Of a stretch of DNA of 64,000 nt, positions 1 to 64,000 are shown piece by piece. Each line of letters begins with the position of its first letter. Position 1 is the stretch's first letter. The notes below the pieces were generated by a model. That model was not told the origin of the DNA. It ran no database searches and saw nothing but the letters and a program-made list of their open reading frames with translations. The position numbers were made by a program, and so were the translations under genes. Source of the stretch: a virus (taxonomy: Duplodnaviria > Caudoviricetes); IMG/VR virus record IMGVR_UViG_3300008954_000046, positions 2,192 to 66,191 of that record; one strand, given 5' to 3'.

Positions 1-912
1 GGAGCATTATATCATTTTATAGTTACACTACGAAAACATTTAGAAGAAAATAGTTACGATAAAGTGGTGGTATTTTGGGACGGCCCAAAAGGTAATCACT
101 TTAGAAAAGAATTGTACCCAGCATATAAAGAAACACGTAAGAAAAGAATGGATGATGAGCAGTTTCAATCCATGATAGACCAAAAGAATAGAATTTCCGA
201 ATATTTAGAAGAGTTATTTATCCGACAATGTCAATTTACGATGTGTGAAGCAGATGATTGTATAGCATACTATTGTCAATCTACACCCAAAGAACATAAA
301 ACTATTTTAAGTTCTGACAAAGACCTTTCCCAACTAATAAGTAAAAAAGTCTCACAATATTTTCCTATAAAGAAAAAATTAGTGACTAATGAACATAAAA
401 TATTAATAAGTGGAAGAGAAATTCCAACACAAAACGTTGTATTAGTGAAAACTTTGATGGGAGATAGAAGTGATAATATTAACGGTATAACTTATTTAGG
501 TGATAAAACATTATTTTCTCTTTTTCCTGAAATAGAGGAAAAAGAAGTAAATTTAGACTATATTTTAGAAGTTAGTAAAAATAAACTTAAAGAAAATAAA
601 AATAATAGAGCTTTAAAAAATATAATAGCGGGCACAACAAAGACAGGTGCTCAAGGAGAAGATTTTTATAGACTAAATAAAAAATTAGTGGACCTATCAA
701 TTCCTTTTCTAACAGAAGAGGCAAAAGAAGAAATAATGTTACTTGCACACGCAAGTTTAGACCCAGCAGGAAGACAAATAGAAAATGCTGTAGAAATGAC
801 AATCAGAGATGGACTAAACAAATTCTTACCAAAAAACGATAATGATTGGTTAGATTTTTTTGAACCATTTATGGGGCTAATAAAGAAAGAGAAGAATAAT
901 TTTAAAAAATAA
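1..912 (+). CDS. 5'-3' exonuclease / flap endonuclease (T4 RNase H / T5 D15 / PolI N-terminal type), 5'-truncated
   Basis: Frame is open from base 1 (GALYHFIVTLRKHLEENSYDKVVVFWDG). FEN motifs VFWDG, FRKELYPAYKETR, EADDCIA, SSDKDLSQL and the H3TH motif LMGDRSDNINGI..LGDKT. Confidence 0.9.
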   Translation, partial: GALYHFIVTLRKHLEENSYDKVVVFWDGPKGNHFRKELYPAYKETRKKRMDDEQFQSMIDQKNRISEYLEELFIRQCQFTMCEADDCIAYYCQSTPKEHKTILSSDKDLSQLISKKVSQYFPIKKKLVTNEHKILISGREIPTQNVVLVKTLMGDRSDNINGITYLGDKTLFSLFPEIEEKEVNLDYILEVSKNKLKENKNNRALKNIIAGTTKTGAQGEDFYRLNKKLVDLSIPFLTEEAKEEIMLLAHASLDPAGRQIENAVEMTIRDGLNKFLPKNDNDWLDFFEPFMGLIKKEKNNFKK

Positions 913-916
913 AATC

Positions 917-1378
917 ATGTACAATAATAAAGGAGATAAAAAAATGACAACAAAGTTTGAATTCTTATTAAAAATTAATGGTAACATAATTTGCCAACGA
1001 TATTTTAATGTGAGAGACTTTAATGATAAAACACTAGATTCGATTGAACTGTTAGACGAGGTTAATTATATAAAAATGAGACTAAAAGAGTATCTTAAAA
1101 TGAGAAGTTTAAACTATTTATACGACCAATATAACCAGTACACTAATGTGGTTAATTTAAGTGAACAGGATTTGGAAGGGTCTGAAGATGAGGTTTTTGA
1201 GATAGAAATTAGAAAGGATGGGAAGAACATTATTCACACCTTTATCCCTTCGAATTGCTACCCAACACGTGTAAGGTATACTGTTGATATTCGACCAATG
1301 ATACCACGAATATTAGGGGATTTGAGTGACACATTGTCATTGAAAAAACCTGTAAAAGTTATAGACTTATACAAATGA
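917..1378 (+). CDS. hypothetical phage protein
   Basis: 153-aa ORF tightly packed between nuclease and helicase; no recognised motif. Confidence 0.75.
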   Translation: MYNNKGDKKMTTKFEFLLKINGNIICQRYFNVRDFNDKTLDSIELLDEVNYIKMRLKEYLKMRSLNYLYDQYNQYTNVVNLSEQDLEGSEDEVFEIEIRKDGKNIIHTFIPSNCYPTRVRYTVDIRPMIPRILGDLSDTLSLKKPVKVIDLYK

Positions 1379-1383
1379 GATAC

Positions 1384-1390
1384 TATTTAT
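1384..1390 (+). promoter_or_regulatory. TATTTAT box (putative phage late-type promoter)
   Basis: Heptamer recurs 14-24 nt upstream of many starts; here 22 nt before the helicase ATG. Confidence 0.5.
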
Positions 1391-1412
1391 TAATACGCAA
1401 AAAATAATACAT

Positions 1413-2792
1413 ATGAGTGGAAAAAATAACTTTGGATATCTAGGATATAACTTTCAAATTAAATTACTAAATCAACTAATTCTTGATAAGAATTTCACCA
1501 ATTCTATCGTAGAAGTTATCGAGGCAAGATATTTTGATAATCAATATTTTAAGTTGGTAATGCAAATGATTAAGGAGTATCATGAAAAATACAATGTCCC
1601 ACCATCTTTTGATGCATTAGACCAAATTACAAGAATTGAAGTAAGTTCAGAAATGGCAAGAACAAATATCTTTGACATGTTAAAAGATATTAAAGATTGT
1701 CCATATGAGGACCATTTATGGGTACAAGAAAAATCTCTAAAATTCTGTAAACAACAAGAACTCCAAAAAGCAATTACAAAAGTTAATAAAATTTTAGATG
1801 ATGGTGATTTTGAGGCTTATGACCGTTGTGAGGAGTATATTAGAGAGGCAATACAAGTAGGAGAGATAGATGAGTCAACAATAGATGCTTTTAGTAGTTT
1901 AGAAGAAGTATTAAAAGACGATTTTAGAGAACCAATACCAACAGGAATTATCGGCATAGATAATTTATTGGATGGTGGGTTAGCTAAAGGAGAAATTGGT
2001 GTATTTTTAGCACCAACAGGTGTGGGTAAAAGTACTATTCTTACGAAAGTTGCAAATTCCGCATATAATTTAGGTTTTAACGTTTTACAAATATTTTTTG
2101 AAGACAACCCTAAAATTATACAAAGAAAACATTTAACTTGTTGGACGGGAATTTCTTCTAAAGAGCAAGCAGCAAGAAAAACCGAAGTATTAGAAAAGAT
2201 TTCACAGTATCAGGGAAGGGGTAAATTACTTTTAGAAAAATTACCTTCAGATACTATGACAATGGCTCAAATTAAAAACAGGGTAAGAAAATTAATGGCA
2301 GAAGATGTAAAGATTGATTTAGTTGTATTAGATTATATTGATTGTTTATTACCAGATAGAGCTTTTTCTGATGAATGGAAAGGTGAAGGGTCTGTAATGA
2401 GACAGTTTGAAGCAATGTGTAGTGAACTCAATGTAGTTGGGTGGACCGCAGCACAAGGAAATCGTACTTCTATTAGTTCAGATGTTGTTACAACAGATAT
2501 GATGGGTGGGTCCATCAAAAAAGCCCAAGTAGGACACGTGATAATATCAATCGCAAAATCCTTACAACAAAAAGAGTTAGGTTTAGCAACGATTGCCATT
2601 ACCAAATCTAGAATAGGAAAAGATGGAATAGTCTTTGAGAATTGTAAATTTGATAATGAATTTTTAGAAATTAGTACAGAACAATCACAAACACTCCTAG
2701 ACTTAGAACACACTCGAGAAGAGAGAAATGCACAAAGAGTGAGAACAGCATTAGCACGAAGAAACCAAATTAGCCAACCAAACAACGGTTAA
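1413..2792 (+). CDS. replicative DNA helicase, DnaB/T4 gp41-like (SF4)
   Basis: PIPTGIIGIDNLLDGGL, Walker A APTGVGKS, Walker B VVLDYID, WTAAQGNR, arginine-finger region KSRIG. Confidence 0.93.
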   Translation: MSGKNNFGYLGYNFQIKLLNQLILDKNFTNSIVEVIEARYFDNQYFKLVMQMIKEYHEKYNVPPSFDALDQITRIEVSSEMARTNIFDMLKDIKDCPYEDHLWVQEKSLKFCKQQELQKAITKVNKILDDGDFEAYDRCEEYIREAIQVGEIDESTIDAFSSLEEVLKDDFREPIPTGIIGIDNLLDGGLAKGEIGVFLAPTGVGKSTILTKVANSAYNLGFNVLQIFFEDNPKIIQRKHLTCWTGISSKEQAARKTEVLEKISQYQGRGKLLLEKLPSDTMTMAQIKNRVRKLMAEDVKIDLVVLDYIDCLLPDRAFSDEWKGEGSVMRQFEAMCSELNVVGWTAAQGNRTSISSDVVTTDMMGGSIKKAQVGHVIISIAKSLQQKELGLATIAITKSRIGKDGIVFENCKFDNEFLEISTEQSQTLLDLEHTREERNAQRVRTALARRNQISQPNNG

Positions 2793-2831
2793 TTTAACAC
2801 ATAATTATAAATAAATTTTAAAAAGTAGAAT

Positions 2832-4736
2832 ATGGAAATAGCGTCAAAAATTTTATCGGATATTACAGTATACATGAAGTATGCAAAATATTTGCCCGAG
2901 ATAAACAGAAGAGAGACATGGGAAGAACTAGTTACTCGAAATAAAAATATGCATATCAAGAAATATCCTAAATTGAAGGATGAAATTAATGAGAAATATA
3001 AACTAGTATATGACAAGAAAGTACTACCATCGATGAGGTCAATGCAATTCGGCGGTAAACCAATTGAAATAAGTCCAAATAGAATATACAATTGTGCTTA
3101 TCTTCCAATTGACCATATAGATTCATTTAGTGAAACAATGTTTTTATTGTTAGGTGGAACAGGTGTTGGATATTCGGTACAAAAACACCACGTTAATCAA
3201 TTACCAAACATCCAAAAACCATACGCAAAAAGAAAAAGAAGATTTTTAATTGGTGATTCAATTGAAGGTTGGGCAGATTCCGTCAAAGTCCTAATGAAAT
3301 CATATATGAATGGTGGGGGTAGTAGAGTGGAATTCGACTTTTCAGATATTAGAGCTAAAGGAGCTAGACTTGTAACATCAGGAGGTAAAGCTCCAGGACC
3401 ACAACCATTAAAAGAATGTTTGGTTAAAATAGAAGGGTTATTGAATCAAAAAGAAAACGGAGACCAATTGACTACTATAGAGGTACATGATATTGTATGT
3501 TATATTGCAGATGCGGTACTTGCAGGCGGTATTAGAAGAGCAGCGTTAATTAGTTTATTTTCTGCAGATGACGATGCAATGATTGGTTGTAAAGCTGGTA
3601 ACTGGTGGGAGTTAAACCCACAAAGAGGTAGAGCTAATAACTCCGCAGTACTCATGAGACATAAAATCACCAAAGAATTCTTTATGGATATATGGAAAAG
3701 AGTTGAATTATCAGGAGCAGGAGAACCAGGAATTTATCTAAATAATGATAAAGATTGGGGAACCAATCCATGTTGTGAGATAGCTTTGAGACCTTATCAG
3801 TTTTGTAATCTTTGTGAAGTAAATGTTTCAAATATTGAATCACAGGAAGATTTAAATGAAAGAGTTAAGACTGCAGCATTTATTGGAACACTCCAAGCAG
3901 GATATACCGCTTTCCATTATTTAAGAGATGTTTGGAGAGAAACAACAGAAAAAGATGCATTAATAGGTGTATCAATGACAGGTATAGGTTCAGGTCGAGT
4001 TTTAGGATATGATATGTCCAAAGCTGCGAGTTTAGTTAAAAGAGAAAATACAAGAATATCTAAGTTAGTAGGAATAAATCAAGCAGCAAGAACTACAACT
4101 GTAAAACCAGCAGGTACAACTTCTTTAACATTAGGAACATCTTCTGGTATACATGCATGGCATAACGATTTCTATATTAGAAGAATTAGAGTTGGTAAGA
4201 ATGAAGCGATTTACACTTATTTGAAAGCTTATCACCCTGAATTGGTGGAGGATGAGTATTTTAGACCACACGATACTGCAGTGATTTCTATTCCACAAAA
4301 AGCACCACAAGGGTCTATAATGAGAACAGAATCACCATTCCAACTTTTAGAACGAGTTAAGAAGGTTGCGACCGAATGGGTAAATGCGGGACATAGAAAA
4401 GGTTCTAATAGTCATAATGTATCGGCAACCATCTCATTAAGGGAACATGAATGGGACCCAGCAGGTGAATGGATGTGGGAAAATAGGAAATTCTATAATG
4501 GACTATCAGTATTACCCTATAATGGTGGAACCTATACACAGGCACCATTTGAGGACATCAATGAAGAACAGTATGAGGAGATGTTAAAAACTTTAACTGA
4601 AGTTGATTTATCTAAAGTAGTGGAGTTAGATGATAATACAAATCTGTCAGGTGAGTTAGCATGTGCAGGTGGAAGTTGTGAAATAGATGTGGATATAAAG
4701 AGCATAGAAAAAGAGAAAGAACTAAATGAAGCATAA
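2832..4736 (+). CDS. nrdJ: class II (adenosylcobalamin-dependent) ribonucleotide reductase, monomeric RTPR type
   Basis: RETWEE, LPSMRSM, IYNCAY, GGTGVG, VLAGGIRRAA, GEPG, TNPCCEI (thiyl Cys), CNLCE, TVKPAGT, C-terminal redox pair CAGGSCE; no intein or intron seen. Confidence 0.93.
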   Translation: MEIASKILSDITVYMKYAKYLPEINRRETWEELVTRNKNMHIKKYPKLKDEINEKYKLVYDKKVLPSMRSMQFGGKPIEISPNRIYNCAYLPIDHIDSFSETMFLLLGGTGVGYSVQKHHVNQLPNIQKPYAKRKRRFLIGDSIEGWADSVKVLMKSYMNGGGSRVEFDFSDIRAKGARLVTSGGKAPGPQPLKECLVKIEGLLNQKENGDQLTTIEVHDIVCYIADAVLAGGIRRAALISLFSADDDAMIGCKAGNWWELNPQRGRANNSAVLMRHKITKEFFMDIWKRVELSGAGEPGIYLNNDKDWGTNPCCEIALRPYQFCNLCEVNVSNIESQEDLNERVKTAAFIGTLQAGYTAFHYLRDVWRETTEKDALIGVSMTGIGSGRVLGYDMSKAASLVKRENTRISKLVGINQAARTTTVKPAGTTSLTLGTSSGIHAWHNDFYIRRIRVGKNEAIYTYLKAYHPELVEDEYFRPHDTAVISIPQKAPQGSIMRTESPFQLLERVKKVATEWVNAGHRKGSNSHNVSATISLREHEWDPAGEWMWENRKFYNGLSVLPYNGGTYTQAPFEDINEEQYEEMLKTLTEVDLSKVVELDDNTNLSGELACAGGSCEIDVDIKSIEKEKELNEA

Positions 4737-4896
4737 AGTTAGTAAAGAAATTTTATACCACTTTAATTGTGGTAAATGTAACAAATGGTGGACTATCTCA
4801 GACCACCATTTTTTATCTAAAGAGGGTTTAATTATATGTCCCCATTGTGGACATAAAGAAGAAGTAAAAGAAGTTAAAAATGAGACGAATGGATGA
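4726..4896 (+). CDS. small zinc-ribbon protein (56 aa, below ORF-track cutoff)
   Basis: MKHKVSKEILYHFNCGKCNKWW...IICPHCGHKEEV; CxxC...CPxCG; overlaps the nrdJ stop and the next start. Confidence 0.7.
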   Translation: MKHKVSKEILYHFNCGKCNKWWTISDHHFLSKEGLIICPHCGHKEEVKEVKNETNG

Positions 4897-5092
4897 TTGG
4901 ATTACCGAATTACATTACAAAGAATTCCTCACACCAAAATATGAGACAGGGGATTTCTATTGGGAAAACGGTAAAATGGTAATGAGTGAACAATACCACC
5001 TTAAAAGAGGATATTGTTGTGGTAATGGATGTAAACATTGTGCATATTGGCCACCTCACCAGAAGAACAACCCCAAACCTAAAACAAATTAA
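4880..5092 (+). CDS. small Cys-rich protein, DUF5522-like
   Basis: DFYWENGKMV...HLKRGYCCGNGCKHCAY pattern. Confidence 0.7.
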   Translation: MRRMDDWITELHYKEFLTPKYETGDFYWENGKMVMSEQYHLKRGYCCGNGCKHCAYWPPHQKNNPKPKTN

Positions 5093-5101
5093 TGTTTGAA
5101 G

Positions 5102-5109
5102 TATTTATA
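5102..5109 (+). promoter_or_regulatory. TATTTATA box, putative late promoter of the baseplate operon
   Basis: Lies 14 nt before the gp25-like ATG, at the switch from replication to structural genes. Confidence 0.65.
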
Positions 5110-5122
5110 AGAAAACAATAAT

Positions 5123-5581
5123 ATGCCCGAATTTGGAACATATGGTATGAACTTTCCCTTTTCTGAAAGCAGATTGGGATACATGTTTGATTTAACTGAT
5201 ACGCCAGAGGAGGAAATCAGAGCAAACTTAATACATCTTCTTTTAACTAGAAAAGGAATGAGGTATTTCTTACCTGATTATGGGACTAGGCTATACGAAT
5301 ATATATTTGAACCCTTAGACACCATTACCTTTGACTCTATAGAGGCAGAGATAAGAGAACAAGTACAAAAATATATACCAAATTTAAGGATAGACAGTAT
5401 AATAATAACTCCATTAGCAGAAGCTGAAGAAGGTGAGGGTACATTAGTAACTGATAATGACGATAGAGTATTTAGAGTAGCGGGTGCGGGGACAGATGAT
5501 TATACCGCTAAAGTTAGAATTGACTTTACTACAACGAGTAGTGCTTTCGAAACTAAAGATTTTGTAACTATTAATTTATAA
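5123..5581 (+). CDS. baseplate wedge / sheath initiator, gp25/GPW-like
   Basis: GMNFPF, IRANLIHLLLTRKGMRYFLPDYGTRLYEYIFEPLD, EIREQVQKYIPNLRI. Confidence 0.9.
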   Translation: MPEFGTYGMNFPFSESRLGYMFDLTDTPEEEIRANLIHLLLTRKGMRYFLPDYGTRLYEYIFEPLDTITFDSIEAEIREQVQKYIPNLRIDSIIITPLAEAEEGEGTLVTDNDDRVFRVAGAGTDDYTAKVRIDFTTTSSAFETKDFVTINL

Positions 5582-5582
5582 T

Positions 5583-7421
5583 ATGGCCAATAATAAGATT
5601 TCATACACAGAAAGAGATTTTGTAGGATTAAGGACTGACCTACTAAGATACGTAAGAGAACAATATCCTGATTTAATTCAAAATGCAAATGATGCTTCTA
5701 TATTTTCAGTTCTGTTAGATTTAAACGCTGCGATAGGAGATAATTTAAATTATCATATAGATAGAAGTATACAGGAAACTGTATTACAATATGCACAACA
5801 ACGTTCCTCTTTATTTAATATAGCGAGGACTTACGGATTGAAAATTCCAGGAAATAGACCTTCAGTAGCTGTCACTGATTTATCAATTACAGTTCCTGTA
5901 ATGGGAGATAAGGAAGATGTGAGATATGAGGGGTTACTTAGAAGAAATTCACAATTTAAAGGAGCGGGTCAAGTATTTGAATTGGTAGACGATGTAGACT
6001 TCTCTTCAGCTTTTGATAGTAGAGGGTTCCCAAACCGAACTAAAACCCCAAATTTTGATTCTAATGGTAATGTTATAAATTACACTATCACTAAAAGAGA
6101 AGTGGTGGTAAATGGAGTCACTAAAGTGTTTAAGAAAGTTATAACAGATGGAGATGTTAGACCATTTCTTAAAGTATTTTTACCAGAAAAGAATGTTTTA
6201 GGGGTTACTGCATTGATTCAAAAAGATGGAACTAGTATTCAAGCTTTACCAAAGAATGTAGACTTTATTAATTCAGATAATAAATGGTACGAAGTAGACG
6301 CTTTAGCACAGGATAAAGTTTTTATTCCAGACCCAGGTAAAAAAGGAGACACTCCAGGAATAAAAGTAGGAAAATGGGTTAACACCAATAAAAGATTTGT
6401 AACAGAGTACACCCCAGAAGGATTTTTCCATTTAACATTAGGGGGTGGAAGTAGTTCTGCGGAAGATTCGTTAGAAGACTTAACCTCTACAGGATATAAG
6501 TTAGATTTACAACAATATATGAATAACCTTTCTTTAGGGAGTACACCTAAATCTAACACCACTCTATTCATCCAGTACAGGGTGGGTGGTGGAAAATCTA
6601 CAAATGTAGGACCCAATAGTATAAATAATGTTGCTACAGTAGATTTTGCTATTAACGGACCTATTAGTACCACTAATACCGCTGTTAGAGAATCTTTAAC
6701 AGTTAATAATGTAAGTTCAGCAATAGGTGGAGCCAATCAACCTACAGTGGAGGAATTAAGAAATTATATATCTTTTAATTTTTCTGCACAACAAAGAGCT
6801 GTAACAATTAATGACTATGTATCTAGAATTCAGACAATGCCTAGTATATATGGTGCACCCGCAAAAGTCGGGGTGATGGAAGTAGAAAATAAAATAATGA
6901 TTAATCTACTCTCTTATTCGGAAGATGGAGCACTAACATCAAAGGTTAGTACGACGATGATGAGAAATATTGCAGAGTATTTGTCAGACTTTAGAATGTT
7001 AAACGATTATATCAGTGTTACTTCAGCAGAAGTTATCGATTTAAGTACACAAATCGATTTAGTTATAGACCCAGGTTATAATCAAGCAGAAATAGTGACA
7101 AATGTAATAGATAAAGTATCAAGTTTCTTTAATCCAGATAATAGGGAAATGGGACAAGATATATTCACTGGAGAGATGGTTAAGGATATAACCAATCAAC
7201 CAGGAGTAATAAATTTAGTAGAACTAAGATTATATAATAAAGTAGGAGGTGAATATTCCCAAAATACTGTATCTCAACCTTATAAAGACCCAACCACCAA
7301 AGAAATCGCTCTAATTGACGGAACTATATTTGCACAACCAAATCAATCTTTCCAAGTTAAGTTTACCAGTAAGGATATTGTTATTAGGGTTAAATCAATG
7401 GCGCAACCAACCATAAGTTAG
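5583..7421 (+). CDS. baseplate wedge protein, T4 gp6 / baseplate J-like
   Basis: SYTERDF, AQQRSSLFNIARTYG, YRVGGG..NVG, AIGGAN..TVEELR...AQQRAVTINDY. Confidence 0.9.
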   Translation: MANNKISYTERDFVGLRTDLLRYVREQYPDLIQNANDASIFSVLLDLNAAIGDNLNYHIDRSIQETVLQYAQQRSSLFNIARTYGLKIPGNRPSVAVTDLSITVPVMGDKEDVRYEGLLRRNSQFKGAGQVFELVDDVDFSSAFDSRGFPNRTKTPNFDSNGNVINYTITKREVVVNGVTKVFKKVITDGDVRPFLKVFLPEKNVLGVTALIQKDGTSIQALPKNVDFINSDNKWYEVDALAQDKVFIPDPGKKGDTPGIKVGKWVNTNKRFVTEYTPEGFFHLTLGGGSSSAEDSLEDLTSTGYKLDLQQYMNNLSLGSTPKSNTTLFIQYRVGGGKSTNVGPNSINNVATVDFAINGPISTTNTAVRESLTVNNVSSAIGGANQPTVEELRNYISFNFSAQQRAVTINDYVSRIQTMPSIYGAPAKVGVMEVENKIMINLLSYSEDGALTSKVSTTMMRNIAEYLSDFRMLNDYISVTSAEVIDLSTQIDLVIDPGYNQAEIVTNVIDKVSSFFNPDNREMGQDIFTGEMVKDITNQPGVINLVELRLYNKVGGEYSQNTVSQPYKDPTTKEIALIDGTIFAQPNQSFQVKFTSKDIVIRVKSMAQPTIS

Positions 7422-7472
7422 ATTGATTTACATATTTACGCTTTTAATTACCTTTAATTTTAATTAAATAAA

Positions 7473-7479
7473 TATTTAT
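7473..7479 (+). promoter_or_regulatory. TATTTAT box (putative late promoter)
   Basis: 16 nt before ATG 7496. Confidence 0.6.
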
Positions 7480-7495
7480 TTGCCAAATTTAAGGT

Positions 7496-10400
7496 ATGCA
7501 AAAATCTTATAGAATAAGAACAAAAATAGGTGAAGATTCTCACATCAAAGTAAATCTACAACAAGACTTTGATTTATTAGAGATTCTAAGTTTAAAATTA
7601 ACCCAATCAGAAGTGTATTCGAGATTGTGTGCTGACTATGGTGTAGTAGTCGGAAGAGTGGTCGCAAATAGTGGATTGGGTATACCGAATGCAAAAATTT
7701 CTGTTTTTATTCCTTTAACTGATGAAGATGCACAAGATGAAGTTATAACCGCTTTATATCCCTATACTGATGTAACAGATAAAAATGACGAAGGATATCG
7801 TTATAATCTTTTACCTACCACAAAACAACATAATCGTCACGCCGCTACAGGAAGTTTTATGGGTGCAGAAGAAGTAATATCTAATCCTTTAAAATTAGAG
7901 GTTTATGAGAAGTACTATAAATTTACCGCAAAAACTAATGAGAATGGGGACTTTATGATTTGGGGAGCACCTATTGGAGTTTACCAAATTCATATGTCGG
8001 TAGACGTAAGTGACATAGGCTGTTTTTCCATGAAACCCTTTAATTTTATTTCACAAGGAGTACCAGCAGAAAATTTTAAAAGTTCAGCAGAGTTCAAATC
8101 TTCAGAAAACCTAGATACTCTCCCCCAAATTGTAATTCAAAATAAAACTATAGAAGTTGTACCATTTTGGGGGGATGATGAATTATGTAATTCAGGAGTT
8201 TCTCGAGTAGATTTCGATTTAAGAGATTCTAATGTAGAGATAAGACCTAATGCCTTATTAATGGGAAGTATTATTAGTGATAATAATGTAGAAAATGTAG
8301 GTTGGAAATGTGGACCATCTAAAAGAATGGGTGAGGTATGTAAACTAACTACAGGGTCGGGAAAAATTGAAGCAGTCAGATTTACGATACATAAAGAAGA
8401 AGATGGCTGTACCCCTAAATTAGAAAGGATAAATTTATATAAAATAGGTGGTAATGGTTCCTTTGTTGCAGAGGTCCCAATGAATCTGGATTATCTCTAT
8501 ACTGATGAGTATGGAAACCAACAGATATCTGATGACCCATCTGTCGGTGTTCCAACAAGAGGAAAATATAGATTTAGAATTTCTTTTGACCAAGAATATT
8601 CCTCAGAATCTAGAAAAGCCAAATACCTAGTCCCAAACCTACGAGAATATACCAACCAATATTTTCCTAATAGTTATAGTTTTTCTACTAATTTATTAGA
8701 TTATCCTGAAGCGGACCCAGCATGGGGTGATAGTTGGGAGACTTCTCCAGCTTTCTTAACACAAGATTATTTTTATGAGATGAAACCAGATAGAGTATAT
8801 TCGGTAACTCAACACATTGATTTATATAGGAATAATTATCAACCGATGCCATTTGATGGAGATGTGACTACAACTGGTGCGTGGCCCTTTACAAGAGCAG
8901 GACAAGGCTCCAAAGATAATAGATGGAATTTTATTGGTATTAAAAGTACTAATCCTGCATATGAAGCAGATTGTAGTGGGACCATAAAAGAGTTTCCACC
9001 AAATGACGGATTTAGGGGCGGTTCTTTTATATTCTTAATGACTCAATTAAATCTTTTTGTGACACAATTAGCGATTTTCGTGCCCTTTATGTTATTGGCT
9101 TTAAGTGTTATAATTGGAACCTTTAATCTGTTTATGCAATTAGTAGCCATGTTTGCAGACTTAGCAGCCCATAGTGCGGAGTTTATAAACTTTGTGGTTG
9201 GGTTAGGTGTTAATGTACCTTTAGGTGATATTCTAGGGGCGGTAGGGACTATTATTGGTGTATTTTTAATTGCTGCTACTGAAATTACACTATCTTTAAT
9301 TATGGTAAGTGCAATTACCTCTATGAAATATAGGTTACCTTTAACAAAATATGATGAGTGTGAAAACTGTAACTGTGGTAACTTTTTTAAATTAGATATA
9401 ATAGGTGTGTTCGGGTTGGGAGACTTTGAGGAAGAAGCTGGAGATGTTCTAGTGGATGACCCTTTATGTCAAATACCACCTCTATGTTCAGACCCAAGTG
9501 ACCCAGGAGGTAGTAGTTGTGCAGGGAGTCCATTATATTATAGTGAGATTCATGGGGAAGAATTAGAGAATCAAGGAAGAGGAAGACTTAGTAATAAGGG
9601 GTGTTATACTATTAGTTATGATGGTTCTGGATTTAGAACTGCCTTTGTGACGGCACTTATCACCTTAGCTATCGCGGGAATTGCATTAGGGATAATTCCA
9701 GGTGCGGGAGCTGCTGTAGGACCTTTAGTACAAGACTTAGTTATTGGGGGATTTGTTGCGGTAATTGCTGCTTTTCTATTAGCACGTTTAGCGACTATCT
9801 TTACGGCACTTAATGAATGGAGGGTAAGAAAAAATATATATAATGGATTGTGTCAAGGAGTATTTAATCTAGGATTTTGGAATTCATGGATTAGAGGGAC
9901 CCTATATCACTTTAGATTTGAAAATAAAGTAGATGTAATAGTAGATGATGCCACCCTTCAAGAGACGAGAACAGATTTTTGTTGTAGAGATGTAATTATT
10001 ACTCCAGAAGATTTAAGTGCAGATAATCCACATTATTACTATAGGTCATGTCCTTGGGGAGTAGCAGGATATATACCAGATGGTGGGGCCGCAGTCCAAC
10101 AAATGAATTGGCAATACTTCTATACTGATAATGCTGATAATCTTGTACCTGCCTCTATAACCTATAGGGGAAATAAAGGGATAAACTACCCTACCACTTT
10201 AACTGAATTGGGTACTTTTGAAGATTTATCAACGAATAATTATTGTGTAGATTGTAATGAAGAAGCTGATACAGACTTTTTTATTAATAAATTAGAGTCA
10301 TCATCTCAGAAGTCTCCTGCTGGAATATTAGATTATTTTATTAATCAGAAAATGATGAAATACAATTTCTGGAATATCCAAACTACTGGAATAAATAATT

Positions 10401-10996
10401 GGTTTGGTGGAAGACCAGGATTAATGACATTCATCTTTCCACCGATTAATACTGGTTTTGATAGAAATCAAAGAAATATAAGAAATGCACAATATAGACT
10501 CTTAGATGGGGATATCTCACAAGCGGTTGCTTTAAATAATGAACTTGGATTATATAAGTACCAAAGTCCTCTTCACTACCCAAGTGACCCTCAATACGGT
10601 CCATTACCTACTGGTATGATAGACCCAGATATTGGGCCAACATTTGCAAAGAAAGAAATGAAAATTACTCCTGACAATGTAAGAGCAGATGTTATAGGAG
10701 GGAATAATGGATATACTTTTGCTCAACAAATTCCATATTATCCTTGGGGAAAAACAAACCAAACATTTGGAGATAGAGACAATAATTGGAGAACGGCACA
10801 ATCTAACCTAATCACCAATAGAAACCAACCAGGAATCTTAGTAGAACCAAAGACTGGGCCAATATTTTATGGAATTCCACAAGGGGACGAACTCTCCTTT
10901 GGATATTTCCATTACTATTTTGGACTTTACCAAGGAGATACCGCGTACGACGAATTCGTGAATAAATACATACCACCAATAGAAGAAACATCGTAA
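7496..10996 (+). CDS. large baseplate-region protein with N-terminal prealbumin/carboxypeptidase-regulatory-like domain and central hydrophobic helices
   Basis: GVVVGRV..GLGIPNAKISVF and AKTNENGDFMIWGAPIGVYQIH beta-sandwich motifs; two long hydrophobic blocks; located after the gp6-like gene. Confidence 0.7.
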   Translation: MQKSYRIRTKIGEDSHIKVNLQQDFDLLEILSLKLTQSEVYSRLCADYGVVVGRVVANSGLGIPNAKISVFIPLTDEDAQDEVITALYPYTDVTDKNDEGYRYNLLPTTKQHNRHAATGSFMGAEEVISNPLKLEVYEKYYKFTAKTNENGDFMIWGAPIGVYQIHMSVDVSDIGCFSMKPFNFISQGVPAENFKSSAEFKSSENLDTLPQIVIQNKTIEVVPFWGDDELCNSGVSRVDFDLRDSNVEIRPNALLMGSIISDNNVENVGWKCGPSKRMGEVCKLTTGSGKIEAVRFTIHKEEDGCTPKLERINLYKIGGNGSFVAEVPMNLDYLYTDEYGNQQISDDPSVGVPTRGKYRFRISFDQEYSSESRKAKYLVPNLREYTNQYFPNSYSFSTNLLDYPEADPAWGDSWETSPAFLTQDYFYEMKPDRVYSVTQHIDLYRNNYQPMPFDGDVTTTGAWPFTRAGQGSKDNRWNFIGIKSTNPAYEADCSGTIKEFPPNDGFRGGSFIFLMTQLNLFVTQLAIFVPFMLLALSVIIGTFNLFMQLVAMFADLAAHSAEFINFVVGLGVNVPLGDILGAVGTIIGVFLIAATEITLSLIMVSAITSMKYRLPLTKYDECENCNCGNFFKLDIIGVFGLGDFEEEAGDVLVDDPLCQIPPLCSDPSDPGGSSCAGSPLYYSEIHGEELENQGRGRLSNKGCYTISYDGSGFRTAFVTALITLAIAGIALGIIPGAGAAVGPLVQDLVIGGFVAVIAAFLLARLATIFTALNEWRVRKNIYNGLCQGVFNLGFWNSWIRGTLYHFRFENKVDVIVDDATLQETRTDFCCRDVIITPEDLSADNPHYYYRSCPWGVAGYIPDGGAAVQQMNWQYFYTDNADNLVPASITYRGNKGINYPTTLTELGTFEDLSTNNYCVDCNEEADTDFFINKLESSSQKSPAGILDYFINQKMMKYNFWNIQTTGINNWFGGRPGLMTFIFPPINTGFDRNQRNIRNAQYRLLDGDISQAVALNNELGLYKYQSPLHYPSDPQYGPLPTGMIDPDIGPTFAKKEMKITPDNVRADVIGGNNGYTFAQQIPYYPWGKTNQTFGDRDNNWRTAQSNLITNRNQPGILVEPKTGPIFYGIPQGDELSFGYFHYYFGLYQGDTAYDEFVNKYIPPIEETS

Positions 10997-12765
10997 TGGG
11001 TAATAGAAGTAATATAACAAAAGTAATTCCTACAAAAAGGTTCGCAGGTGCAACTGAAGAAGATTTAACATTCCAAGTATCACTCCAAGACACTTCCCGT
11101 GAATTAATACAAGGGGATAGAACGGTAAATTTAAATTTGAATGACCGATTTAATGTAGAAAGACAAACCATATCCACCTATAGACCTTACGGTAAAATAT
11201 ACCCTATGGTAGACAACTGTTACAGTGGGTTAGCGGTTGATGAAGTAGCGTTGCAATTTACCAGTCTCCTATTCCAAGAACTATTCTATGACCAACCAGC
11301 CGCAAGTCCCTGGCCAGGATACCCACAATTCAAAGAGTTTGATATACAACGAGAAGATGTAGACGAATTTTTATCCACTACTACTAATTGGAATATGTTC
11401 ATAACTTATCCGACAGATTGTAATAGTGACGAGATAATGTATTACCAACAAGAAGAAGCACCAACGAGTAGAAGTATAAGATTTACTGCTTCACAAGGTA
11501 TTCCTTTTTACGTTTTAAATATTACAGAAAATGGAAGGGATGCTTATAGATTTTATTGCCCCACTCCTCACGGATTGAGTTTAGGTGAATATGTACAATT
11601 AAGTTTAGATGATGGTTTAGGGACCAGTTACCAATTTGTGGGGGCAAGTAATACTTTTGCCGTTTATTCTCTTGGTGATGGAAAAAGAAATTCAGAATTA
11701 ACAGTTTTTACCCTAATAATTCCACAAGGAAATATTTCTACTACACCTCTTCCAGATTATACTTTCGGAACTATGAAGAGACAACTAAACCCAACTAATC
11801 CCGATACTCTATCTGTTTATTATGTTAGAAATCATAAAATATTAACGGAATATACCGATGCAGTGGTAAATGATTGTGGGTTTGAACAACAACCATTTCC
11901 TAATATAAAACAAGTAGAGAGAGTAACCCCTACTGGGGTTTGTAGAGTGGCGACTAAGAACGCATATCCCGCCTATCTTTATTCTTTTACCAGAGATGTA
12001 GACGTTAAAGATTTGAGAGATAATTTAGGACGTCCACTTACTAATTTATATATTTCAGTTTTTTTAAGAAATGATTTAGGTTATTTTGATTACCCACCTC
12101 GTTATGGGTGGGAATGGAATTTTCCTCTTACCTTTATAGATTCCTCTATTGACGGAAATGGCCAAGCAGGGCCTAATGTAGTAAGAGGAGATGTAGGAAA
12201 CCCACAACCTTCAGGAGTCATCGTAAGTAATGTGGGTGGTGGTGTAATGAATAGAGGAATTCCCCTTAGAGTGGGAGATACATTAAGAGGAGGGTTTTGT
12301 GAATATAATAAAGAAGAATTAAAAGAAAGGGTTATTAGTGATATGAGACATAAGTTTAATTGGAATGAACAAGTGTTTAATCACGGCCAACGCATAAATA
12401 TAACAGACCCATTTTTAGGGACTAATTACGATTTAATGAAGGGATACATTTATACTCCACATTATGAAGTACCAATCAGAAGATTTTCTACCTATATTGA
12501 GTTTGGGGACCCAAAAGAAGTAATAAATGTACCAGATTGGGCAGAATATTGGGAAAGTAGTAAACAATGGAGATGGAGAGATTTATACGATATAGGGTTT
12601 ATCGATAATGGGGTAGGTGTGGATTACCCATTTTTAAATGACGCACAATATCCAAGTAATATCATACCTTTTTATGTTCAAAGACAAATCCGCTTTGAAT
12701 CTGATGACAGTGTGACTGCAATAACAGAAACTATAGAAACATTTGTAATAGATGGCTGCGAATAA
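10996..12765 (+). CDS. putative virion structural protein
   Basis: 589-aa ORF coupled to the previous one (TAATG); PHGLSLGEYV beta-sandwich motif common in myophage tail proteins. Confidence 0.65.
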   Translation: MGNRSNITKVIPTKRFAGATEEDLTFQVSLQDTSRELIQGDRTVNLNLNDRFNVERQTISTYRPYGKIYPMVDNCYSGLAVDEVALQFTSLLFQELFYDQPAASPWPGYPQFKEFDIQREDVDEFLSTTTNWNMFITYPTDCNSDEIMYYQQEEAPTSRSIRFTASQGIPFYVLNITENGRDAYRFYCPTPHGLSLGEYVQLSLDDGLGTSYQFVGASNTFAVYSLGDGKRNSELTVFTLIIPQGNISTTPLPDYTFGTMKRQLNPTNPDTLSVYYVRNHKILTEYTDAVVNDCGFEQQPFPNIKQVERVTPTGVCRVATKNAYPAYLYSFTRDVDVKDLRDNLGRPLTNLYISVFLRNDLGYFDYPPRYGWEWNFPLTFIDSSIDGNGQAGPNVVRGDVGNPQPSGVIVSNVGGGVMNRGIPLRVGDTLRGGFCEYNKEELKERVISDMRHKFNWNEQVFNHGQRINITDPFLGTNYDLMKGYIYTPHYEVPIRRFSTYIEFGDPKEVINVPDWAEYWESSKQWRWRDLYDIGFIDNGVGVDYPFLNDAQYPSNIIPFYVQRQIRFESDDSVTAITETIETFVIDGCE

Positions 12766-13705
12766 ATATAAATTTACAATATCGACTAAAGACCCCACAT
12801 TACAATTGGGATTCGCAACGACTTTTGATGAAGCTGGTAGAGAAGACTTAATTAAAGGGTATGAAGACGATGTGGTAAGAAAATTAATAAATCCTACTAA
12901 AGATTATGAGGTAACTAGATTCCGACATGCACCTTTAGCGGATAATTCAGAGGAGAGTCCAGATATTTTTTATCAATTTAATTTTTTCGACCCCTTAAAC
13001 TCTACATGGCCTACAACTCTTCCTCTTCCTGCTCCTAATGCAGCGGTCCCATTTGGTTATAATTTCCAAGGATATGAAAATTTAGAAATAGCACAAAATA
13101 CTTCAGACTTACAAAAAAGCTTTTTTAAGTTAGATTTTTATGATAGTCCTAACAGTACTAGGCAGAAATTTTATATGTCGAGTATATTGTCACCAGTTAA
13201 AGGGACTTCTGTAAATTTATTATCAATAGATTTAGATTGTTTTACCACTCCAGGTTCTGATTGGGATAACTTAAATTTACACGAACCAGATTCCCCTTTG
13301 ACAGTGGATTTTGATTTTAATAATGACGGGACAGTGGACCAAACAGTGGTTATCTATGAAACTGCACGAAATGTAGTAGTTCCTAGATTCCAGTTCGATA
13401 TGGACGATAATAATAATGGTTACTTTTTCTATTGGTTAAAAGGAGATAGTGTATTAAGTATTACTAATTTTTATATGTCATGTAAATTCTATAATGGAAG
13501 AGACGGTAAAATAAGTAGGTTCACCAATTCACTACCAAGTACGATACCTAACCCAACTAGTTTTAATCCTGCTACTTACTTATACTGTAGATTACGAATA
13601 AATAAAAATGATTTTACCTATTGGTTGGAAGACTTACAAGGTAATAGGATAGGAACATCCATAAACACCCCAGTAGAATTTTGGGAATATATAAATCCAG
13701 TATAG
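12752..13705 (+). CDS. putative virion structural protein
   Basis: 317-aa ORF overlapping both neighbours in the tail operon. Confidence 0.65.
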   Translation: MAANKYKFTISTKDPTLQLGFATTFDEAGREDLIKGYEDDVVRKLINPTKDYEVTRFRHAPLADNSEESPDIFYQFNFFDPLNSTWPTTLPLPAPNAAVPFGYNFQGYENLEIAQNTSDLQKSFFKLDFYDSPNSTRQKFYMSSILSPVKGTSVNLLSIDLDCFTTPGSDWDNLNLHEPDSPLTVDFDFNNDGTVDQTVVIYETARNVVVPRFQFDMDDNNNGYFFYWLKGDSVLSITNFYMSCKFYNGRDGKISRFTNSLPSTIPNPTSFNPATYLYCRLRINKNDFTYWLEDLQGNRIGTSINTPVEFWEYINPV

Positions 13706-15588
13706 TGGAAAATTATTATTATAAAATAAAAAGAAGATTATATCCAGGGCAAATAGATGTCATTCCTACCCAGTTGCCCCAAACCTATGTTGCAGATACA
13801 CACTATACGGTTAATACGGGAGAAAATTGTGGAAATTGTTTCTTTAATCAATCTGGGTTATGTACGTATTGGCAAGCACCCATACGAGAAGATTATTGGT
13901 GCCCAACATGGAGAGACATCACCTCTACATCTCCGCTACCAACATCTCCAAGTTGTATTACAGGAGTGACTATTCCGATTCTTTTAACTCAAGATTTTAA
14001 TGATATTGGGGTATATACTCCATGGGATGGCCTCGCATACCAAAGAGAAACTCTCAATAACTTTGTTTATACGGGTAATGGTAATTCTATTACAGTGTTC
14101 AATACATCCAACTTAGAGTTTAAAAAATTCTTACGAGTTGCACCATATACAATAGATTGGGGAGACGGTACAACAGGTACCCTATCTTCACCATCTCAGA
14201 CTGTTGCTACTCACACTTATACCACACCTTCCACAGCGTATACAATTACACTTAAACAAGTAAATCCGTGGGGTACAACGTATGTATCTAAAACTTTACC
14301 TATTCCGTATTTAAATACACCACCAATTACTAATCCTTTTGGGAGCTTTGCAATTCAACCTCCTAATCTAGGAGACCCAATAGGTTGTCAGTATATCGCT
14401 CAAGATTGGATATTTAGTGGTGATAGTAATCCAGATGTTTGGGACTTTTATAGTATGCATTATACAGATGTTCCCTTTCAAGTTACTGGTTATTCATATA
14501 CTAGTCAATTAAATATGTTAGCACAATATGGAAATGCTCCTTACCCATCAGTTGGGCAAGTGGTGAGTGTTGGGCTTTCAGGGCACGGAGTTATTAATAC
14601 TATAGAACCTTCATATACTGCTTACACCATTAACCATATGGATTATACCGACTATAGTGGAGGAACCACCACTTATAGTGCTACAAGTAGAGGGTTATTC
14701 TGGGGCAATCTCGATTATAATTGTTGTACAGATGAAGAAGGTGGGTGTGACTGTACTAATACTATTACTATTCAGCAAGGTAGTCACCCATACACTTTTG
14801 ATTTAGGTGTAATAAGTCTCCTGGGTAATGGTAATCTGGGACCGTGGACTTATGGTTATCCTTACGTCCAAGGAGATATTGTCACATGGCCGAGTTCACG
14901 TGGAAATTGGGATTGTTGCTATGTCTGTATTGATGGAGTTAAATGTGAAGCTAATGACCCAAGTTTTGATACAATATGGGGAGCATGCACCGATTGTACT
15001 ACACCAGGAGGAGGAGGTAGTAACAGAATAAATACTACGGGAGATAGACCACCCCACCCAATAGACCCAGATGAATTATATAGATGTGCAGAAAGTAGTT
15101 GTTCCCAAATTCCTAAACCTGAGATAACCATGTCGGGAAACACTTACGCTTCATTATTATCACAACCAAATGTATATAAAACAATGTCAGAGTGTGAAGC
15201 AGCGTGTGGTTGTACGAATATCCAGGAATTAGAATTAACCATTACCAATCCAACTGTATGTAGTGCTTTTGTTGACAATAACGCGTGGAATCTTAATTGT
15301 GATGGAGTAGTACAGATAGTAGGTTTTGATGAGGCTGAAAGTAGTCAATATACAATAACAAATCATACTACAGGAGAGGTTAAAATCATAACACCAACAA
15401 ATGGATATTATAGTGGTGTAATTTTTGATAATCTTTGTCCAACTAGTTATAGTAGTGTAGGTGGTGCTCCTGCAGGACTTTATAATTTTACAATTGAGGA
15501 TACTATTGGATGTACCACCACTAAAACAATTTCTGTAGAACCCGACCCACTGTATTTTACAGTAATAGATGGTGGAGGTGTTTTTTAA
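13705..15588 (+). CDS. tail-associated mosaic protein (HiPIP-like Cys module, PKD-like domain, CBM5/12-like and SprB-like modules)
   Basis: Likely GTG start overlapping the upstream TAG (TAGTG) rather than TTG at 13681. YTIDWGDG...THTYT...YTITL (PKD); PWTYGYPYVQGDIVTW (CBM5/12-like); NLCP...GLYNFTIEDTIGC (SprB-like). Confidence 0.7.
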   Translation: MENYYYKIKRRLYPGQIDVIPTQLPQTYVADTHYTVNTGENCGNCFFNQSGLCTYWQAPIREDYWCPTWRDITSTSPLPTSPSCITGVTIPILLTQDFNDIGVYTPWDGLAYQRETLNNFVYTGNGNSITVFNTSNLEFKKFLRVAPYTIDWGDGTTGTLSSPSQTVATHTYTTPSTAYTITLKQVNPWGTTYVSKTLPIPYLNTPPITNPFGSFAIQPPNLGDPIGCQYIAQDWIFSGDSNPDVWDFYSMHYTDVPFQVTGYSYTSQLNMLAQYGNAPYPSVGQVVSVGLSGHGVINTIEPSYTAYTINHMDYTDYSGGTTTYSATSRGLFWGNLDYNCCTDEEGGCDCTNTITIQQGSHPYTFDLGVISLLGNGNLGPWTYGYPYVQGDIVTWPSSRGNWDCCYVCIDGVKCEANDPSFDTIWGACTDCTTPGGGGSNRINTTGDRPPHPIDPDELYRCAESSCSQIPKPEITMSGNTYASLLSQPNVYKTMSECEAACGCTNIQELELTITNPTVCSAFVDNNAWNLNCDGVVQIVGFDEAESSQYTITNHTTGEVKIITPTNGYYSGVIFDNLCPTSYSSVGGAPAGLYNFTIEDTIGCTTTKTISVEPDPLYFTVIDGGGVF

Positions 15589-15625
15589 TATAATAATAAA
15601 ATGAATAAAAAAAAAATAATATAAA

Positions 15626-18346
15626 ATGGGTTGTCCAGGAACACCAGTAACCGCCGGATTCTCAGGAATACAATTAGGTGATACAATTATAACACAAAGT
15701 TATCCCGCCCCTAATCTATGGAATGGTTATGGTTTATCACTAAGTACTATTAATAGTGTATTAGACAATCAATCTAATCCTTCAGGGTTAGACACAAACG
15801 GGTCGTGTTCGTGTTGTTGTTCAGGACTAAATGGTGGACTTACACCCACGTGGAGTCACTTCTATCAATATATAAATTCAAGTATCACACCAATTAGTGA
15901 GTCGACATGGCCTACCGAACAATGGTTACCAGGTGGTTCTACAGGAATTTATATGAATAATGTGGGGGATAAATTTTATTTCTTTAATGTAGGACAAGTT
16001 AGTAGATGTGGACAAATAGGAGCAGGTTTATATGACTTGTCTCCTGCTAGAACTAATACATTTCTCGCAACGTTCGACGTTCTTGACCACGTAATGGACC
16101 ACTTCTTATTAGGTAGTGGTGCCCCATGGTATGTGGAGACAGACCCAAATTTCAACGGTGGATACTCTGCTATAAGTTTATGTATACCTTGTTTTCAAAT
16201 AGGTTCAGACCCAGATGTGGCGGACACATGTCCACCTGCATCGTGTGCAAACCCAATGGATTATGGGACCGCTATACCAACGACTCCTATTGCAGGTCCA
16301 GGGCACAACTTAGTAGCGGGATGTGGTAGTGGTACTGTTTGGCAAACATGTAACGATGACCCATGTTCCCCAAATGGACTTTGTTTAGGCCCTCCGAGTA
16401 CTCCCGCTCCTACAGGGTGTATACAAGACGGTTCTCCTCTGACTAATAGTCCAGCTGATAATGTATGTTTTGATTGTGCAGGTAAACCTCTTTTTAACCC
16501 CTGTTATGGTGCTACCACTAACAACCCTACTAATTACGGGGTATGGGATATGGATGATAATTGGGTACAAAGTGGTGACAGAAATGGCTTTGATTGTGGA
16601 AATACCCAGAATGGAGACGGAAGTTGGGGTAGTTATAGTTCCGCGGGAGGAGACTATTACGCAGACTATAAACAAGACCCAAGTAACTGGGATAGTTGTT
16701 GTATGTATAAACAATATGGATGTACGAATCCTTTCTATGCAAACTTTAATGCAATCGCTAGTTTAGATTGTGCAGGACAACCTGACCCAGGAGATTTAAC
16801 ATGGTATGGAAGTGACCCTTTAGACCCTGCAAGTTTTGGACAAGTAATGTGTAGTCAAGCTAGTTGGTTAAATGGTGGTTATGCACAAATAACAGACCTG
16901 GGTGGTAATAATTTCTCATGGTCGGTACCATTATTAGACCCAGTAACAGGTGCTCCAATATTAGACCCCACTTCAGGAGCTCCTATTATTTCTAGTCAAG
17001 GAACCGCATCCCAACCAGGAGGAACAGATGTACCGTGTACTAGTTTAACTGTTAATGGGTCACCTAATCCAGGTGGGCACCCCTTATCTTGGTCAAAAAC
17101 AGGATATGCATCCGCAGACCAATGTTGTTGTAATAATGATGGATGTACCGACGCAGGTGTAGGAGGTACCCTATGGGACAATACAGGGAATCCACCCCCT
17201 AATGGAGGGCCTAACAATGTTTATCCTCCACTAGGACCAGGAAGTTCCCCAGTATTTAATACAGCGGGGGGATATGAGTGGTTAGGTACAGACCCTACTT
17301 ACTATCAAGGATATATAGCTACTATTGGTTCTTCTTCTCCAACCACAATAAGTTCAGGTCCAGTAGCAGCATCTAATTATTGTGCCCAATGTAGTGGAGA
17401 TTGTAATGGGGACCCCGTAGGTACTTTTAATCCAGGTTGGGCAGATTGTTGTTGGTATCAAATACCAGGATGTATGGATAGCACAGGAGGTCCAAATCCA
17501 GATATATTTGGTACAGGACCTACCTATTTAGTATGGAATTATAACCCTCTTGCAACTTATGATGACGGTTCATGTTTTTATCAAGAACCAATTCAAGGAT
17601 GTATAGATGATGGTGGTTTAGGATTAAGTAATATAATGGGCCCATATTTAGCTCCTACATATGCAGGTATCCCTGCAAATAATTTTGACCCTGATGCAAA
17701 TATAATGGCGATGGGGACATGTACTTGGAATGAAGGATGTCCTGACCCATTAGCTGTCAATTATGACCCATGTGCAGACCCTAACGTTTTAGCCGATGTT
17801 ATCACTAATGCTTTTGGATGGAACTGTATAGTAACAGATGTAAATGGAATTGCATTACCGGGATTTTATCCTTCGGTACCAAATGCAACTCTATGTAATT
17901 ATAACATTCCAGGAGCAGGACCAGGATGTATGGACCCACAAGCACTTAACTTTAATCCTCTCGCTACACAGGGTTGTGGAGGACTTTTTCCTCCACTAGA
18001 TTTTACCTGTTGTACCTATCCAGTTGAAGGATGTACAGACCCAAATGCGTGGAATTATAATGCATTGGCAGTCATTGATGACGGGTCATGTGAATACCAA
18101 ATTAATCCATTTCAAGAAGGAGTTAATTTCCTAGATGGGACCAAAGTATTGTTATGTAGAGACCCACTGACAAAAGAAGAGGTATTAATGAATGTTTGTG
18201 AGCCGACAGAAATACAATCAGAAATATTTATCGAAAGAGGAAAACAAACAGTATTTGAACCAAATCAACGATTAGGGGAAATTAAAACCATGGGAGGGCT
18301 AGTAAACCACGGTTATGGATATTATAAAATAAAGAAACAAGAATAA
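15626..18346 (+). CDS. Cys/Gly/Pro-rich tail-associated protein with GCxD...NY.P.A..DDGSC repeats
   Basis: About seven degenerate repeats, cleanest EGCTDPNAWNYNALAVIDDGSCEY; ordered, charged C-terminal ~70 aa. Confidence 0.75.
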   Translation: MGCPGTPVTAGFSGIQLGDTIITQSYPAPNLWNGYGLSLSTINSVLDNQSNPSGLDTNGSCSCCCSGLNGGLTPTWSHFYQYINSSITPISESTWPTEQWLPGGSTGIYMNNVGDKFYFFNVGQVSRCGQIGAGLYDLSPARTNTFLATFDVLDHVMDHFLLGSGAPWYVETDPNFNGGYSAISLCIPCFQIGSDPDVADTCPPASCANPMDYGTAIPTTPIAGPGHNLVAGCGSGTVWQTCNDDPCSPNGLCLGPPSTPAPTGCIQDGSPLTNSPADNVCFDCAGKPLFNPCYGATTNNPTNYGVWDMDDNWVQSGDRNGFDCGNTQNGDGSWGSYSSAGGDYYADYKQDPSNWDSCCMYKQYGCTNPFYANFNAIASLDCAGQPDPGDLTWYGSDPLDPASFGQVMCSQASWLNGGYAQITDLGGNNFSWSVPLLDPVTGAPILDPTSGAPIISSQGTASQPGGTDVPCTSLTVNGSPNPGGHPLSWSKTGYASADQCCCNNDGCTDAGVGGTLWDNTGNPPPNGGPNNVYPPLGPGSSPVFNTAGGYEWLGTDPTYYQGYIATIGSSSPTTISSGPVAASNYCAQCSGDCNGDPVGTFNPGWADCCWYQIPGCMDSTGGPNPDIFGTGPTYLVWNYNPLATYDDGSCFYQEPIQGCIDDGGLGLSNIMGPYLAPTYAGIPANNFDPDANIMAMGTCTWNEGCPDPLAVNYDPCADPNVLADVITNAFGWNCIVTDVNGIALPGFYPSVPNATLCNYNIPGAGPGCMDPQALNFNPLATQGCGGLFPPLDFTCCTYPVEGCTDPNAWNYNALAVIDDGSCEYQINPFQEGVNFLDGTKVLLCRDPLTKEEVLMNVCEPTEIQSEIFIERGKQTVFEPNQRLGEIKTMGGLVNHGYGYYKIKKQE
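16715..18097 (+). repeat. degenerate protein-level repeat array GC[TMIP][DN]...N[YF].P.A....C
   Basis: YGCTNP, DGCTDA, PGCMDS, QGCIDD, EGCPDP, PGCMDP, EGCTDP, with variable-length inserts. Confidence 0.75.
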
Positions 18347-18358
18347 AATTTAAAAAAT

Positions 18359-19264
18359 ATGGCATTAGGAGCATACGGAATAAAAAGACCAGCAGATGTA
18401 TCACCAGAAGATGTGGATATAGTAATGGTATACACCCCCACTAGGGAATCAAATAGTGGTGTAATACTAAAAAGTTTAGACGCCAGTTCTATCTTAACCC
18501 CTTATTATCATAATGGGGAGACTACGGGTAACGCAAACGTCGAAATTCTAGGTGGATTATATAATTTAAAATTACCTTCTACAGAATTTAATAAAAAAGG
18601 AATTTATACGGTTTATATTAAACCAGTAGAAGTACGGACTTCAATCACCGACTGTGGTGTACTCTCTTCACTACCAAACGTTAAGGGATTAGTTTTTGAT
18701 TTAAATAATGTAGCTCCACAGTATAGGAATAAATTTGTAAACAATGGTTTAGTAGGGTTTAGGGTAGAATATCTAAATTCTGACGGAACTAAAATTCCTA
18801 ATTTCTATAGAGTTGTCACCTCTTCCTTTTTCTGTGAACCAATTACACAAAATTTAACTAATAGTGCACAAAAAGCTATTAGATATCGTTATGTAAATGG
18901 AGGGAGTAACTTATTGTTCTGTACACTAACACCAACATCAGCACCTTCCAATAAACCTAACGCATTACCATATATCGGACAACCCGACCAAAATGTAATT
19001 ATAAGTAATACCTATTTTAATCCCATAACTTTAGAGATAGAGATGGTGGATTATGACTTAGAAAGTTTAGGTATAGCATTATATGGAAACCAAACTAAGT
19101 CATTAACGGATGGTATTTACACCCTTTATGACGAAAATGATAACATTTATAAACAATATACTCTCTACGAAAAACGTGACCAATTTGGTAATCCTTTATA
19201 TGAAGTAAGAAAAGATAGAGAGAATAATATAGACTTTAGTAAAGCTTTTAATAACATCCAATAG
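18359..19264 (+). CDS. putative virion structural protein
   Basis: 301-aa beta-rich ORF within the tail operon. Confidence 0.65.
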   Translation: MALGAYGIKRPADVSPEDVDIVMVYTPTRESNSGVILKSLDASSILTPYYHNGETTGNANVEILGGLYNLKLPSTEFNKKGIYTVYIKPVEVRTSITDCGVLSSLPNVKGLVFDLNNVAPQYRNKFVNNGLVGFRVEYLNSDGTKIPNFYRVVTSSFFCEPITQNLTNSAQKAIRYRYVNGGSNLLFCTLTPTSAPSNKPNALPYIGQPDQNVIISNTYFNPITLEIEMVDYDLESLGIALYGNQTKSLTDGIYTLYDENDNIYKQYTLYEKRDQFGNPLYEVRKDRENNIDFSKAFNNIQ

Positions 19265-19267
19265 TAA

Positions 19268-22200
19268 ATGGCAAATGGGAATAACACATATTCTTCACAA
19301 GCATCTAGTGGGTTAGATAGTTTTAGTGATGGTTTAGTTGGAAATCAATTTACAGATGGAACTACTCAGTTTAGTCTAGGTAATTTTGGTATTTCCATGT
19401 CTGTTACCGATAAAGATAGTCGAGAATTTTCTTTAGGTAATTTTTCAGAACCAATCACTTTAGACAGTCTTAATTTTAGTAATGCACAAGAAGCAAAAAC
19501 CTTAGTAAATAATAGTTTAACTACTTTTATTAATTTTGATAGAAGTAAAATTACTAACTTTACTCTATATGGTTCCCTCGCAGAACGACTTAGAGTTGCG
19601 ACCCAAAATATAATTAAAAAATTTCCAGCTGCAATTGTAGTTAATCGAATAAGACGAGATTATCTAACAGGGGTCACCGCTACTAATATCGTCTTTGACC
19701 CAACAGAAAATGAAACCACATTAGATGTTAACATATCCCAAATGTCGAATCCATTTGCGATAGAGTACACAAGAATGGGGAATTTATTCTTTACTGGTAC
19801 TACCGAAGGGGTTGATGAGATTCGTAATATGACTAAAAATTATTCTAAGTATAGTTTATTTTTAGGTAGTAGGGAATTTGAGATAGAAGTAATGACACCT
19901 GCGACGTCTAATACTTCAGGTAATTTAAATATTACGGTAAAAGGTAATCCATTTAGTGGAGCAAGTTTTGTAACTCAACAACTAATACTTAAACCTAATA
20001 CACCTCAAACAGAAGAAATATTTAAAAAGTTAGATGATGTAGAACAATATTTGTTGAATAGGACAAGTACTCCTATTTATACCTCGAGTTTTAAGGTGTT
20101 AAGAGAAACTAATAGTGGTAAATTAGTAAGTTCGACAAAGAATTTAACGTGGCCTTTACAAGATACTTGGAATATTTTGATAGAAGGTGCACCATTTACA
20201 AATTATTTAGGGAGACTAAATGATATTGCTATTACTTTTGACGACTACAAAACTAACCTAGTCTCTCGTTTTTTAACTACGGGAGCACTTAAAGAATTTG
20301 ATACGGAAAACCAAGGATTTGAAAAGATATTACAAGTTTACGGAAGAAGTTTTGACCAAGTTAAAAAATATATAGACGGATTAGCTTACATGACCAATGT
20401 TAGTTATGACGGTATAAATAATATCCCAGATACTCTATTAAAGAATTTAGCACGCATGTTGGGGTGGGGAACACCAAGTTCCATCCAACAAGTTAACTTT
20501 TTAGACTCGATTTTTAATAGAGGTGGGGCAGAAGAATTTAAGGGGGAATCTACTAATAGTACCCCAGCAGAGTTGGACGTTGAACTCTATAGAAAAATTT
20601 TAGTTAACACTGCTTATCTTTTTAAATCAAAGGGAACAAGAAAATCTATAGAATTCTTATTACGATTGGTGGGTGCACCAGAAGCATTAATTGAATTTAA
20701 TGAACATGTTTATGTGGCTGGAAACCGTATAAATATGAATAAATTTGATAGTACTATTGAAAGTTTCTCGGGTGGAACCTACGTAGAGTCTATCCCTGTA
20801 GAAAGACAATATTATAGTGCAGTTACTGATTCACTAACCTTCCCACCAACGGTGGTGACAGGATTTACGTTTGGAACAGAAAAAGTAACTTTACCAGTCA
20901 CTGCTACTAGAGACCAATATCCAGTAGGGAAAGATGGTTATCCTAAACCACCTAAATTTAATAAAGACGGATACTTCCAATCAGGAGCTGGATGGTTTGA
21001 AAGAACACCAGAACATAAAAGCGACCAAGTAGTTAATGCAAAAAAATCCATTTTTACTGGTGACACCCCAGATATAAAAACACAATTTGCTCCTTTTACA
21101 TACGGAGAAAAATATTTAGATTATCTCAGAAAATTCCCTGATATGAAAATGGGATTCGATTTAGTTAAAACTGTAGATAATAAAAAATCATGGGTACAAG
21201 TCGACCCAAGAAAAACTAATGAGAGTTTTAGAAACCTAGCAAATAGACAATCTGTTCTTAATACTCGCGGAACCAAATATCATGTAGATTCCGATAGACA
21301 AGTATTAAATGTAAAGAATATAGAGTTATTCTTGAATGTAGGACAAGGATTAGAATGGGATGTATGGAACACTTCTAGTAAATTTGGTTGTCTATATGGA
21401 CTTACCCCTCTAGGAGATATAACAACACCTGGGATATTCCCACCACAATACTTATATCCATCTCCAGGTGGTCCAGATTGGACTACAATTCAGATAGACG
21501 CTTCTAAATTATCATTTTTTGAATTTGCAGAAAATTTTTGGAAAATCCACATAAATGTAAAAAACAGACAAACTATAGATGACGGACATGGAGGGGGTTA
21601 TCCTACTCTACAAATGGTTTATTTAGATTATTTAAACAGTAATAAAGTATGTGGTATTCCTAATAACAAATACACTTACGAAAAAATGTTAGACTTCGTA
21701 GATGGAATTAGTGATTATTGGGTGAGATTAATAGAACAAATGGTTCCTGCTACTACAATTTGGCAAGGAGGAGTAAAAATAGAAAATTCTGCTTTTCATA
21801 GATATAAATACGCGTATAAACATGAACCAGTCTGTGATGATTTACCGTGTTTGGGGTCTTTTGTGGAGTGTGTGGGGCCTAATTTTAATGAGGTACTCGT
21901 AAATGGGTTTATAGCGTCGGAAGGAATTAAGTTTAGTGGAGCAGGATGGTATAATAAAATAACATTAAACGGACAAGAATATACAGGAACATTAGGGCAT
22001 AATTATATCTACTATAGTAGTACTACAATTAGTGACATACCAAGTACAGATGCATGGTTGGATAATATGGTGTCTATCTTAAGTGGTATAACAGGTCAAT
22101 GTTTTAATTATTATGTTTTTGATGATACAACTACAGGAGCACCACCTATCACCAACCCAAGGACATTAGTACTCCAAGGGTGTTGTGAAGGGGGAGTAGA

Positions 22201-25200
22201 TTTATGGAATTATAATACTGGTCCAAGCCCAGGTACTTTTATGGCAGAGACATGTCTAGAATTAGATGTAGTACGTGCAAGATTAACCGCGGCAACTGCT
22301 AATATTTACGCATTCTATGACACTACTTCTTTAAGTGCATCGGTTGCATTTGCGGCAAGACAATCCCTCGATATGTATTCTACTCAAATTAGATTAACTG
22401 GTTGGAGTGGAAAAACTTATCATATACCAGTAGGACAAGAAAGATGGTTAGCTTGGGCTAATTATCCATGGTCAGGTGCTTTATCTGGAACTACAGCGGG
22501 AGGACCTTATTCTGCATTAAGAACAACAATGCCTAGTGGATGTGTAGGACCGCCATGGTTACAAAATGTTACTTCTAGGCACTATTGTGATGTTGATAAT
22601 GGAGAATTTGGAGTATTACCATACCAAGCAGATTTAACTGCTAATGGAAATGCAACCTTTAGTGGACAAGATAAGAATGTAATTGTAGTAAGTTTTGCAG
22701 ATGAGACTGCACCATATAGGAGCAATAACGCGCTTTCAATCTTTAATGGTTATCATGGAGGTGGTGGTGGAACTATAAGATATGGTGGAAAAGCAAGTTA
22801 TACAAACGCAAATGAACAACCAACCATGGGAATCCAAAATGATTGGAACGTAGGGTTTGATGTCACCCCATCTTACCCACAACCTAGACCTGCTTACCAG
22901 GAAGATTTTGATAACTTTAGAGGAGTCTTTAACAACTATAATTATTTTAGGTATTTCCTATACCCAATTATTGAAAATAATTTTACGGCAAAACTACATT
23001 TCCCACTTCAGGTTTATGGTGCAATGACAGGGGACTTTATAACTGGATGTACATGGACTAGTAGAACTGGAGATACATGTACAAATAACTTTGGTGTAGC
23101 AATAACTGGATATACAGCTACTTCAGGACAGACTGGTTGGCCTGTATATACCTTAGATTGTGTTTATGACGGTTTAACTGGAAGTACGTGTCCATTGTCA
23201 AAACGACCAAATAATCCAGATGGAACTGGATATACTTTATATAGAAAATATAAAACAAAAGTAGTTACGAGTGATTGGGATGTAGGTACAGGTCTCGGTA
23301 ACTTTACAGAAAACCCTACAGTAATGGGTGCGGGAGGTACCGTGTCAGCGATTACCACCAACTATAACCCATATACAGGTAGTAGTCTTTCGATGTATAA
23401 TAGTAAAACAGGATATTATGGTCCTGGGTTACAAAACTTTGGTTTCGGATGGAGAGGTAGTTTAGGAACAGAAGGTTGTACAACAGTACAAGGGGTAATT
23501 GGAGATGATTGTCTACCAGCACCGAATCCATGTTGGGACCCACAGTGTCCTGGTACCTATTATCGTAACAATGGTTGTATGGCAACTGGGGCAGTAGGTG
23601 CAAATGGACAGGGACTATTTCTTGCAGCGAACCCAATAAATCTTTTCCTAAACTCTGCAGGTGTAAGTGTATTCCAAGAAGACTTAACAGAATTCTTAAA
23701 AGCGGATACTGAATTATTCTTAGGAGATTATGATTATTGTGAACCTACATGTTCAGAACCTTGTGACCCAGATGCACAAACTGTGTGGATAGGGGGTATA
23801 GCATACGATAGAGGAGACATAGTACAATATAACAGACATTGTTGGTTAAGTAATGTTTCAGGAAACACTACAACTCCTAACCAGTTAATGGCTTCCTCAT
23901 TTACAGGTGAATGTGCAAATGAATTCACCGCAATGACACAAAATAATGCATGGACTCAAATTGATATTTCCCCTCTTAAATTCTTAGGAGGTAATGATTT
24001 CAGACCAAGAGAAGATTGTGAAAGTTTAAAAGAAATACCAGAAAATCCAGAAACTACAGGTACTACAGTTGTTACCGACCCATTGAGTTTTAAAGACGGA
24101 ATCTTTAATATTGGAGGTCAGGATTGTTATGAGTCAGCTTATTTTAATTGTGATGACCTTGTAAATCCATGTTCATGTGATGATGTTGTAAGTTCAGGAC
24201 AAACCTACGATGCGGGAATAGATGGAAACGGTCACGTTATACAAGCTTCATACACTGTCTACCAACCTGGAGATATTGTATGTTGTGGTGGGGGAACCAT
24301 GCAAGAAAATCAAGCTTATATATTAAGTGACTTTAGTTCCACTACATGGACACCAACTGGATGTACATTCGGAACTACCACTTGTACTGCTCAAGAGTTT
24401 AATTTAACTATTTGTAATATGGGAACAGGAGGACCCGGTCTTATAAATAATATGGCACAACAATATGGATGTTGGATACCATGTGATAATTTAGGACAAG
24501 CTGCAGTAATATTAGCGGGTACAGGAATTAGTTTGATAACAAATGCAGTAGACCCATGTGATAATCCTTCAGGCCTGAGACCACCACCACCCGATGATGA
24601 TGATGGACCGTGTGTGTGTGATATACTCCCTAGTCAAAAAACTACAGTAGTAGATACATTAGATGGGACGTTCAATCTAATTCCACAACCAGTATTAGAT
24701 TATAGGATTGAAGGAACTCAGCTTTTTTACAGTAGTAATGGAGCATATGAACCATTAAGTGCGGTCCCTTCAAACGCATATGAAGCAGCTACTGCACAAT
24801 ATTTCCCATGTTGTTTAGGGGATACTATAGAAATAATTCAACATCTATATAATAGCTCCGATAATAATCCAGCAACAACTTATTTAGGTCAGAGAAAATG
24901 GAAGATTAATGTAGATGCAATGACGTATTTATGGTTATATTTTGTAAGTGGACAGTCTATCCCGGGGACAGACCCAGCAGCCGATAAAGCATACATGAAA
25001 ATACCAAAAGACTTCGTAACTTTTAATCCTGCGGACTCTACTATAGTAACCTCTGCGGGTGCATACGAAGGATATCCAGCAACAACAGATTTAGCAGATA
25101 CTGATATTATTCTTTTTATGTCCCCAACTAGTAATCCTGGATATTTTGGATTTGTGAATGGACAAGGAGCTACTTTTACGTCTACAATGGAATATTGGGG

Positions 25201-28200
25201 TGACCCATCCATTCTCACCAACCCAGAACCATTGATGGTTAGAGGTGATATTGACCGTACATATCCTGACTTACCCCCAAGTACCTCAAATCTAAAATAT
25301 ATGTACAATATGGAATTTAATTTCATATGTAATAGTAGTCCCGCAAATAGTGTAGAATTTACTTCTAATCCTATAGGATACAACAGCAGTGCGACTCTTA
25401 ATGACATTCCAGAGAGTGAACCATGTCCTACTAATACAAAAGCAGCACTACCTAAAATGGCACCTAGAATGAGTTCTTCTGTAGAGTCACAAGGAGGTAT
25501 ATCCAATCAAAGAAGTAGTTCTCTAACCGAGACTTCAGGTGAAGGAGGGGTAATCACTTTTGACTATACCAAATATATGAGAAGGTATTATCCAGAACTT
25601 AATCCTTCTGATTATGAAATAGTTAGTGGAAATATTTACGCAGTCTTAAATAATGCTATTTATAAATCATCACAACAAATTCCATATAATCTTACAACCA
25701 ATGCAGTAGTTGCACAAGATAGAAAAGGAGTACAAACTTACCTTACTTATAATGATGGTACGGATTACCCTAAGGCTAAGTTAAGATGGATGATGGATGT
25801 AGTAACCCAATATCCTAATAACACAGTACAATTATTCTTTAGAAATAAAGAAATACAAGATGGGTTTGAATTCTCTTTGAAAGGAAAACAAATTGGAAAT
25901 GTAGAATACTATGATGTATATTATCCTAATTATGATAAACCAGGAAGTTATGGAGCGAGTAGGTTACCACAACTCAACTTTACTTTAAGTGGAGCATCTT
26001 TAATAACTGGAGAATTTTCTTCACCTAGTTATAGTCGTCTTCCAGTAGAGTATAAAAATTTACAAGATTGGGTAGACAGGAGTATAGGTAGTAATCCATT
26101 TAATAATAGTTATGTGAACTACCACCCAAATGGAAAGTTTCACAATTTTGAAATAAGAAGAAATTATACAACACCGATAGGGACAGAAGGTGGAGTTACT
26201 TACTACACCCCACTTAATAATTTAAATGTAGAGATAGTCGCAACCACTTATGGAAATTGGGATACATTTAAGAAAACTTCACCACCAATAAGTGGATTAA
26301 CAAGTCAGTATACTGGTTATACTAATTTATCACCGTATAATAATACTTTGGGAGTTGAAAATCTTACTAGTGATAAGGTATTTGATTTAAACTTTTCTTA
26401 CACCGCTTTTACAGGAACAACTGTTATACCAATGAATGGACCTCGTCGAAATGATTCTATTCTTATGGGGGCATCCACTTCTATAACTGCAGCAAAAGTC
26501 GCACCAGAATCGTTAAGTGAAAATAGTGGACCAGTAAACGTAGTTACTTCCGCTAATACCGATTACATCTACTATAAGGCAAAAAGAGATGGGTTATATA
26601 GATTCCAATACCAAGGAGCGGTAACTGTAGATTATTATGATACGGGATGGTGCCAATATTTAGAAAATGCTTATAAAAAGACAACCAATAATACTTACCC
26701 AGTTAATGATTTACATTATGAAAATTTAATTAATAGTTCAATTCTATATGTAGGAGGTGGGACTGATATTACAACTACTGAAGGATATGTTTCTAACCCC
26801 TACACTAATATTCCACCATATAATATGGTGACTCCGACCTATGGTTTTAATAGAGGGGAAGGAATTAACTATTTTGATGCTCAAATTTGGATAGAAAGAA
26901 AATTCTCAGGAGATACAGCAGACGGTGTAGAATATGTTTCGGCTGCGACTCTAAGTAAACAAGCTATTGGTAATAATAGTGAACAATATCCAGATAATAG
27001 TAACTTTTTAACTCTAGAAATTACACCTGCAGATATACTCGCGAATACTTACACAAGTTCAGGGACTACATGTAGTGCAACTACCAGTCTAGTATTTAGT
27101 AAAACTATAGACATTAGTTTAGACACCAAATGTGTTAAATTAAATAAAGGAGACGAAATAAGATTAAAAAATCTAGTTACATGGCATTCTACAAGTAAAT
27201 CTGGAGGAACAACAACATTAGATGTTAGAATAGGAAGTAAAAATGAAATAACCACTTCCGTCTATAAAGGGGTTAAGACAACTGAAACACAGACAAGATA
27301 CCCATGGTATCGAGTAAGTGTAGATGCGTGTAATTTACAAAAAATAAGAAAAAATTTAATATGGGACCCACAACAAAGAGCACAAACACACAGTTGGTTT
27401 AATGAATCTAAGAAAGAAAGCCTCTCCGAATATGGTACTTTATATCTCACCACGTATTTTGAAGGTAAGGATTTAATTGTTCCACCTAGATTGAAGACTC
27501 TTAAGGATATAAGTAATCTTACTTATTTAGATATACCTAAAGATTATACAGGACCTTTTGATTTACAAATTGTGGCAAAAAGAACCTCTAACTGGAATAA
27601 AGCTCTGGAAGAGGGTAGATTTACAGATGGAATCCAACCACTATCGAGCAAACCATTTAGTTTTAATGGGTTAGAAACCCAATGGACAATGCCTATTTTC
27701 ACTTCTGAGGAAGGTAAAATACCACCATTTCCTAATTACTCTCACACATATCTGGTAGAGACACAGTTTAGAGTTAAAGGGACTCCACGAAGTTTTTCTC
27801 ATGTAGTTGCATATACTGATGATATAAACACTTCGATAAGTTATTATAATAGAAGTAATGGTTTTAGTAATGTAGAGGCTCCATTAACAGGACAAGACTT
27901 TATTGTACAAAATGAACAACAAGATAAAAGAAAAATGTACTTTAGTCTTACTGACCTTATAATTGAAGGAGAACCATCAGTGATAAAAACTAATAATTAT
28001 GATTTATATTCTACAATGATAGATACAGTACACGAAACTTACGAATGTGAGTGTAGAACGGAAAGAGGAAAACTCATCGCCACCAACCGACTTGCATGCC
28101 CAGGGAATACTAATTGTATAAAGAAATGTCAAGAGTTTTGTAAAGCGACAAGACCTAGTCAAAAATTAATAGGAAAATTAACCAATCAAGGTATAAACAC

Positions 28201-28237
28201 TAACTCTAACACAGGGAAAGGAAGACTTAATTATTAA
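19268..28237 (+). CDS. giant baseplate wedge protein (gp7 / P2 gpI-like core) carrying vWA-like, CBM-like and Cys-rich inserts
   Basis: NIPDTLLKNLARMLGW and YRKILVNTAYLFKSKGTRKSIEFLLRLVG...IEFNE match the P2_I/gp7 wedge signature; 2989 aa. Confidence 0.75.
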   Translation: MANGNNTYSSQASSGLDSFSDGLVGNQFTDGTTQFSLGNFGISMSVTDKDSREFSLGNFSEPITLDSLNFSNAQEAKTLVNNSLTTFINFDRSKITNFTLYGSLAERLRVATQNIIKKFPAAIVVNRIRRDYLTGVTATNIVFDPTENETTLDVNISQMSNPFAIEYTRMGNLFFTGTTEGVDEIRNMTKNYSKYSLFLGSREFEIEVMTPATSNTSGNLNITVKGNPFSGASFVTQQLILKPNTPQTEEIFKKLDDVEQYLLNRTSTPIYTSSFKVLRETNSGKLVSSTKNLTWPLQDTWNILIEGAPFTNYLGRLNDIAITFDDYKTNLVSRFLTTGALKEFDTENQGFEKILQVYGRSFDQVKKYIDGLAYMTNVSYDGINNIPDTLLKNLARMLGWGTPSSIQQVNFLDSIFNRGGAEEFKGESTNSTPAELDVELYRKILVNTAYLFKSKGTRKSIEFLLRLVGAPEALIEFNEHVYVAGNRINMNKFDSTIESFSGGTYVESIPVERQYYSAVTDSLTFPPTVVTGFTFGTEKVTLPVTATRDQYPVGKDGYPKPPKFNKDGYFQSGAGWFERTPEHKSDQVVNAKKSIFTGDTPDIKTQFAPFTYGEKYLDYLRKFPDMKMGFDLVKTVDNKKSWVQVDPRKTNESFRNLANRQSVLNTRGTKYHVDSDRQVLNVKNIELFLNVGQGLEWDVWNTSSKFGCLYGLTPLGDITTPGIFPPQYLYPSPGGPDWTTIQIDASKLSFFEFAENFWKIHINVKNRQTIDDGHGGGYPTLQMVYLDYLNSNKVCGIPNNKYTYEKMLDFVDGISDYWVRLIEQMVPATTIWQGGVKIENSAFHRYKYAYKHEPVCDDLPCLGSFVECVGPNFNEVLVNGFIASEGIKFSGAGWYNKITLNGQEYTGTLGHNYIYYSSTTISDIPSTDAWLDNMVSILSGITGQCFNYYVFDDTTTGAPPITNPRTLVLQGCCEGGVDLWNYNTGPSPGTFMAETCLELDVVRARLTAATANIYAFYDTTSLSASVAFAARQSLDMYSTQIRLTGWSGKTYHIPVGQERWLAWANYPWSGALSGTTAGGPYSALRTTMPSGCVGPPWLQNVTSRHYCDVDNGEFGVLPYQADLTANGNATFSGQDKNVIVVSFADETAPYRSNNALSIFNGYHGGGGGTIRYGGKASYTNANEQPTMGIQNDWNVGFDVTPSYPQPRPAYQEDFDNFRGVFNNYNYFRYFLYPIIENNFTAKLHFPLQVYGAMTGDFITGCTWTSRTGDTCTNNFGVAITGYTATSGQTGWPVYTLDCVYDGLTGSTCPLSKRPNNPDGTGYTLYRKYKTKVVTSDWDVGTGLGNFTENPTVMGAGGTVSAITTNYNPYTGSSLSMYNSKTGYYGPGLQNFGFGWRGSLGTEGCTTVQGVIGDDCLPAPNPCWDPQCPGTYYRNNGCMATGAVGANGQGLFLAANPINLFLNSAGVSVFQEDLTEFLKADTELFLGDYDYCEPTCSEPCDPDAQTVWIGGIAYDRGDIVQYNRHCWLSNVSGNTTTPNQLMASSFTGECANEFTAMTQNNAWTQIDISPLKFLGGNDFRPREDCESLKEIPENPETTGTTVVTDPLSFKDGIFNIGGQDCYESAYFNCDDLVNPCSCDDVVSSGQTYDAGIDGNGHVIQASYTVYQPGDIVCCGGGTMQENQAYILSDFSSTTWTPTGCTFGTTTCTAQEFNLTICNMGTGGPGLINNMAQQYGCWIPCDNLGQAAVILAGTGISLITNAVDPCDNPSGLRPPPPDDDDGPCVCDILPSQKTTVVDTLDGTFNLIPQPVLDYRIEGTQLFYSSNGAYEPLSAVPSNAYEAATAQYFPCCLGDTIEIIQHLYNSSDNNPATTYLGQRKWKINVDAMTYLWLYFVSGQSIPGTDPAADKAYMKIPKDFVTFNPADSTIVTSAGAYEGYPATTDLADTDIILFMSPTSNPGYFGFVNGQGATFTSTMEYWGDPSILTNPEPLMVRGDIDRTYPDLPPSTSNLKYMYNMEFNFICNSSPANSVEFTSNPIGYNSSATLNDIPESEPCPTNTKAALPKMAPRMSSSVESQGGISNQRSSSLTETSGEGGVITFDYTKYMRRYYPELNPSDYEIVSGNIYAVLNNAIYKSSQQIPYNLTTNAVVAQDRKGVQTYLTYNDGTDYPKAKLRWMMDVVTQYPNNTVQLFFRNKEIQDGFEFSLKGKQIGNVEYYDVYYPNYDKPGSYGASRLPQLNFTLSGASLITGEFSSPSYSRLPVEYKNLQDWVDRSIGSNPFNNSYVNYHPNGKFHNFEIRRNYTTPIGTEGGVTYYTPLNNLNVEIVATTYGNWDTFKKTSPPISGLTSQYTGYTNLSPYNNTLGVENLTSDKVFDLNFSYTAFTGTTVIPMNGPRRNDSILMGASTSITAAKVAPESLSENSGPVNVVTSANTDYIYYKAKRDGLYRFQYQGAVTVDYYDTGWCQYLENAYKKTTNNTYPVNDLHYENLINSSILYVGGGTDITTTEGYVSNPYTNIPPYNMVTPTYGFNRGEGINYFDAQIWIERKFSGDTADGVEYVSAATLSKQAIGNNSEQYPDNSNFLTLEITPADILANTYTSSGTTCSATTSLVFSKTIDISLDTKCVKLNKGDEIRLKNLVTWHSTSKSGGTTTLDVRIGSKNEITTSVYKGVKTTETQTRYPWYRVSVDACNLQKIRKNLIWDPQQRAQTHSWFNESKKESLSEYGTLYLTTYFEGKDLIVPPRLKTLKDISNLTYLDIPKDYTGPFDLQIVAKRTSNWNKALEEGRFTDGIQPLSSKPFSFNGLETQWTMPIFTSEEGKIPPFPNYSHTYLVETQFRVKGTPRSFSHVVAYTDDINTSISYYNRSNGFSNVEAPLTGQDFIVQNEQQDKRKMYFSLTDLIIEGEPSVIKTNNYDLYSTMIDTVHETYECECRTERGKLIATNRLACPGNTNCIKKCQEFCKATRPSQKLIGKLTNQGINTNSNTGKGRLNY

Positions 28238-28242
28238 AAGTA

Positions 28243-31200
28243 ATGGGAGGACCAATTTTTAACTCATACAATGTAAGATATACCTTAAGTGGTAGTTGTA
28301 CTGGAAGTATCACTAATGTGGTTCTAGAAGGTGGTGTAGGGCCCTATTCTTTTCAGTGGTTAGGAGCACCAATCGGAACAGGATACCCCATTACCTATAC
28401 CGCAGCAACTAGTAATATCCATGGTTTATGTACGGGTTCATATTCTGGAACAGTAACAGATATGCAAGGTTCTGCTACCACAGAAGTTATTGAAGTGGGA
28501 GAAATTCCTAACGTATCTCTATCTGCAACAGTAGTAAATAACGGATGTACAATTAGTCCTTCACAATTCTGTTCTATTAGGGTACATAGATTTACCCACA
28601 CCCAACCAGAAGTTAGATATGAATTATACAGAGATGGTATTATCACTCAAAAAGCCACTTATTTAGGTTCGGGTAATCATCCACATTTATTTGAAAATTT
28701 AAGAACAGGAAGTTATACTCTTACCGCATATGACGGAAATATCTTTTCTTATGTACAGACCGCAATCACTGGATGTACAACTGGGGACGCTAATACAGGA
28801 GCAATGTCCGCCGCGACTATTGTAGAAAATTGGGATAGATGGGCAGTATGGGGTCAAGGAAGAACTACCTTTGACAACACTAACTACTACGGAACAGGAC
28901 TATTTGACCAACCATATTTCTTTACTAACTTTAAAGATGGTGATGGGGGGTATTATGTGACAGGGGGTAACTTTTTAACTGATGAAGAATTAGAAGATGA
29001 AACAAAAGCATTTGAGGACGAAACGGCGTATTCAGATTCAGATGTGATTTTAGAATCTGATTACGCACCTACTAAAAGTGGAGAGGCTAGTACGGGAGAT
29101 GAGAGTAGAAGTAGTAGTGACTCGAGTAGTAGGAGTGATGATACGGCATTAGAAAATAACTACGCTCCTTATTTTTGGTTTTATACAGGCACAACATTTG
29201 CACAGAATGGTGATGACCGATTAACAGATAACTCAAAACAATGGTTTTACCAACCTCCTTTATCGGAACAAGCTTCTTATGAAGGAGAGGATTTAGGTCC
29301 ATCGGGAGTGGCAAAAGCCGTTGCTAATTGGGGGTCATTTTACTATAGTACTAAAATTAATAGATTTGTAATTTTACAATATACAGCATTAGGAGGAACA
29401 AATTACGAATGGGCAACTTTTAGACCTACCAGAGACCAAGGAAGATTTGGAAACCCAACCGCGGCAGATACACTAACCGACAATACTCAATGGGGGTGTG
29501 CAGATACTACAGCAGACCAATATACTGTAAGTGGTGCACCACAAGTAGTCGTTAGTGCAGTAGAAAAATATAATGCAAAAGACCACCCAGATTTAAAACC
29601 TACTAGGCCAGGAAGTTGTATGATTCAAGGAACTGCTAACACAGGAGTAGCTAATGGATTTATAAGTAGTTGTGCTTATTTGAATTACACTCATGAAGTT
29701 ACTTTAGGGTCAACTATGAATGATAACGATTCAATTGGTGTAGTTTTATGTTGGTTCAGGGATACAGAAGGAGATTATGGACCTAAAGGTACTTCCCATA
29801 GTATTACAGCAACACTCGGGAATCAAAATAACTCCAACCCACCAAGATTAACTATAGGTTATAATACAGGTCACAGTACATATGCTTTTAGAAGTATAGA
29901 TTTAGAACAACCTTGGAATAGTTCCTTTAGTAATACTGTAGGTTCTAGTTTAAGTACATATACGACCGCGGGTTCTCAGTATTTCCGTGACCAAGGATTT
30001 GTGAGAATGAGGATAAAAAGAAGTGGAACACAAGGAGAAAACTTTTTTATTGAAATGACGGATACTATGGGTAATACTGGAGGTATCCAAACTAATGCTA
30101 CTAAAAATATCGGGGACCTTAATCCATATAATAGTGCGAATAACTTCAGTTTCTCTCTACTCGACCCAACCACATGGTCAGGAAATACAACTACTGCACA
30201 AGATTACGTTACAGGAAAAGAATTAGTGAAATTTATCGGGTCTCAAAAATACGGATATTATGTAAGTTCCCAAGGAGCAGCTCAGTTTTTTGATATTGCT
30301 TTTTCTGGTTATCAGACTAATTTTATACCCGTAGCCACTCAAGCGGGAGCTAGTGAATCTGGTTACTTTGAGTTATTCAACTCTACCACGGTTAATACAG
30401 ACCATAGTGACACCTCAATAGATAATTGGAATAAACATTTCGGCGGTGGGTATCCTGGTATAGTAGAAGTACCAGTCATAAAACCTACAGTTTCCGTACA
30501 AATGCAAACATTTATTGAACCAGACGTGATAATTTCAGGAGCTACTAAAATTAATTACCCGAGCAGCCAATATGCTGTCTACTATTGTGATGATATTGAA
30601 GATGTACCATTGACTTTAACATGGGTTAATGAGACTGTTGAAATGAGAACAAATAAATCTTATGGTAAATATAGTGTATTCCCATATGTTCCCGAAGCGG
30701 GAGAATTCTTAAGTAAACCATTAGTAAATAGAATGTTTGATAATACACCAATTGTAGTGTCAGGAGCAACAGGTCTTTTCACTCAAGCTTCCGACAATCT
30801 CCCAATATCATATTTCCCATGTCAAGATTATTGGGAATATTGCATCAAACCAAGTTCTATTTTTAAAGATAGGGTAGATAAAATTTATTATACAGGATGT
30901 AAATCGAATGTGTTATCAGGAACGACTAATACTTGGTACGATACCTTAGATTTAAATAGACGAGGAAATGAACAGTATGGTATCTATGACAGAAATAAAG
31001 ACTATTATTTAATTCTAGTGAGTAGGCCTACCCTCCCTATAATTAGAACTGCAAATTTCGCATATGCAAATGAAGGTCCATGTGAGGTATACAATCAACA
31101 AGTAATAGCAATGTCCGCCAGTACCACCGCTGCTACGGGAAGTTTAATTGTTTCTGGAAGAACATGGGTTACTCCTCTTAATTATCCATGTAATGGACAA

Positions 31201-31992
31201 ATGCAAGTAACAGTAAATGGATTAACTTTATTTAAAGCAACTGATAGAACTATGGATGATGGGGATTTTTGGACAGATGGCCAAACCCTTTCAATACGTA
31301 AGGATACCCTAGAAGAGGATGACCTAATTAATATATTCTATGTTCCTAATAGTACTTACCGAAGTCACTATACCCAATACATTACAGTTCCAGGGACTAT
31401 CACTAGTGCAGATACTAGTAATTTATATTATAATGGAATTTATTACATGTTAAAATTAGATGAAGAACCTTTAGGTGCTGTAGGAATGGTATTAAATGGA
31501 ACCGTTTTATATGGAGGAGCAGATTTTGAAGTAGTAGGAAGCCAACTCTTACAAATTAGTGCGGTTAATTATCCTGGTGGGCTACAACAAGGAGATAGGA
31601 TAGTACTATTTTATTTTACGAGATTAACAGTGCCTGGAATAGCTGCGGTGAAGAATCCAGAGGTCAAGATAACCCAAATAACTAATGTAAGAAATAATGA
31701 AGAAGTTAAATTAGTTGTTTACAATTCATCAGGAACTAGTGTATTTAATCAAACAAGAGTATTGCCGAAGGGCATTTCAGGAAATAGGGATTTAGGATTT
31801 ACTATTTCGGTACCAGAACCAGGTAGTTATTACTACCAATTACAAGCAATAAGAGAATATCCATTAATTAGTAATGATATGATAAAAACAGAAACATCGA
31901 CAGAAAAGATACCATTTAGAATGACACCGGCAACCTTTTACTCTAAAGCAGCAACAAATGTTTCCAGATACGGTACTGGAAAGGGCTATTAA
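28243..31992 (+). CDS. tail appendage / adhesin-like protein (SprB-like N-terminus, lectin-like middle, tail beta-sandwich repeats)
   Basis: CTGSIT..GGVGPYSFQW...GLCTGSYSGTVTDMQG (SprB-like); YTHEVTLGSTMNDNDSIGVV (thrombospondin-C/L-lectin-like); two V.[VL]NG..L...DF......L...D.I...Y repeats near the C-terminus. Confidence 0.65.
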   Translation: MGGPIFNSYNVRYTLSGSCTGSITNVVLEGGVGPYSFQWLGAPIGTGYPITYTAATSNIHGLCTGSYSGTVTDMQGSATTEVIEVGEIPNVSLSATVVNNGCTISPSQFCSIRVHRFTHTQPEVRYELYRDGIITQKATYLGSGNHPHLFENLRTGSYTLTAYDGNIFSYVQTAITGCTTGDANTGAMSAATIVENWDRWAVWGQGRTTFDNTNYYGTGLFDQPYFFTNFKDGDGGYYVTGGNFLTDEELEDETKAFEDETAYSDSDVILESDYAPTKSGEASTGDESRSSSDSSSRSDDTALENNYAPYFWFYTGTTFAQNGDDRLTDNSKQWFYQPPLSEQASYEGEDLGPSGVAKAVANWGSFYYSTKINRFVILQYTALGGTNYEWATFRPTRDQGRFGNPTAADTLTDNTQWGCADTTADQYTVSGAPQVVVSAVEKYNAKDHPDLKPTRPGSCMIQGTANTGVANGFISSCAYLNYTHEVTLGSTMNDNDSIGVVLCWFRDTEGDYGPKGTSHSITATLGNQNNSNPPRLTIGYNTGHSTYAFRSIDLEQPWNSSFSNTVGSSLSTYTTAGSQYFRDQGFVRMRIKRSGTQGENFFIEMTDTMGNTGGIQTNATKNIGDLNPYNSANNFSFSLLDPTTWSGNTTTAQDYVTGKELVKFIGSQKYGYYVSSQGAAQFFDIAFSGYQTNFIPVATQAGASESGYFELFNSTTVNTDHSDTSIDNWNKHFGGGYPGIVEVPVIKPTVSVQMQTFIEPDVIISGATKINYPSSQYAVYYCDDIEDVPLTLTWVNETVEMRTNKSYGKYSVFPYVPEAGEFLSKPLVNRMFDNTPIVVSGATGLFTQASDNLPISYFPCQDYWEYCIKPSSIFKDRVDKIYYTGCKSNVLSGTTNTWYDTLDLNRRGNEQYGIYDRNKDYYLILVSRPTLPIIRTANFAYANEGPCEVYNQQVIAMSASTTAATGSLIVSGRTWVTPLNYPCNGQMQVTVNGLTLFKATDRTMDDGDFWTDGQTLSIRKDTLEEDDLINIFYVPNSTYRSHYTQYITVPGTITSADTSNLYYNGIYYMLKLDEEPLGAVGMVLNGTVLYGGADFEVVGSQLLQISAVNYPGGLQQGDRIVLFYFTRLTVPGIAAVKNPEVKITQITNVRNNEEVKLVVYNSSGTSVFNQTRVLPKGISGNRDLGFTISVPEPGSYYYQLQAIREYPLISNDMIKTETSTEKIPFRMTPATFYSKAATNVSRYGTGKGY

Positions 31993-32006
31993 AGTTTAGG
32001 TTATAA

Positions 32007-32013
32007 TATTTAT
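32007..32013 (+). promoter_or_regulatory. TATTTAT box (putative late promoter)
   Basis: 22 nt before ATG 32036. Confidence 0.6.
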
Positions 32014-32035
32014 TAAAAGATAAAACAAAAAAAAG

Positions 32036-34525
32036 ATGAGCTATATATTAAAAAATAATTCTGGGTTAGTAACCGTCAGGTTAACAGACGCAGGAAGAAA
32101 GAAATTATCCCAGGGAAATTTATCCCTGTCACTCTTCCAACTAGGGGATAGTGAGTTCTGCTATGATTGTTATACAGATGTATTGCAATTAGATTCGGGT
32201 ATATGGGTGACGGAACCAAAATGGAACGCACAAAATATATCCAACGTAGCAGCCGAAAGAAATAAACAAAATGTTAAATACCCTATACCAGTATTATCTA
32301 ATAATAGTGGGTCAACATACGGGGTTTTATCACCAGCACATAGTGAACAACCAGTCTATAATACTGCCAGACCAAGAGGATTTTTCTCAGGCTCATCTAG
32401 TAACTTCTCTCAGAATGGTCTAGCAGGTATGGGATTCAGTGCGTTTACGAGTGCAGGTTATGTTTTATCAGCTAATTGGTGTTTCCCATTGTCTGCAATG
32501 ACAGGTGGGTCGGTGATGTATCTATGGAGTGGTAATACACAATGTAGTAATCAAGATTATTGGGCACAACCAGGGGATTTGGTAATGGTACAATATGTTA
32601 ATCCATTTACACCCAACCACTTATATCCAGGATGTGACGGAACCCAAGGAGGAACTGGTGGATTATTAAATATGCCAACCAATTTCTCCACCCCATATCT
32701 TTTCTATAATGTAATTAGTGGGGCCACTAGTGCGGCCACCCACACTAAAATAACTCAACAATATATCACAGTAGATAGGAATTTACCAGATTGGACTTAT
32801 TATAATTTCCCTCATTTTGGACCAGGTCTGGTTCCATCTGCACAAACTACATGTGCTAGAGTATTGATTATACCAGGAGGTGGTGTCACAAGTTACTGGG
32901 GTGCAGACACCCCAATTCCTTATTGGTCTCCAGGTTCCTTATCTTTTGATAATAATTGTGACGTATCCGTTAAAGATGTGAATATTTGGAATATGAATAT
33001 TAACTGGACTCAATGGGACGGTAATAATATTAATGCAGGAACTGTTGCAGGAGTTAATAAAAATGTATATGAAAATGTAGATGGTTATGGTTCTACAGGT
33101 TATTGTAGTACGAAAGAATACCTGGGTTATAATAGTGACGATGGTCAATTTGATACCACAAACGCTCAAGATTATTATGGAGCAAATAATGTAGAAGGGT
33201 ACGAACCTGAAACATCGGGAACTTTTATCAGAGATTCTTTTGGTAAAATTAGAACTATTTTACCGTCTGACCAGAGATGTGTTGCGGTCTTACATTATAC
33301 TAACTATACTATTTCTAATTTCTATGGTGAGAAATTTGCATTAGAACCTAACGGTACAGTATTAAATGGTATAGGAGAAATGGATAACTTTAAAATTCAT
33401 CTTCCGTATATTATGTGGCATAAGAAAAAAGGAAGTGGCACAGGTTTAGGAGATGAATGCCAAATAGGTCAAACTTTTTATGTGGACCCTCCAGGATTCT
33501 CAGTTGCAGAAGAACACTATATAGAGTCTACACCAAATCAAGACATGAACACACCAGGAATTAGGTATTATCATTTATGGGATAATAATTTAGCTGCTAC
33601 CAATTCTACAGGACAAGGTGTCCCAAATAGAGTAGGTAAAGTTTTTCCTGATTTACAGATGATTACTATAGATGACCAAGAACTTATTGCAGCACTTTCT
33701 TATAAGTCCAATAGAAACTGGACACTTCCGATGCCAAAACTAGAATTAATTCCAGCGGGAACTAATTGTAGTGGAACAGTAAGTCAGGTAGGACTATTTA
33801 ATTCAACACCAAACACAGAAGAGTTATATGTGTCTTATCTAATGGGAAGTGTGACAGGGTATACTACAGGAATGCATTGTAACTATTATAGTAAAATTAT
33901 CGGCGATACTTCAGCAGGTTCCAGAGATGTAACACTTGCCTTTGGTCCTGAATGGCCTTACTTGAGAGGTTATAACGCTGCCAATTGTACTTATTCAGGA
34001 ACAGGATGGCAAGCAGATTCATTTAATGTCATATTCCAAAAGGTTCCGTACGGAACTTATCCAGACCCAGCTAATTGGAAAATTTATGATATAACGAGTC
34101 AAGTGAGTAACCATACACCATCAAATCCAATATTTGGTACAAATATGGCTAATAGTAATTGTAGTTTTTACATCAATAATGACATTTACACAGGGGCAAC
34201 GGGTTATACTTTCCACAATTATATTAATGTTCCATTGAATAATGACCAAGAACCTTGGTTACTACAATTTGGAGACGAAGAATTTTTCTTTGGTAATTTA
34301 GAAACTGATATAATGGCTACAATATATGAAATGAAATATAATGTGACCGTAAGTAATAATCAATTTAACACCTCTTTAAACCCAACATGGGCAAATGCAA
34401 ATACTGTTAGAATTACAGAGATTGGACTATTTGACGCTCAAAAAGATTTGATGGCGATAGCAAAATTAAGAAGTCCAGTAAAGAGACAAGGAACACAAAC
34501 ATTTGTGGTTAAAATTGATTATTAA
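32036..34525 (+). CDS. tail-fibre anchor (tail-collar/DUF3751-like) protein with large internal insert
   Basis: N-terminal RLTDAGRKKLSQGNL.LSLFQLGDSE and C-terminal VRITEIGLFDAQKDLMAIAKLRSPVKR resemble the two halves of the P2 gpH-type fibre N-domain. Confidence 0.7.
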   Translation: MSYILKNNSGLVTVRLTDAGRKKLSQGNLSLSLFQLGDSEFCYDCYTDVLQLDSGIWVTEPKWNAQNISNVAAERNKQNVKYPIPVLSNNSGSTYGVLSPAHSEQPVYNTARPRGFFSGSSSNFSQNGLAGMGFSAFTSAGYVLSANWCFPLSAMTGGSVMYLWSGNTQCSNQDYWAQPGDLVMVQYVNPFTPNHLYPGCDGTQGGTGGLLNMPTNFSTPYLFYNVISGATSAATHTKITQQYITVDRNLPDWTYYNFPHFGPGLVPSAQTTCARVLIIPGGGVTSYWGADTPIPYWSPGSLSFDNNCDVSVKDVNIWNMNINWTQWDGNNINAGTVAGVNKNVYENVDGYGSTGYCSTKEYLGYNSDDGQFDTTNAQDYYGANNVEGYEPETSGTFIRDSFGKIRTILPSDQRCVAVLHYTNYTISNFYGEKFALEPNGTVLNGIGEMDNFKIHLPYIMWHKKKGSGTGLGDECQIGQTFYVDPPGFSVAEEHYIESTPNQDMNTPGIRYYHLWDNNLAATNSTGQGVPNRVGKVFPDLQMITIDDQELIAALSYKSNRNWTLPMPKLELIPAGTNCSGTVSQVGLFNSTPNTEELYVSYLMGSVTGYTTGMHCNYYSKIIGDTSAGSRDVTLAFGPEWPYLRGYNAANCTYSGTGWQADSFNVIFQKVPYGTYPDPANWKIYDITSQVSNHTPSNPIFGTNMANSNCSFYINNDIYTGATGYTFHNYINVPLNNDQEPWLLQFGDEEFFFGNLETDIMATIYEMKYNVTVSNNQFNTSLNPTWANANTVRITEIGLFDAQKDLMAIAKLRSPVKRQGTQTFVVKIDY

Positions 34526-34533
34526 GTTTTTAA

Positions 34534-37500
34534 ATGGGATTTTTAGAATTAGGAAATATAAAAATTAAAACACTTGAGTTATTCCTTACCGACAAGGGTA
34601 AAGAATTAATGCTTGAGCAAAATGGGTTAGGGCTGCATGACTTAATTAGAAGATTTACACTTTATGATGAAGATTTTGATTATAGGACAACTTCATTGTA
34701 TTGGGAAGACGGACTATCTCCACAACCCCAAAATCCCAACCCACCAGGTAGTGACCAGGGACTAGTTAATGATTTTGGACTGAACCCGAATACGTCTTCT
34801 AATCCCAAAGCGGACGCTCCTACTTCAGGAACGAGTGCCTATTTCGATATTACAGATGTAAGAGGCCATAGAAATAGATTCATCCAAAATTGTTTTAACT
34901 TTACCGCTTATACTTCAGGAATTACAGAATGTACTAACATCTATTGTTTTTATGATTGTACTAGTGTGTCCGAAGCTATTGCTATAGACGCAAAAGCAGG
35001 TATTGATACATGGACCACTGGTTATAGAGCGGCTAACCCAGATTGGTTTGGAAAGGTATTCCATGTTACTTTATATGGAGAGAGATGGATAAATTCTTCT
35101 TATTATCCGTGGCATGGAGAATTAGATACTGTTAGTTATTCTGTAAGTAGTTCACCTAACTCCCCAAGTACCAGTATGGTTAATGCGGCTACTAATTCCG
35201 TGTATTATCCACCAGGAGGTGGAACATCTCAAATAGTAGCAAGTAATCCTACGGGTGAACTATATGGGGTAACAGGTAATTTTTGTGGAACAGAAAGTAA
35301 TAACGCTTATGATGCATCATTTCAAGTCCTTCCTCCAGGAACATATTTAGATGATTCAGGTTCTCCAGGTTCTACAGCTTCTAGAGGTAGTAAATTAGTA
35401 TATTATGTTACAGGATGTAGTCATACACAACAAACAAATACTAATCACCAGGGTAATCTGAATAAAGAAATAGGTCCTGTTAATACCAGTACCCATGATT
35501 TACCTTACACTGCTACAACTACTGGTACAATATGGGGAATCCAACCAGGAGGTTCATTATCTCCCTCTTTTACACATAACTCTTTTGTCTCGTTTGACCC
35601 TTCACAAATTGATGGGGATTGTGCTGCTTTAGATTATTGGTTTACTGCAAATTTAGGGATGGCACTGTTTGATGATTTATGTGCAGATAATTGTTGTTCC
35701 GATGATTATGTGGAGACGGGGAGTATATTTAGTTGTGGATGTCAGGTGTACGATAATGTAATACAACGTAGTACTGGGACGACAATTCAATCAACCTATG
35801 GAGGTTTATATCCTGGTTTTGCTTATGGAATATGTAAACACGTTAATGCAGGTGCAGGAATAACCGCACCCGGAGGAGTATTTAGTGGAAGTCCAATAGG
35901 TCAGGTTGCAGTAACAGGCTCAACCGTATTCAATAAGAGTAATTATCATTATCCTTGTGAAATATTTAAAGGAGGTGATAGAAATGTGATGATAATTAAC
36001 ATGACCGATGAATCCGCGGCGTGTAAAGGGAACTCATGGGGAGGTATTTTCCCTCTGGGAGAAAAGAAATATTATGGTAAAGGAAGTGTAAGTTTAGGTG
36101 CACCTTCAGTCTCTACAATCTCACAATGGGGTACCTATACTGGAGAAAGAGGTTATCACGGAGGTCAAGGTCAAGCAGGTGGGTCTACTGATGACATCGA
36201 CGCGACTTTCTTTGGAACAGCATCCGTCAAACAGGCAGAGGCTATGGGATGGAATGCAGATGGAACACAAAGTTTGGGACCTAATGGGTGTCATGATTTA
36301 TCTGGTCTTATGCCCGACCCACAACCAACTCCAGATTTCCAGTATGGTCAAGATTTATTTATGAGAACCTTACCTTTTTATGATAATTTTATCGGTTTTG
36401 CATATCCAGTAGTAAAAGACCAAAATGCTTGGTTATTTCATTATGTACAACATGTGTATGGTGCAGTTATAGGAGGAACTTTAGATTTATCGGCAGGAGC
36501 TCCTTATGAAATACCAGTCAACAAAACAATTTCTCAATTTACCACTTCCTACCAACAAGGATTCGGAGCATTAAGTGGGGCTAATCCTTATTGTGAGTTA
36601 ATCCCTGTAATATATCACAAACCAGACCCAGCAATAGACGGTCCTTATGGCCCTACTAAAACACCAGCGTGGGGTAATGACGGTAGTGGAGGATGTGCAG
36701 GTCAGATGGTACCAACTACTTCATGTATAGAATCACATACTTCTACTTGGGCGGCCGACTACCCATCAGGACTTATAAATTATGGATGGGGGATAAATCC
36801 AACCGTTGGATGTTTGGGAGGGGTGCCATGTAGTAGTTCTGCTATTTTTACTTCACAAGATTTCCAAAATGATTTAAGTGCATTTATTTCAGGTGGTACA
36901 AGAAGTATAGTTGAATTAAGTGGATGTACTTACTGTCAATGTTTACCAGCAGTCTTTATTAATAGAATTGGACCACCAGACCCAGTTATAGTAGATAGTG
37001 GATGTCTCTGTCCAGATGGAACCTACTCACCAGCATGTTGTCCAGATGTTCCAGATATTGTAGAATCTTTATGTGGTCCACACCCGACAAGTTCAAGTAC
37101 ATTACGTAGTGTGAGAACTATTACCCCAACAAATCAATCTCCAACTCTTGATAATAGTGTTGATAGTAATCAAGTTTTAAGAAATTACGGTGGTGAAGGA
37201 AATTGGGGGAACGCACAAATGATGGGAGGAATGGACTTATCTACTGTTAGTTTATCTAAACAAAGAAGAGGACTAAGTGTTGATATTAAAGCTCAAATTC
37301 AACCATTTGGTTATGAAAGAAACGGAGAGACCCTTTTAGATTATGACGTTTTATTAACTAATGAAAGTTACATGGATGATTATAAGTTGACAAAAGGAGA
37401 TGCCTCTTATTATTGGATTATAGAGAGTGGACTAGAAGAGTTACGTCCAGGTTACATACCAAGACTTAAAAAATGTAATCAAATAGACGCATCAGAAGTA

Positions 37501-37713
37501 AGAATAAAAGCATTAGGTGGAGGAAACGAAGATTTCATTTATTTAAATACGATTAGAACCTTAAATGAAGGCCATTATTGGAAACACCAACAGACAGAAT
37601 ATTGTATAACGTTAGCTGTAGAAATACAAGGAAAAATGTTAATCAACACCAAAAGAATAAGAATTATGGGTAATCCACATAGTGGATGGCACATTAAATC
37701 ACTAACTAGTTAA
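34534..37713 (+). CDS. tail appendage protein with fibre-anchor-like N-terminus and vWA-like domain
   Basis: LFLTDKGKELML...IRRFTLYDEDFDY N-terminus; colinear similarity to the middle of the 2989-aa protein. Confidence 0.65.
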   Translation: MGFLELGNIKIKTLELFLTDKGKELMLEQNGLGLHDLIRRFTLYDEDFDYRTTSLYWEDGLSPQPQNPNPPGSDQGLVNDFGLNPNTSSNPKADAPTSGTSAYFDITDVRGHRNRFIQNCFNFTAYTSGITECTNIYCFYDCTSVSEAIAIDAKAGIDTWTTGYRAANPDWFGKVFHVTLYGERWINSSYYPWHGELDTVSYSVSSSPNSPSTSMVNAATNSVYYPPGGGTSQIVASNPTGELYGVTGNFCGTESNNAYDASFQVLPPGTYLDDSGSPGSTASRGSKLVYYVTGCSHTQQTNTNHQGNLNKEIGPVNTSTHDLPYTATTTGTIWGIQPGGSLSPSFTHNSFVSFDPSQIDGDCAALDYWFTANLGMALFDDLCADNCCSDDYVETGSIFSCGCQVYDNVIQRSTGTTIQSTYGGLYPGFAYGICKHVNAGAGITAPGGVFSGSPIGQVAVTGSTVFNKSNYHYPCEIFKGGDRNVMIINMTDESAACKGNSWGGIFPLGEKKYYGKGSVSLGAPSVSTISQWGTYTGERGYHGGQGQAGGSTDDIDATFFGTASVKQAEAMGWNADGTQSLGPNGCHDLSGLMPDPQPTPDFQYGQDLFMRTLPFYDNFIGFAYPVVKDQNAWLFHYVQHVYGAVIGGTLDLSAGAPYEIPVNKTISQFTTSYQQGFGALSGANPYCELIPVIYHKPDPAIDGPYGPTKTPAWGNDGSGGCAGQMVPTTSCIESHTSTWAADYPSGLINYGWGINPTVGCLGGVPCSSSAIFTSQDFQNDLSAFISGGTRSIVELSGCTYCQCLPAVFINRIGPPDPVIVDSGCLCPDGTYSPACCPDVPDIVESLCGPHPTSSSTLRSVRTITPTNQSPTLDNSVDSNQVLRNYGGEGNWGNAQMMGGMDLSTVSLSKQRRGLSVDIKAQIQPFGYERNGETLLDYDVLLTNESYMDDYKLTKGDASYYWIIESGLEELRPGYIPRLKKCNQIDASEVRIKALGGGNEDFIYLNTIRTLNEGHYWKHQQTEYCITLAVEIQGKMLINTKRIRIMGNPHSGWHIKSLTS

Positions 37714-37743
37714 CAGTTTACAAATAATAAATGATTATTAAGA

Positions 37744-37750
37744 TAATTAT
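37744..37750 (+). promoter_or_regulatory. TAATTAT variant of the late box
   Basis: 20 nt before ATG 37771; the same variant occurs at 2802-2808 before nrdJ. Confidence 0.4.
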
Positions 37751-37770
37751 AGAATAAAGAATAAAAGAAA

Positions 37771-39465
37771 ATGGGATACGTAACAAGTGCATCTACAACT
37801 TATTTAGACTTACATATGACAATGGCAGGTAGAAAATTACTTTTACAAGGTAGTCTATCTGACACTATAACACAATTTGCAATAGGAGATACAGATGTAG
37901 ATTATAGAAACGCTACGGGGGTTTTACCCGCGGGATATGTACCAGATGTCACTGGGTCTCATTTAAATTGTATATTTGGTGTTAATGATGGATATGATAT
38001 TAAACGTAAGTTAGAGTATGTCTTAGGCCAAACCACTGTGAATCAGACAGCAGCCCAAACAGGACAGATAGTATCTGGGTTTAGAAATAATTCTGGTACT
38101 TTAGATTATGCATCAGACGCAAATGTTACTTTTTATGTCGCGGATATGTTTACTGGATTAAAGGCCCTCTCAATGACACAAATAGGTTTCCATCAATGGA
38201 ATGGTTTAACCGCAAATACATTTACTAATTACTATAAAACAATTTCGGATAGTAGTGGAAGAAATTATGGAGGAAGGTATACTCAGTTATTCGAGGATAT
38301 GGAATATGGGTTAGGTAGAGGATGGTTCGTAGACCTGTCAGAAGGTTTTTACGCATCCATTGCTGGAAACATGCAAAATGTGAGTATTAGTATAGAACCT
38401 GAATCACCTAAAGATGCAGTCTTATTAAGAAAATTAAGTAGTGCAGCGTTTGTTAGTTCTAATAATACCACTATAACTAATAGTACAGAGAGAAGTGCAA
38501 AAATAGGTACTAAAAGAACCAGAGCTTACGTTTCTCCATTTACGGTGGCGGTATCTGGAGTAAAAAATACTGAAGGAGGCACATACAATGGTTCTGGACC
38601 CCTATCAATATGTAATGCATTAGGAGATTATGGGTATGTCTTAGGTGATATCATTAATAAAAAGGTTGGGTATTATCCAGAATATGGAATAGGTGAAAAT
38701 GCAGGAGGATACTATCATCCCCAAATTATTGAAAATAGTAATTATGCACAAACACTAAATGAATCAGGTTTAGATACCTTAGCACCCGCAGCAAGGATTT
38801 TAGATAATAATAATGCGAAAACCAATTATTACTATCCTTTACAAACTAATCAACTTAATACTGACCCAGGAGACAGAAGGTTCCAAGGTAAGGCAGCAGG
38901 AGATTATTTAGGAACTACAGGTGTACGAAATTCAACAACCTCCACTGAAACAGCATTAAACTTCTTTGTTGGAACACCAGAGTTAGAGTTATCAACCCAG
39001 TCAACAGGAAAACAACCTTTATCTTTAAGAACGGTACGAGCTAATATGTCACAAGAACCTAATTTAGGATTAAGTAGAATAGTACAACAAACAGAAGACT
39101 TCTTCTATGCATTGAGTAAAGACCCAGAATCTTCAAGTTGGGTTACGGTGAGTGGGTCTGGTAAGAATGCAGTATATTCGTTTACTATTAATTTAAGAGT
39201 TTCACCACAATTAGAGAAAGATAGATATAAGTCAGCAAAATTAGCACTTTCCTTTGTATTTAGTATTCCTGCTTTACAACCAACCCTAACATGGGTAGAA
39301 CCTACTCCAGAAACTGGGGGGAGATGGTTAATGTTCGGAGATTCAACAGTACAAATATTTGGTGAAGGATATAAGTCTTTAGCGGGACATTACGCTACTA
39401 ACCCTACGAATCTTGTTAATGTAAGTGGGGGAAGCATATATAGAAAAGTTACAATAAATCAATAA
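37771..39465 (+). CDS. tail protein with fibre-anchor-like N-terminus
   Basis: YLDLHMTMAGRKLLLQG...ITQFAIGDTDVDY is paralogous to the N-termini at 32036 and 34534. Confidence 0.65.
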   Translation: MGYVTSASTTYLDLHMTMAGRKLLLQGSLSDTITQFAIGDTDVDYRNATGVLPAGYVPDVTGSHLNCIFGVNDGYDIKRKLEYVLGQTTVNQTAAQTGQIVSGFRNNSGTLDYASDANVTFYVADMFTGLKALSMTQIGFHQWNGLTANTFTNYYKTISDSSGRNYGGRYTQLFEDMEYGLGRGWFVDLSEGFYASIAGNMQNVSISIEPESPKDAVLLRKLSSAAFVSSNNTTITNSTERSAKIGTKRTRAYVSPFTVAVSGVKNTEGGTYNGSGPLSICNALGDYGYVLGDIINKKVGYYPEYGIGENAGGYYHPQIIENSNYAQTLNESGLDTLAPAARILDNNNAKTNYYYPLQTNQLNTDPGDRRFQGKAAGDYLGTTGVRNSTTSTETALNFFVGTPELELSTQSTGKQPLSLRTVRANMSQEPNLGLSRIVQQTEDFFYALSKDPESSSWVTVSGSGKNAVYSFTINLRVSPQLEKDRYKSAKLALSFVFSIPALQPTLTWVEPTPETGGRWLMFGDSTVQIFGEGYKSLAGHYATNPTNLVNVSGGSIYRKVTINQ

Positions 39466-39469
39466 AATT

Positions 39470-39898
39470 ATGGTAGGAGAAATAACAAATAATTTAGTAG
39501 TCAATTTTAACGACAATTTTGGAAGAAATAATTCAATGGATTATGCTAAAGGAGGAGTAGCTTATATCGATAGAGGTAATACTCAAGCAGGAAATCTAAC
39601 TGGTAATGTTACTTATGGAGAAAAGGCAAGTTTAAGTTATGGTCCAGCAAAATTATTATCAGTAGCTAATGAACAAGGAAATTATTCTAAAGGTGGGAAA
39701 ATGTTCGCTACAGAATCTTCAGTAATTAAGAGTTATGTAAATAGAGGAGATAAAAAAACGTCCCCACTTTACTATCAACGATTTTTCTTCCCAGGTAAAA
39801 CAACTTTACCATGGCAGACTAATAATACGTTGGGAGCAGCATCCGCGAGTCCTCTCAATCCTAATATAACCCCACGAGGAGGAAGTGCAGGCTATTAA
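39470..39898 (+). CDS. hypothetical tail-region protein
   Basis: 142-aa Gly/Asn-rich ORF tightly spaced in the operon. Confidence 0.6.
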   Translation: MVGEITNNLVVNFNDNFGRNNSMDYAKGGVAYIDRGNTQAGNLTGNVTYGEKASLSYGPAKLLSVANEQGNYSKGGKMFATESSVIKSYVNRGDKKTSPLYYQRFFFPGKTTLPWQTNNTLGAASASPLNPNITPRGGSAGY

Positions 39899-39922
39899 TA
39901 AAAAGAGATAAAATAAGAAAAC

Positions 39923-41101
39923 ATGGAATATAAAAATATAGCACCAGGCGATAAAACAGTACAAAGTGAAATTATACCTTTTGGAACCCTAAACCCCAAC
40001 TTCAATGGATATAATTCGTTAACTGGAACCAATTTACGATTTACAGTAGCACAAAGAAATCCTAATAATGGGAGAGTGTTTTCTAACCTTTACCCAGCAT
40101 TTAGTTTACCTACAGCAAATTTTGAAGTCACAGGATGGGATATAGATTGGGGGTCTAATTCATTAAGTGAGATTGATAGTGCGGGGGAAGTACTAGTGGT
40201 AGAATTTCCAAAAAATACATATGGGGAATTAATTGATGGAAGAACTATTAAATTAGACATAAATGTAAACAGTGGGAGTACACCCAACAATTTCTTTGTT
40301 AATTGTTACAGTTCATACTTTGCAGGATTTAACGCATCGAGTGACCCAAGTGCAGAAGCAGAAGTGTTTGGACACACTTCAGCTTTTAATTATGTTCCAC
40401 CAGTAAGTAATCCAGGGGTAGGAGATTTGAGTACGAATGTTGCATTTTTATTTAGTGACCAAATTAAACCACCTGTTGCAGGAGGAAGTTGGTCGGACGG
40501 ATATACACTTACACAAATTCCTAAAGGATATACAGATGGAGTAGAGACCGCTTACAATTTTGATAATGGTAAAGTAATTGGTACTTCTACTGATGGTGGT
40601 AGTGGAATGGACACTCCAGTGGGTGTTTGTTATTTAGATAAAGGGTTCTGTGTAGTAACACACCCAACCCTTGTAAATAATTGGAATTTCTCTGCATCTA
40701 CTAAAATAGGAACAGGAATAGCATATACAGGGACAAGTTCTGGAGCCACTCAAGTATTTTTCAATGGAGGAAATACCCAAGCAACCTTCTTTAGTTTTGA
40801 AAAACAATGGGTATTAAATGTGTTATGTAGAGCAGAATCTAATGAATTTTATTTAACTCAAAATACAACCGCAGCCGATTTAAATCCTACAGTCGTAACA
40901 GGACCAGTACTTTTACCTAATACTAATGAACTAGGAGCGGGAACCTTTTATGATTTAGATAGTGTGCAAAAACCAGCATATATTACAGAAGTCGCCTTAT
41001 ATGACCAAAATGGAACGATGTTAGCAATTGCAAAACCAGATAGACCAGTTAAGAAATTATCTAATGAACCAGCATATTTTAATTTAAAATTTAGATTTTA
41101 A
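39923..41101 (+). CDS. tail protein with fibre-anchor-like C-terminus
   Basis: C-terminal YITEVALYDQNGTMLAIAKPDRPVKK is paralogous to the end of 32036..34525. Confidence 0.68.
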   Translation: MEYKNIAPGDKTVQSEIIPFGTLNPNFNGYNSLTGTNLRFTVAQRNPNNGRVFSNLYPAFSLPTANFEVTGWDIDWGSNSLSEIDSAGEVLVVEFPKNTYGELIDGRTIKLDINVNSGSTPNNFFVNCYSSYFAGFNASSDPSAEAEVFGHTSAFNYVPPVSNPGVGDLSTNVAFLFSDQIKPPVAGGSWSDGYTLTQIPKGYTDGVETAYNFDNGKVIGTSTDGGSGMDTPVGVCYLDKGFCVVTHPTLVNNWNFSASTKIGTGIAYTGTSSGATQVFFNGGNTQATFFSFEKQWVLNVLCRAESNEFYLTQNTTAADLNPTVVTGPVLLPNTNELGAGTFYDLDSVQKPAYITEVALYDQNGTMLAIAKPDRPVKKLSNEPAYFNLKFRF

Positions 41102-41102
41102 T

Positions 41103-41696
41103 ATGGAATTCACTAAACTACCAAAAGTATTAGGGTTAGACATTTCTACTAAAACAATAGGATGGGCATTATTTGATATGAGTAGTAAACAATTATTAGA
41201 GTTAACCCATTTTACTCCTAACATTAAACCTAAACCAGCAGACAAAATAGAGGAAAATCTTAAAAAAGCTAATGCGTTTGAGAAGAAATTAGAAGAAGTA
41301 AAAGATTTAGGGATTGTAGAAGTTATAATAGAAGAACCTTTACTGACTTCTAATAATCTATATACCGTAGGTACCTTATTAAGATATAACTCCATGATAG
41401 TTAAGGTAGTATATGATGTATTAGGGTTGATACCTAAATTTGTTTCCACTTATAATGCTAGAAAATTTGCCTTTCCTAAACTAGTGAGAGAAAATATAAA
41501 AGGTAAAAAAGTTCTTTTTGGAGGGTATCCAAAAGGATGTAATAAAAAACAAATAGTGTGGGAGCACGTAAGAGAATCTGAACCACAGATTAAATGGTTC
41601 TATACTCGTAATAATACTCTTAAAAAAGAATGTTTTGATATGGCAGATGCATACACGTGTGTAATAGGACACATGAAGAAAGAAGGTATCTGGTAA
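41103..41696 (+). CDS. RuvC-like Holliday junction resolvase
   Basis: VLGLDISTKTIGWA, VIIEEP, DMADAY acidic catalytic residues. Confidence 0.82.
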   Translation: MEFTKLPKVLGLDISTKTIGWALFDMSSKQLLELTHFTPNIKPKPADKIEENLKKANAFEKKLEEVKDLGIVEVIIEEPLLTSNNLYTVGTLLRYNSMIVKVVYDVLGLIPKFVSTYNARKFAFPKLVRENIKGKKVLFGGYPKGCNKKQIVWEHVRESEPQIKWFYTRNNTLKKECFDMADAYTCVIGHMKKEGIW

Positions 41697-41700
41697 AAAG

Positions 41701-41729
41701 TTGACTAACATTCAAATGTTGTGTAAATT
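41701..41729 (+). promoter_or_regulatory. sigma70-like promoter TTGACT-N17-TAAATT, probably leaderless
   Basis: Canonical 17-nt spacer; the primase ATG lies 6 nt after the -10 box. Confidence 0.65.
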
Positions 41730-41735
41730 TCTAAC

Positions 41736-42668
41736 ATGACAGATTTCGATTTAATAGTTGATACATTGGGAGATATCTTCGGACAATGGAAGAATCATAA
41801 TTCCCATTCAGGACAAATTTCTTTTGATTGCCCTACATGTTCTTATGACATAAAAGGACTTGAGGACGGGGACGGAAAAGGAAATTTAGAAATCAATTAT
41901 AAAAAACATATATATAAGTGTTGGGCTTGTTCCGACACACACAATACTAAAGGACGACTCAGTTATCTGATAAGGAAATGGGGGTCAAAACAACAATTTA
42001 AAATATTTAATCTCACTAACCCTCGTAATAGAGATGGATTAAATGGTGAGGAAGAGGTTTATGAGGATATAAAAATACCTGAAGGATACAATCTCGTATC
42101 GGAAGGAAATGTGCTTTCCCCCCAGTATAAAGAAGCTTATAATTATCTTATTAAACGAGGAATCACTAAAGATATAATGGTGAAATATAAGTTAGGGTAC
42201 ACCACTGAAGGACCGTATAGTCACCGAATAATAGTACCTTCTTATGATAAAGAAGAGGAATTGAATTACTTTGTTGCAAGAAGTTATGTAAGGACTAAAT
42301 TAAAATATAAAAATCCCAAAGTTCAGAAGGAGAATATAATTTTTAATGAACATAAAATTAAATGGAATGAGGACATCTATCTCGTTGAGGGGGTTTTTGA
42401 TATGTTCTTCTTACCTAACGCTATACCTTTATTGGGTAAAAATATTTCGGACTACATGTGGTCTAGTTTATATAAAAAAGCCCAAAAAAATATTATTATA
42501 TGTTTAGATGGTGATGCATGGGAATCCGCTAGAATATTGTATAAAAAGTTAAATGGGGGGAGACTCCATTCACGAGTAAGATTATTGAAACTCCCTAAAG
42601 ATAAAGATATTGGGGATTTAAAAGGAAATATAGAATCCTTAGAATTAATAGAATTAGAAAAAGATTAA
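41736..42668 (+). CDS. DNA primase (Zn finger + TOPRIM)
   Basis: CPTC...YKCWAC zinc finger, YLIKRGI, RIIVP, FVARS, KYKNP, LVEGVFD, CLDGDA, KDIGD. Confidence 0.92.
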   Translation: MTDFDLIVDTLGDIFGQWKNHNSHSGQISFDCPTCSYDIKGLEDGDGKGNLEINYKKHIYKCWACSDTHNTKGRLSYLIRKWGSKQQFKIFNLTNPRNRDGLNGEEEVYEDIKIPEGYNLVSEGNVLSPQYKEAYNYLIKRGITKDIMVKYKLGYTTEGPYSHRIIVPSYDKEEELNYFVARSYVRTKLKYKNPKVQKENIIFNEHKIKWNEDIYLVEGVFDMFFLPNAIPLLGKNISDYMWSSLYKKAQKNIIICLDGDAWESARILYKKLNGGRLHSRVRLLKLPKDKDIGDLKGNIESLELIELEKD

Positions 42669-42669
42669 A

Positions 42670-43440
42670 ATGGATATAAGTGTAGAATTAAGTGTGTTTA
42701 ATAATATTAAATATTATGATGAACCACATGAATATTATATAGATGGACGGAAGATGACTTCTGCCACTCGATTAATAGGTAAATTTAAACAAGAATTTGA
42801 CTCGGATTATTGGTCAAAAAAGAAAGCAGATGAACGAAACATAACGCAAGAGGAAATATTAGCGGAATGGAAATATAAGTCTGACTATTCCTGTGAGAAA
42901 GGAACTCTTTTTCATGAATATGCAGAGAATTATTTGAATAATAAAGTATTCCCCTACCCAGAAGATAAGGTAAGAAAGGTATTGGGTAATAATGATATAA
43001 AAAAGGATTTCGATAAAGTTGTAGAATTATTTCATAACTTTTATGAAGAATCTTATGGTAAATTAATACCTATAAAATCGGAGGTTATCGTTGGAGATGA
43101 AGAATTAGGGATATGTGGAATGGTAGACCAATTATTTTGGAATAATAAATCCGAAGAATTACAAATTTGGGATTGGAAAACTAATAAAAAAATTGGAAGG
43201 AATAATAGATGGCAACAGTTCAAAGAACCTATTTCTCATTTAGATGTTTGTGAATTTAACACATATTCCTTACAATTATCTTTATATCGTTACCTTATAG
43301 AGAAGAATACTAACCTAGAGTTAGGAGATTCTTACATTGTTTGGTTTAATGAAAAGAATGATAAGTATGAACCCATCAAGTGCAGAGATTATAGGGAAGA
43401 AATACAATTATTAATAAAAGAATTTAAAAAAGATGATTAA
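42670..43440 (+). CDS. PD-(D/E)XK exonuclease (RecB/Cas4-like fold)
   Basis: HEYYIDG..MTSAT, GTLFHEYAE, SEVIV...ICGMVDQL...IWDWKT, YSLQLSLY. Confidence 0.85.
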   Translation: MDISVELSVFNNIKYYDEPHEYYIDGRKMTSATRLIGKFKQEFDSDYWSKKKADERNITQEEILAEWKYKSDYSCEKGTLFHEYAENYLNNKVFPYPEDKVRKVLGNNDIKKDFDKVVELFHNFYEESYGKLIPIKSEVIVGDEELGICGMVDQLFWNNKSEELQIWDWKTNKKIGRNNRWQQFKEPISHLDVCEFNTYSLQLSLYRYLIEKNTNLELGDSYIVWFNEKNDKYEPIKCRDYREEIQLLIKEFKKDD

Positions 43441-44215
43441 AAAGATAATCCATTTTTCTGATTTACATTTACGTCTCTTCAAAGAACATGAGAGATATAG
43501 AGCAACATTAGAAGAGTGCTTGGAAAAGTGGAAAAAAGAAAAACCCGATAGGATTGTTTTTACGGGAGACCTAGTACACTCCAAGAATCAGATGTCACCA
43601 GAACTTATAAATATGGTTAGTTGGATTCTTAAATCATGTGCTGATATTAGTAAAACAGTTATTCTTATAGGTAATCATGATTTTGTAGAAAATAACCAAG
43701 ATAGATTAGATGCTTTATCCCCGATAATTGAAAATCTTAATAATGAAAACATAGTCTATTATAAAGAAACTGGTGCTTATCTTGATGATAATGTAGTGTG
43801 GTGTGTCTATTCTTTAGTAGACCACAATAAGAGACCAACCTTTAATAAAGAGGAAGGATTGTCCTATATAGGATTATTTCATGGAACCATTGAAGGGTCC
43901 ACTACAGACTTAGGATTCTTTTTTGAGTCAGGATATAGTTTAGACCGATTTGATGGGTTAGACGTAGTCCTAGCGGGCGATATACATAAAAGACAGGTAT
44001 ACGACATTGAAGGTGGGAATAAAGCTTATATGGTGGGTTCCCTCCTACAACAAAATTTTGGAGAAACAATAACAAATCATGGTTATGGGGTTTACGAAGT
44101 TGATAAAAATACCTATAATTTTATAGATGTTAAAAGTACTTCACCTTACCTTAATTTTAAAATAAAAGATATAACAGATATTGAAAATGGAAAAGAAAAA
44201 CTCACTAACCTTTAA
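43433..44215 (+). CDS. Mre11/SbcD/T4 gp47-like metallophosphoesterase
   Basis: FSDLH, TGDLVH, GNHD, LFHG, GDIHKRQ, GSLLQQNFGE. Confidence 0.9.
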   Translation: MIKKIIHFSDLHLRLFKEHERYRATLEECLEKWKKEKPDRIVFTGDLVHSKNQMSPELINMVSWILKSCADISKTVILIGNHDFVENNQDRLDALSPIIENLNNENIVYYKETGAYLDDNVVWCVYSLVDHNKRPTFNKEEGLSYIGLFHGTIEGSTTDLGFFFESGYSLDRFDGLDVVLAGDIHKRQVYDIEGGNKAYMVGSLLQQNFGETITNHGYGVYEVDKNTYNFIDVKSTSPYLNFKIKDITDIENGKEKLTNL

Positions 44216-44789
44216 AATACCATCTACTCTTGATAAAGAGATAGAAATGTTTTGTGAATTAAACGAAATAGAGGATAAAGATGAACTTATCTTAGGGTGT
44301 ATTAAAGGTGGATTTGCGATAGAAAAATTCGGAAGAACACCTGTTAAAGGAGGTAAAGAAATAATAGAAAAAGAGATTGAAGTAGAGGTAGAAAAAGAAG
44401 TGATTAAAGAAATAGAAAAGATTGTAGAAGTACCAGTAGAAAAAATAATAGAAGTGCCTGTAGAAAAAATAGTTGAAGTAGAAAAAGTAATTACAGATAA
44501 TAGTAAGATTCAAGAGTATGTAGAAAAAGTTAATAAACTCACTATAGGTAACAATGAACTTTTAAAGAAGTTAGAAAATATAAATCACGAGAATAGAGAA
44601 ATGAAAGTACAAATGCATAATAAGAACGTGATGAATGATGCAGCAAGAAATTTGGAAAAGGAGAATAAAGAATTAAAAGAAAAAATAAACGAATATGAGG
44701 ATGTTCTTAACCACTTTAGAAGATTCAGTGGGTCAAAAACTACTCATTTAAAATCATCAAGATTAGATGATGAATTATATACAGATTAA
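44187..44789 (+). CDS. coiled-coil protein with EKI[VI]EVPV repeats
   Basis: ATG at 44187 preferred over TTG at 44181; EKIVEVPVEKIIEVPVEKIVEVEKV followed by a coiled coil. Confidence 0.7.
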   Translation: MEKKNSLTFKIPSTLDKEIEMFCELNEIEDKDELILGCIKGGFAIEKFGRTPVKGGKEIIEKEIEVEVEKEVIKEIEKIVEVPVEKIIEVPVEKIVEVEKVITDNSKIQEYVEKVNKLTIGNNELLKKLENINHENREMKVQMHNKNVMNDAARNLEKENKELKEKINEYEDVLNHFRRFSGSKTTHLKSSRLDDELYTD

Positions 44790-44792
44790 AAG

Positions 44793-45107
44793 ATGGAATT
44801 AATTATTTGGATTTTAGCAGCTTATGGAATGTCCCAAATCTTAGTATTTGGTAGTATATTCGACACACCAAGAAATTGGATAACAAAATACTCAAAGTTC
44901 TTGGGTGATTTACTGGGATGCATGATGTGCACCTCCACCTGGGTAGGATTCTTTTATTCCTTAACATTTTACTCCCCAACCGCATCTATGATAATAGTTC
45001 CATATACTAACGTATTTTTTGATGGTATGTTAGCAAGTGGTGGTGTATGGGCAATAAACGCAATAATTGAATGGTTCGAAGAGAATAAACCAGATAAAAA
45101 GGATTAA
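44793..45107 (+). CDS. small membrane protein with CxxC, DUF1360-like
   Basis: Three hydrophobic segments; IFDTPRNW...LGDLLGCMMCTSTWVG. Confidence 0.65.
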   Translation: MELIIWILAAYGMSQILVFGSIFDTPRNWITKYSKFLGDLLGCMMCTSTWVGFFYSLTFYSPTASMIIVPYTNVFFDGMLASGGVWAINAIIEWFEENKPDKKD

Positions 45108-45109
45108 CT

Positions 45110-47452
45110 ATGGATTATGAAAATCCTTTTATAAAGGTTACCTGGGAGGACACCCCTGAAAATTTTACAACAGAAAGACTTAAGAGGGTTAAGAGTTATT
45201 TCAAGAAGAAATACGGCACTCCTAGAGTCAATGTTATAACTAAGGTAGTGGAGACAGACAACTCTAAAGGAAGTTTAGATGTGGGAGATAAGATTCTAGA
45301 CCCCGCATATCAAGATACACTCGTGAAAGACTTTTTAGAAGACCAAGAAGTAACTATAGATTGGGATAAGTTAAAAAGATTAGATAATAAGGTAGAGGAA
45401 CACCTTTTAGAAAATGCAGGTATAGAGATTTCTAATAGAAAGTGGGACATTAAATGGATTGAATTTAGTAATTTTTTATCTTTTGGTGAAGACAACATAA
45501 TTAATTTTACAAATTTAGGGGGTATAACCGCCATAGATTCTAACCCATCCAATTTCGGAGGTAAAACAACCGTTAGTGTGGACCTTCTACTTTTCTTATT
45601 TTTTAATACTACAACCAAATCCACAAAAGCGATTGAGGTATTTAATAGATTTACCGATAAAAATAGGGTGTTAGTGAGAGGGGAGGTAGAGATTGATGGT
45701 GACAACTATATTATTGAGAGAGGTATTGTTAGAAAATTAACTAAGAAAGGAGAATGGTCAGTAAAAACCGAATTAAATTTTAGTAAAAAACTATCTAACA
45801 ATACATTACAAAATTTGCAGGGAGAACAAAGACGAGAAACAGAAGAAATTATAAAGAATTCGATAGGTAGTGTAGATGATTTTCTACTTACTATATTAGC
45901 TACAGGAAATAACCTAGAAGAGTTAATAGAATCCAAACCCACTCAAAGAGGACAAATTCTTACAAGATTCATAGGATTAGAAAGATTAAAAGAGAAAGAG
46001 GTTATTTGTAAAGAAATGTATAGTAATTGGTCAAAAAAATTAATATCCAATATCTACAATATTGTGGATTTAGAAACCGATAATGAAACTCTTACTGAAG
46101 AAATTAAAAATAATACATTACGTATAGAAGAGGTAGAAGTTCTTTTAATTAGTAAGGAAAAAGAAATAAAAGTCGAAGAAGGAGTAAGAGATGAAGTAGC
46201 GGCAAGTAAATATACGACTATAGATACTACTTTACTTACTTTGGACCCTAAAGAGTTAAAAAGAGAAATGGGAGTACTAGAAGAACAAGTACTAAAAAAT
46301 AAGAAAGAATTAGAAACTATTGTTCCCGAATCCCCTAAAAAAGAATATGATGAGAATGCACATAATACCTTAAAAGAAAGTTTGAATGAAAAAACTATTA
46401 ATTTAAAAGTTTTAGAAAAAAATATAATAGATGATAAAAAATTTATAGAAGAACTTAAAAAGAGTGAAATATGTCCTACCTGTAAACGACCTCTAGATGA
46501 TGTAAACCACCAAGACGAAATAAAAAATAAATTAACGATAATAACAAGTAGTGAGAATAGTGTAAAAGAAGGTAAAAAAGAAATAGATAATTTGCAAACT
46601 CAAGTAAATATCCATAAAGAAACTATGGATGGATGGAGAGAATTCGAAAGAAGTAAATTGAAGAAAACCAAATACGAACTCCAACTACAAGATGTTGAAA
46701 TAAAACTTAGGCACAAGAAAGAAAAGTTAGAGTTGTGGACCAGTAACGAAAAAAGATTAAAAGAAAATAGAGAGATAGAACAGAAAATGGTGACTTTGAG
46801 AACTAAGATAGATAGTTTATATGCTGAAAGAGACAATCTAAAGAATGAAGTTACTAATTTAAAAGCAGTTAACCTTACTCATACTAATAAGATAAAAGAA
46901 AACAATAATAATATTAGTAAAATTAAAGCAGAAGAAGAGATTGATAAAATTTTTAAATCTTATCTGATTGCTTATGGTAAGAATGGGATATCAAAGATTG
47001 TGTTAAGAAATACTATTCCCTACATCAATGGCGAACTTAATAGGTTATTATCAGAAAGTGCTCTCTTTAGTATGGAATTAAAATTAAATGACAGAAATGA
47101 ATTAGAATTCTGGATGAAGGATAATGATACTAATGTAGAAAAATTATTATCTTCGGGAAGTGGATATGAGAGAACCATCGCATCTTTAGCTTTACGTGCT
47201 GTATTAGCTAAAGTATGTTCTTTACCTAAACCTAATATTGTATGTTTTGATGAGGTATTTGGAAAAGTAAGTGATGAGAATTTAGAACTAATAGGAAACT
47301 TTTTTATAAAAATAAAAGACTATTTTGATAAGATACTGGTGATAACACATAATTCTTTAGTTAAAGAATGGTGTGACAATAATATTACTATTAAAAAGGT
47401 TAATAATGTTTCTAGTATTAGTGGAACAGAAACATCTAAGTACGGTGGTTAA
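45110..47452 (+). CDS. Rad50/SbcC/T4 gp46-like ATPase
   Basis: NFLSFG, Walker A NFGGKTT, coiled coils, zinc hook CPTC, signature-like GSGYE, Walker B FDEVFG, ITH. Confidence 0.92.
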   Translation: MDYENPFIKVTWEDTPENFTTERLKRVKSYFKKKYGTPRVNVITKVVETDNSKGSLDVGDKILDPAYQDTLVKDFLEDQEVTIDWDKLKRLDNKVEEHLLENAGIEISNRKWDIKWIEFSNFLSFGEDNIINFTNLGGITAIDSNPSNFGGKTTVSVDLLLFLFFNTTTKSTKAIEVFNRFTDKNRVLVRGEVEIDGDNYIIERGIVRKLTKKGEWSVKTELNFSKKLSNNTLQNLQGEQRRETEEIIKNSIGSVDDFLLTILATGNNLEELIESKPTQRGQILTRFIGLERLKEKEVICKEMYSNWSKKLISNIYNIVDLETDNETLTEEIKNNTLRIEEVEVLLISKEKEIKVEEGVRDEVAASKYTTIDTTLLTLDPKELKREMGVLEEQVLKNKKELETIVPESPKKEYDENAHNTLKESLNEKTINLKVLEKNIIDDKKFIEELKKSEICPTCKRPLDDVNHQDEIKNKLTIITSSENSVKEGKKEIDNLQTQVNIHKETMDGWREFERSKLKKTKYELQLQDVEIKLRHKKEKLELWTSNEKRLKENREIEQKMVTLRTKIDSLYAERDNLKNEVTNLKAVNLTHTNKIKENNNNISKIKAEEEIDKIFKSYLIAYGKNGISKIVLRNTIPYINGELNRLLSESALFSMELKLNDRNELEFWMKDNDTNVEKLLSSGSGYERTIASLALRAVLAKVCSLPKPNIVCFDEVFGKVSDENLELIGNFFIKIKDYFDKILVITHNSLVKEWCDNNITIKKVNNVSSISGTETSKYGG

Positions 47453-47922
47453 TTCCAGATTACGTTAACTGTTTTATCTTCTAAATCTATCTCTAACTCT
47501 ACTGGAAAAATAGGAGTACGAAAATCTTCGGACGTATTATCTACATAATACCACTTATCAGGGTCATCACTACTAAATCCACCCATATCATCAACAGCTA
47601 ACTCTATTTCTTTTTCGACTTCTACTTTAGTGTAGTCCTCATCATAAATTTCAACCCACCCATTTATTAGTACACTAGTGGTATAAAAACTCACATCTTT
47701 AATCCCCCAACTTCTTGCTTCTAATTCAAATCTCCAATTTACCGAACAATTAAGATATGAAATATCCATGTCATGACCTTTATATTCGGGAAAATAACTT
47801 TCGAGACCCGTAAACGTTACATCAGTCACATCTGTTGTGAATGCATTTGGGTCATCAGAAAACTGCTCTCTCATAAGAGTTTCTTCTCTTAATATTTGTT
47901 GAAGAGATTTACGGACTGACAT
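47449..47922 (-). CDS. acidic hypothetical protein (putative head-packaged)
   Basis: 157 aa; N-terminal LQQILREETLMREQ leader; stop overlaps the Rad50-like stop in TTAA. Confidence 0.65.
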   Translation of the reverse strand: MSVRKSLQQILREETLMREQFSDDPNAFTTDVTDVTFTGLESYFPEYKGHDMDISYLNCSVNWRFELEARSWGIKDVSFYTTSVLINGWVEIYDEDYTKVEVEKEIELAVDDMGGFSSDDPDKWYYVDNTSEDFRTPIFPVELEIDLEDKTVNVIWN

Positions 47923-49733
47923 TATTTATTTTTTTTTCTAGATTTTTGTAAACTCTTACATCTAGTTTTGTCCGTATTTAAATAAAGATTTGCTCCTTGG
48001 GCGTAGTTTTTAGTTTTTAATGCTTTTTCTACACATTCACAAGTTACTTTTCCACCACAGTAGTTAGTCAACTTATCGTCTTTCGCATCTTTATAAGCAC
48101 CACCAATCCAGTTCTTTTTTTCTAATAGAACTTTTCGTGCGTCTGCAAACTGTTTGTTTATTCTTTCTTGTATAGTAAGTTTTTTAGGACGTTCCGATAT
48201 TGCTCTTTCTATTACTTTTCTTAACTTTTCTTCCGTTAATTTTATAACTTTTCTATTTTTCATAATTTTTTTATTTTCTGTGACGAATCCACTACCCGCT
48301 TTATTAGTTTTACCTTTACCTTTACCCTTACCTTTACCACTTGCAGCTTGTGAACCAAACGGTGCTCCTACAGCTCCACTTCCTAATCCACTTTTTGCTT
48401 TAGGACCTTTTCTTATTGTTCGTGCTTTTATTTCTTTATTTCTGGCAGCTAAGTTCGTGTCTTGTTGTGCCCATACTGCACTTTGGTAGGCTGCCTGATT
48501 TGGATAATCTGACATAACTTTACCTACTTCACCTTGTTGTCCTCTAGTATGACCCGCTTGTCCCCACCAACTCTGTGCATCTTGAGCCGCTTGACTCGCA
48601 GTAGTATAGTCCGCTTCACTAGGGTAGGACGCATATGATACTCCATAAGGGTCAGCAGCAGTTTCTCCATATGTTCCCCAATACCAAGGATTAGAGGAAG
48701 TACCACCCCATGCTCCTGAATCTCTGACAGTAAAGATATTTCCTCCTGGGTTACTAAGACCATAAGCACCACTACTCGGTGACCTATACGAAAGACCTTC
48801 TCTTCCACTTACACCTCTATAAATGTTAATCCCACCTCCAGAATCTGTATCTTGTGCTTGAGCTAATTGTTCTGCATCATAGGAAAATCCACCATCCCTA
48901 TCTTCAGTTGGTGAAACCGCTCTACCATCTTGAGTATAGACAGCATATATATTTTCTGGTGAATCACTTAATCCGTCACCGACACTATGTGCCCATGTAG
49001 TAGTGAAGGCTCTTCCATCGTCCCCCGTCATTACTCCAGGTTGTGCTGGTGGGTCTGCAGCTTCAAAACCGTCATCACCATGACCTTCAGTTAATCTTTG
49101 AACATCTTTATAAGACATCCCTTCTTCAAATAAAATCATTTGTTGAATACGGTCGATTTGTTCATTAAATTTTTTCATATCTTTTATATTTTCGTTTATA
49201 TTATAAATATTAGGCTTTTTCTCTAAGTTAGGGTTAATTGGAGCGTAGCCTACTAAAGGTAAATCCTTATCAGACTTATCCACCTCTATTTTCTTATTTA
49301 GATGGTCATTACCTGTCCATCCATCATTTTTTACTTTAAGAAATCCTCCTTTTTTATGGCTTTTGGTATCATTATTAGGATTCTCACTCCAATTTACTTT
49401 ATCCTTCCCTTCCATACCATGTTTTTCTATATGGTCATCACTTGTTTGTTCATCATGAGGATTAAGATAATCTTTATCAGGGTGTAAAGGACGTTTATTA
49501 CTTTCTACGTCATTAAAACTTTGACTTTGAAACCACGCTTCCCCTTCATGTGAAGGATTATCATATTTTAATCTTGCTCCATCCTTATCATATCCACCTT
49601 CAGGCCATCCACTAGTTATCTCAAATTCCTGAGGTTTATCCGTTCCAGCTCTTTTTGCGTTAGATTTACTTTTTCCCACACCTATAGTGTAGTTAGATTT
49701 AGATTTATCGTGTGCAGATTTTTTTTCTATCAT
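47922..49733 (-). CDS. low-complexity modular late protein (putative head-packaged, nested starts)
   Basis: 603 aa; late box upstream and a second late box inside; modules MKKFNEQIDRIQQMI and MKNRKVIKLTEEKLRKVIERAISE. Confidence 0.7.
   Translation of the reverse strand: MIEKKSAHDKSKSNYTIGVGKSKSNAKRAGTDKPQEFEITSGWPEGGYDKDGARLKYDNPSHEGEAWFQSQSFNDVESNKRPLHPDKDYLNPHDEQTSDDHIEKHGMEGKDKVNWSENPNNDTKSHKKGGFLKVKNDGWTGNDHLNKKIEVDKSDKDLPLVGYAPINPNLEKKPNIYNINENIKDMKKFNEQIDRIQQMILFEEGMSYKDVQRLTEGHGDDGFEAADPPAQPGVMTGDDGRAFTTTWAHSVGDGLSDSPENIYAVYTQDGRAVSPTEDRDGGFSYDAEQLAQAQDTDSGGGINIYRGVSGREGLSYRSPSSGAYGLSNPGGNIFTVRDSGAWGGTSSNPWYWGTYGETAADPYGVSYASYPSEADYTTASQAAQDAQSWWGQAGHTRGQQGEVGKVMSDYPNQAAYQSAVWAQQDTNLAARNKEIKARTIRKGPKAKSGLGSGAVGAPFGSQAASGKGKGKGKGKTNKAGSGFVTENKKIMKNRKVIKLTEEKLRKVIERAISERPKKLTIQERINKQFADARKVLLEKKNWIGGAYKDAKDDKLTNYCGGKVTCECVEKALKTKNYAQGANLYLNTDKTRCKSLQKSRKKNK
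49203..49209 (-). promoter_or_regulatory. intragenic TATTTAT box
   Basis: Minus strand TATTTATaatataaacgaaaatataaaagatATG; 24 nt before an in-frame ATG at 49178. Confidence 0.5.
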
Positions 49734-49737
49734 TATC

Positions 49738-49769
49738 GTTGTTTATATAAATAAATATACCTATCTTTG
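49738..49769 (+). promoter_or_regulatory. Bacteroidota-type housekeeping promoter (TTG ... TATCTTTG)
   Basis: TATCTTTG at 49762-49769 matches the TAnnTTTG -7 element; GTTG lies 20 nt upstream; it overlaps the divergent late box. Confidence 0.55.
49747..49757 (-). promoter_or_regulatory. TATTTAT box(es) for the minus-strand late genes
   Basis: Plus-strand ATAAATAAATA gives two overlapping minus-strand TATTTAT copies 13-17 nt before ATG 49733. Confidence 0.6.
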
Positions 49770-49789
49770 TCTTACTAAAAATTTATAAA

Positions 49790-50317
49790 ATGAAAAATAA
49801 AAATAAAAGAAATAAGGAGTATCTTTTAATGGTAATGGGATACTGGAGTGATATCACTGACATTATTACGGAACTCATTGAGGTATTAACTCCTGTCACG
49901 TCTGGTCCAAGAACAATTAAATATGTCCATGCGGATAATGCTCTTATTTGTATCTTTCGGAGTAAAGAGGATTTTGCAGAGATAAATGATTATTTTGATA
50001 GTGCATTTAGAGATATTGTAGAGGTTTATATTCTTTCCCCAAAAACAAGAAACTTTGGAATTAGAATGGAAGAAAGTTTAAAACATCACCTTTTAAGTAG
50101 TAAAGCACCACGAAATGATGATGGTGTAGTATTACAAAATCTAAAAGATTTAATAAAAACTAAGGAAAATCCAGAACAAAGTAGCGAAGAAGTACGTATA
50201 CCAAAGAAACCCGTTGTTTTGGATTTAGACACAATTTTAGATAAAATTAGTGCAGAAGGAATAGACTCCTTAACTCCCGAAGAAAAATCATTTTTAAAAG
50301 ACCAAAGTAAAAACTGA
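49790..50317 (+). CDS. hypothetical protein with C-terminal DUF6576-like motif
   Basis: LDTILDKISAEGIDSLTPEEKSFL resembles the C-terminal tail of Bacteroidota rhomboid proteases. Confidence 0.65.
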   Translation: MKNKNKRNKEYLLMVMGYWSDITDIITELIEVLTPVTSGPRTIKYVHADNALICIFRSKEDFAEINDYFDSAFRDIVEVYILSPKTRNFGIRMEESLKHHLLSSKAPRNDDGVVLQNLKDLIKTKENPEQSSEEVRIPKKPVVLDLDTILDKISAEGIDSLTPEEKSFLKDQSKN

Positions 50318-50356
50318 CAAACTGTCAGGTCTACCCCTAGTGGTACACTTATTGTA
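50314..50356 (+). promoter_or_regulatory. palindromic operator CTGACA-N3-TGTCAG plus sigma54-like -24/-12 site
   Basis: Perfect 6-3-6 inverted repeat at 50314-50328; TGGTACacttaTTGTA at 50341-50356 (GG-N10-GT). Confidence 0.55.
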
Positions 50357-50378
50357 TAACCTTTATATAAAAAACTAT

Positions 50379-51179
50379 ATGCGAAAATCAAGAACTTACA
50401 TAAATCAAGACGAAATACAACATTATCTTAAAGATGTTAGAAAGTTGAAAGTATTAACACCTGCTCGAGAAAAAGAACTATCTAAAATAATTCAGAGTAA
50501 AGATGTTACCACACAACAAAAAGACTCTATTGAAAGAGAATTAATGGAAGGAAACTTACGTTTTGTTATTAGTGTGGCCAAAGATTATCAAAATCAAGGA
50601 ATTGATTTGCCAGACTTAATAGCAGAAGGAAATATCGGTTTAATGAAGGCCATCAACAATTTTGATTGGGCCCGAGGATATAGATTTATTTCATATGCGG
50701 TATGGTGGATTAAACAATCCATTCTCCAATCACTAAATGAACATGCACGAACAATTAGACTTCCAGCAAACATAGTACAGGAATTACATAGAGCTAAAAA
50801 AGCTGTAGATGGAGAAGTTTCTCAACTACAAGGTAAACTGAGTATGTTACCTACCACCATTAATTTAAGTAAACCTATAAACGAAGATGGAGACACTCTA
50901 ATCGAACTAATACCTAATGACCAATCAGACGCACCAGACGCTCAATATTTTAATAATGATAGTTTAAAACAAGAATTAATTGAAATTATGTCAGTATTAG
51001 ATGAGAGGGAAGGGGTAATTGTTAAAGAATATTTTGGACTAGTAGGTTACCCTAAAACACTAGCAGAAATAGGAGAAGACTTTAGTTTAACAAAAGAAAG
51101 GGTAAGACAAATTAAAGAAAAAGCTTTAAGAAAATTAAGAAATGAGAGTGAAACTTTACTTGACTACATGAGCCGTTAA
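50379..51179 (+). CDS. RNA polymerase sigma-70 factor, RpoD-type lacking region 1.1 (Bacteroidota-like)
   Basis: NLRFVISVAKDYQNQG..LPDLIAEGNIGLMKA..FD..RGYRFISYAVWWIKQSI, RTIRLP, region 4 TLAEIGEDFSLTKERVRQIKEKALRKLR; ATG 50379 preferred. Confidence 0.93.
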   Translation: MRKSRTYINQDEIQHYLKDVRKLKVLTPAREKELSKIIQSKDVTTQQKDSIERELMEGNLRFVISVAKDYQNQGIDLPDLIAEGNIGLMKAINNFDWARGYRFISYAVWWIKQSILQSLNEHARTIRLPANIVQELHRAKKAVDGEVSQLQGKLSMLPTTINLSKPINEDGDTLIELIPNDQSDAPDAQYFNNDSLKQELIEIMSVLDEREGVIVKEYFGLVGYPKTLAEIGEDFSLTKERVRQIKEKALRKLRNESETLLDYMSR

Positions 51180-51187
51180 TATTTATA
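51180..51187 (+). promoter_or_regulatory. TATTTATA box (putative late promoter)
   Basis: 17 nt before ATG 51204, which starts the lysis-like cluster. Confidence 0.62.
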
Positions 51188-51203
51188 TAGAAAACGGTTA
51201 ACT

Positions 51204-52589
51204 ATGAAAAAAAGATTTTTTCCTTTTATTATCGCTCTAACAGCACTGGCAGTTTCAGGTTCAGCAGCATTTTATTCGGTATTTGGATTGAGTAAACTCT
51301 TCGCAGGAGCTTCCACTCAAGTAATAATAATGGCGGGTTCTTTAGAATTTGCAAAACTTGTGGTAGCATCTTTATTGTACCAATATTGGAAAACAATAAA
51401 TACATTTTTAAAAGGTTATCTAATGATAGCCTGTTTTGTTTTAATGGTAATTACGTCTGGGGGAATATACGGATTCTTATCAGGAGCCTATCAATCAACC
51501 GCAACTCAATCTGAATTACTAGATAAATCATTAGCTATATTAGAACAAAAACAAGTTAGGTTTGAAGAAACCAAAGAAGATTTACTATTAGAGAAAACTC
51601 AAATAAACCAAACTATTTCTGATTTAAGAACATCACTTTCAAATCCAACTCAGGTATCGTGGTATGACAAAGAGGCAGAACAAGTAATTACGACAACATC
51701 TAGTTCAGCAAGAAGAGCATTACAAGCAGAATTAAAAACTACAATTGAAGATAGAGATGTTCTTAATATAAAGTTAGAAGCTATATTAGATTCTATAAAC
51801 AAAACAGACATGGCTTTATTAGAAAAAGAAATAGACAATGAAGACCAAAGAGAATTAGGTCCCCTTAAATATTTGGCTAAAATTACAGGATGGCCAATGG
51901 ACCAAGTTGTTAATTGGTTTTTACTTTTAATTATATTCGTCTTTGACCCATTAGCTATTGCACTGGTAGTAGCTGCAAATTTTGCATTTGCACAGATAAA
52001 AGGTGGACGTAAGGAAGAAGAGGTAGAAGTTCCTTCACCCCACTACACACCACAACCTATAGTTCCACGAGATGTTGTAATGGAAGAGCTAAGTCAAACA
52101 GAAATATCTAGAGAGTTAGATAAAAATAATGAAGAAGAGGTAGAGAACTCAGAAAGTGAACCATTACCTGAAAATGTAGTATGGACAAATCCACCAGAAG
52201 GATTACAACCCATCAAACCAACTAAAGAAGAGTTAGAAAAATTAGAGTCTTTTTTAGCTGAGTTAAAACCAGTAGAAAAAAAAGAAGAGGAACCCATTAA
52301 AGATATGGAGCCCCCAGTAGGATTAAGAGAAAAAGATAATATAACTGAACCATTTGAATTACTTAAACAAAGAGTAAAAGAAAATCAGGATAAATTAAAG
52401 GATGTTGCTAATTCATCTCTCGATAAAGAGGACGAATCCGATTCAGCTGATACAGACGATATAGAAAAAGAAGTGAAATTAGATAAAAAAATAACTTTAG
52501 AATCCTTAGATAGTGACTTACCTTTAAAAATAGAGGATAAACTAACTCAAAAAGAAAGAAAAGTTTTAAAATATAAGAAAAGAAAATGA
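51204..52589 (+). CDS. membrane protein: 3 N-terminal TM helices, coiled coil, a further TM helix, acidic tail
   Basis: Hydrophobic segments, LGPLKYLA and IIFVFDPLAIAL motifs. Confidence 0.7.
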   Translation: MKKRFFPFIIALTALAVSGSAAFYSVFGLSKLFAGASTQVIIMAGSLEFAKLVVASLLYQYWKTINTFLKGYLMIACFVLMVITSGGIYGFLSGAYQSTATQSELLDKSLAILEQKQVRFEETKEDLLLEKTQINQTISDLRTSLSNPTQVSWYDKEAEQVITTTSSSARRALQAELKTTIEDRDVLNIKLEAILDSINKTDMALLEKEIDNEDQRELGPLKYLAKITGWPMDQVVNWFLLLIIFVFDPLAIALVVAANFAFAQIKGGRKEEEVEVPSPHYTPQPIVPRDVVMEELSQTEISRELDKNNEEEVENSESEPLPENVVWTNPPEGLQPIKPTKEELEKLESFLAELKPVEKKEEEPIKDMEPPVGLREKDNITEPFELLKQRVKENQDKLKDVANSSLDKEDESDSADTDDIEKEVKLDKKITLESLDSDLPLKIEDKLTQKERKVLKYKKRK

Positions 52590-53188
52590 TAGAGACTACT
52601 GACATACAAGATACGTTCTATTCTGTAGATGTGGGGAAACCTAAAACACAGATAATATTATGTCATAGTGGAAGAGATATCATAAATTACTATAATAGTC
52701 TAAAGTATCGAATGGATGGAAAATATTCTAAAATTCCCCATTTTCTAATTACTAGACAAGGAAAAGTTATTGAGTTAATCCCACCAACCCACACTTCTAA
52801 TTTTTTTGGACAATCAGATGTAGATGACTGTGGAGTATTTATAGTATTAGAAAATATGGGATGGTTAAAAAAGAACAGCAAAAATAATAGATACACCAAC
52901 TGGATTGGTGATACTTATAGAGGAGAGGTTCTACAAAAAAAATGGAGAGACCATTTTTTCTGGGCAACTTATACAGAAGAACAATTAAATACATGTGCAA
53001 ACGTAATAAATAAGTTAAAAGAAGATATGGGATTAGAACTAGACATGGTAGGACATAATGTAAGAGTTGAAGGTATAAATAAATTTAAAGGATTAGTTAG
53101 TCGAAGTAACTATAATAATTTCTGGACAGATGTTAGTCCAGCATTTAATTTTGAAGAATTAAAAAATAGAATAACCAATGAAAAATAA
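52586..53188 (+). CDS. N-acetylmuramoyl-L-alanine amidase (Amidase_2-like), putative endolysin
   Basis: QIILCHS, PHFLITRQGKVIELI, IVLENMG, YTEEQL, GHN, TDVSPAF. Confidence 0.75.
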   Translation: MIETTDIQDTFYSVDVGKPKTQIILCHSGRDIINYYNSLKYRMDGKYSKIPHFLITRQGKVIELIPPTHTSNFFGQSDVDDCGVFIVLENMGWLKKNSKNNRYTNWIGDTYRGEVLQKKWRDHFFWATYTEEQLNTCANVINKLKEDMGLELDMVGHNVRVEGINKFKGLVSRSNYNNFWTDVSPAFNFEELKNRITNEK

Positions 53189-53720
53189 CAGTAGAAGTTT
53201 ATTAGTTGATAATGCATATGACGATATAAAGAATATGATAGCGGTAAGTAGAAATGCTATAAGGGAACAACAAGAAGAAGTGGAAACAGATGAGTTTGCA
53301 GAAAAAAAGAAAAAAGAGAAATCAAAAGAATATGTTGTGAGTGGAGGTAAAATAATTGTTCATGGAACTACACCACAAGAACTTAATCTAACGGGTGAAG
53401 AGAAATCCGCATTTCAAGAAACAATGGATGGATTTATAGAACAAGTTGCAGACTTAGTAGATTTTAACATTCTTAATATCTATGAAAATAATATAGAATG
53501 GTCAGGTACCCTAATAAAATTTGACTTAGAATTCTTCTATGCTGTGGGAGAAACAAACGGAGTATACATTAACGGGTCTATGATTAAAATAGATGATGAT
53601 TTTAGTGTGATGTTAGACAAATTAACTCAATATTATGATGTCTTTTCTACTAAATGGGCTCAAGTATTAGCAGGTAGAAAGAAAACTGAGGAAGAGACAG
53701 ACCAAGAATTAGAAGCTTAA
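53178..53720 (+). CDS. acidic hypothetical protein
   Basis: 180-aa ORF overlapping the amidase stop; YDDIKNMI..SRNAIREQ leader. Confidence 0.65.
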   Translation: MKNNSRSLLVDNAYDDIKNMIAVSRNAIREQQEEVETDEFAEKKKKEKSKEYVVSGGKIIVHGTTPQELNLTGEEKSAFQETMDGFIEQVADLVDFNILNIYENNIEWSGTLIKFDLEFFYAVGETNGVYINGSMIKIDDDFSVMLDKLTQYYDVFSTKWAQVLAGRKKTEEETDQELEA

Positions 53721-53730
53721 AAGAGAAATT

Positions 53731-54045
53731 ATGGAATTTATTAAAAAATTTTGGAAATATATTGTAGGAACTGTAGGGTTCTTCATCGGACTAGTTTGGT
53801 TCATGAATAAAAATACTAGTAGAAAGGTAAAGAAAATAAAGAAAAACATAAAATCTAATGAGAAGCAAACTAAAGAAGTTGATAAAAAGATTAACCAAGT
53901 AAAAAAAGAAAAGGTAGTAACTAAAAAGAAAATAGCCAAAACCAACCAAGACCTTAAAAACGTAAGAAAGAAAAAACCAAAGGTAAAAAAGAAATCGGGT
54001 AATAATGCTGCAAAATCAGTTAGGAATAGATTAAAGAAAAAATGA
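53731..54045 (+). CDS. N-terminally anchored basic coiled-coil membrane protein (i-spanin-like)
   Basis: One TM helix (YIVGTVGFFIGLVWF) then a Lys-rich helical tail; near the endolysin. Confidence 0.5.
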   Translation: MEFIKKFWKYIVGTVGFFIGLVWFMNKNTSRKVKKIKKNIKSNEKQTKEVDKKINQVKKEKVVTKKKIAKTNQDLKNVRKKKPKVKKKSGNNAAKSVRNRLKKK

Positions 54046-54416
54046 AAAAATTAATTATTATTTTAATGTTGTTAACCCCAGTATGGGCCTTTACACAAAC
54101 CCACACTCTAACAGATAAAGAAATGGTAGGAATAGACTCCCTATTTCAAGTATATGAACAAACCGATAGTTTACAAAAACTAGAAATTAAGTTACTAAAC
54201 ACCCAACTACTTAACTATAAAAGATTACACCACCAAGATAGTTTAGAGTTACATTTTATGAATGAAAAAACAAACCTATTGTCCCAGAGAATAGATTTAT
54301 ATATTGACTTAACAGATGAGTTAAAACCTAAATGGTACAATAAACCTATCATTCATTTTTTTCTGGGAGCAGCTACCATCACTACCGCCGCAATAGTCCT
54401 AGATAAAATCCAGTAG
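54042..54416 (+). CDS. secreted coiled-coil protein with C-terminal hydrophobic helix (spanin-like)
   Basis: Signal peptide MKKLIIILMLLTPVWAFT|Q; C-terminal KWYNKPIIHFFLGAATITTAAIVL; ATGA overlap with the previous gene. Confidence 0.5.
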   Translation: MKKLIIILMLLTPVWAFTQTHTLTDKEMVGIDSLFQVYEQTDSLQKLEIKLLNTQLLNYKRLHHQDSLELHFMNEKTNLLSQRIDLYIDLTDELKPKWYNKPIIHFFLGAATITTAAIVLDKIQ

Positions 54417-54433
54417 TTATCTTACCTTCCTTA

Positions 54434-54441
54434 TATTTATA
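54434..54441 (+). promoter_or_regulatory. TATTTATA box (putative late promoter)
   Basis: 16 nt before ATG 54457. Confidence 0.62.
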
Positions 54442-54456
54442 TATAAAACTATATTA

Positions 54457-54714
54457 ATGGCTTTAACAGCAACCGATAAAAAAGAAATTGAAAGAATCTC
54501 AAGGAATGAAATTAAAGACTTCCTTAAGAAAGCCCAATTTAAAAATACAGTCATAGATTTAGTGGGTAAAGAACTTGCTGCGTCGAATTCCAAATTTTCA
54601 CGTGAGCATAAAAAAAGAGTGGTAGATATTAGTACTAAAGTATTGATAGAACTTTATAGAACTTTTTGGTTAAGAAGAAGTTTTTGGGAACCACAACTTA
54701 AGAATGTACGATAA
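54457..54714 (+). CDS. hypothetical late protein
   Basis: 85 aa, follows a late box, TAATG-coupled to the next gene. Confidence 0.65.
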   Translation: MALTATDKKEIERISRNEIKDFLKKAQFKNTVIDLVGKELAASNSKFSREHKKRVVDISTKVLIELYRTFWLRRSFWEPQLKNVR

Positions 54715-55649
54715 TGACAGATGTAAGGACAGGGATAAACAAAGCAACCCAATTCAATAAGACTGTAGAACAGGGTGTAGATAATGCATTACAACAATAC
54801 GGAAGAGGAGACTCTTACTTTACTGTAAAAAAAGCGTTAGATTCAGATATTGATATTAATGATTTAAATGAAGAAAATGAGGAAGAAATGGATGAACAAA
54901 CAATGACAGGAGGTTCTTCTGGAGCTTATGAGATGCCATTTCCTGGAATATCACAAAGTACTAAAAGAAAAACTAAGAAGAAAAAATCTGGAATCCCAAA
55001 CTGGGAACCAACAACCTCTATTACTGAAGCAAAGAAAAAATGTCCCAAAGGAGAGTACTGGTGTTCAACAGATAAAATTTGTAAACCAGAATCCCAGAGA
55101 AAGAATAAGGAAGAAGAGATGGGAGAACAAACTGGGTCAGGTTCTTCAGGAGCATATTCACAACCTGCAATTTGGGCAAAAAACAAATCTAATTGGAGAG
55201 CAGTAAGTGACCCTAATTTCCCTAAATGGGGTGGCCCTGGTGGTACATATGTAAAAGTAAAAGATAAGTGTAGAAAATTCCCATATTGTAATCAGGGAGA
55301 AATTAGTTCTCTAGAGTTTTATGAGAGTGGTAAATTAATGGAAAGTATTATGAGAGTTGCAAAACAGAAAAACAGACCTACATCATATGTCCTTAATATA
55401 GTTAGAGAATCAATGAAGGATAGTAATTTAGGTAAAAAATTAAAAATAAAGAGTGATAAGAAATCTAAAGAATCAGAAAGTAAGAATAAGAGGTATAAAA
55501 AATCAGAATTAGAAGAAATAATTACAAGAGGATTTTATAAATCTCCTGTTACTGACCCTGCCGCTGGAATCGTAGGTGTAGCATCAATGAACCTCCCAAC
55601 AGGAAAAATGTATTCATTTAAAGGTAATAAACCTAAATATGAACAATAA
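54714..55649 (+). CDS. hypothetical late protein with duplicated EEM.EQT..GSSGAY motif
   Basis: EEEMDEQTMTGGSSGAYEMP and EEEMGEQTGSGSSGAYSQP; small CPKGEYWC...C module. Confidence 0.65.
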   Translation: MTDVRTGINKATQFNKTVEQGVDNALQQYGRGDSYFTVKKALDSDIDINDLNEENEEEMDEQTMTGGSSGAYEMPFPGISQSTKRKTKKKKSGIPNWEPTTSITEAKKKCPKGEYWCSTDKICKPESQRKNKEEEMGEQTGSGSSGAYSQPAIWAKNKSNWRAVSDPNFPKWGGPGGTYVKVKDKCRKFPYCNQGEISSLEFYESGKLMESIMRVAKQKNRPTSYVLNIVRESMKDSNLGKKLKIKSDKKSKESESKNKRYKKSELEEIITRGFYKSPVTDPAAGIVGVASMNLPTGKMYSFKGNKPKYEQ

Positions 55650-55654
55650 ACATA

Positions 55655-55662
55655 TATTTATA
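55655..55662 (+). promoter_or_regulatory. TATTTATA box (putative late promoter)
   Basis: 18 nt before ATG 55680. Confidence 0.62.
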
Positions 55663-55679
55663 TAAAAATAAAAGAAACT

Positions 55680-57071
55680 ATGGCTTATAAAGTGAAAAAT
55701 AAAAAGAAAAATTTAAAAGAATCTGTAAACGAGTTGGTTGCGAAGGATGTTAAAAAAGAAATTACTCTTAATGCATTAAAAAATAGATTAAAAGAGGCTA
55801 CCAAAAAAGACAGTATTCCTGGATTAGCAGTGACTGCTAAAGTACACAAACAAGCAGGTAGAGATAATAAGGAAGGAGTAGATACTATAGTTAAAAAGAT
55901 TAAAGACTACCTTAAATATAAAAATAATAGTAACCCTGAATTTCCACATCAAAATAATTCAAAAACAGATTATGAGTCTCCAATGTATAGAAATAGTACA
56001 GACCAAGAAGACTATATTGATACTTGGAGAGGAGGTGGAATGACAGACTTACAATATGATACTGAACCATCAGATGAGTTTAAAGAAAGATTTAAACAAT
56101 ATCTTGACGGGTCAATCGAAACGGGCAATAATGATGGTAAAGGGTCCGATGGACAACAAGTTGCAAACGTAGTTCCAAGTGAATTAGGTAAAAAGATTCA
56201 GAAGACCATGAAAGCTAAACATAAGAAATTACAAGGACCAGACGGATACGCAATTCCAAACGATTGGACACAACATCCTAATCCTGGGTTTATTCCTGAA
56301 AGTATAAAAAAACTACAAGTTATTAGAGAACAATGGCAAGAAGTGGAGATGAATGAACAAGGAGAAGAACAGACAACGAAAGGAGAAGACACAGGAAAGA
56401 AACAAAGAGTATTTCGTGGGACACAAGAATTACCAACACAACCAAAAGTATTTATTGCGAAGATACAAGAGTATTGTAAGGCAGTAAAGAACTACAAGAA
56501 TATACAAGCAGATGGTAAAATGAATCCTACAACAGTAGAGTGTATTAAAGAAATTCAAAGAGAGTTGGGTATTCCAGTAGATGGTAAATTAGGTAAAAAA
56601 ACAGAAAAAGCACTTATGAAATTAGTTCATAAGAAAGGTGTTGTTAATGAATTAGAAATAAAACTTCCATTATCTGGTGATATTTCCCTAGGTGGTGATA
56701 TTGGATTGGGAGGGGATATTGATGTAAGTGCATTAAGTGATAATCCAGGAGCTGATTTTGATTACGACGCAGATTTAGATATGTTTAACGATGCAGAATT
56801 AGGTCCAGGACCTGATTTAACCAATATTAAATCTTTAGAAGGTGATACGGACCCTAATGTGAGTTTAGGTTGGGCTTCTGATGATGATGCTAGTGAGGAT
56901 GGAGAAGAAGGTGAGGAAGAAGAAAGAATTACTAGTGGTCTCTTAAAAGATAGAAACTTAGATGGAAAAGATTCGACGGAGGAAGAAGAAGTTGTAACCA
57001 TTAGTGAAAGTGTAAGTCACGATATGGATAACATCAAACATTTATTCACTTATAATAAGAAAACACAGTAA
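55680..57071 (+). CDS. late protein with internal peptidoglycan-binding (PG_binding_1-like) domain
   Basis: IQADGKMNPTTVECIKEIQRELGIPVDGKLGKKTEKAL; acidic C-terminal half. Confidence 0.65.
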   Translation: MAYKVKNKKKNLKESVNELVAKDVKKEITLNALKNRLKEATKKDSIPGLAVTAKVHKQAGRDNKEGVDTIVKKIKDYLKYKNNSNPEFPHQNNSKTDYESPMYRNSTDQEDYIDTWRGGGMTDLQYDTEPSDEFKERFKQYLDGSIETGNNDGKGSDGQQVANVVPSELGKKIQKTMKAKHKKLQGPDGYAIPNDWTQHPNPGFIPESIKKLQVIREQWQEVEMNEQGEEQTTKGEDTGKKQRVFRGTQELPTQPKVFIAKIQEYCKAVKNYKNIQADGKMNPTTVECIKEIQRELGIPVDGKLGKKTEKALMKLVHKKGVVNELEIKLPLSGDISLGGDIGLGGDIDVSALSDNPGADFDYDADLDMFNDAELGPGPDLTNIKSLEGDTDPNVSLGWASDDDASEDGEEGEEEERITSGLLKDRNLDGKDSTEEEEVVTISESVSHDMDNIKHLFTYNKKTQ

Positions 57072-57074
57072 TCC

Positions 57075-57102
57075 TTTATTCCTTCATAAACTTTATTATA
57101 AT
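57075..57102 (+). promoter_or_regulatory. sigma70-like promoter (TTTATT-N16-TATAAT), probably leaderless
   Basis: TATAAT at 57097-57102; ATG 57109 is 6 nt downstream. Confidence 0.5.
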
Positions 57103-57108
57103 TTAGGT

Positions 57109-57576
57109 ATGGAAGGAAGAAAATTTACCCCACATGAATTCTTAAGGTATATAGCCGAACCCTTAAATCAGAAGGACGTTGATTTATGGATAAAAGCTAA
57201 TGGCATGACTCTAGAAATGTCCAATCTCTTTTTTGATTTCATTAATTCTTTATACAATTTAGTTAATACTACTTATTTGGGGCCAGACGCGGTAATTACA
57301 CCAGAAGACCAACAGAATCATTTTAATTGGTGTTGGGATAAGGTAGTTAGTAATTTTAAAAAAGAATGTATCTACTTTAATAAAGATGGAAATCATTATG
57401 ATTACTTTTGGGTGTTTTTTGAAGACACCTTCTATAAGAATCCTAGTCCAGTATTAATGAAAAAAGTGGAGGACTTCTTTAAAGTATTATTTGCACCCTC
57501 CACCAAAAAAACCAAATCCGAATTAGATATTTACACAGAAATGTATAAAATGTTAGAAAACAATCTAAAATATTGA
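57109..57576 (+). CDS. hypothetical protein
   Basis: 155-aa helical, aromatic-rich ORF. Confidence 0.7.
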   Translation: MEGRKFTPHEFLRYIAEPLNQKDVDLWIKANGMTLEMSNLFFDFINSLYNLVNTTYLGPDAVITPEDQQNHFNWCWDKVVSNFKKECIYFNKDGNHYDYFWVFFEDTFYKNPSPVLMKKVEDFFKVLFAPSTKKTKSELDIYTEMYKMLENNLKY

Positions 57577-57601
57577 CAACCACTATATTTTAGGTTATAA
57601 T
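57573..57601 (+). promoter_or_regulatory. perfect sigma70 consensus promoter TTGACA-N17-TATAAT
   Basis: TTGACA 57573-57578, TATAAT 57596-57601. Confidence 0.75.
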
Positions 57602-57620
57602 TGTGAATAAAAACTATATT

Positions 57621-57839
57621 ATGAATAAAAGATTGTTTGAAATAGTAAGTAGTAAGTTAATTGTAGAGAAAAGTCTACTCGAAGGAGAACTAGAAAGAGT
57701 TCTACGAGAGCAAGAGGCTCTTTCCTTTAATGAACTGGCTGACAGAGCAGTAGAACTGAGTAAAAAGATTTCCCAAACAATGACTGCTATAAGCTTATGG
57801 GAATCATATAATAATAATTTAAATAAAGAAGAAGAATAA
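57621..57839 (+). CDS. small helical hypothetical protein
   Basis: ATG 57621 preferred because GTG 57603 lies upstream of the likely transcription start. Confidence 0.6.
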   Translation: MNKRLFEIVSSKLIVEKSLLEGELERVLREQEALSFNELADRAVELSKKISQTMTAISLWESYNNNLNKEEE

Positions 57840-57844
57840 ATATT

Positions 57845-58021
57845 ATGGAAACATTAGGTAAACTTAAAGAACTAGTTGAATGTCTATCAGTAGACACAAC
57901 TAAATTTTTTGAAAAAGAAAATAAAAGTGCTGGTATTAGAGCAAGAAAATCTGCACAAGATATAAAGGCGTTATGTCAAGAATTAAGAAAAGAGATACTA
58001 CAAGTATCAAAAGAAAAATAA
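57845..58021 (+). CDS. histone H1-like Hc1-family protein (58 aa, not in ORF track)
   Basis: METLGKLKELVECLSVDTTKFFEKENKSAGIRARKSAQDIKALCQELRKEI; NK.AG.RARK...[LI]K....[LF]RK pattern. Confidence 0.8.
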   Translation: METLGKLKELVECLSVDTTKFFEKENKSAGIRARKSAQDIKALCQELRKEILQVSKEK

Positions 58022-58022
58022 T

Positions 58023-58202
58023 ATGAATGGTTGGGGGTATTTACTGTTTTTTGTATTTAGTATACTAGTTAGTCTATACTTTCTAGGTACCTTTTTATTT
58101 AATTTATTAAGTAACCCTCCTCGTCCTATGAAAATTAGTTATTTAGAACTAGCAGCATTAGGACTTACCATTTCCTATTTTATAACTTATTTAATCCTCT
58201 AA
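58023..58202 (+). CDS. small two-TM membrane protein (59 aa, not in ORF track)
   Basis: MNGWGYLLFFVFSILVSLYFLGTFLFNLLSNPPRPMKISYLELAALGLTISYFITYLIL fills the gap exactly. Confidence 0.65.
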   Translation: MNGWGYLLFFVFSILVSLYFLGTFLFNLLSNPPRPMKISYLELAALGLTISYFITYLIL

Positions 58203-58208
58203 TTTATT

Positions 58209-58679
58209 ATGTATAACCAAATAGACTCATTACTTCCTTTTTTTGCTGGTATTAGATTACATGAAACCTATTTCATTGTAGACCTGAATCTACCAGCGGG
58301 ATGGGTATTCAGTGAGGTATATGGAGATAATATTGCGACTAGGGTGAACACTACTTTTGAGAATGGAAACCTATCGGTATCACTATTCTCAACCTTCAAC
58401 GAAGAAACAGTAGAAAAGGTACTCGAAGTTGGAAAACTTATCATACAGAATAATGAAGAAAGGGAAGAAAAAGAAAGACTTCTCCAAGTTAAAAAAATGG
58501 AATTAGAAAAACTATTTATAGAAAGTAATTTACAAGATTTAAAAGAAATGTCCTTTACTAAAAATAATATATTAAATAAATCTATATTAAATGACAAAGA
58601 AATCCCAAAAGTACTCAAAGGAGTGGCTCATGAAACAAGTGACAAGAGACCAACAGGAGACAGAGAAACTAAAAAATAA
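58209..58679 (+). CDS. hypothetical protein
   Basis: 156 aa, with C-terminal coiled coil EREEKERLLQ. Confidence 0.65.
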   Translation: MYNQIDSLLPFFAGIRLHETYFIVDLNLPAGWVFSEVYGDNIATRVNTTFENGNLSVSLFSTFNEETVEKVLEVGKLIIQNNEEREEKERLLQVKKMELEKLFIESNLQDLKEMSFTKNNILNKSILNDKEIPKVLKGVAHETSDKRPTGDRETKK

Positions 58680-58812
58680 GATTATAGAGGACATAAAATT
58701 GGTGGACAAGACAAATATTAGAAATAGTGTAAAGAAACCAGTGAAGAAAGTTAAGAAGGAAGTAAAGAAAGACACTCTATGGACGAGACTAAAAAAAGTA
58801 ATAGGACATTAA
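58591..58812 (+). CDS. small basic hypothetical protein
   Basis: 73 aa; overlaps both neighbours; C-terminal amphipathic TLWTRLKKVIG. Confidence 0.5.
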   Translation: MTKKSQKYSKEWLMKQVTRDQQETEKLKNKIIEDIKLVDKTNIRNSVKKPVKKVKKEVKKDTLWTRLKKVIGH

Positions 58813-59039
58813 AAGAACACTTAGCAAAATTTGCTGAGGTTGCAGAGTGTATAAATAATCTCCAAGTAGAAACCCAAGAAATAGATATAGTAGTTACTAT
58901 CGAATCTCAACTACACAGTGAAATCCAAGAAGAAATTTCCCACATTTCTAGATTAGAAATAGAAAAAAGTGAAAGCTTTAGTGTTAATATCTCTGACATC
59001 AATTTTACCTTTATAAAAGAAAAAAAGAAGAGTGAATAA
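58779..59039 (+). CDS. hypothetical protein
   Basis: 86-aa ORF ending adjacent to a convergent gene. Confidence 0.55.
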   Translation: MDETKKSNRTLKEHLAKFAEVAECINNLQVETQEIDIVVTIESQLHSEIQEEISHISRLEIEKSESFSVNISDINFTFIKEKKKSE

Positions 59040-59672
59040 TTACTGTGTGTAGTGTTTATATAAGAAGGACCTTTTAAATCCTTTGTTTTCTAAAATCTTA
59101 TAAAGTTGTTTTCGTTGAATAGTGGAGAAATCTTTCACTAAGAGACAATTCATAATATTATTTCTTCTAAAATATTTTGCAATACAATCCATAAATCTTT
59201 TTGCTTCATTTACATTCTTTAAACTAAAAATAGAGAATTCATCATCATTTTGTACAACTATTTTATTATTTAAACTAAAGATTTGGCATACACCTGTTTT
59301 AGGAACATAGGTCTCTATAAAATTTGGTGTTTCTATACGAGAGGAAGTTTGATGGTCATATAAAGATTCTTCTATTTGGTAGGGTTCTACCTCAGTAAAA
59401 TAGTAATCACTTCCTTTTATACTTAACTTTTGCCATCTTCCTAAACTATCTTTTATTAGTTTATCTGGAGTCCTTTCCGACTTTTGAGCAACTAAAGCCA
59501 ATTCAAATACACAAATTTTCTTATTAAGGACATTTATAGGAAAAATAACACTTGTTTTTTTGAGTAATTGTTTATATTTTTGTTTTACTGTTTTTTGCAA
59601 GTTAGAACTAAAAATTAATTTTTTCTTAACTTTATTATTAAACAGAATTATATGGTATTTTTTTGCCTTCAT
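59040..59672 (-). CDS. basic hypothetical protein
   Basis: 210 aa; fills the gap exactly between the convergent stop at 59039 and the dnaJ start. Confidence 0.7.
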
Positions 59673-59673
59673 T

Positions 59674-60648
59674 ATGAAAAATTATTACGACATACTTGGT
59701 GTAAGTAAAGATTCCACACCAGAACAACTTAAAAAAGCATATCGTTCGCTTTCTCTTAAATATCATCCAGATAAAAATCCAGAGGGGGAAGAAAAGTTTA
59801 AAGAGATATCCGAAGCTTATTCTGTATTGGGAGATTCAGAAAAAAGAGCTAAATATGATAGAGGTGGTAGTATAAATTTAGAAGACCTTTTTGGGGGTGC
59901 TGGAGGAGGTCCTGACCCATTCGAAGCCTTCCAACAATTTTTTGGAGGAGGGGGACCTAATAGAGGGGCGGCACCTAGAAAATCACGAGGTAGAGATTTA
60001 AAGTTAAGTGTAAGAGTAACCTTAGATGAAACTTACTGGGGAAGAGAAAAGAGTGTTGTGTACCAAAAAAGACAAAGTAATGGTAAGAGATGTCCCCAAT
60101 GTCACGGTAATGGGGTTGTACAACAAATAAGAGGGACTTCTTTTTTTAGGTCCGTCACTCATATAGAATGTCCCGTCTGCCATGGAACTGGTTTCCTAAA
60201 CGGAGGGGTAGTAGACCATAAGACTGTTAGCTTTTCTATCCCACGAGGATGTAGTAATGGCCACTTCCTTAAATTAAGAGGAGGAGGTGATGAGGTTTTT
60301 AATGGTGTCGCTGGTGATATGTTATTAATTTTAGAAATACAAGAAACGACCCACCAAAAGAAGAGAGAATTAGATTACTTATATACGACAAACATTTCTC
60401 CTATTGAAGCATTATTAGGTAAAGATTTAACAGTACCCCATTTTGAAGGAAAAATAGTAATAAAAGTTCCACCTCTTTATGACACGACTAAAGCCCTTAA
60501 AGCTCACGGTAAAGGATTCGTTAATGATATGGGTGCGTCTGGGGACATGTATATTCATTTAGAACAGAAGTTACCAAAAAGTTTAAATTTAGAAGAAAAA
60601 GAAACACTTAGAAAATTATTAAAGTCAGAAAATTTTAAAGAAGAATGA
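59674..60648 (+). CDS. dnaJ: DnaJ-family co-chaperone with only two CxxCxGxG repeats
   Basis: [10 protein letters not shown]...KYHPDKN J-domain, G/F-rich linker, CPQCHGNG and CPVCHGTG, C-terminal substrate-binding domains; true start 59674. Confidence 0.9.
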
Positions 60649-60800
60649 AAAAGAAACCCTGTAAGTCTTGTAAGGACAAAGAGAATAAACCTAGAAACCA
60701 TATCCCTCCTATAGGGTTAACCATTTTTGCATTCATAACCGCTTTATTTGCAGTTTATGGATTTGTGAGATTAATAATGGATTTAATAGATTTATTTTAG
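60645..60800 (+). CDS. small CxxC membrane protein (51 aa, not in ORF track)
   Basis: [12 protein letters not shown]...[25 protein letters not shown]; ATGA overlap with dnaJ. Confidence 0.6.
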
Positions 60801-60808
60801 TAAATTTG
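60778..60808 (+). promoter_or_regulatory. promoter TGGATT-N17-TAAATT(TG), probably leaderless
   Basis: TAAATTTG at 60801-60808 also fits TAnnTTTG; ATG 60813 is 6 nt after TAAATT. Confidence 0.45.
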
Positions 60809-60812
60809 GACC

Positions 60813-61343
60813 ATGGATAAATTAAAATATAAAATAAAGAATGGTCCTCGAGTTGAATCCCTTAACCAATTTGAACTAACAGATGGAACGATTGTGGCCA
60901 TCTTCCAAGGATTTCGAGGAGAGAACCCAGAGTTGGACTTTATTGTAAAATATAAAGAACCAACTAAAAGATTAAGAACACCCTCACACACTCATTGGAT
61001 TGTAGATTTAATAGTCAAAGGAGAAGTTTATAGAAAAGACACATTACGTTTAGTAGAAGAACTTATAGAAATTTATGACAATGTTAAACCTTTCACATCC
61101 ACCGACGAAAGAGATGAGTACCAGTTAGTTCACGCACATGAGATAGCAAGAGATTACTCCTGGTTAGACGGTACCGGTTCTTTATCATTAGAATTAATAG
61201 GCACTTTAGTAGAATTATTCTCTAAGTGTGAAAAACAAACTACAGGTGCATTTATGTTTAAGAGTATGTTGACCTTAGCAAAAGATTACTTAGAAGGAAA
61301 AAAAGACTACTACCAAATCATAGGTACCTCAAAAAGAGTATAA
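60813..61343 (+). CDS. hypothetical protein
   Basis: 176 aa; conserved-looking DFIVKYK...RLRTPSHTHWIVDL segment; family not recognised. Confidence 0.7.
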   Translation: MDKLKYKIKNGPRVESLNQFELTDGTIVAIFQGFRGENPELDFIVKYKEPTKRLRTPSHTHWIVDLIVKGEVYRKDTLRLVEELIEIYDNVKPFTSTDERDEYQLVHAHEIARDYSWLDGTGSLSLELIGTLVELFSKCEKQTTGAFMFKSMLTLAKDYLEGKKDYYQIIGTSKRV

Positions 61344-61344
61344 G

Positions 61345-61965
61345 ATGAAAGTATCGTTAATTAGTGTAACCCCTAAAGCAGAAGAAAATATAGTTTATAT
61401 AGCCCGAGTTAGTTCTAAAAGGGAAGATAAAACCTCTAAATCGGAAGGACTATTAAATTATCTCATCAAACATAAACATTGGAGTCCCTTTGAACACTCT
61501 CATATGAGTGTAGAGATAGAAACCAGTAAAGCTATTGGTATCCAACTCATAAGACATAGGTCCTTTACCTTCCAAGAATTTAGCCAAAGATACCAAAACG
61601 TAGAATTATTGGGGGATATGTTTGAAGAAGTAGAATTTAGAAAACAGTGTGAAGATAATAGACAAAGCTCTACAGAGATACTTAAAGAGTCACATCCAGA
61701 AGTTAAAGTACTTTTATTAGATATAAAAAGAATGTACCAAGGATTGTTAGAAGATGGGGTAGCCAGAGAAACGGCAAGAATGATATTACCTTTATGTACA
61801 AAGACTAGAATTCATATGACTGGTTCCATAAGAAGTTGGATTCACTTTTTAGAATTGAGGGATGACGAACATGCACAGAAGGAAATTCAGTTGATTGCAA
61901 AAGAAATAAAATGTATCTTTATGGAAGAATTCCCTATAATAGCTAAAGCTTTAAAATATGAATGA
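61345..61965 (+). CDS. thyX: FAD-dependent thymidylate synthase
   Basis: HWSPFEH, QLIRHRSFTFQEFSQRY (RHRx7-8SxR), ARETARMILP, RSWIHFLELR, HAQKEI. Confidence 0.95.
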   Translation: MKVSLISVTPKAEENIVYIARVSSKREDKTSKSEGLLNYLIKHKHWSPFEHSHMSVEIETSKAIGIQLIRHRSFTFQEFSQRYQNVELLGDMFEEVEFRKQCEDNRQSSTEILKESHPEVKVLLLDIKRMYQGLLEDGVARETARMILPLCTKTRIHMTGSIRSWIHFLELRDDEHAQKEIQLIAKEIKCIFMEEFPIIAKALKYE

Positions 61966-63127
61966 ACAACTAGACTTATTTGAAACACAAGAAGATGATT
62001 TTAATTTTGATGAGATGAAACAAAAACTTATTGATAATCTTGATATGCTTAAGACTATGACTGTAGAAGAACAAACACTTTATAAAAAGTGGCAAGAGAT
62101 GAATAAAGGAGGTAAGATGTCAAAGGTAAAGAAAAAGTTGCACTCATATCAAAACAATCTTTGGGTCCCTACCGATGTTTTTAATTTAGAAACTACTATT
62201 AAAGAGATAGATGACTTAGACCCTTATGTTGAAATAGCAACATCTGGTAAAGGTGTAACGGAATGGGTAAACTATAGAAAACTTATCCATACAATGGAAT
62301 GGGTTGCAAATCCTGGACGAAATATGAAATTTTGGGTTAGGGATAGGAAAACAGAAAAAGTCCTTGGTTTGATTTGTTTAGGGTCTGATGTAACTAGTAT
62401 CAAAGTAAGAGATGCTTATATAGGGTGGGATAAAACTAATAAGTTTGACCAAGGAAAACTAAATTGTACTGCAATTGCTACCACTATATGTAGTACTCAA
62501 CCAGGAGGATATAATATGTTAATGGGGAAATTAATCGCTGCCTTAACAACATGTAAAACTATCAGAGATGCGTGGGAGAATAAATATGGAAATAAACTGA
62601 TAGCTGTAGGAACAACATCTTTATATGGGATAAATTCTATGTACAATGGGATGCCACATTTTAAGACCTTAGGGGAAACTACAGGTCAAGTTAAATTAAA
62701 ACCAGATGATTCAATATATCTACCTTGGAATGCATGGTTAAAAAAGAATCATCCAGATGAACATCATAAAGCAATAACAGCTACAGGACCTAAACAAAAT
62801 ATTATTAATAAGGTTTTTAAATATTGTGGAATAAAATCTAAGAACTACGAACACGGGTTTAAGAGAGGAGTGTACCTTGCAATGATGTACGATAATGGAT
62901 GTGAGTTCTTAAGAAATGAAATTGGAGAGGAAGACCTCAAACTAAAGAAGAAATTTAAAGAAGATATTCCTTACACGGATAAGTGGTGGAAGAAAAAAGC
63001 GATTAGAAGATACCAGAACGTGCACACTCAAGAGAGAATTAAACCCCAACAATTATTTTATTGGGATGTTATAGATTTAACTTGGGAGGATACACAAGAT
63101 AAATATTTAAAAGAAGTAGGAAGATAA
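61958..63127 (+). CDS. DUF4338 / Druantia DruA-like protein (stand-alone)
   Basis: PGRNMKFWVRD....VLGLICLGS...RDAYIGW, QP.GYNML.GKLIA, TTSLYG..SMYN, LGETTG. Confidence 0.7.
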   Translation: MNEQLDLFETQEDDFNFDEMKQKLIDNLDMLKTMTVEEQTLYKKWQEMNKGGKMSKVKKKLHSYQNNLWVPTDVFNLETTIKEIDDLDPYVEIATSGKGVTEWVNYRKLIHTMEWVANPGRNMKFWVRDRKTEKVLGLICLGSDVTSIKVRDAYIGWDKTNKFDQGKLNCTAIATTICSTQPGGYNMLMGKLIAALTTCKTIRDAWENKYGNKLIAVGTTSLYGINSMYNGMPHFKTLGETTGQVKLKPDDSIYLPWNAWLKKNHPDEHHKAITATGPKQNIINKVFKYCGIKSKNYEHGFKRGVYLAMMYDNGCEFLRNEIGEEDLKLKKKFKEDIPYTDKWWKKKAIRRYQNVHTQERIKPQQLFYWDVIDLTWEDTQDKYLKEVGR

Positions 63128-63128
63128 T

Positions 63129-63365
63129 ATGTTACAAACAATACTATTAATAGGGTTATTTGTTATAGAGATAGTAGCTTTTGGATGGTTAATCTGGGAG
63201 GCGAGACTAGGAAGAGAAAAAAGAGAACAAATAATACACTTAGAAAAACAGATATTAAAACTAGAAAAAGTAATAATATCAATGGAAAAAACAATAATTA
63301 GAAAATTAGATAAAAGAAAAAGAAAGAATGAAAAAAAGAACACTAAACGAATTAAGACAAGTTAA
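63129..63365 (+). CDS. small membrane-anchored coiled-coil protein
   Basis: N-terminal TM helix then basic helix. Confidence 0.55.
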   Translation: MLQTILLIGLFVIEIVAFGWLIWEARLGREKREQIIHLEKQILKLEKVIISMEKTIIRKLDKRKRKNEKKNTKRIKTS

Positions 63366-63558
63366 AACTTATGGTTATCGACCACCATCAACATCTAAGA
63401 AAAAAATAGAGAAGGTTGAACAAACTTATTTAGATGCGTGTGATAGAGAATTCTATTTAAAAATGAGACTTAAAGTACTTAACAAACAAATAACAAAAAT
63501 TGAAAATCAGATAGATAAATATAAAAACGAATTAAAGACTTATGAAACATCTATATAA
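63328..63558 (+). CDS. hypothetical protein
   Basis: 76 aa, overlapping neighbours. Confidence 0.55.
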   Translation: MKKRTLNELRQVKTYGYRPPSTSKKKIEKVEQTYLDACDREFYLKMRLKVLNKQITKIENQIDKYKNELKTYETSI

Positions 63559-63730
63559 AAATAACGAAGACTATTGGTTAGGTGGAGTATGTGGAGGTAT
63601 GGCAGAATATTTTGAGGTTGACTCATCTTGGGTGAGACTCTCATTTATTTTAGCCTTTTTTGTTCCTTCAATTCCTATCATCCTCCTATACTTTATATGT
63701 TGGATAATAATGAAAGAGAAAAACATTTAA
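63542..63730 (+). CDS. pspC: PspC-domain membrane protein
   Basis: LYKNNEDYWLGGVCGGMAEYFEVDSSWVRL...ILLYFICWIIM. Confidence 0.88.
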   Translation: MKHLYKNNEDYWLGGVCGGMAEYFEVDSSWVRLSFILAFFVPSIPIILLYFICWIIMKEKNI

Positions 63731-63732
63731 AA

Positions 63733-64000
63733 ATGAAAAATATAAAAGGAATATATACCTTCATAGAGAACGAAGATAATTTTAAGTTATGTGATTACGA
63801 GATAGGAATACTAATGATATCGGTAATGAAATGGGCCAAACTTTACGGTCCGACAAAACTATTCACCAACCAAAAAGGATTTGATTACCTGACAGAAGTG
63901 GGGATTATTGATTTGTGGGGTGAAGTAGATAAAGAATTATTAGAAGGGGGAAGTAGATTAGAACTAATAACTGACCTTTATAAAATAAAAGTAATGAAAA
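63733..64000 (+). CDS. partial ORF, possibly DUF6734/glycosyltransferase-like
   Basis: MKNIKGIYTF...LMISVMKWAKLYGPTKLFTNQKGFDYL...DLWGEVD runs off the window end; the S...W....G..KL[FY]T pattern recalls a GT-A-like N-terminus. Confidence 0.35.
   Translation, partial: MKNIKGIYTFIENEDNFKLCDYEIGILMISVMKWAKLYGPTKLFTNQKGFDYLTEVGIIDLWGEVDKELLEGGSRLELITDLYKIKVMK

Follow-up and report, generated by a model that had tools for sequence, protein, structure and literature searches.

A dispersed [ST][GA]xT motif, possibly a glycosylation-type sequon, on the outer tail proteins of a clade of uncultured aquatic jumbo phages

The cytoplasmic N-glycosyltransferase HMW1C (NGT) reads N-x-S/T on the adhesin HMW1, a large beta-rich protein which carries many sites and is modified in the cytoplasm. 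The general O-glycosylation system of Bacteroidota works in the periplasm, modifying exported proteins at the sequon D-(S/T)-(A/I/L/V/M/T), and in the collagen-like region of Bacillus BclA the Thr of G-x-T triplets is O-glycosylated. Mycobacteriophage virions are glycosylated by phage glycosyltransferases (Freeman et al. 2023, as cited in the available text of PMC12619734 and PMC10877033), and the same text places the glycans C-terminally on capsid and tail-tube subunits. This was the only natural virion glycosylation of tailed phages documented in the limited literature searched, in which no tail-fibre sequon recognised by a phage-encoded protein glycosyltransferase was found. In marine T4-like myophages, glycosyltransferase genes are present in a tail-fibre 'host recognition cluster' and are assigned to modification of host LPS in the accessible parts of PMC7029224; the glycosyltransferases of such phages are usually taken to modify LPS or DNA (PMC7029224, PMC12619734, both as far as accessible).

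The window considered here is a stretch of 64,000 nucleotides (positions 2,192 to 66,191 of the IMG/VR record IMGVR_UViG_3300008954_000046) from an uncultured jumbo phage of aquatic origin whose capsid is T4-type. The nearest cultured phage, judged by the baseplate protein, infects Flavobacterium, and related 'moraphages' are predicted to infect Flavobacteriia (PMC12619734, available text); the host phylum is likely to be Bacteroidota. A first-pass annotation, made from the letters alone, had described the tetrapeptide [ST][GA]xT as recurring in a subset of the tail proteins encoded at 19268-41101, and had proposed it as the recognition site of a virion-modifying enzyme.

The motif was scored on 39 ORFs of the window, each with 1000 residue shuffles. 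The four large tail proteins hold 64 sites, compared with 15.6 expected from residue shuffles and 21.0 ± 4.0 from dipeptide-preserving shuffles (maximum 34 in 500), which bears out the enrichment over shuffled controls. The counts made earlier by eye were off by at most two, and all of the example strings quoted with them were found in the sequences. Expectations were unchanged with local block shuffles of 20, 40 and 100 residues, and when the four elements were permuted into all 24 possible orders, only [ST][GA]xT stood out (z 12.2), the runner-up T[GA].[ST] (z 6.3) overlapping with it and the remaining orderings having z ≤ 4.1. An artefact of composition or low complexity was ruled out by the block shuffles, the dipeptide-preserving shuffles and this permutation test. 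At the motif both Ser codon families are present and synonymous codons all occur in background proportions. Because the codons match background usage, selection acts on the protein and not on the DNA; a DNA-level repeat or codon artefact is ruled out, as the first-pass annotation had maintained. Three structural neighbours that it had called motif-poor are so by residue shuffles, namely the Baseplate_J-like 612-aa protein (0 sites vs 0.8), the 1166-aa protein (2 vs 1.2) and the 906-aa protein (1 vs 1.9), and the 564-aa protein (2 vs 1.8) is likewise not enriched.

The 2989-aa distal tail or fibre protein (19268..28237, + strand) has 32 sites against 7.3 ± 2.5 expected, or 9.2 with dipeptide-preserving shuffles, in agreement with the earlier rough expectation of fewer than 10. 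Its sites form dense clusters at residues 1259-1360 and 2342-2645; homologues hold 427 sites against 104.6, and in most relatives the protein is two separate ORFs. The 1249-aa tail-fibre-like protein (28243..31992, + strand; 15 sites vs 4.2) matches phrog_33406 'tail fiber protein' of PHROGs (E 1.8e-5) and, below threshold, the SprB repeat and CHU_C families of Pfam, and its homologues contain 514 sites against 109.3. The 829-aa tail spike or fibre protein (32036..34525, + strand; 10 sites vs 1.7), for which tblastn against cultured phages gave no match, was the anchor of the comparative analysis. A weaker excess was seen in the 1059-aa virion protein (34534..37713, + strand; 7 sites vs 2.7, p 0.016), which matches phrog_37948 'virion structural protein' (E 5.2e-6) and whose nine homologous ORFs have 26 sites against 9.4. 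The 392-aa protein which closes the fibre cluster (39923..41101, + strand) is not significant alone (3 sites vs 1.0, p 0.087), and its 28 homologues are enriched (128 vs 40.6). Just upstream of 19268-41101, a Thr-rich 635-aa baseplate or tail protein (13681..15588, + strand) is borderline (5 sites vs 2.0, p 0.049; p 0.05-0.09 with local shuffles). Pfam and PHROGs were otherwise nearly blank on the motif-bearing proteins, PDB sequence searches gave nothing useful and an ESM Atlas search returned viral hypothetical clusters only.

The three defined positions of the motif are strictly cooperative, as in a sequon. The observed to expected ratio (O/E) of the full motif is about 4 in the window proteins and in 150 homologues, and partial patterns are at chance in both (window and homologues, respectively: [^ST][GA].T 0.98 and 0.93; [ST][GA].[^T] 0.99 and 1.02; [ST][^GA].T 0.83 and 0.89). 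At position 0, Ser is enriched 5.0-5.6-fold and Thr 3.2-3.3-fold, with Asp at 0.9-1.4 and Asn at 1.1; at position 3, Thr is enriched 4.1-4.3-fold, Cys 2.4-2.65, His 1.8-2.2 and Ser 1.3-1.7, with Val at 1.0-1.1 and Ile at 0.85-0.94. The need for a hydroxyl residue at both outer positions points to chemistry more than to shape. Gly and Ala are enriched equally. In 1224 unique contexts, Pro at x is at 0.2-fold and charged residues, basic ones included, are depleted from -3 to +5. The -1 position favours large hydrophobic residues (hydrophobic at 44 of the 64 sites, compared with 33 % background), beyond which the flanks are not conserved.

A short ordered motif with a terminal hydroxyl, in which Thr is preferred to Ser, Cys is tolerated and Pro is excluded at x, is in these respects like N-x-S/T, and many sites on large beta-rich proteins recall HMW1. 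Unlike for HMW1C/NGT, the candidate acceptor is Ser or Thr and not Asn, and N-x(not P)-S/T is itself at chance here (88 vs 76.9, O/E 1.14, in the window; 1702 vs 1810.3, O/E 0.94, in the 150 homologues). The Bacteroidota sequon D-(S/T)-(A/I/L/V/M/T), from which the motif had been distinguished at the outset, is not enriched either (22 vs 21.5, O/E 1.02, in the four window proteins; 503 vs 483.3, O/E 1.04, in the 150 homologues). A hydroxyl acceptor, here a candidate, and probably the host phylum are shared with that system; unlike its periplasmic substrates, phage tails assemble in the cytoplasm.

The same pattern could arise if Phi-[S/T]-[G/A]-x-T were a favoured strand-exit or loop-entry element of the clade's beta-rich outer domains, having arisen repeatedly by virtue of good folding there and with nothing attached, an explanation which we regard as rather unlikely. 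The hydrophobic -1 residue and the avoidance of charge would also fit a half-buried strand end. AF2 models, both of low to middling confidence, were obtained for the 829-aa protein (pLDDT 63.9) and for residues 2090-2989 of the 2989-aa protein (pLDDT 58.3). By our own reading of the DSSP strings, about 14 of the 20 sites mapped are in coil or at strand ends, which counts for a sequon, and many adjoin a beta-strand, as the structural explanation would have it. Against it, D[GA]xT (O/E 0.93-1.4) and N[GA]xT (1.09-1.12) do not behave like S[GA]xT (5.0-5.6) as in a generic ST/Asx capping turn, Val and Ile do not replace Thr as in a strand, and the equal enrichment of Gly and Ala argues against a positive-phi turn. 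Furthermore, the sites occur in unrelated folds, among them a possible TNF-like head, a sheath insertion domain and a spike. Model residues 228-601 of the 2989-aa C-terminal part match TNF-like jelly rolls weakly (VIA-align Z 6.7), suggesting the possibility of a TNF/C1q-like head followed by Cys-rich modules. In the 829-aa model only the N-terminal 140 aa or so resemble tailspike N-terminal domains (Foldseek probability 0.94, E 0.02), and Foldseek gave no match at E ≤ 0.001.

Spacing of the copies bears on the structural explanation from both sides. Spacing shows an overlap peak at distance 3 (106 vs 21.8, counted on redundant relatives) and otherwise only minor peaks on redundant data, and apart from these overlapping copies the lack of periodicity reported earlier was confirmed. 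Neither the regular spacing nor the conserved flanks of a periodic fibre repeat (beta-solenoid, collagen-like or triple beta-helix) were found, which argues against a structural role; the frequency of overlapping copies and the occurrence of the motif inside regular fibre repeats of relatives argue for one. The motif is also similar to a classic tail-fibre string, of the form L-S-G-G-T-x-T-G, for which no relevant paper was found in the literature searched. BclA is similar in having G-x-T units with a hydroxyl on an exposed fibre, overlapping T-G-x-T-G-x-T being over-represented here, and its C1q-like head is among the weak fold matches of the 2989-aa C-terminal model. Unlike in BclA, long G-x-y runs and a collagen helix are missing, Ser or Thr is needed before Gly or Ala, and the sites are scattered in globular domains. 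In the fibres of some relatives the motif is present in true repeats, for example ...SGGTvTGQT... and a duplicated 33-aa unit.

Loci related to the 829-aa protein numbered 43 initially and then at least 565 in IMG/VR. The matches listed by a profile scan for its relatives were 37-75 % identical, and the 80 homologues among them have 1078 sites against 153.1. Clade members without the excess were sought for a gain/loss test, and 79 of the 80 homologues listed are enriched at p ≤ 0.01. Nineteen representatives with less than 60 % identity, among the same matches, hold 236 sites against 34.5, distributed over 85 alignment columns of which 40 are singletons, and in pairs at 46 % identity 23 % of the sites are common and 77 % are not. 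Density is thus kept while positions shift, as expected of a sequon and as in viral glycoproteins, in which sites shift and their number is kept, and this counts against a purely structural element. On the other side, about half of the sites in this family are positionally conserved: in a 39-sequence alignment, 11 columns hold 209 of 406 sites, each column in 11 to 28 sequences, and some of these columns fall in conserved blocks. When the family alignment was split into thirds by conservation, O/E was 4.3 for the variable one, 4.9 for the middle one and 0.42 for the most conserved. The C-terminal family of the 2989-aa protein is evenly enriched, its conserved third (4.57) included. The earlier view, that outer virion proteins are under selection for the motif whatever its position and the surrounding fold, was supported.

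In G001, a syntenic relative of 210 kb, 11 virion ORFs have 119 sites against 29.8 expected and the remaining 139 ORFs are at chance (56 vs 54.8). The tail sheath is enriched in all six relatives examined (14 vs 4.1, 16 vs 3.6, 16 vs 3.8, 13 vs 3.1, 9 vs 3.4 and 7 vs 2.6). Its last 300 aa are free of sites in five relatives, as is the Pfam-matched core of the G001 sheath (residues 835-1119), and this distribution suggests that the sheath sites mark an outer domain. In the major capsid protein there is no enrichment (3 vs 1.3). Unlike the C-terminal glycans of mycobacteriophages, the candidate sites here lie within the chain, as scattered tetrapeptides of fibres and sheath.

No clear excess was found in the tail fibres of T4 (gp34 1 vs 4.2, gp35 1 vs 0.9, gp36 2 vs 0.5, gp37 7 vs 3.3). 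Thirteen proteins of the Flavobacterium phage immuto sum to 37 sites against 23.7, none beyond z 2.2, and none was beyond z 1.6 in the uncultured LR756508 (17 ORFs) or in Microcystis phage Mel-JY01 (16 ORFs). A generic property of tail fibres was ruled out by these four tail modules. Since the motif is at chance in them and in the 139 other ORFs of G001, it confers no general folding advantage, a further point against a purely structural role. The restriction of the motif to exposed, variable parts of host-contacting proteins and the need for hydroxyl residues could instead reflect a functional surface element, for example a hydroxyl-rich patch binding host or environmental polysaccharide, whose copy number on exposed loops is selected. 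This we consider very improbable: glycan binding normally takes place in three-dimensional pockets and not through four residues in fixed order of which the second is tiny, the outer sheath domain makes no contact with the receptor, and no lectin-type family was detected.

The explanation that we favour, while giving it somewhat less than an even chance, is that [ST][GA]xT is a glycosylation-type sequon on outer tail proteins, read by a phage transferase. Phi-[S/T]-[G/A]-x-T would be recognised as a short linear site and maintained in many copies in variable, surface-facing loops of the distal tail proteins, and in relatives it would also mark the outer sheath domain. The reader would most likely be a phage-encoded cytoplasmic transferase, preferably a glycosyltransferase of the sugar-synthesis island of the relatives, placing a glycan on one of the two hydroxyls, either while the tail is being assembled or beforehand, so that exposed tail parts would acquire a shifting sugar coat. 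Enrichment, cooperativity, confinement to virion surface proteins, turnover of sites and the enzymes of the relatives are observed; the attachment of a group, the acceptor residue and the responsible enzyme are inferred. As in mycobacteriophages, a tailed phage would coat its structural proteins using its own cytoplasmic glycosyltransferases, although here the system is predicted from sequence. More broadly, and just as tentatively, this clade of at least 565 IMG/VR loci may run its own cytoplasmic O-glycosylation with a new sequon, by which fibres, spikes and the exterior of the contractile sheath would acquire a glycan coat that evolves, and the sugar genes in the structural regions of aquatic myophages may have the virion, and not host LPS or DNA, as their target. 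The marine phages of PMC7029224 are similarly aquatic and T4-type, with sugar genes among or near the structural genes; unlike here, a fibre motif is not among the features reported in the accessible text.

If the motif is a glycosylation site, it provides a sequence rule readable directly in metagenomes and accounts for the sugar-synthesis genes kept beside structural genes in large aquatic phages. The host-recognition organelles of an abundant phage group would then be glycan-shielded, with a bearing on adsorption, stability, particle stickiness in seawater and sequence-only predictions of receptor binding. If it is structural, it represents a clade-specific rule of loop design beyond current fold predictors.

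Selection independent of fold on outer virion proteins, one half of the original sequon proposal, stood, whereas its enzyme candidate, a glycosyltransferase-like ORF at 63733, did not. That ORF is an 89-aa stub without a Pfam match; its 308-aa homologue in the nearest relative, G006, has only a sub-threshold match to DUF6734 and DUF6734-like neighbours in the ESM Atlas. No homologue was found in G001 and no relative in the PDB, and DUF6734 was not mentioned in the literature searched. No transferase and no GT2 gene were found in the window or its 66-kb contig, which is about 20 % of the genome (CheckV).

A trans-acting reader of another kind, such as a kinase, another Ser/Thr-modifying enzyme or a fibre-assembly chaperone binding segments during folding, would leave equally sequon-like statistics. 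The clade encodes DnaJ (59560-60648 in the window), G001 has DnaK, ClpB and an APH-family kinase-fold gene, and a conserved 197-aa ORF (41103-41696), 64 % identical in G001, directly follows the fibre cluster. Such a reader appears improbable. The window yielded no protein kinase family; DnaK-type chaperones bind a hydrophobic core with basic flanks, unlike the motif, around which basic residues are depleted; and it is not obvious why a chaperone would require two hydroxyls.

For the favoured glycosyltransferase, candidates are found in the relatives. GT2 is above cut-off in five of the five large relatives, and a sugar-synthesis and glycosyltransferase island is conserved between their sheath and capsid genes. 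In G001 (117-137 kb) the island includes a GT2_5+GT4 fusion, two further GT2 genes, the APH-family gene, an FkbM methyltransferase, a DegT aminotransferase, a GDP-mannose 4,6-dehydratase and a cytidylyltransferase. The fusion is 47-65 % identical in four of the five other large relatives and was absent at E ≤ 1e-5 from four complete outgroup genomes. Co-occurrence of motif and glycosyltransferase, suggested in the first-pass annotation, was seen in part: it holds for the fusion, while immuto carries two GT2 genes without significant motif excess, so GT2 presence alone does not discriminate and was rejected as a marker. Being confined to one clade, the co-occurrence represents one evolutionary event. 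Three relatives also have a GT2 gene some 10 kb downstream of their 829-aa homologue. Adjacency to the fibre cluster was dropped as a candidate link, the spot corresponding to the recombination-gene region of the window, where, as in G001, the gene is missing. The baseplate genes of G001 are at 63-71 kb, apart from the conserved glycosyltransferases at 117-137 kb.

The window covers almost the whole of a virus contig of 66,191 bases; CheckV puts this contig at about 20 % of the genome, and its G+C content is low (0.30-0.38 in the window). Genes for a 5'-3' exonuclease, a DnaB-type helicase and a class II ribonucleotide reductase at its start are followed by a Baseplate_J protein gene (5583-7421) and, downstream of this, by a run of very large ORFs without a known family. 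The remainder codes for a primase, SbcCD-like proteins, a sigma-70-family factor (50340-51179, +), an amidase, a full-length DnaJ (59560-60648, +), ThyX and a DruA-like protein. A relative of 210,568 bases, G001, is syntenic with the window across almost its whole extent and additionally carries a T4-type Gp23 capsid protein, a tail sheath of 1131 amino acids, DnaK (Hsp70, E 6e-261) and a ClpB-type disaggregase, the latter two at 162878-167035. Through the baseplate protein, the closest database phages were an uncultured 484-kb phage, Microcystis phage Mel-JY01 and Flavobacterium phage immuto, at 26-28 % identity. By the description in the available part of PMC12619734, 'moraphages' are large phages of aquatic habitats that have DnaK/DnaJ and four core groups of glycosyltransferases and are predicted to infect Flavobacteriia; as far as described there, their gene content, including the chaperone set, resembles that found here.

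The first-pass annotation had proposed that the motif [ST][GA]xT (positions 0, 1, x and 3) saturates a subset of the tail proteins, and counting bore this out. The 2989-aa protein (19268-28237, +) had 32 sites where residue shuffles gave 7.3, the 1249-aa protein (28243-31992, +) 15 (4.2 expected), the 829-aa protein (32036-34525, +) 10 (1.7 expected) and the 1059-aa protein (34534-37713, +) 7 (2.7 expected). The example strings quoted in that annotation were all present in the proteins, and the neighbouring structural proteins, described there as poor in the motif, showed no excess, with counts at the shuffle expectation. The comparison with composition-preserving shuffles which it had proposed thus gave a clear excess, which persisted when residues were shuffled within blocks of 20, 40 or 100; under dipeptide-preserving shuffles, 64 sites in the four proteins compared with 21.0 ± 4.0 (maximum 34 in 500). 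When the four elements of the motif were permuted into all 24 orders, [ST][GA]xT reached z 12.2, and the single other order with z > 4.1 overlaps it. The codons do differ between copies, as had been noticed: synonymous codons at the three fixed positions followed background usage, with serine from both codon families. The enrichment in the tail proteins is real.

The motif is also sharply defined. At position 0, Ser was enriched 5.0-5.6-fold and Thr 3.2-3.3-fold, with Asp/Asn at 0.9-1.4; at position 1, Gly and Ala were each enriched about 4-fold and all other residues lay at 0-1.5; at position 3, Thr was enriched 4.1-4.3-fold, Cys 2.4-2.65-fold, His 1.8-2.2-fold and Ser 1.3-1.7-fold, while Val and Ile (0.85-1.1) were not enriched. 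Patterns satisfying two of the three positions occurred at chance level (observed/expected, O/E, 0.83-1.02). Across 1224 unique sequence contexts taken from relatives, Pro was reduced to 0.2-fold at x, Asp, Glu, Lys and Arg were rarer than background from -3 to +5, and Phe, Leu, Trp, Tyr and Met were favoured at -1, with no further conservation of the flanks beyond these preferences. A hydrophobic -1 residue preceded 44 of the 64 window sites (background 33 %). Cys was 2.7-fold enriched at x.

The excess characterises a large clade and, within it, one class of proteins. The 829-aa protein was related to 43 IMG/VR loci in a single-sequence scan and to at least 565 in a profile scan. Eighty of its homologues among the matches listed had 1078 sites (153.1 expected; p ≤ 0.01 in 79 of 80), and 19 representatives with less than 60 % identity had 236 (34.5 expected). 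On the first 43 loci, O/E was 4.7 for homologues of the 1249-aa protein, 4.5 for those of the 829-aa protein, 4.1 for the 2989-aa protein, 3.2 for the 392-aa protein at the end of the fibre cluster (39923-41101, +), 2.8 for the 1059-aa protein and 1.4 for a 564-aa protein; unmatched neighbouring ORFs reached 3.2, and the adjoining replication and recombination proteins, a redundant set of sequences, had 3 sites vs. about 18.5 expected. In G001, 11 ORFs contained 119 sites (29.8 expected) and the other 139 ORFs 56 (54.8 expected). The enriched ORFs encode fibre and baseplate-periphery proteins, several unknowns, a 334-aa protein that weakly matches an endosialidase chaperone, and the sheath; the capsid protein was not enriched (3 sites, 1.3 expected). 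Residues 125-414 of the sheath contain 13 of its 14 sites, and the Pfam-matched core (residues 835-1119) contains none. The sheaths of five further relatives had 16, 16, 13, 9 and 7 sites (3.6, 3.8, 3.1, 3.4 and 2.6 expected, respectively), and their last 300 residues were site-free.

A general feature of phage tails was ruled out by the counts in four outgroups. The T4 fibres gp34-gp37 had 1, 1, 2 and 7 sites (4.2, 0.9, 0.5 and 3.3 expected); immuto had 37 sites summed over 13 baseplate and tail proteins (23.7 expected), none of these proteins beyond z 2.2; and the tail modules of Mel-JY01 and the uncultured phage LR756508 were at expectation.

Within the enriched families the sites shift while their density is maintained. 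In the 19 representatives of the 829-aa family, the 236 sites fell in 85 alignment columns, 40 of them singletons, and site sharing per pair was 23 % at a mean identity of 46 %, with 12 % expected from average class conservation. In a 39-sequence alignment of the same family, the motif recurred in 11 columns, each of which had it in 11 to 28 of the sequences; together these columns held 209 of the 406 sites, with x varying within them (SAFT/SALT/SANT/SAQT); the other sites were scattered, many within lineage-specific insertions. O/E was 0.42 in the third of positions with the highest conservation, compared with 4.9 in the middle and 4.3 in the most variable third; in the C-terminal 2989-aa family it was even across the thirds (4.2-4.8).

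AlphaFold2 models of the 829-aa protein (pLDDT 63.9) and of residues 2090-2989 of the 2989-aa protein (pLDDT 58.3) were of middling quality, and site placement was read from DSSP strings and block confidences. On this reading, coil or the terminal residues of strands accommodate about 14 of 20 sites, and short helices and strand interiors 3 each; about half of the 20 are in blocks with pLDDT below 60. That the motif is a purely structural loop element is somewhat unlikely: strict cooperativity, the need for a hydroxyl rather than a shape at both outer positions, the exclusion of Pro and the fast positional turnover at constant density are hard to derive from a folding preference alone. These traits, together with the restriction to exposed parts of the virion with unrelated folds and chance level everywhere else, are what the site of a trans-acting enzyme would show. 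Counted against an enzyme-read site are the hydrophobic -1 residue and the avoidance of charge by neighbours, the substantial set of conserved positions, and the occurrence of the motif within regular repeats in some relatives' fibres. From these sequence patterns the motif is tentatively regarded as a candidate glycosylation-type sequon, at somewhat below even chances. A trans-acting reader of another type would fit the same traits and is improbable, and a direct binding role of the motif itself is very unlikely. The literature searched contained no paper that reports such a sequon scattered over the tail fibres of phages.

The window has no candidate transferase gene. The ORF at 63733, taken for glycosyltransferase-like in the first-pass annotation, proved to be an 89-residue stub without a family, and its homologue of 308 aa in the closest relative shows a sub-threshold resemblance to the functionally uncharacterised family DUF6734. 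GT2-type matches numbered 2-5 in each of the five large relatives tested; GT2 presence alone means little, since immuto has two unrelated GT2 genes. In G001 a block of sugar genes, all on one strand, lies between sheath and capsid at 117-137 kb and codes for a Glyco_tranf_2_5 + Glyco_transf_4 fusion, an FkbM methyltransferase, a GT2, an APH-fold kinase, a DegT aminotransferase, a GDP-mannose 4,6-dehydratase, an HMGL-like + cytidylyltransferase fusion and a second GT2, which ends 7 bases ahead of a small motif-enriched ORF. The glycosyltransferase fusion was found in four of five other relatives (47-65 % identity) and not at E ≤ 1e-5 in immuto, T4, LR756508 or Mel-JY01. Its co-occurrence with the motif points in the right direction for a glycosylation-type sequon, and counts as one event because one clade is concerned. 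In the available parts of PMC7029224 and PMC12619734, the preferred interpretation of such genes in marine myophages is that they modify LPS or DNA. Three relatives (G003, G004 and G007) have a 337-351-aa GT2 gene on the same strand, about 10 kb downstream of the 829-aa homologues, at a place occupied by recombination genes in the window and in G001; it is an insertion of variable presence.

The motif-dense residues 2317-2690 of the 2989-aa protein matched TNF/C1q-like folds with Z 6.7 and an rmsd of 3.6 over 131 residues, which is below the tool's 'clear' level, and phage receptor-binding heads and the BclA head appeared further down the match list; the stretch possibly forms a jelly roll of TNF/C1q type interrupted by insertions. 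In its model, the N-terminal region (about 140 residues) of the 829-aa protein showed a weak likeness to tailspike N-terminal domains. In G001 and about 24 other relatives, the 2989-aa ORF is represented by two separate ORFs, matching residues ~120-950 and ~2090-2980, and its middle (~950-2090) is shared by two close relatives only (L001 and L002), so the window's gene is a fused, expanded form. At its C-terminus (~27800-28234) the family consensus closes with several small Cys-rich modules, of the types C-x-Y-Y-C-x-C-G-Q and G-x-C-x-x-G-x-Y-W-C.

In two relatives the fibre genes adjoining the 829-aa homologue are completely different (L038:5182-6873 and L035:4829-6871), one fibre having a duplicated 33-aa unit and YadA-like GG-x-x-N-x-A repeats and the other a PDB match to Bdellovibrio Bd2133-type fibre proteins (E 1.1e-7); their C-terminal ~170 residues are identical, a sign of cassette exchange. 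Directly after the window's fibre cluster, a 197-aa ORF without any family (41103-41696, +) has 64 % identity to G001, vs. 24-41 % for the preceding fibres, and is a candidate fibre-assembly factor. The DruA homologue (61958-63127, +; Pfam E 1.6e-26), related to the Druantia defence protein, has 85 % identity in G001 and is present in a further relative (G006), a conserved defence-system component being unexpected in a jumbo phage clade that looks lytic.
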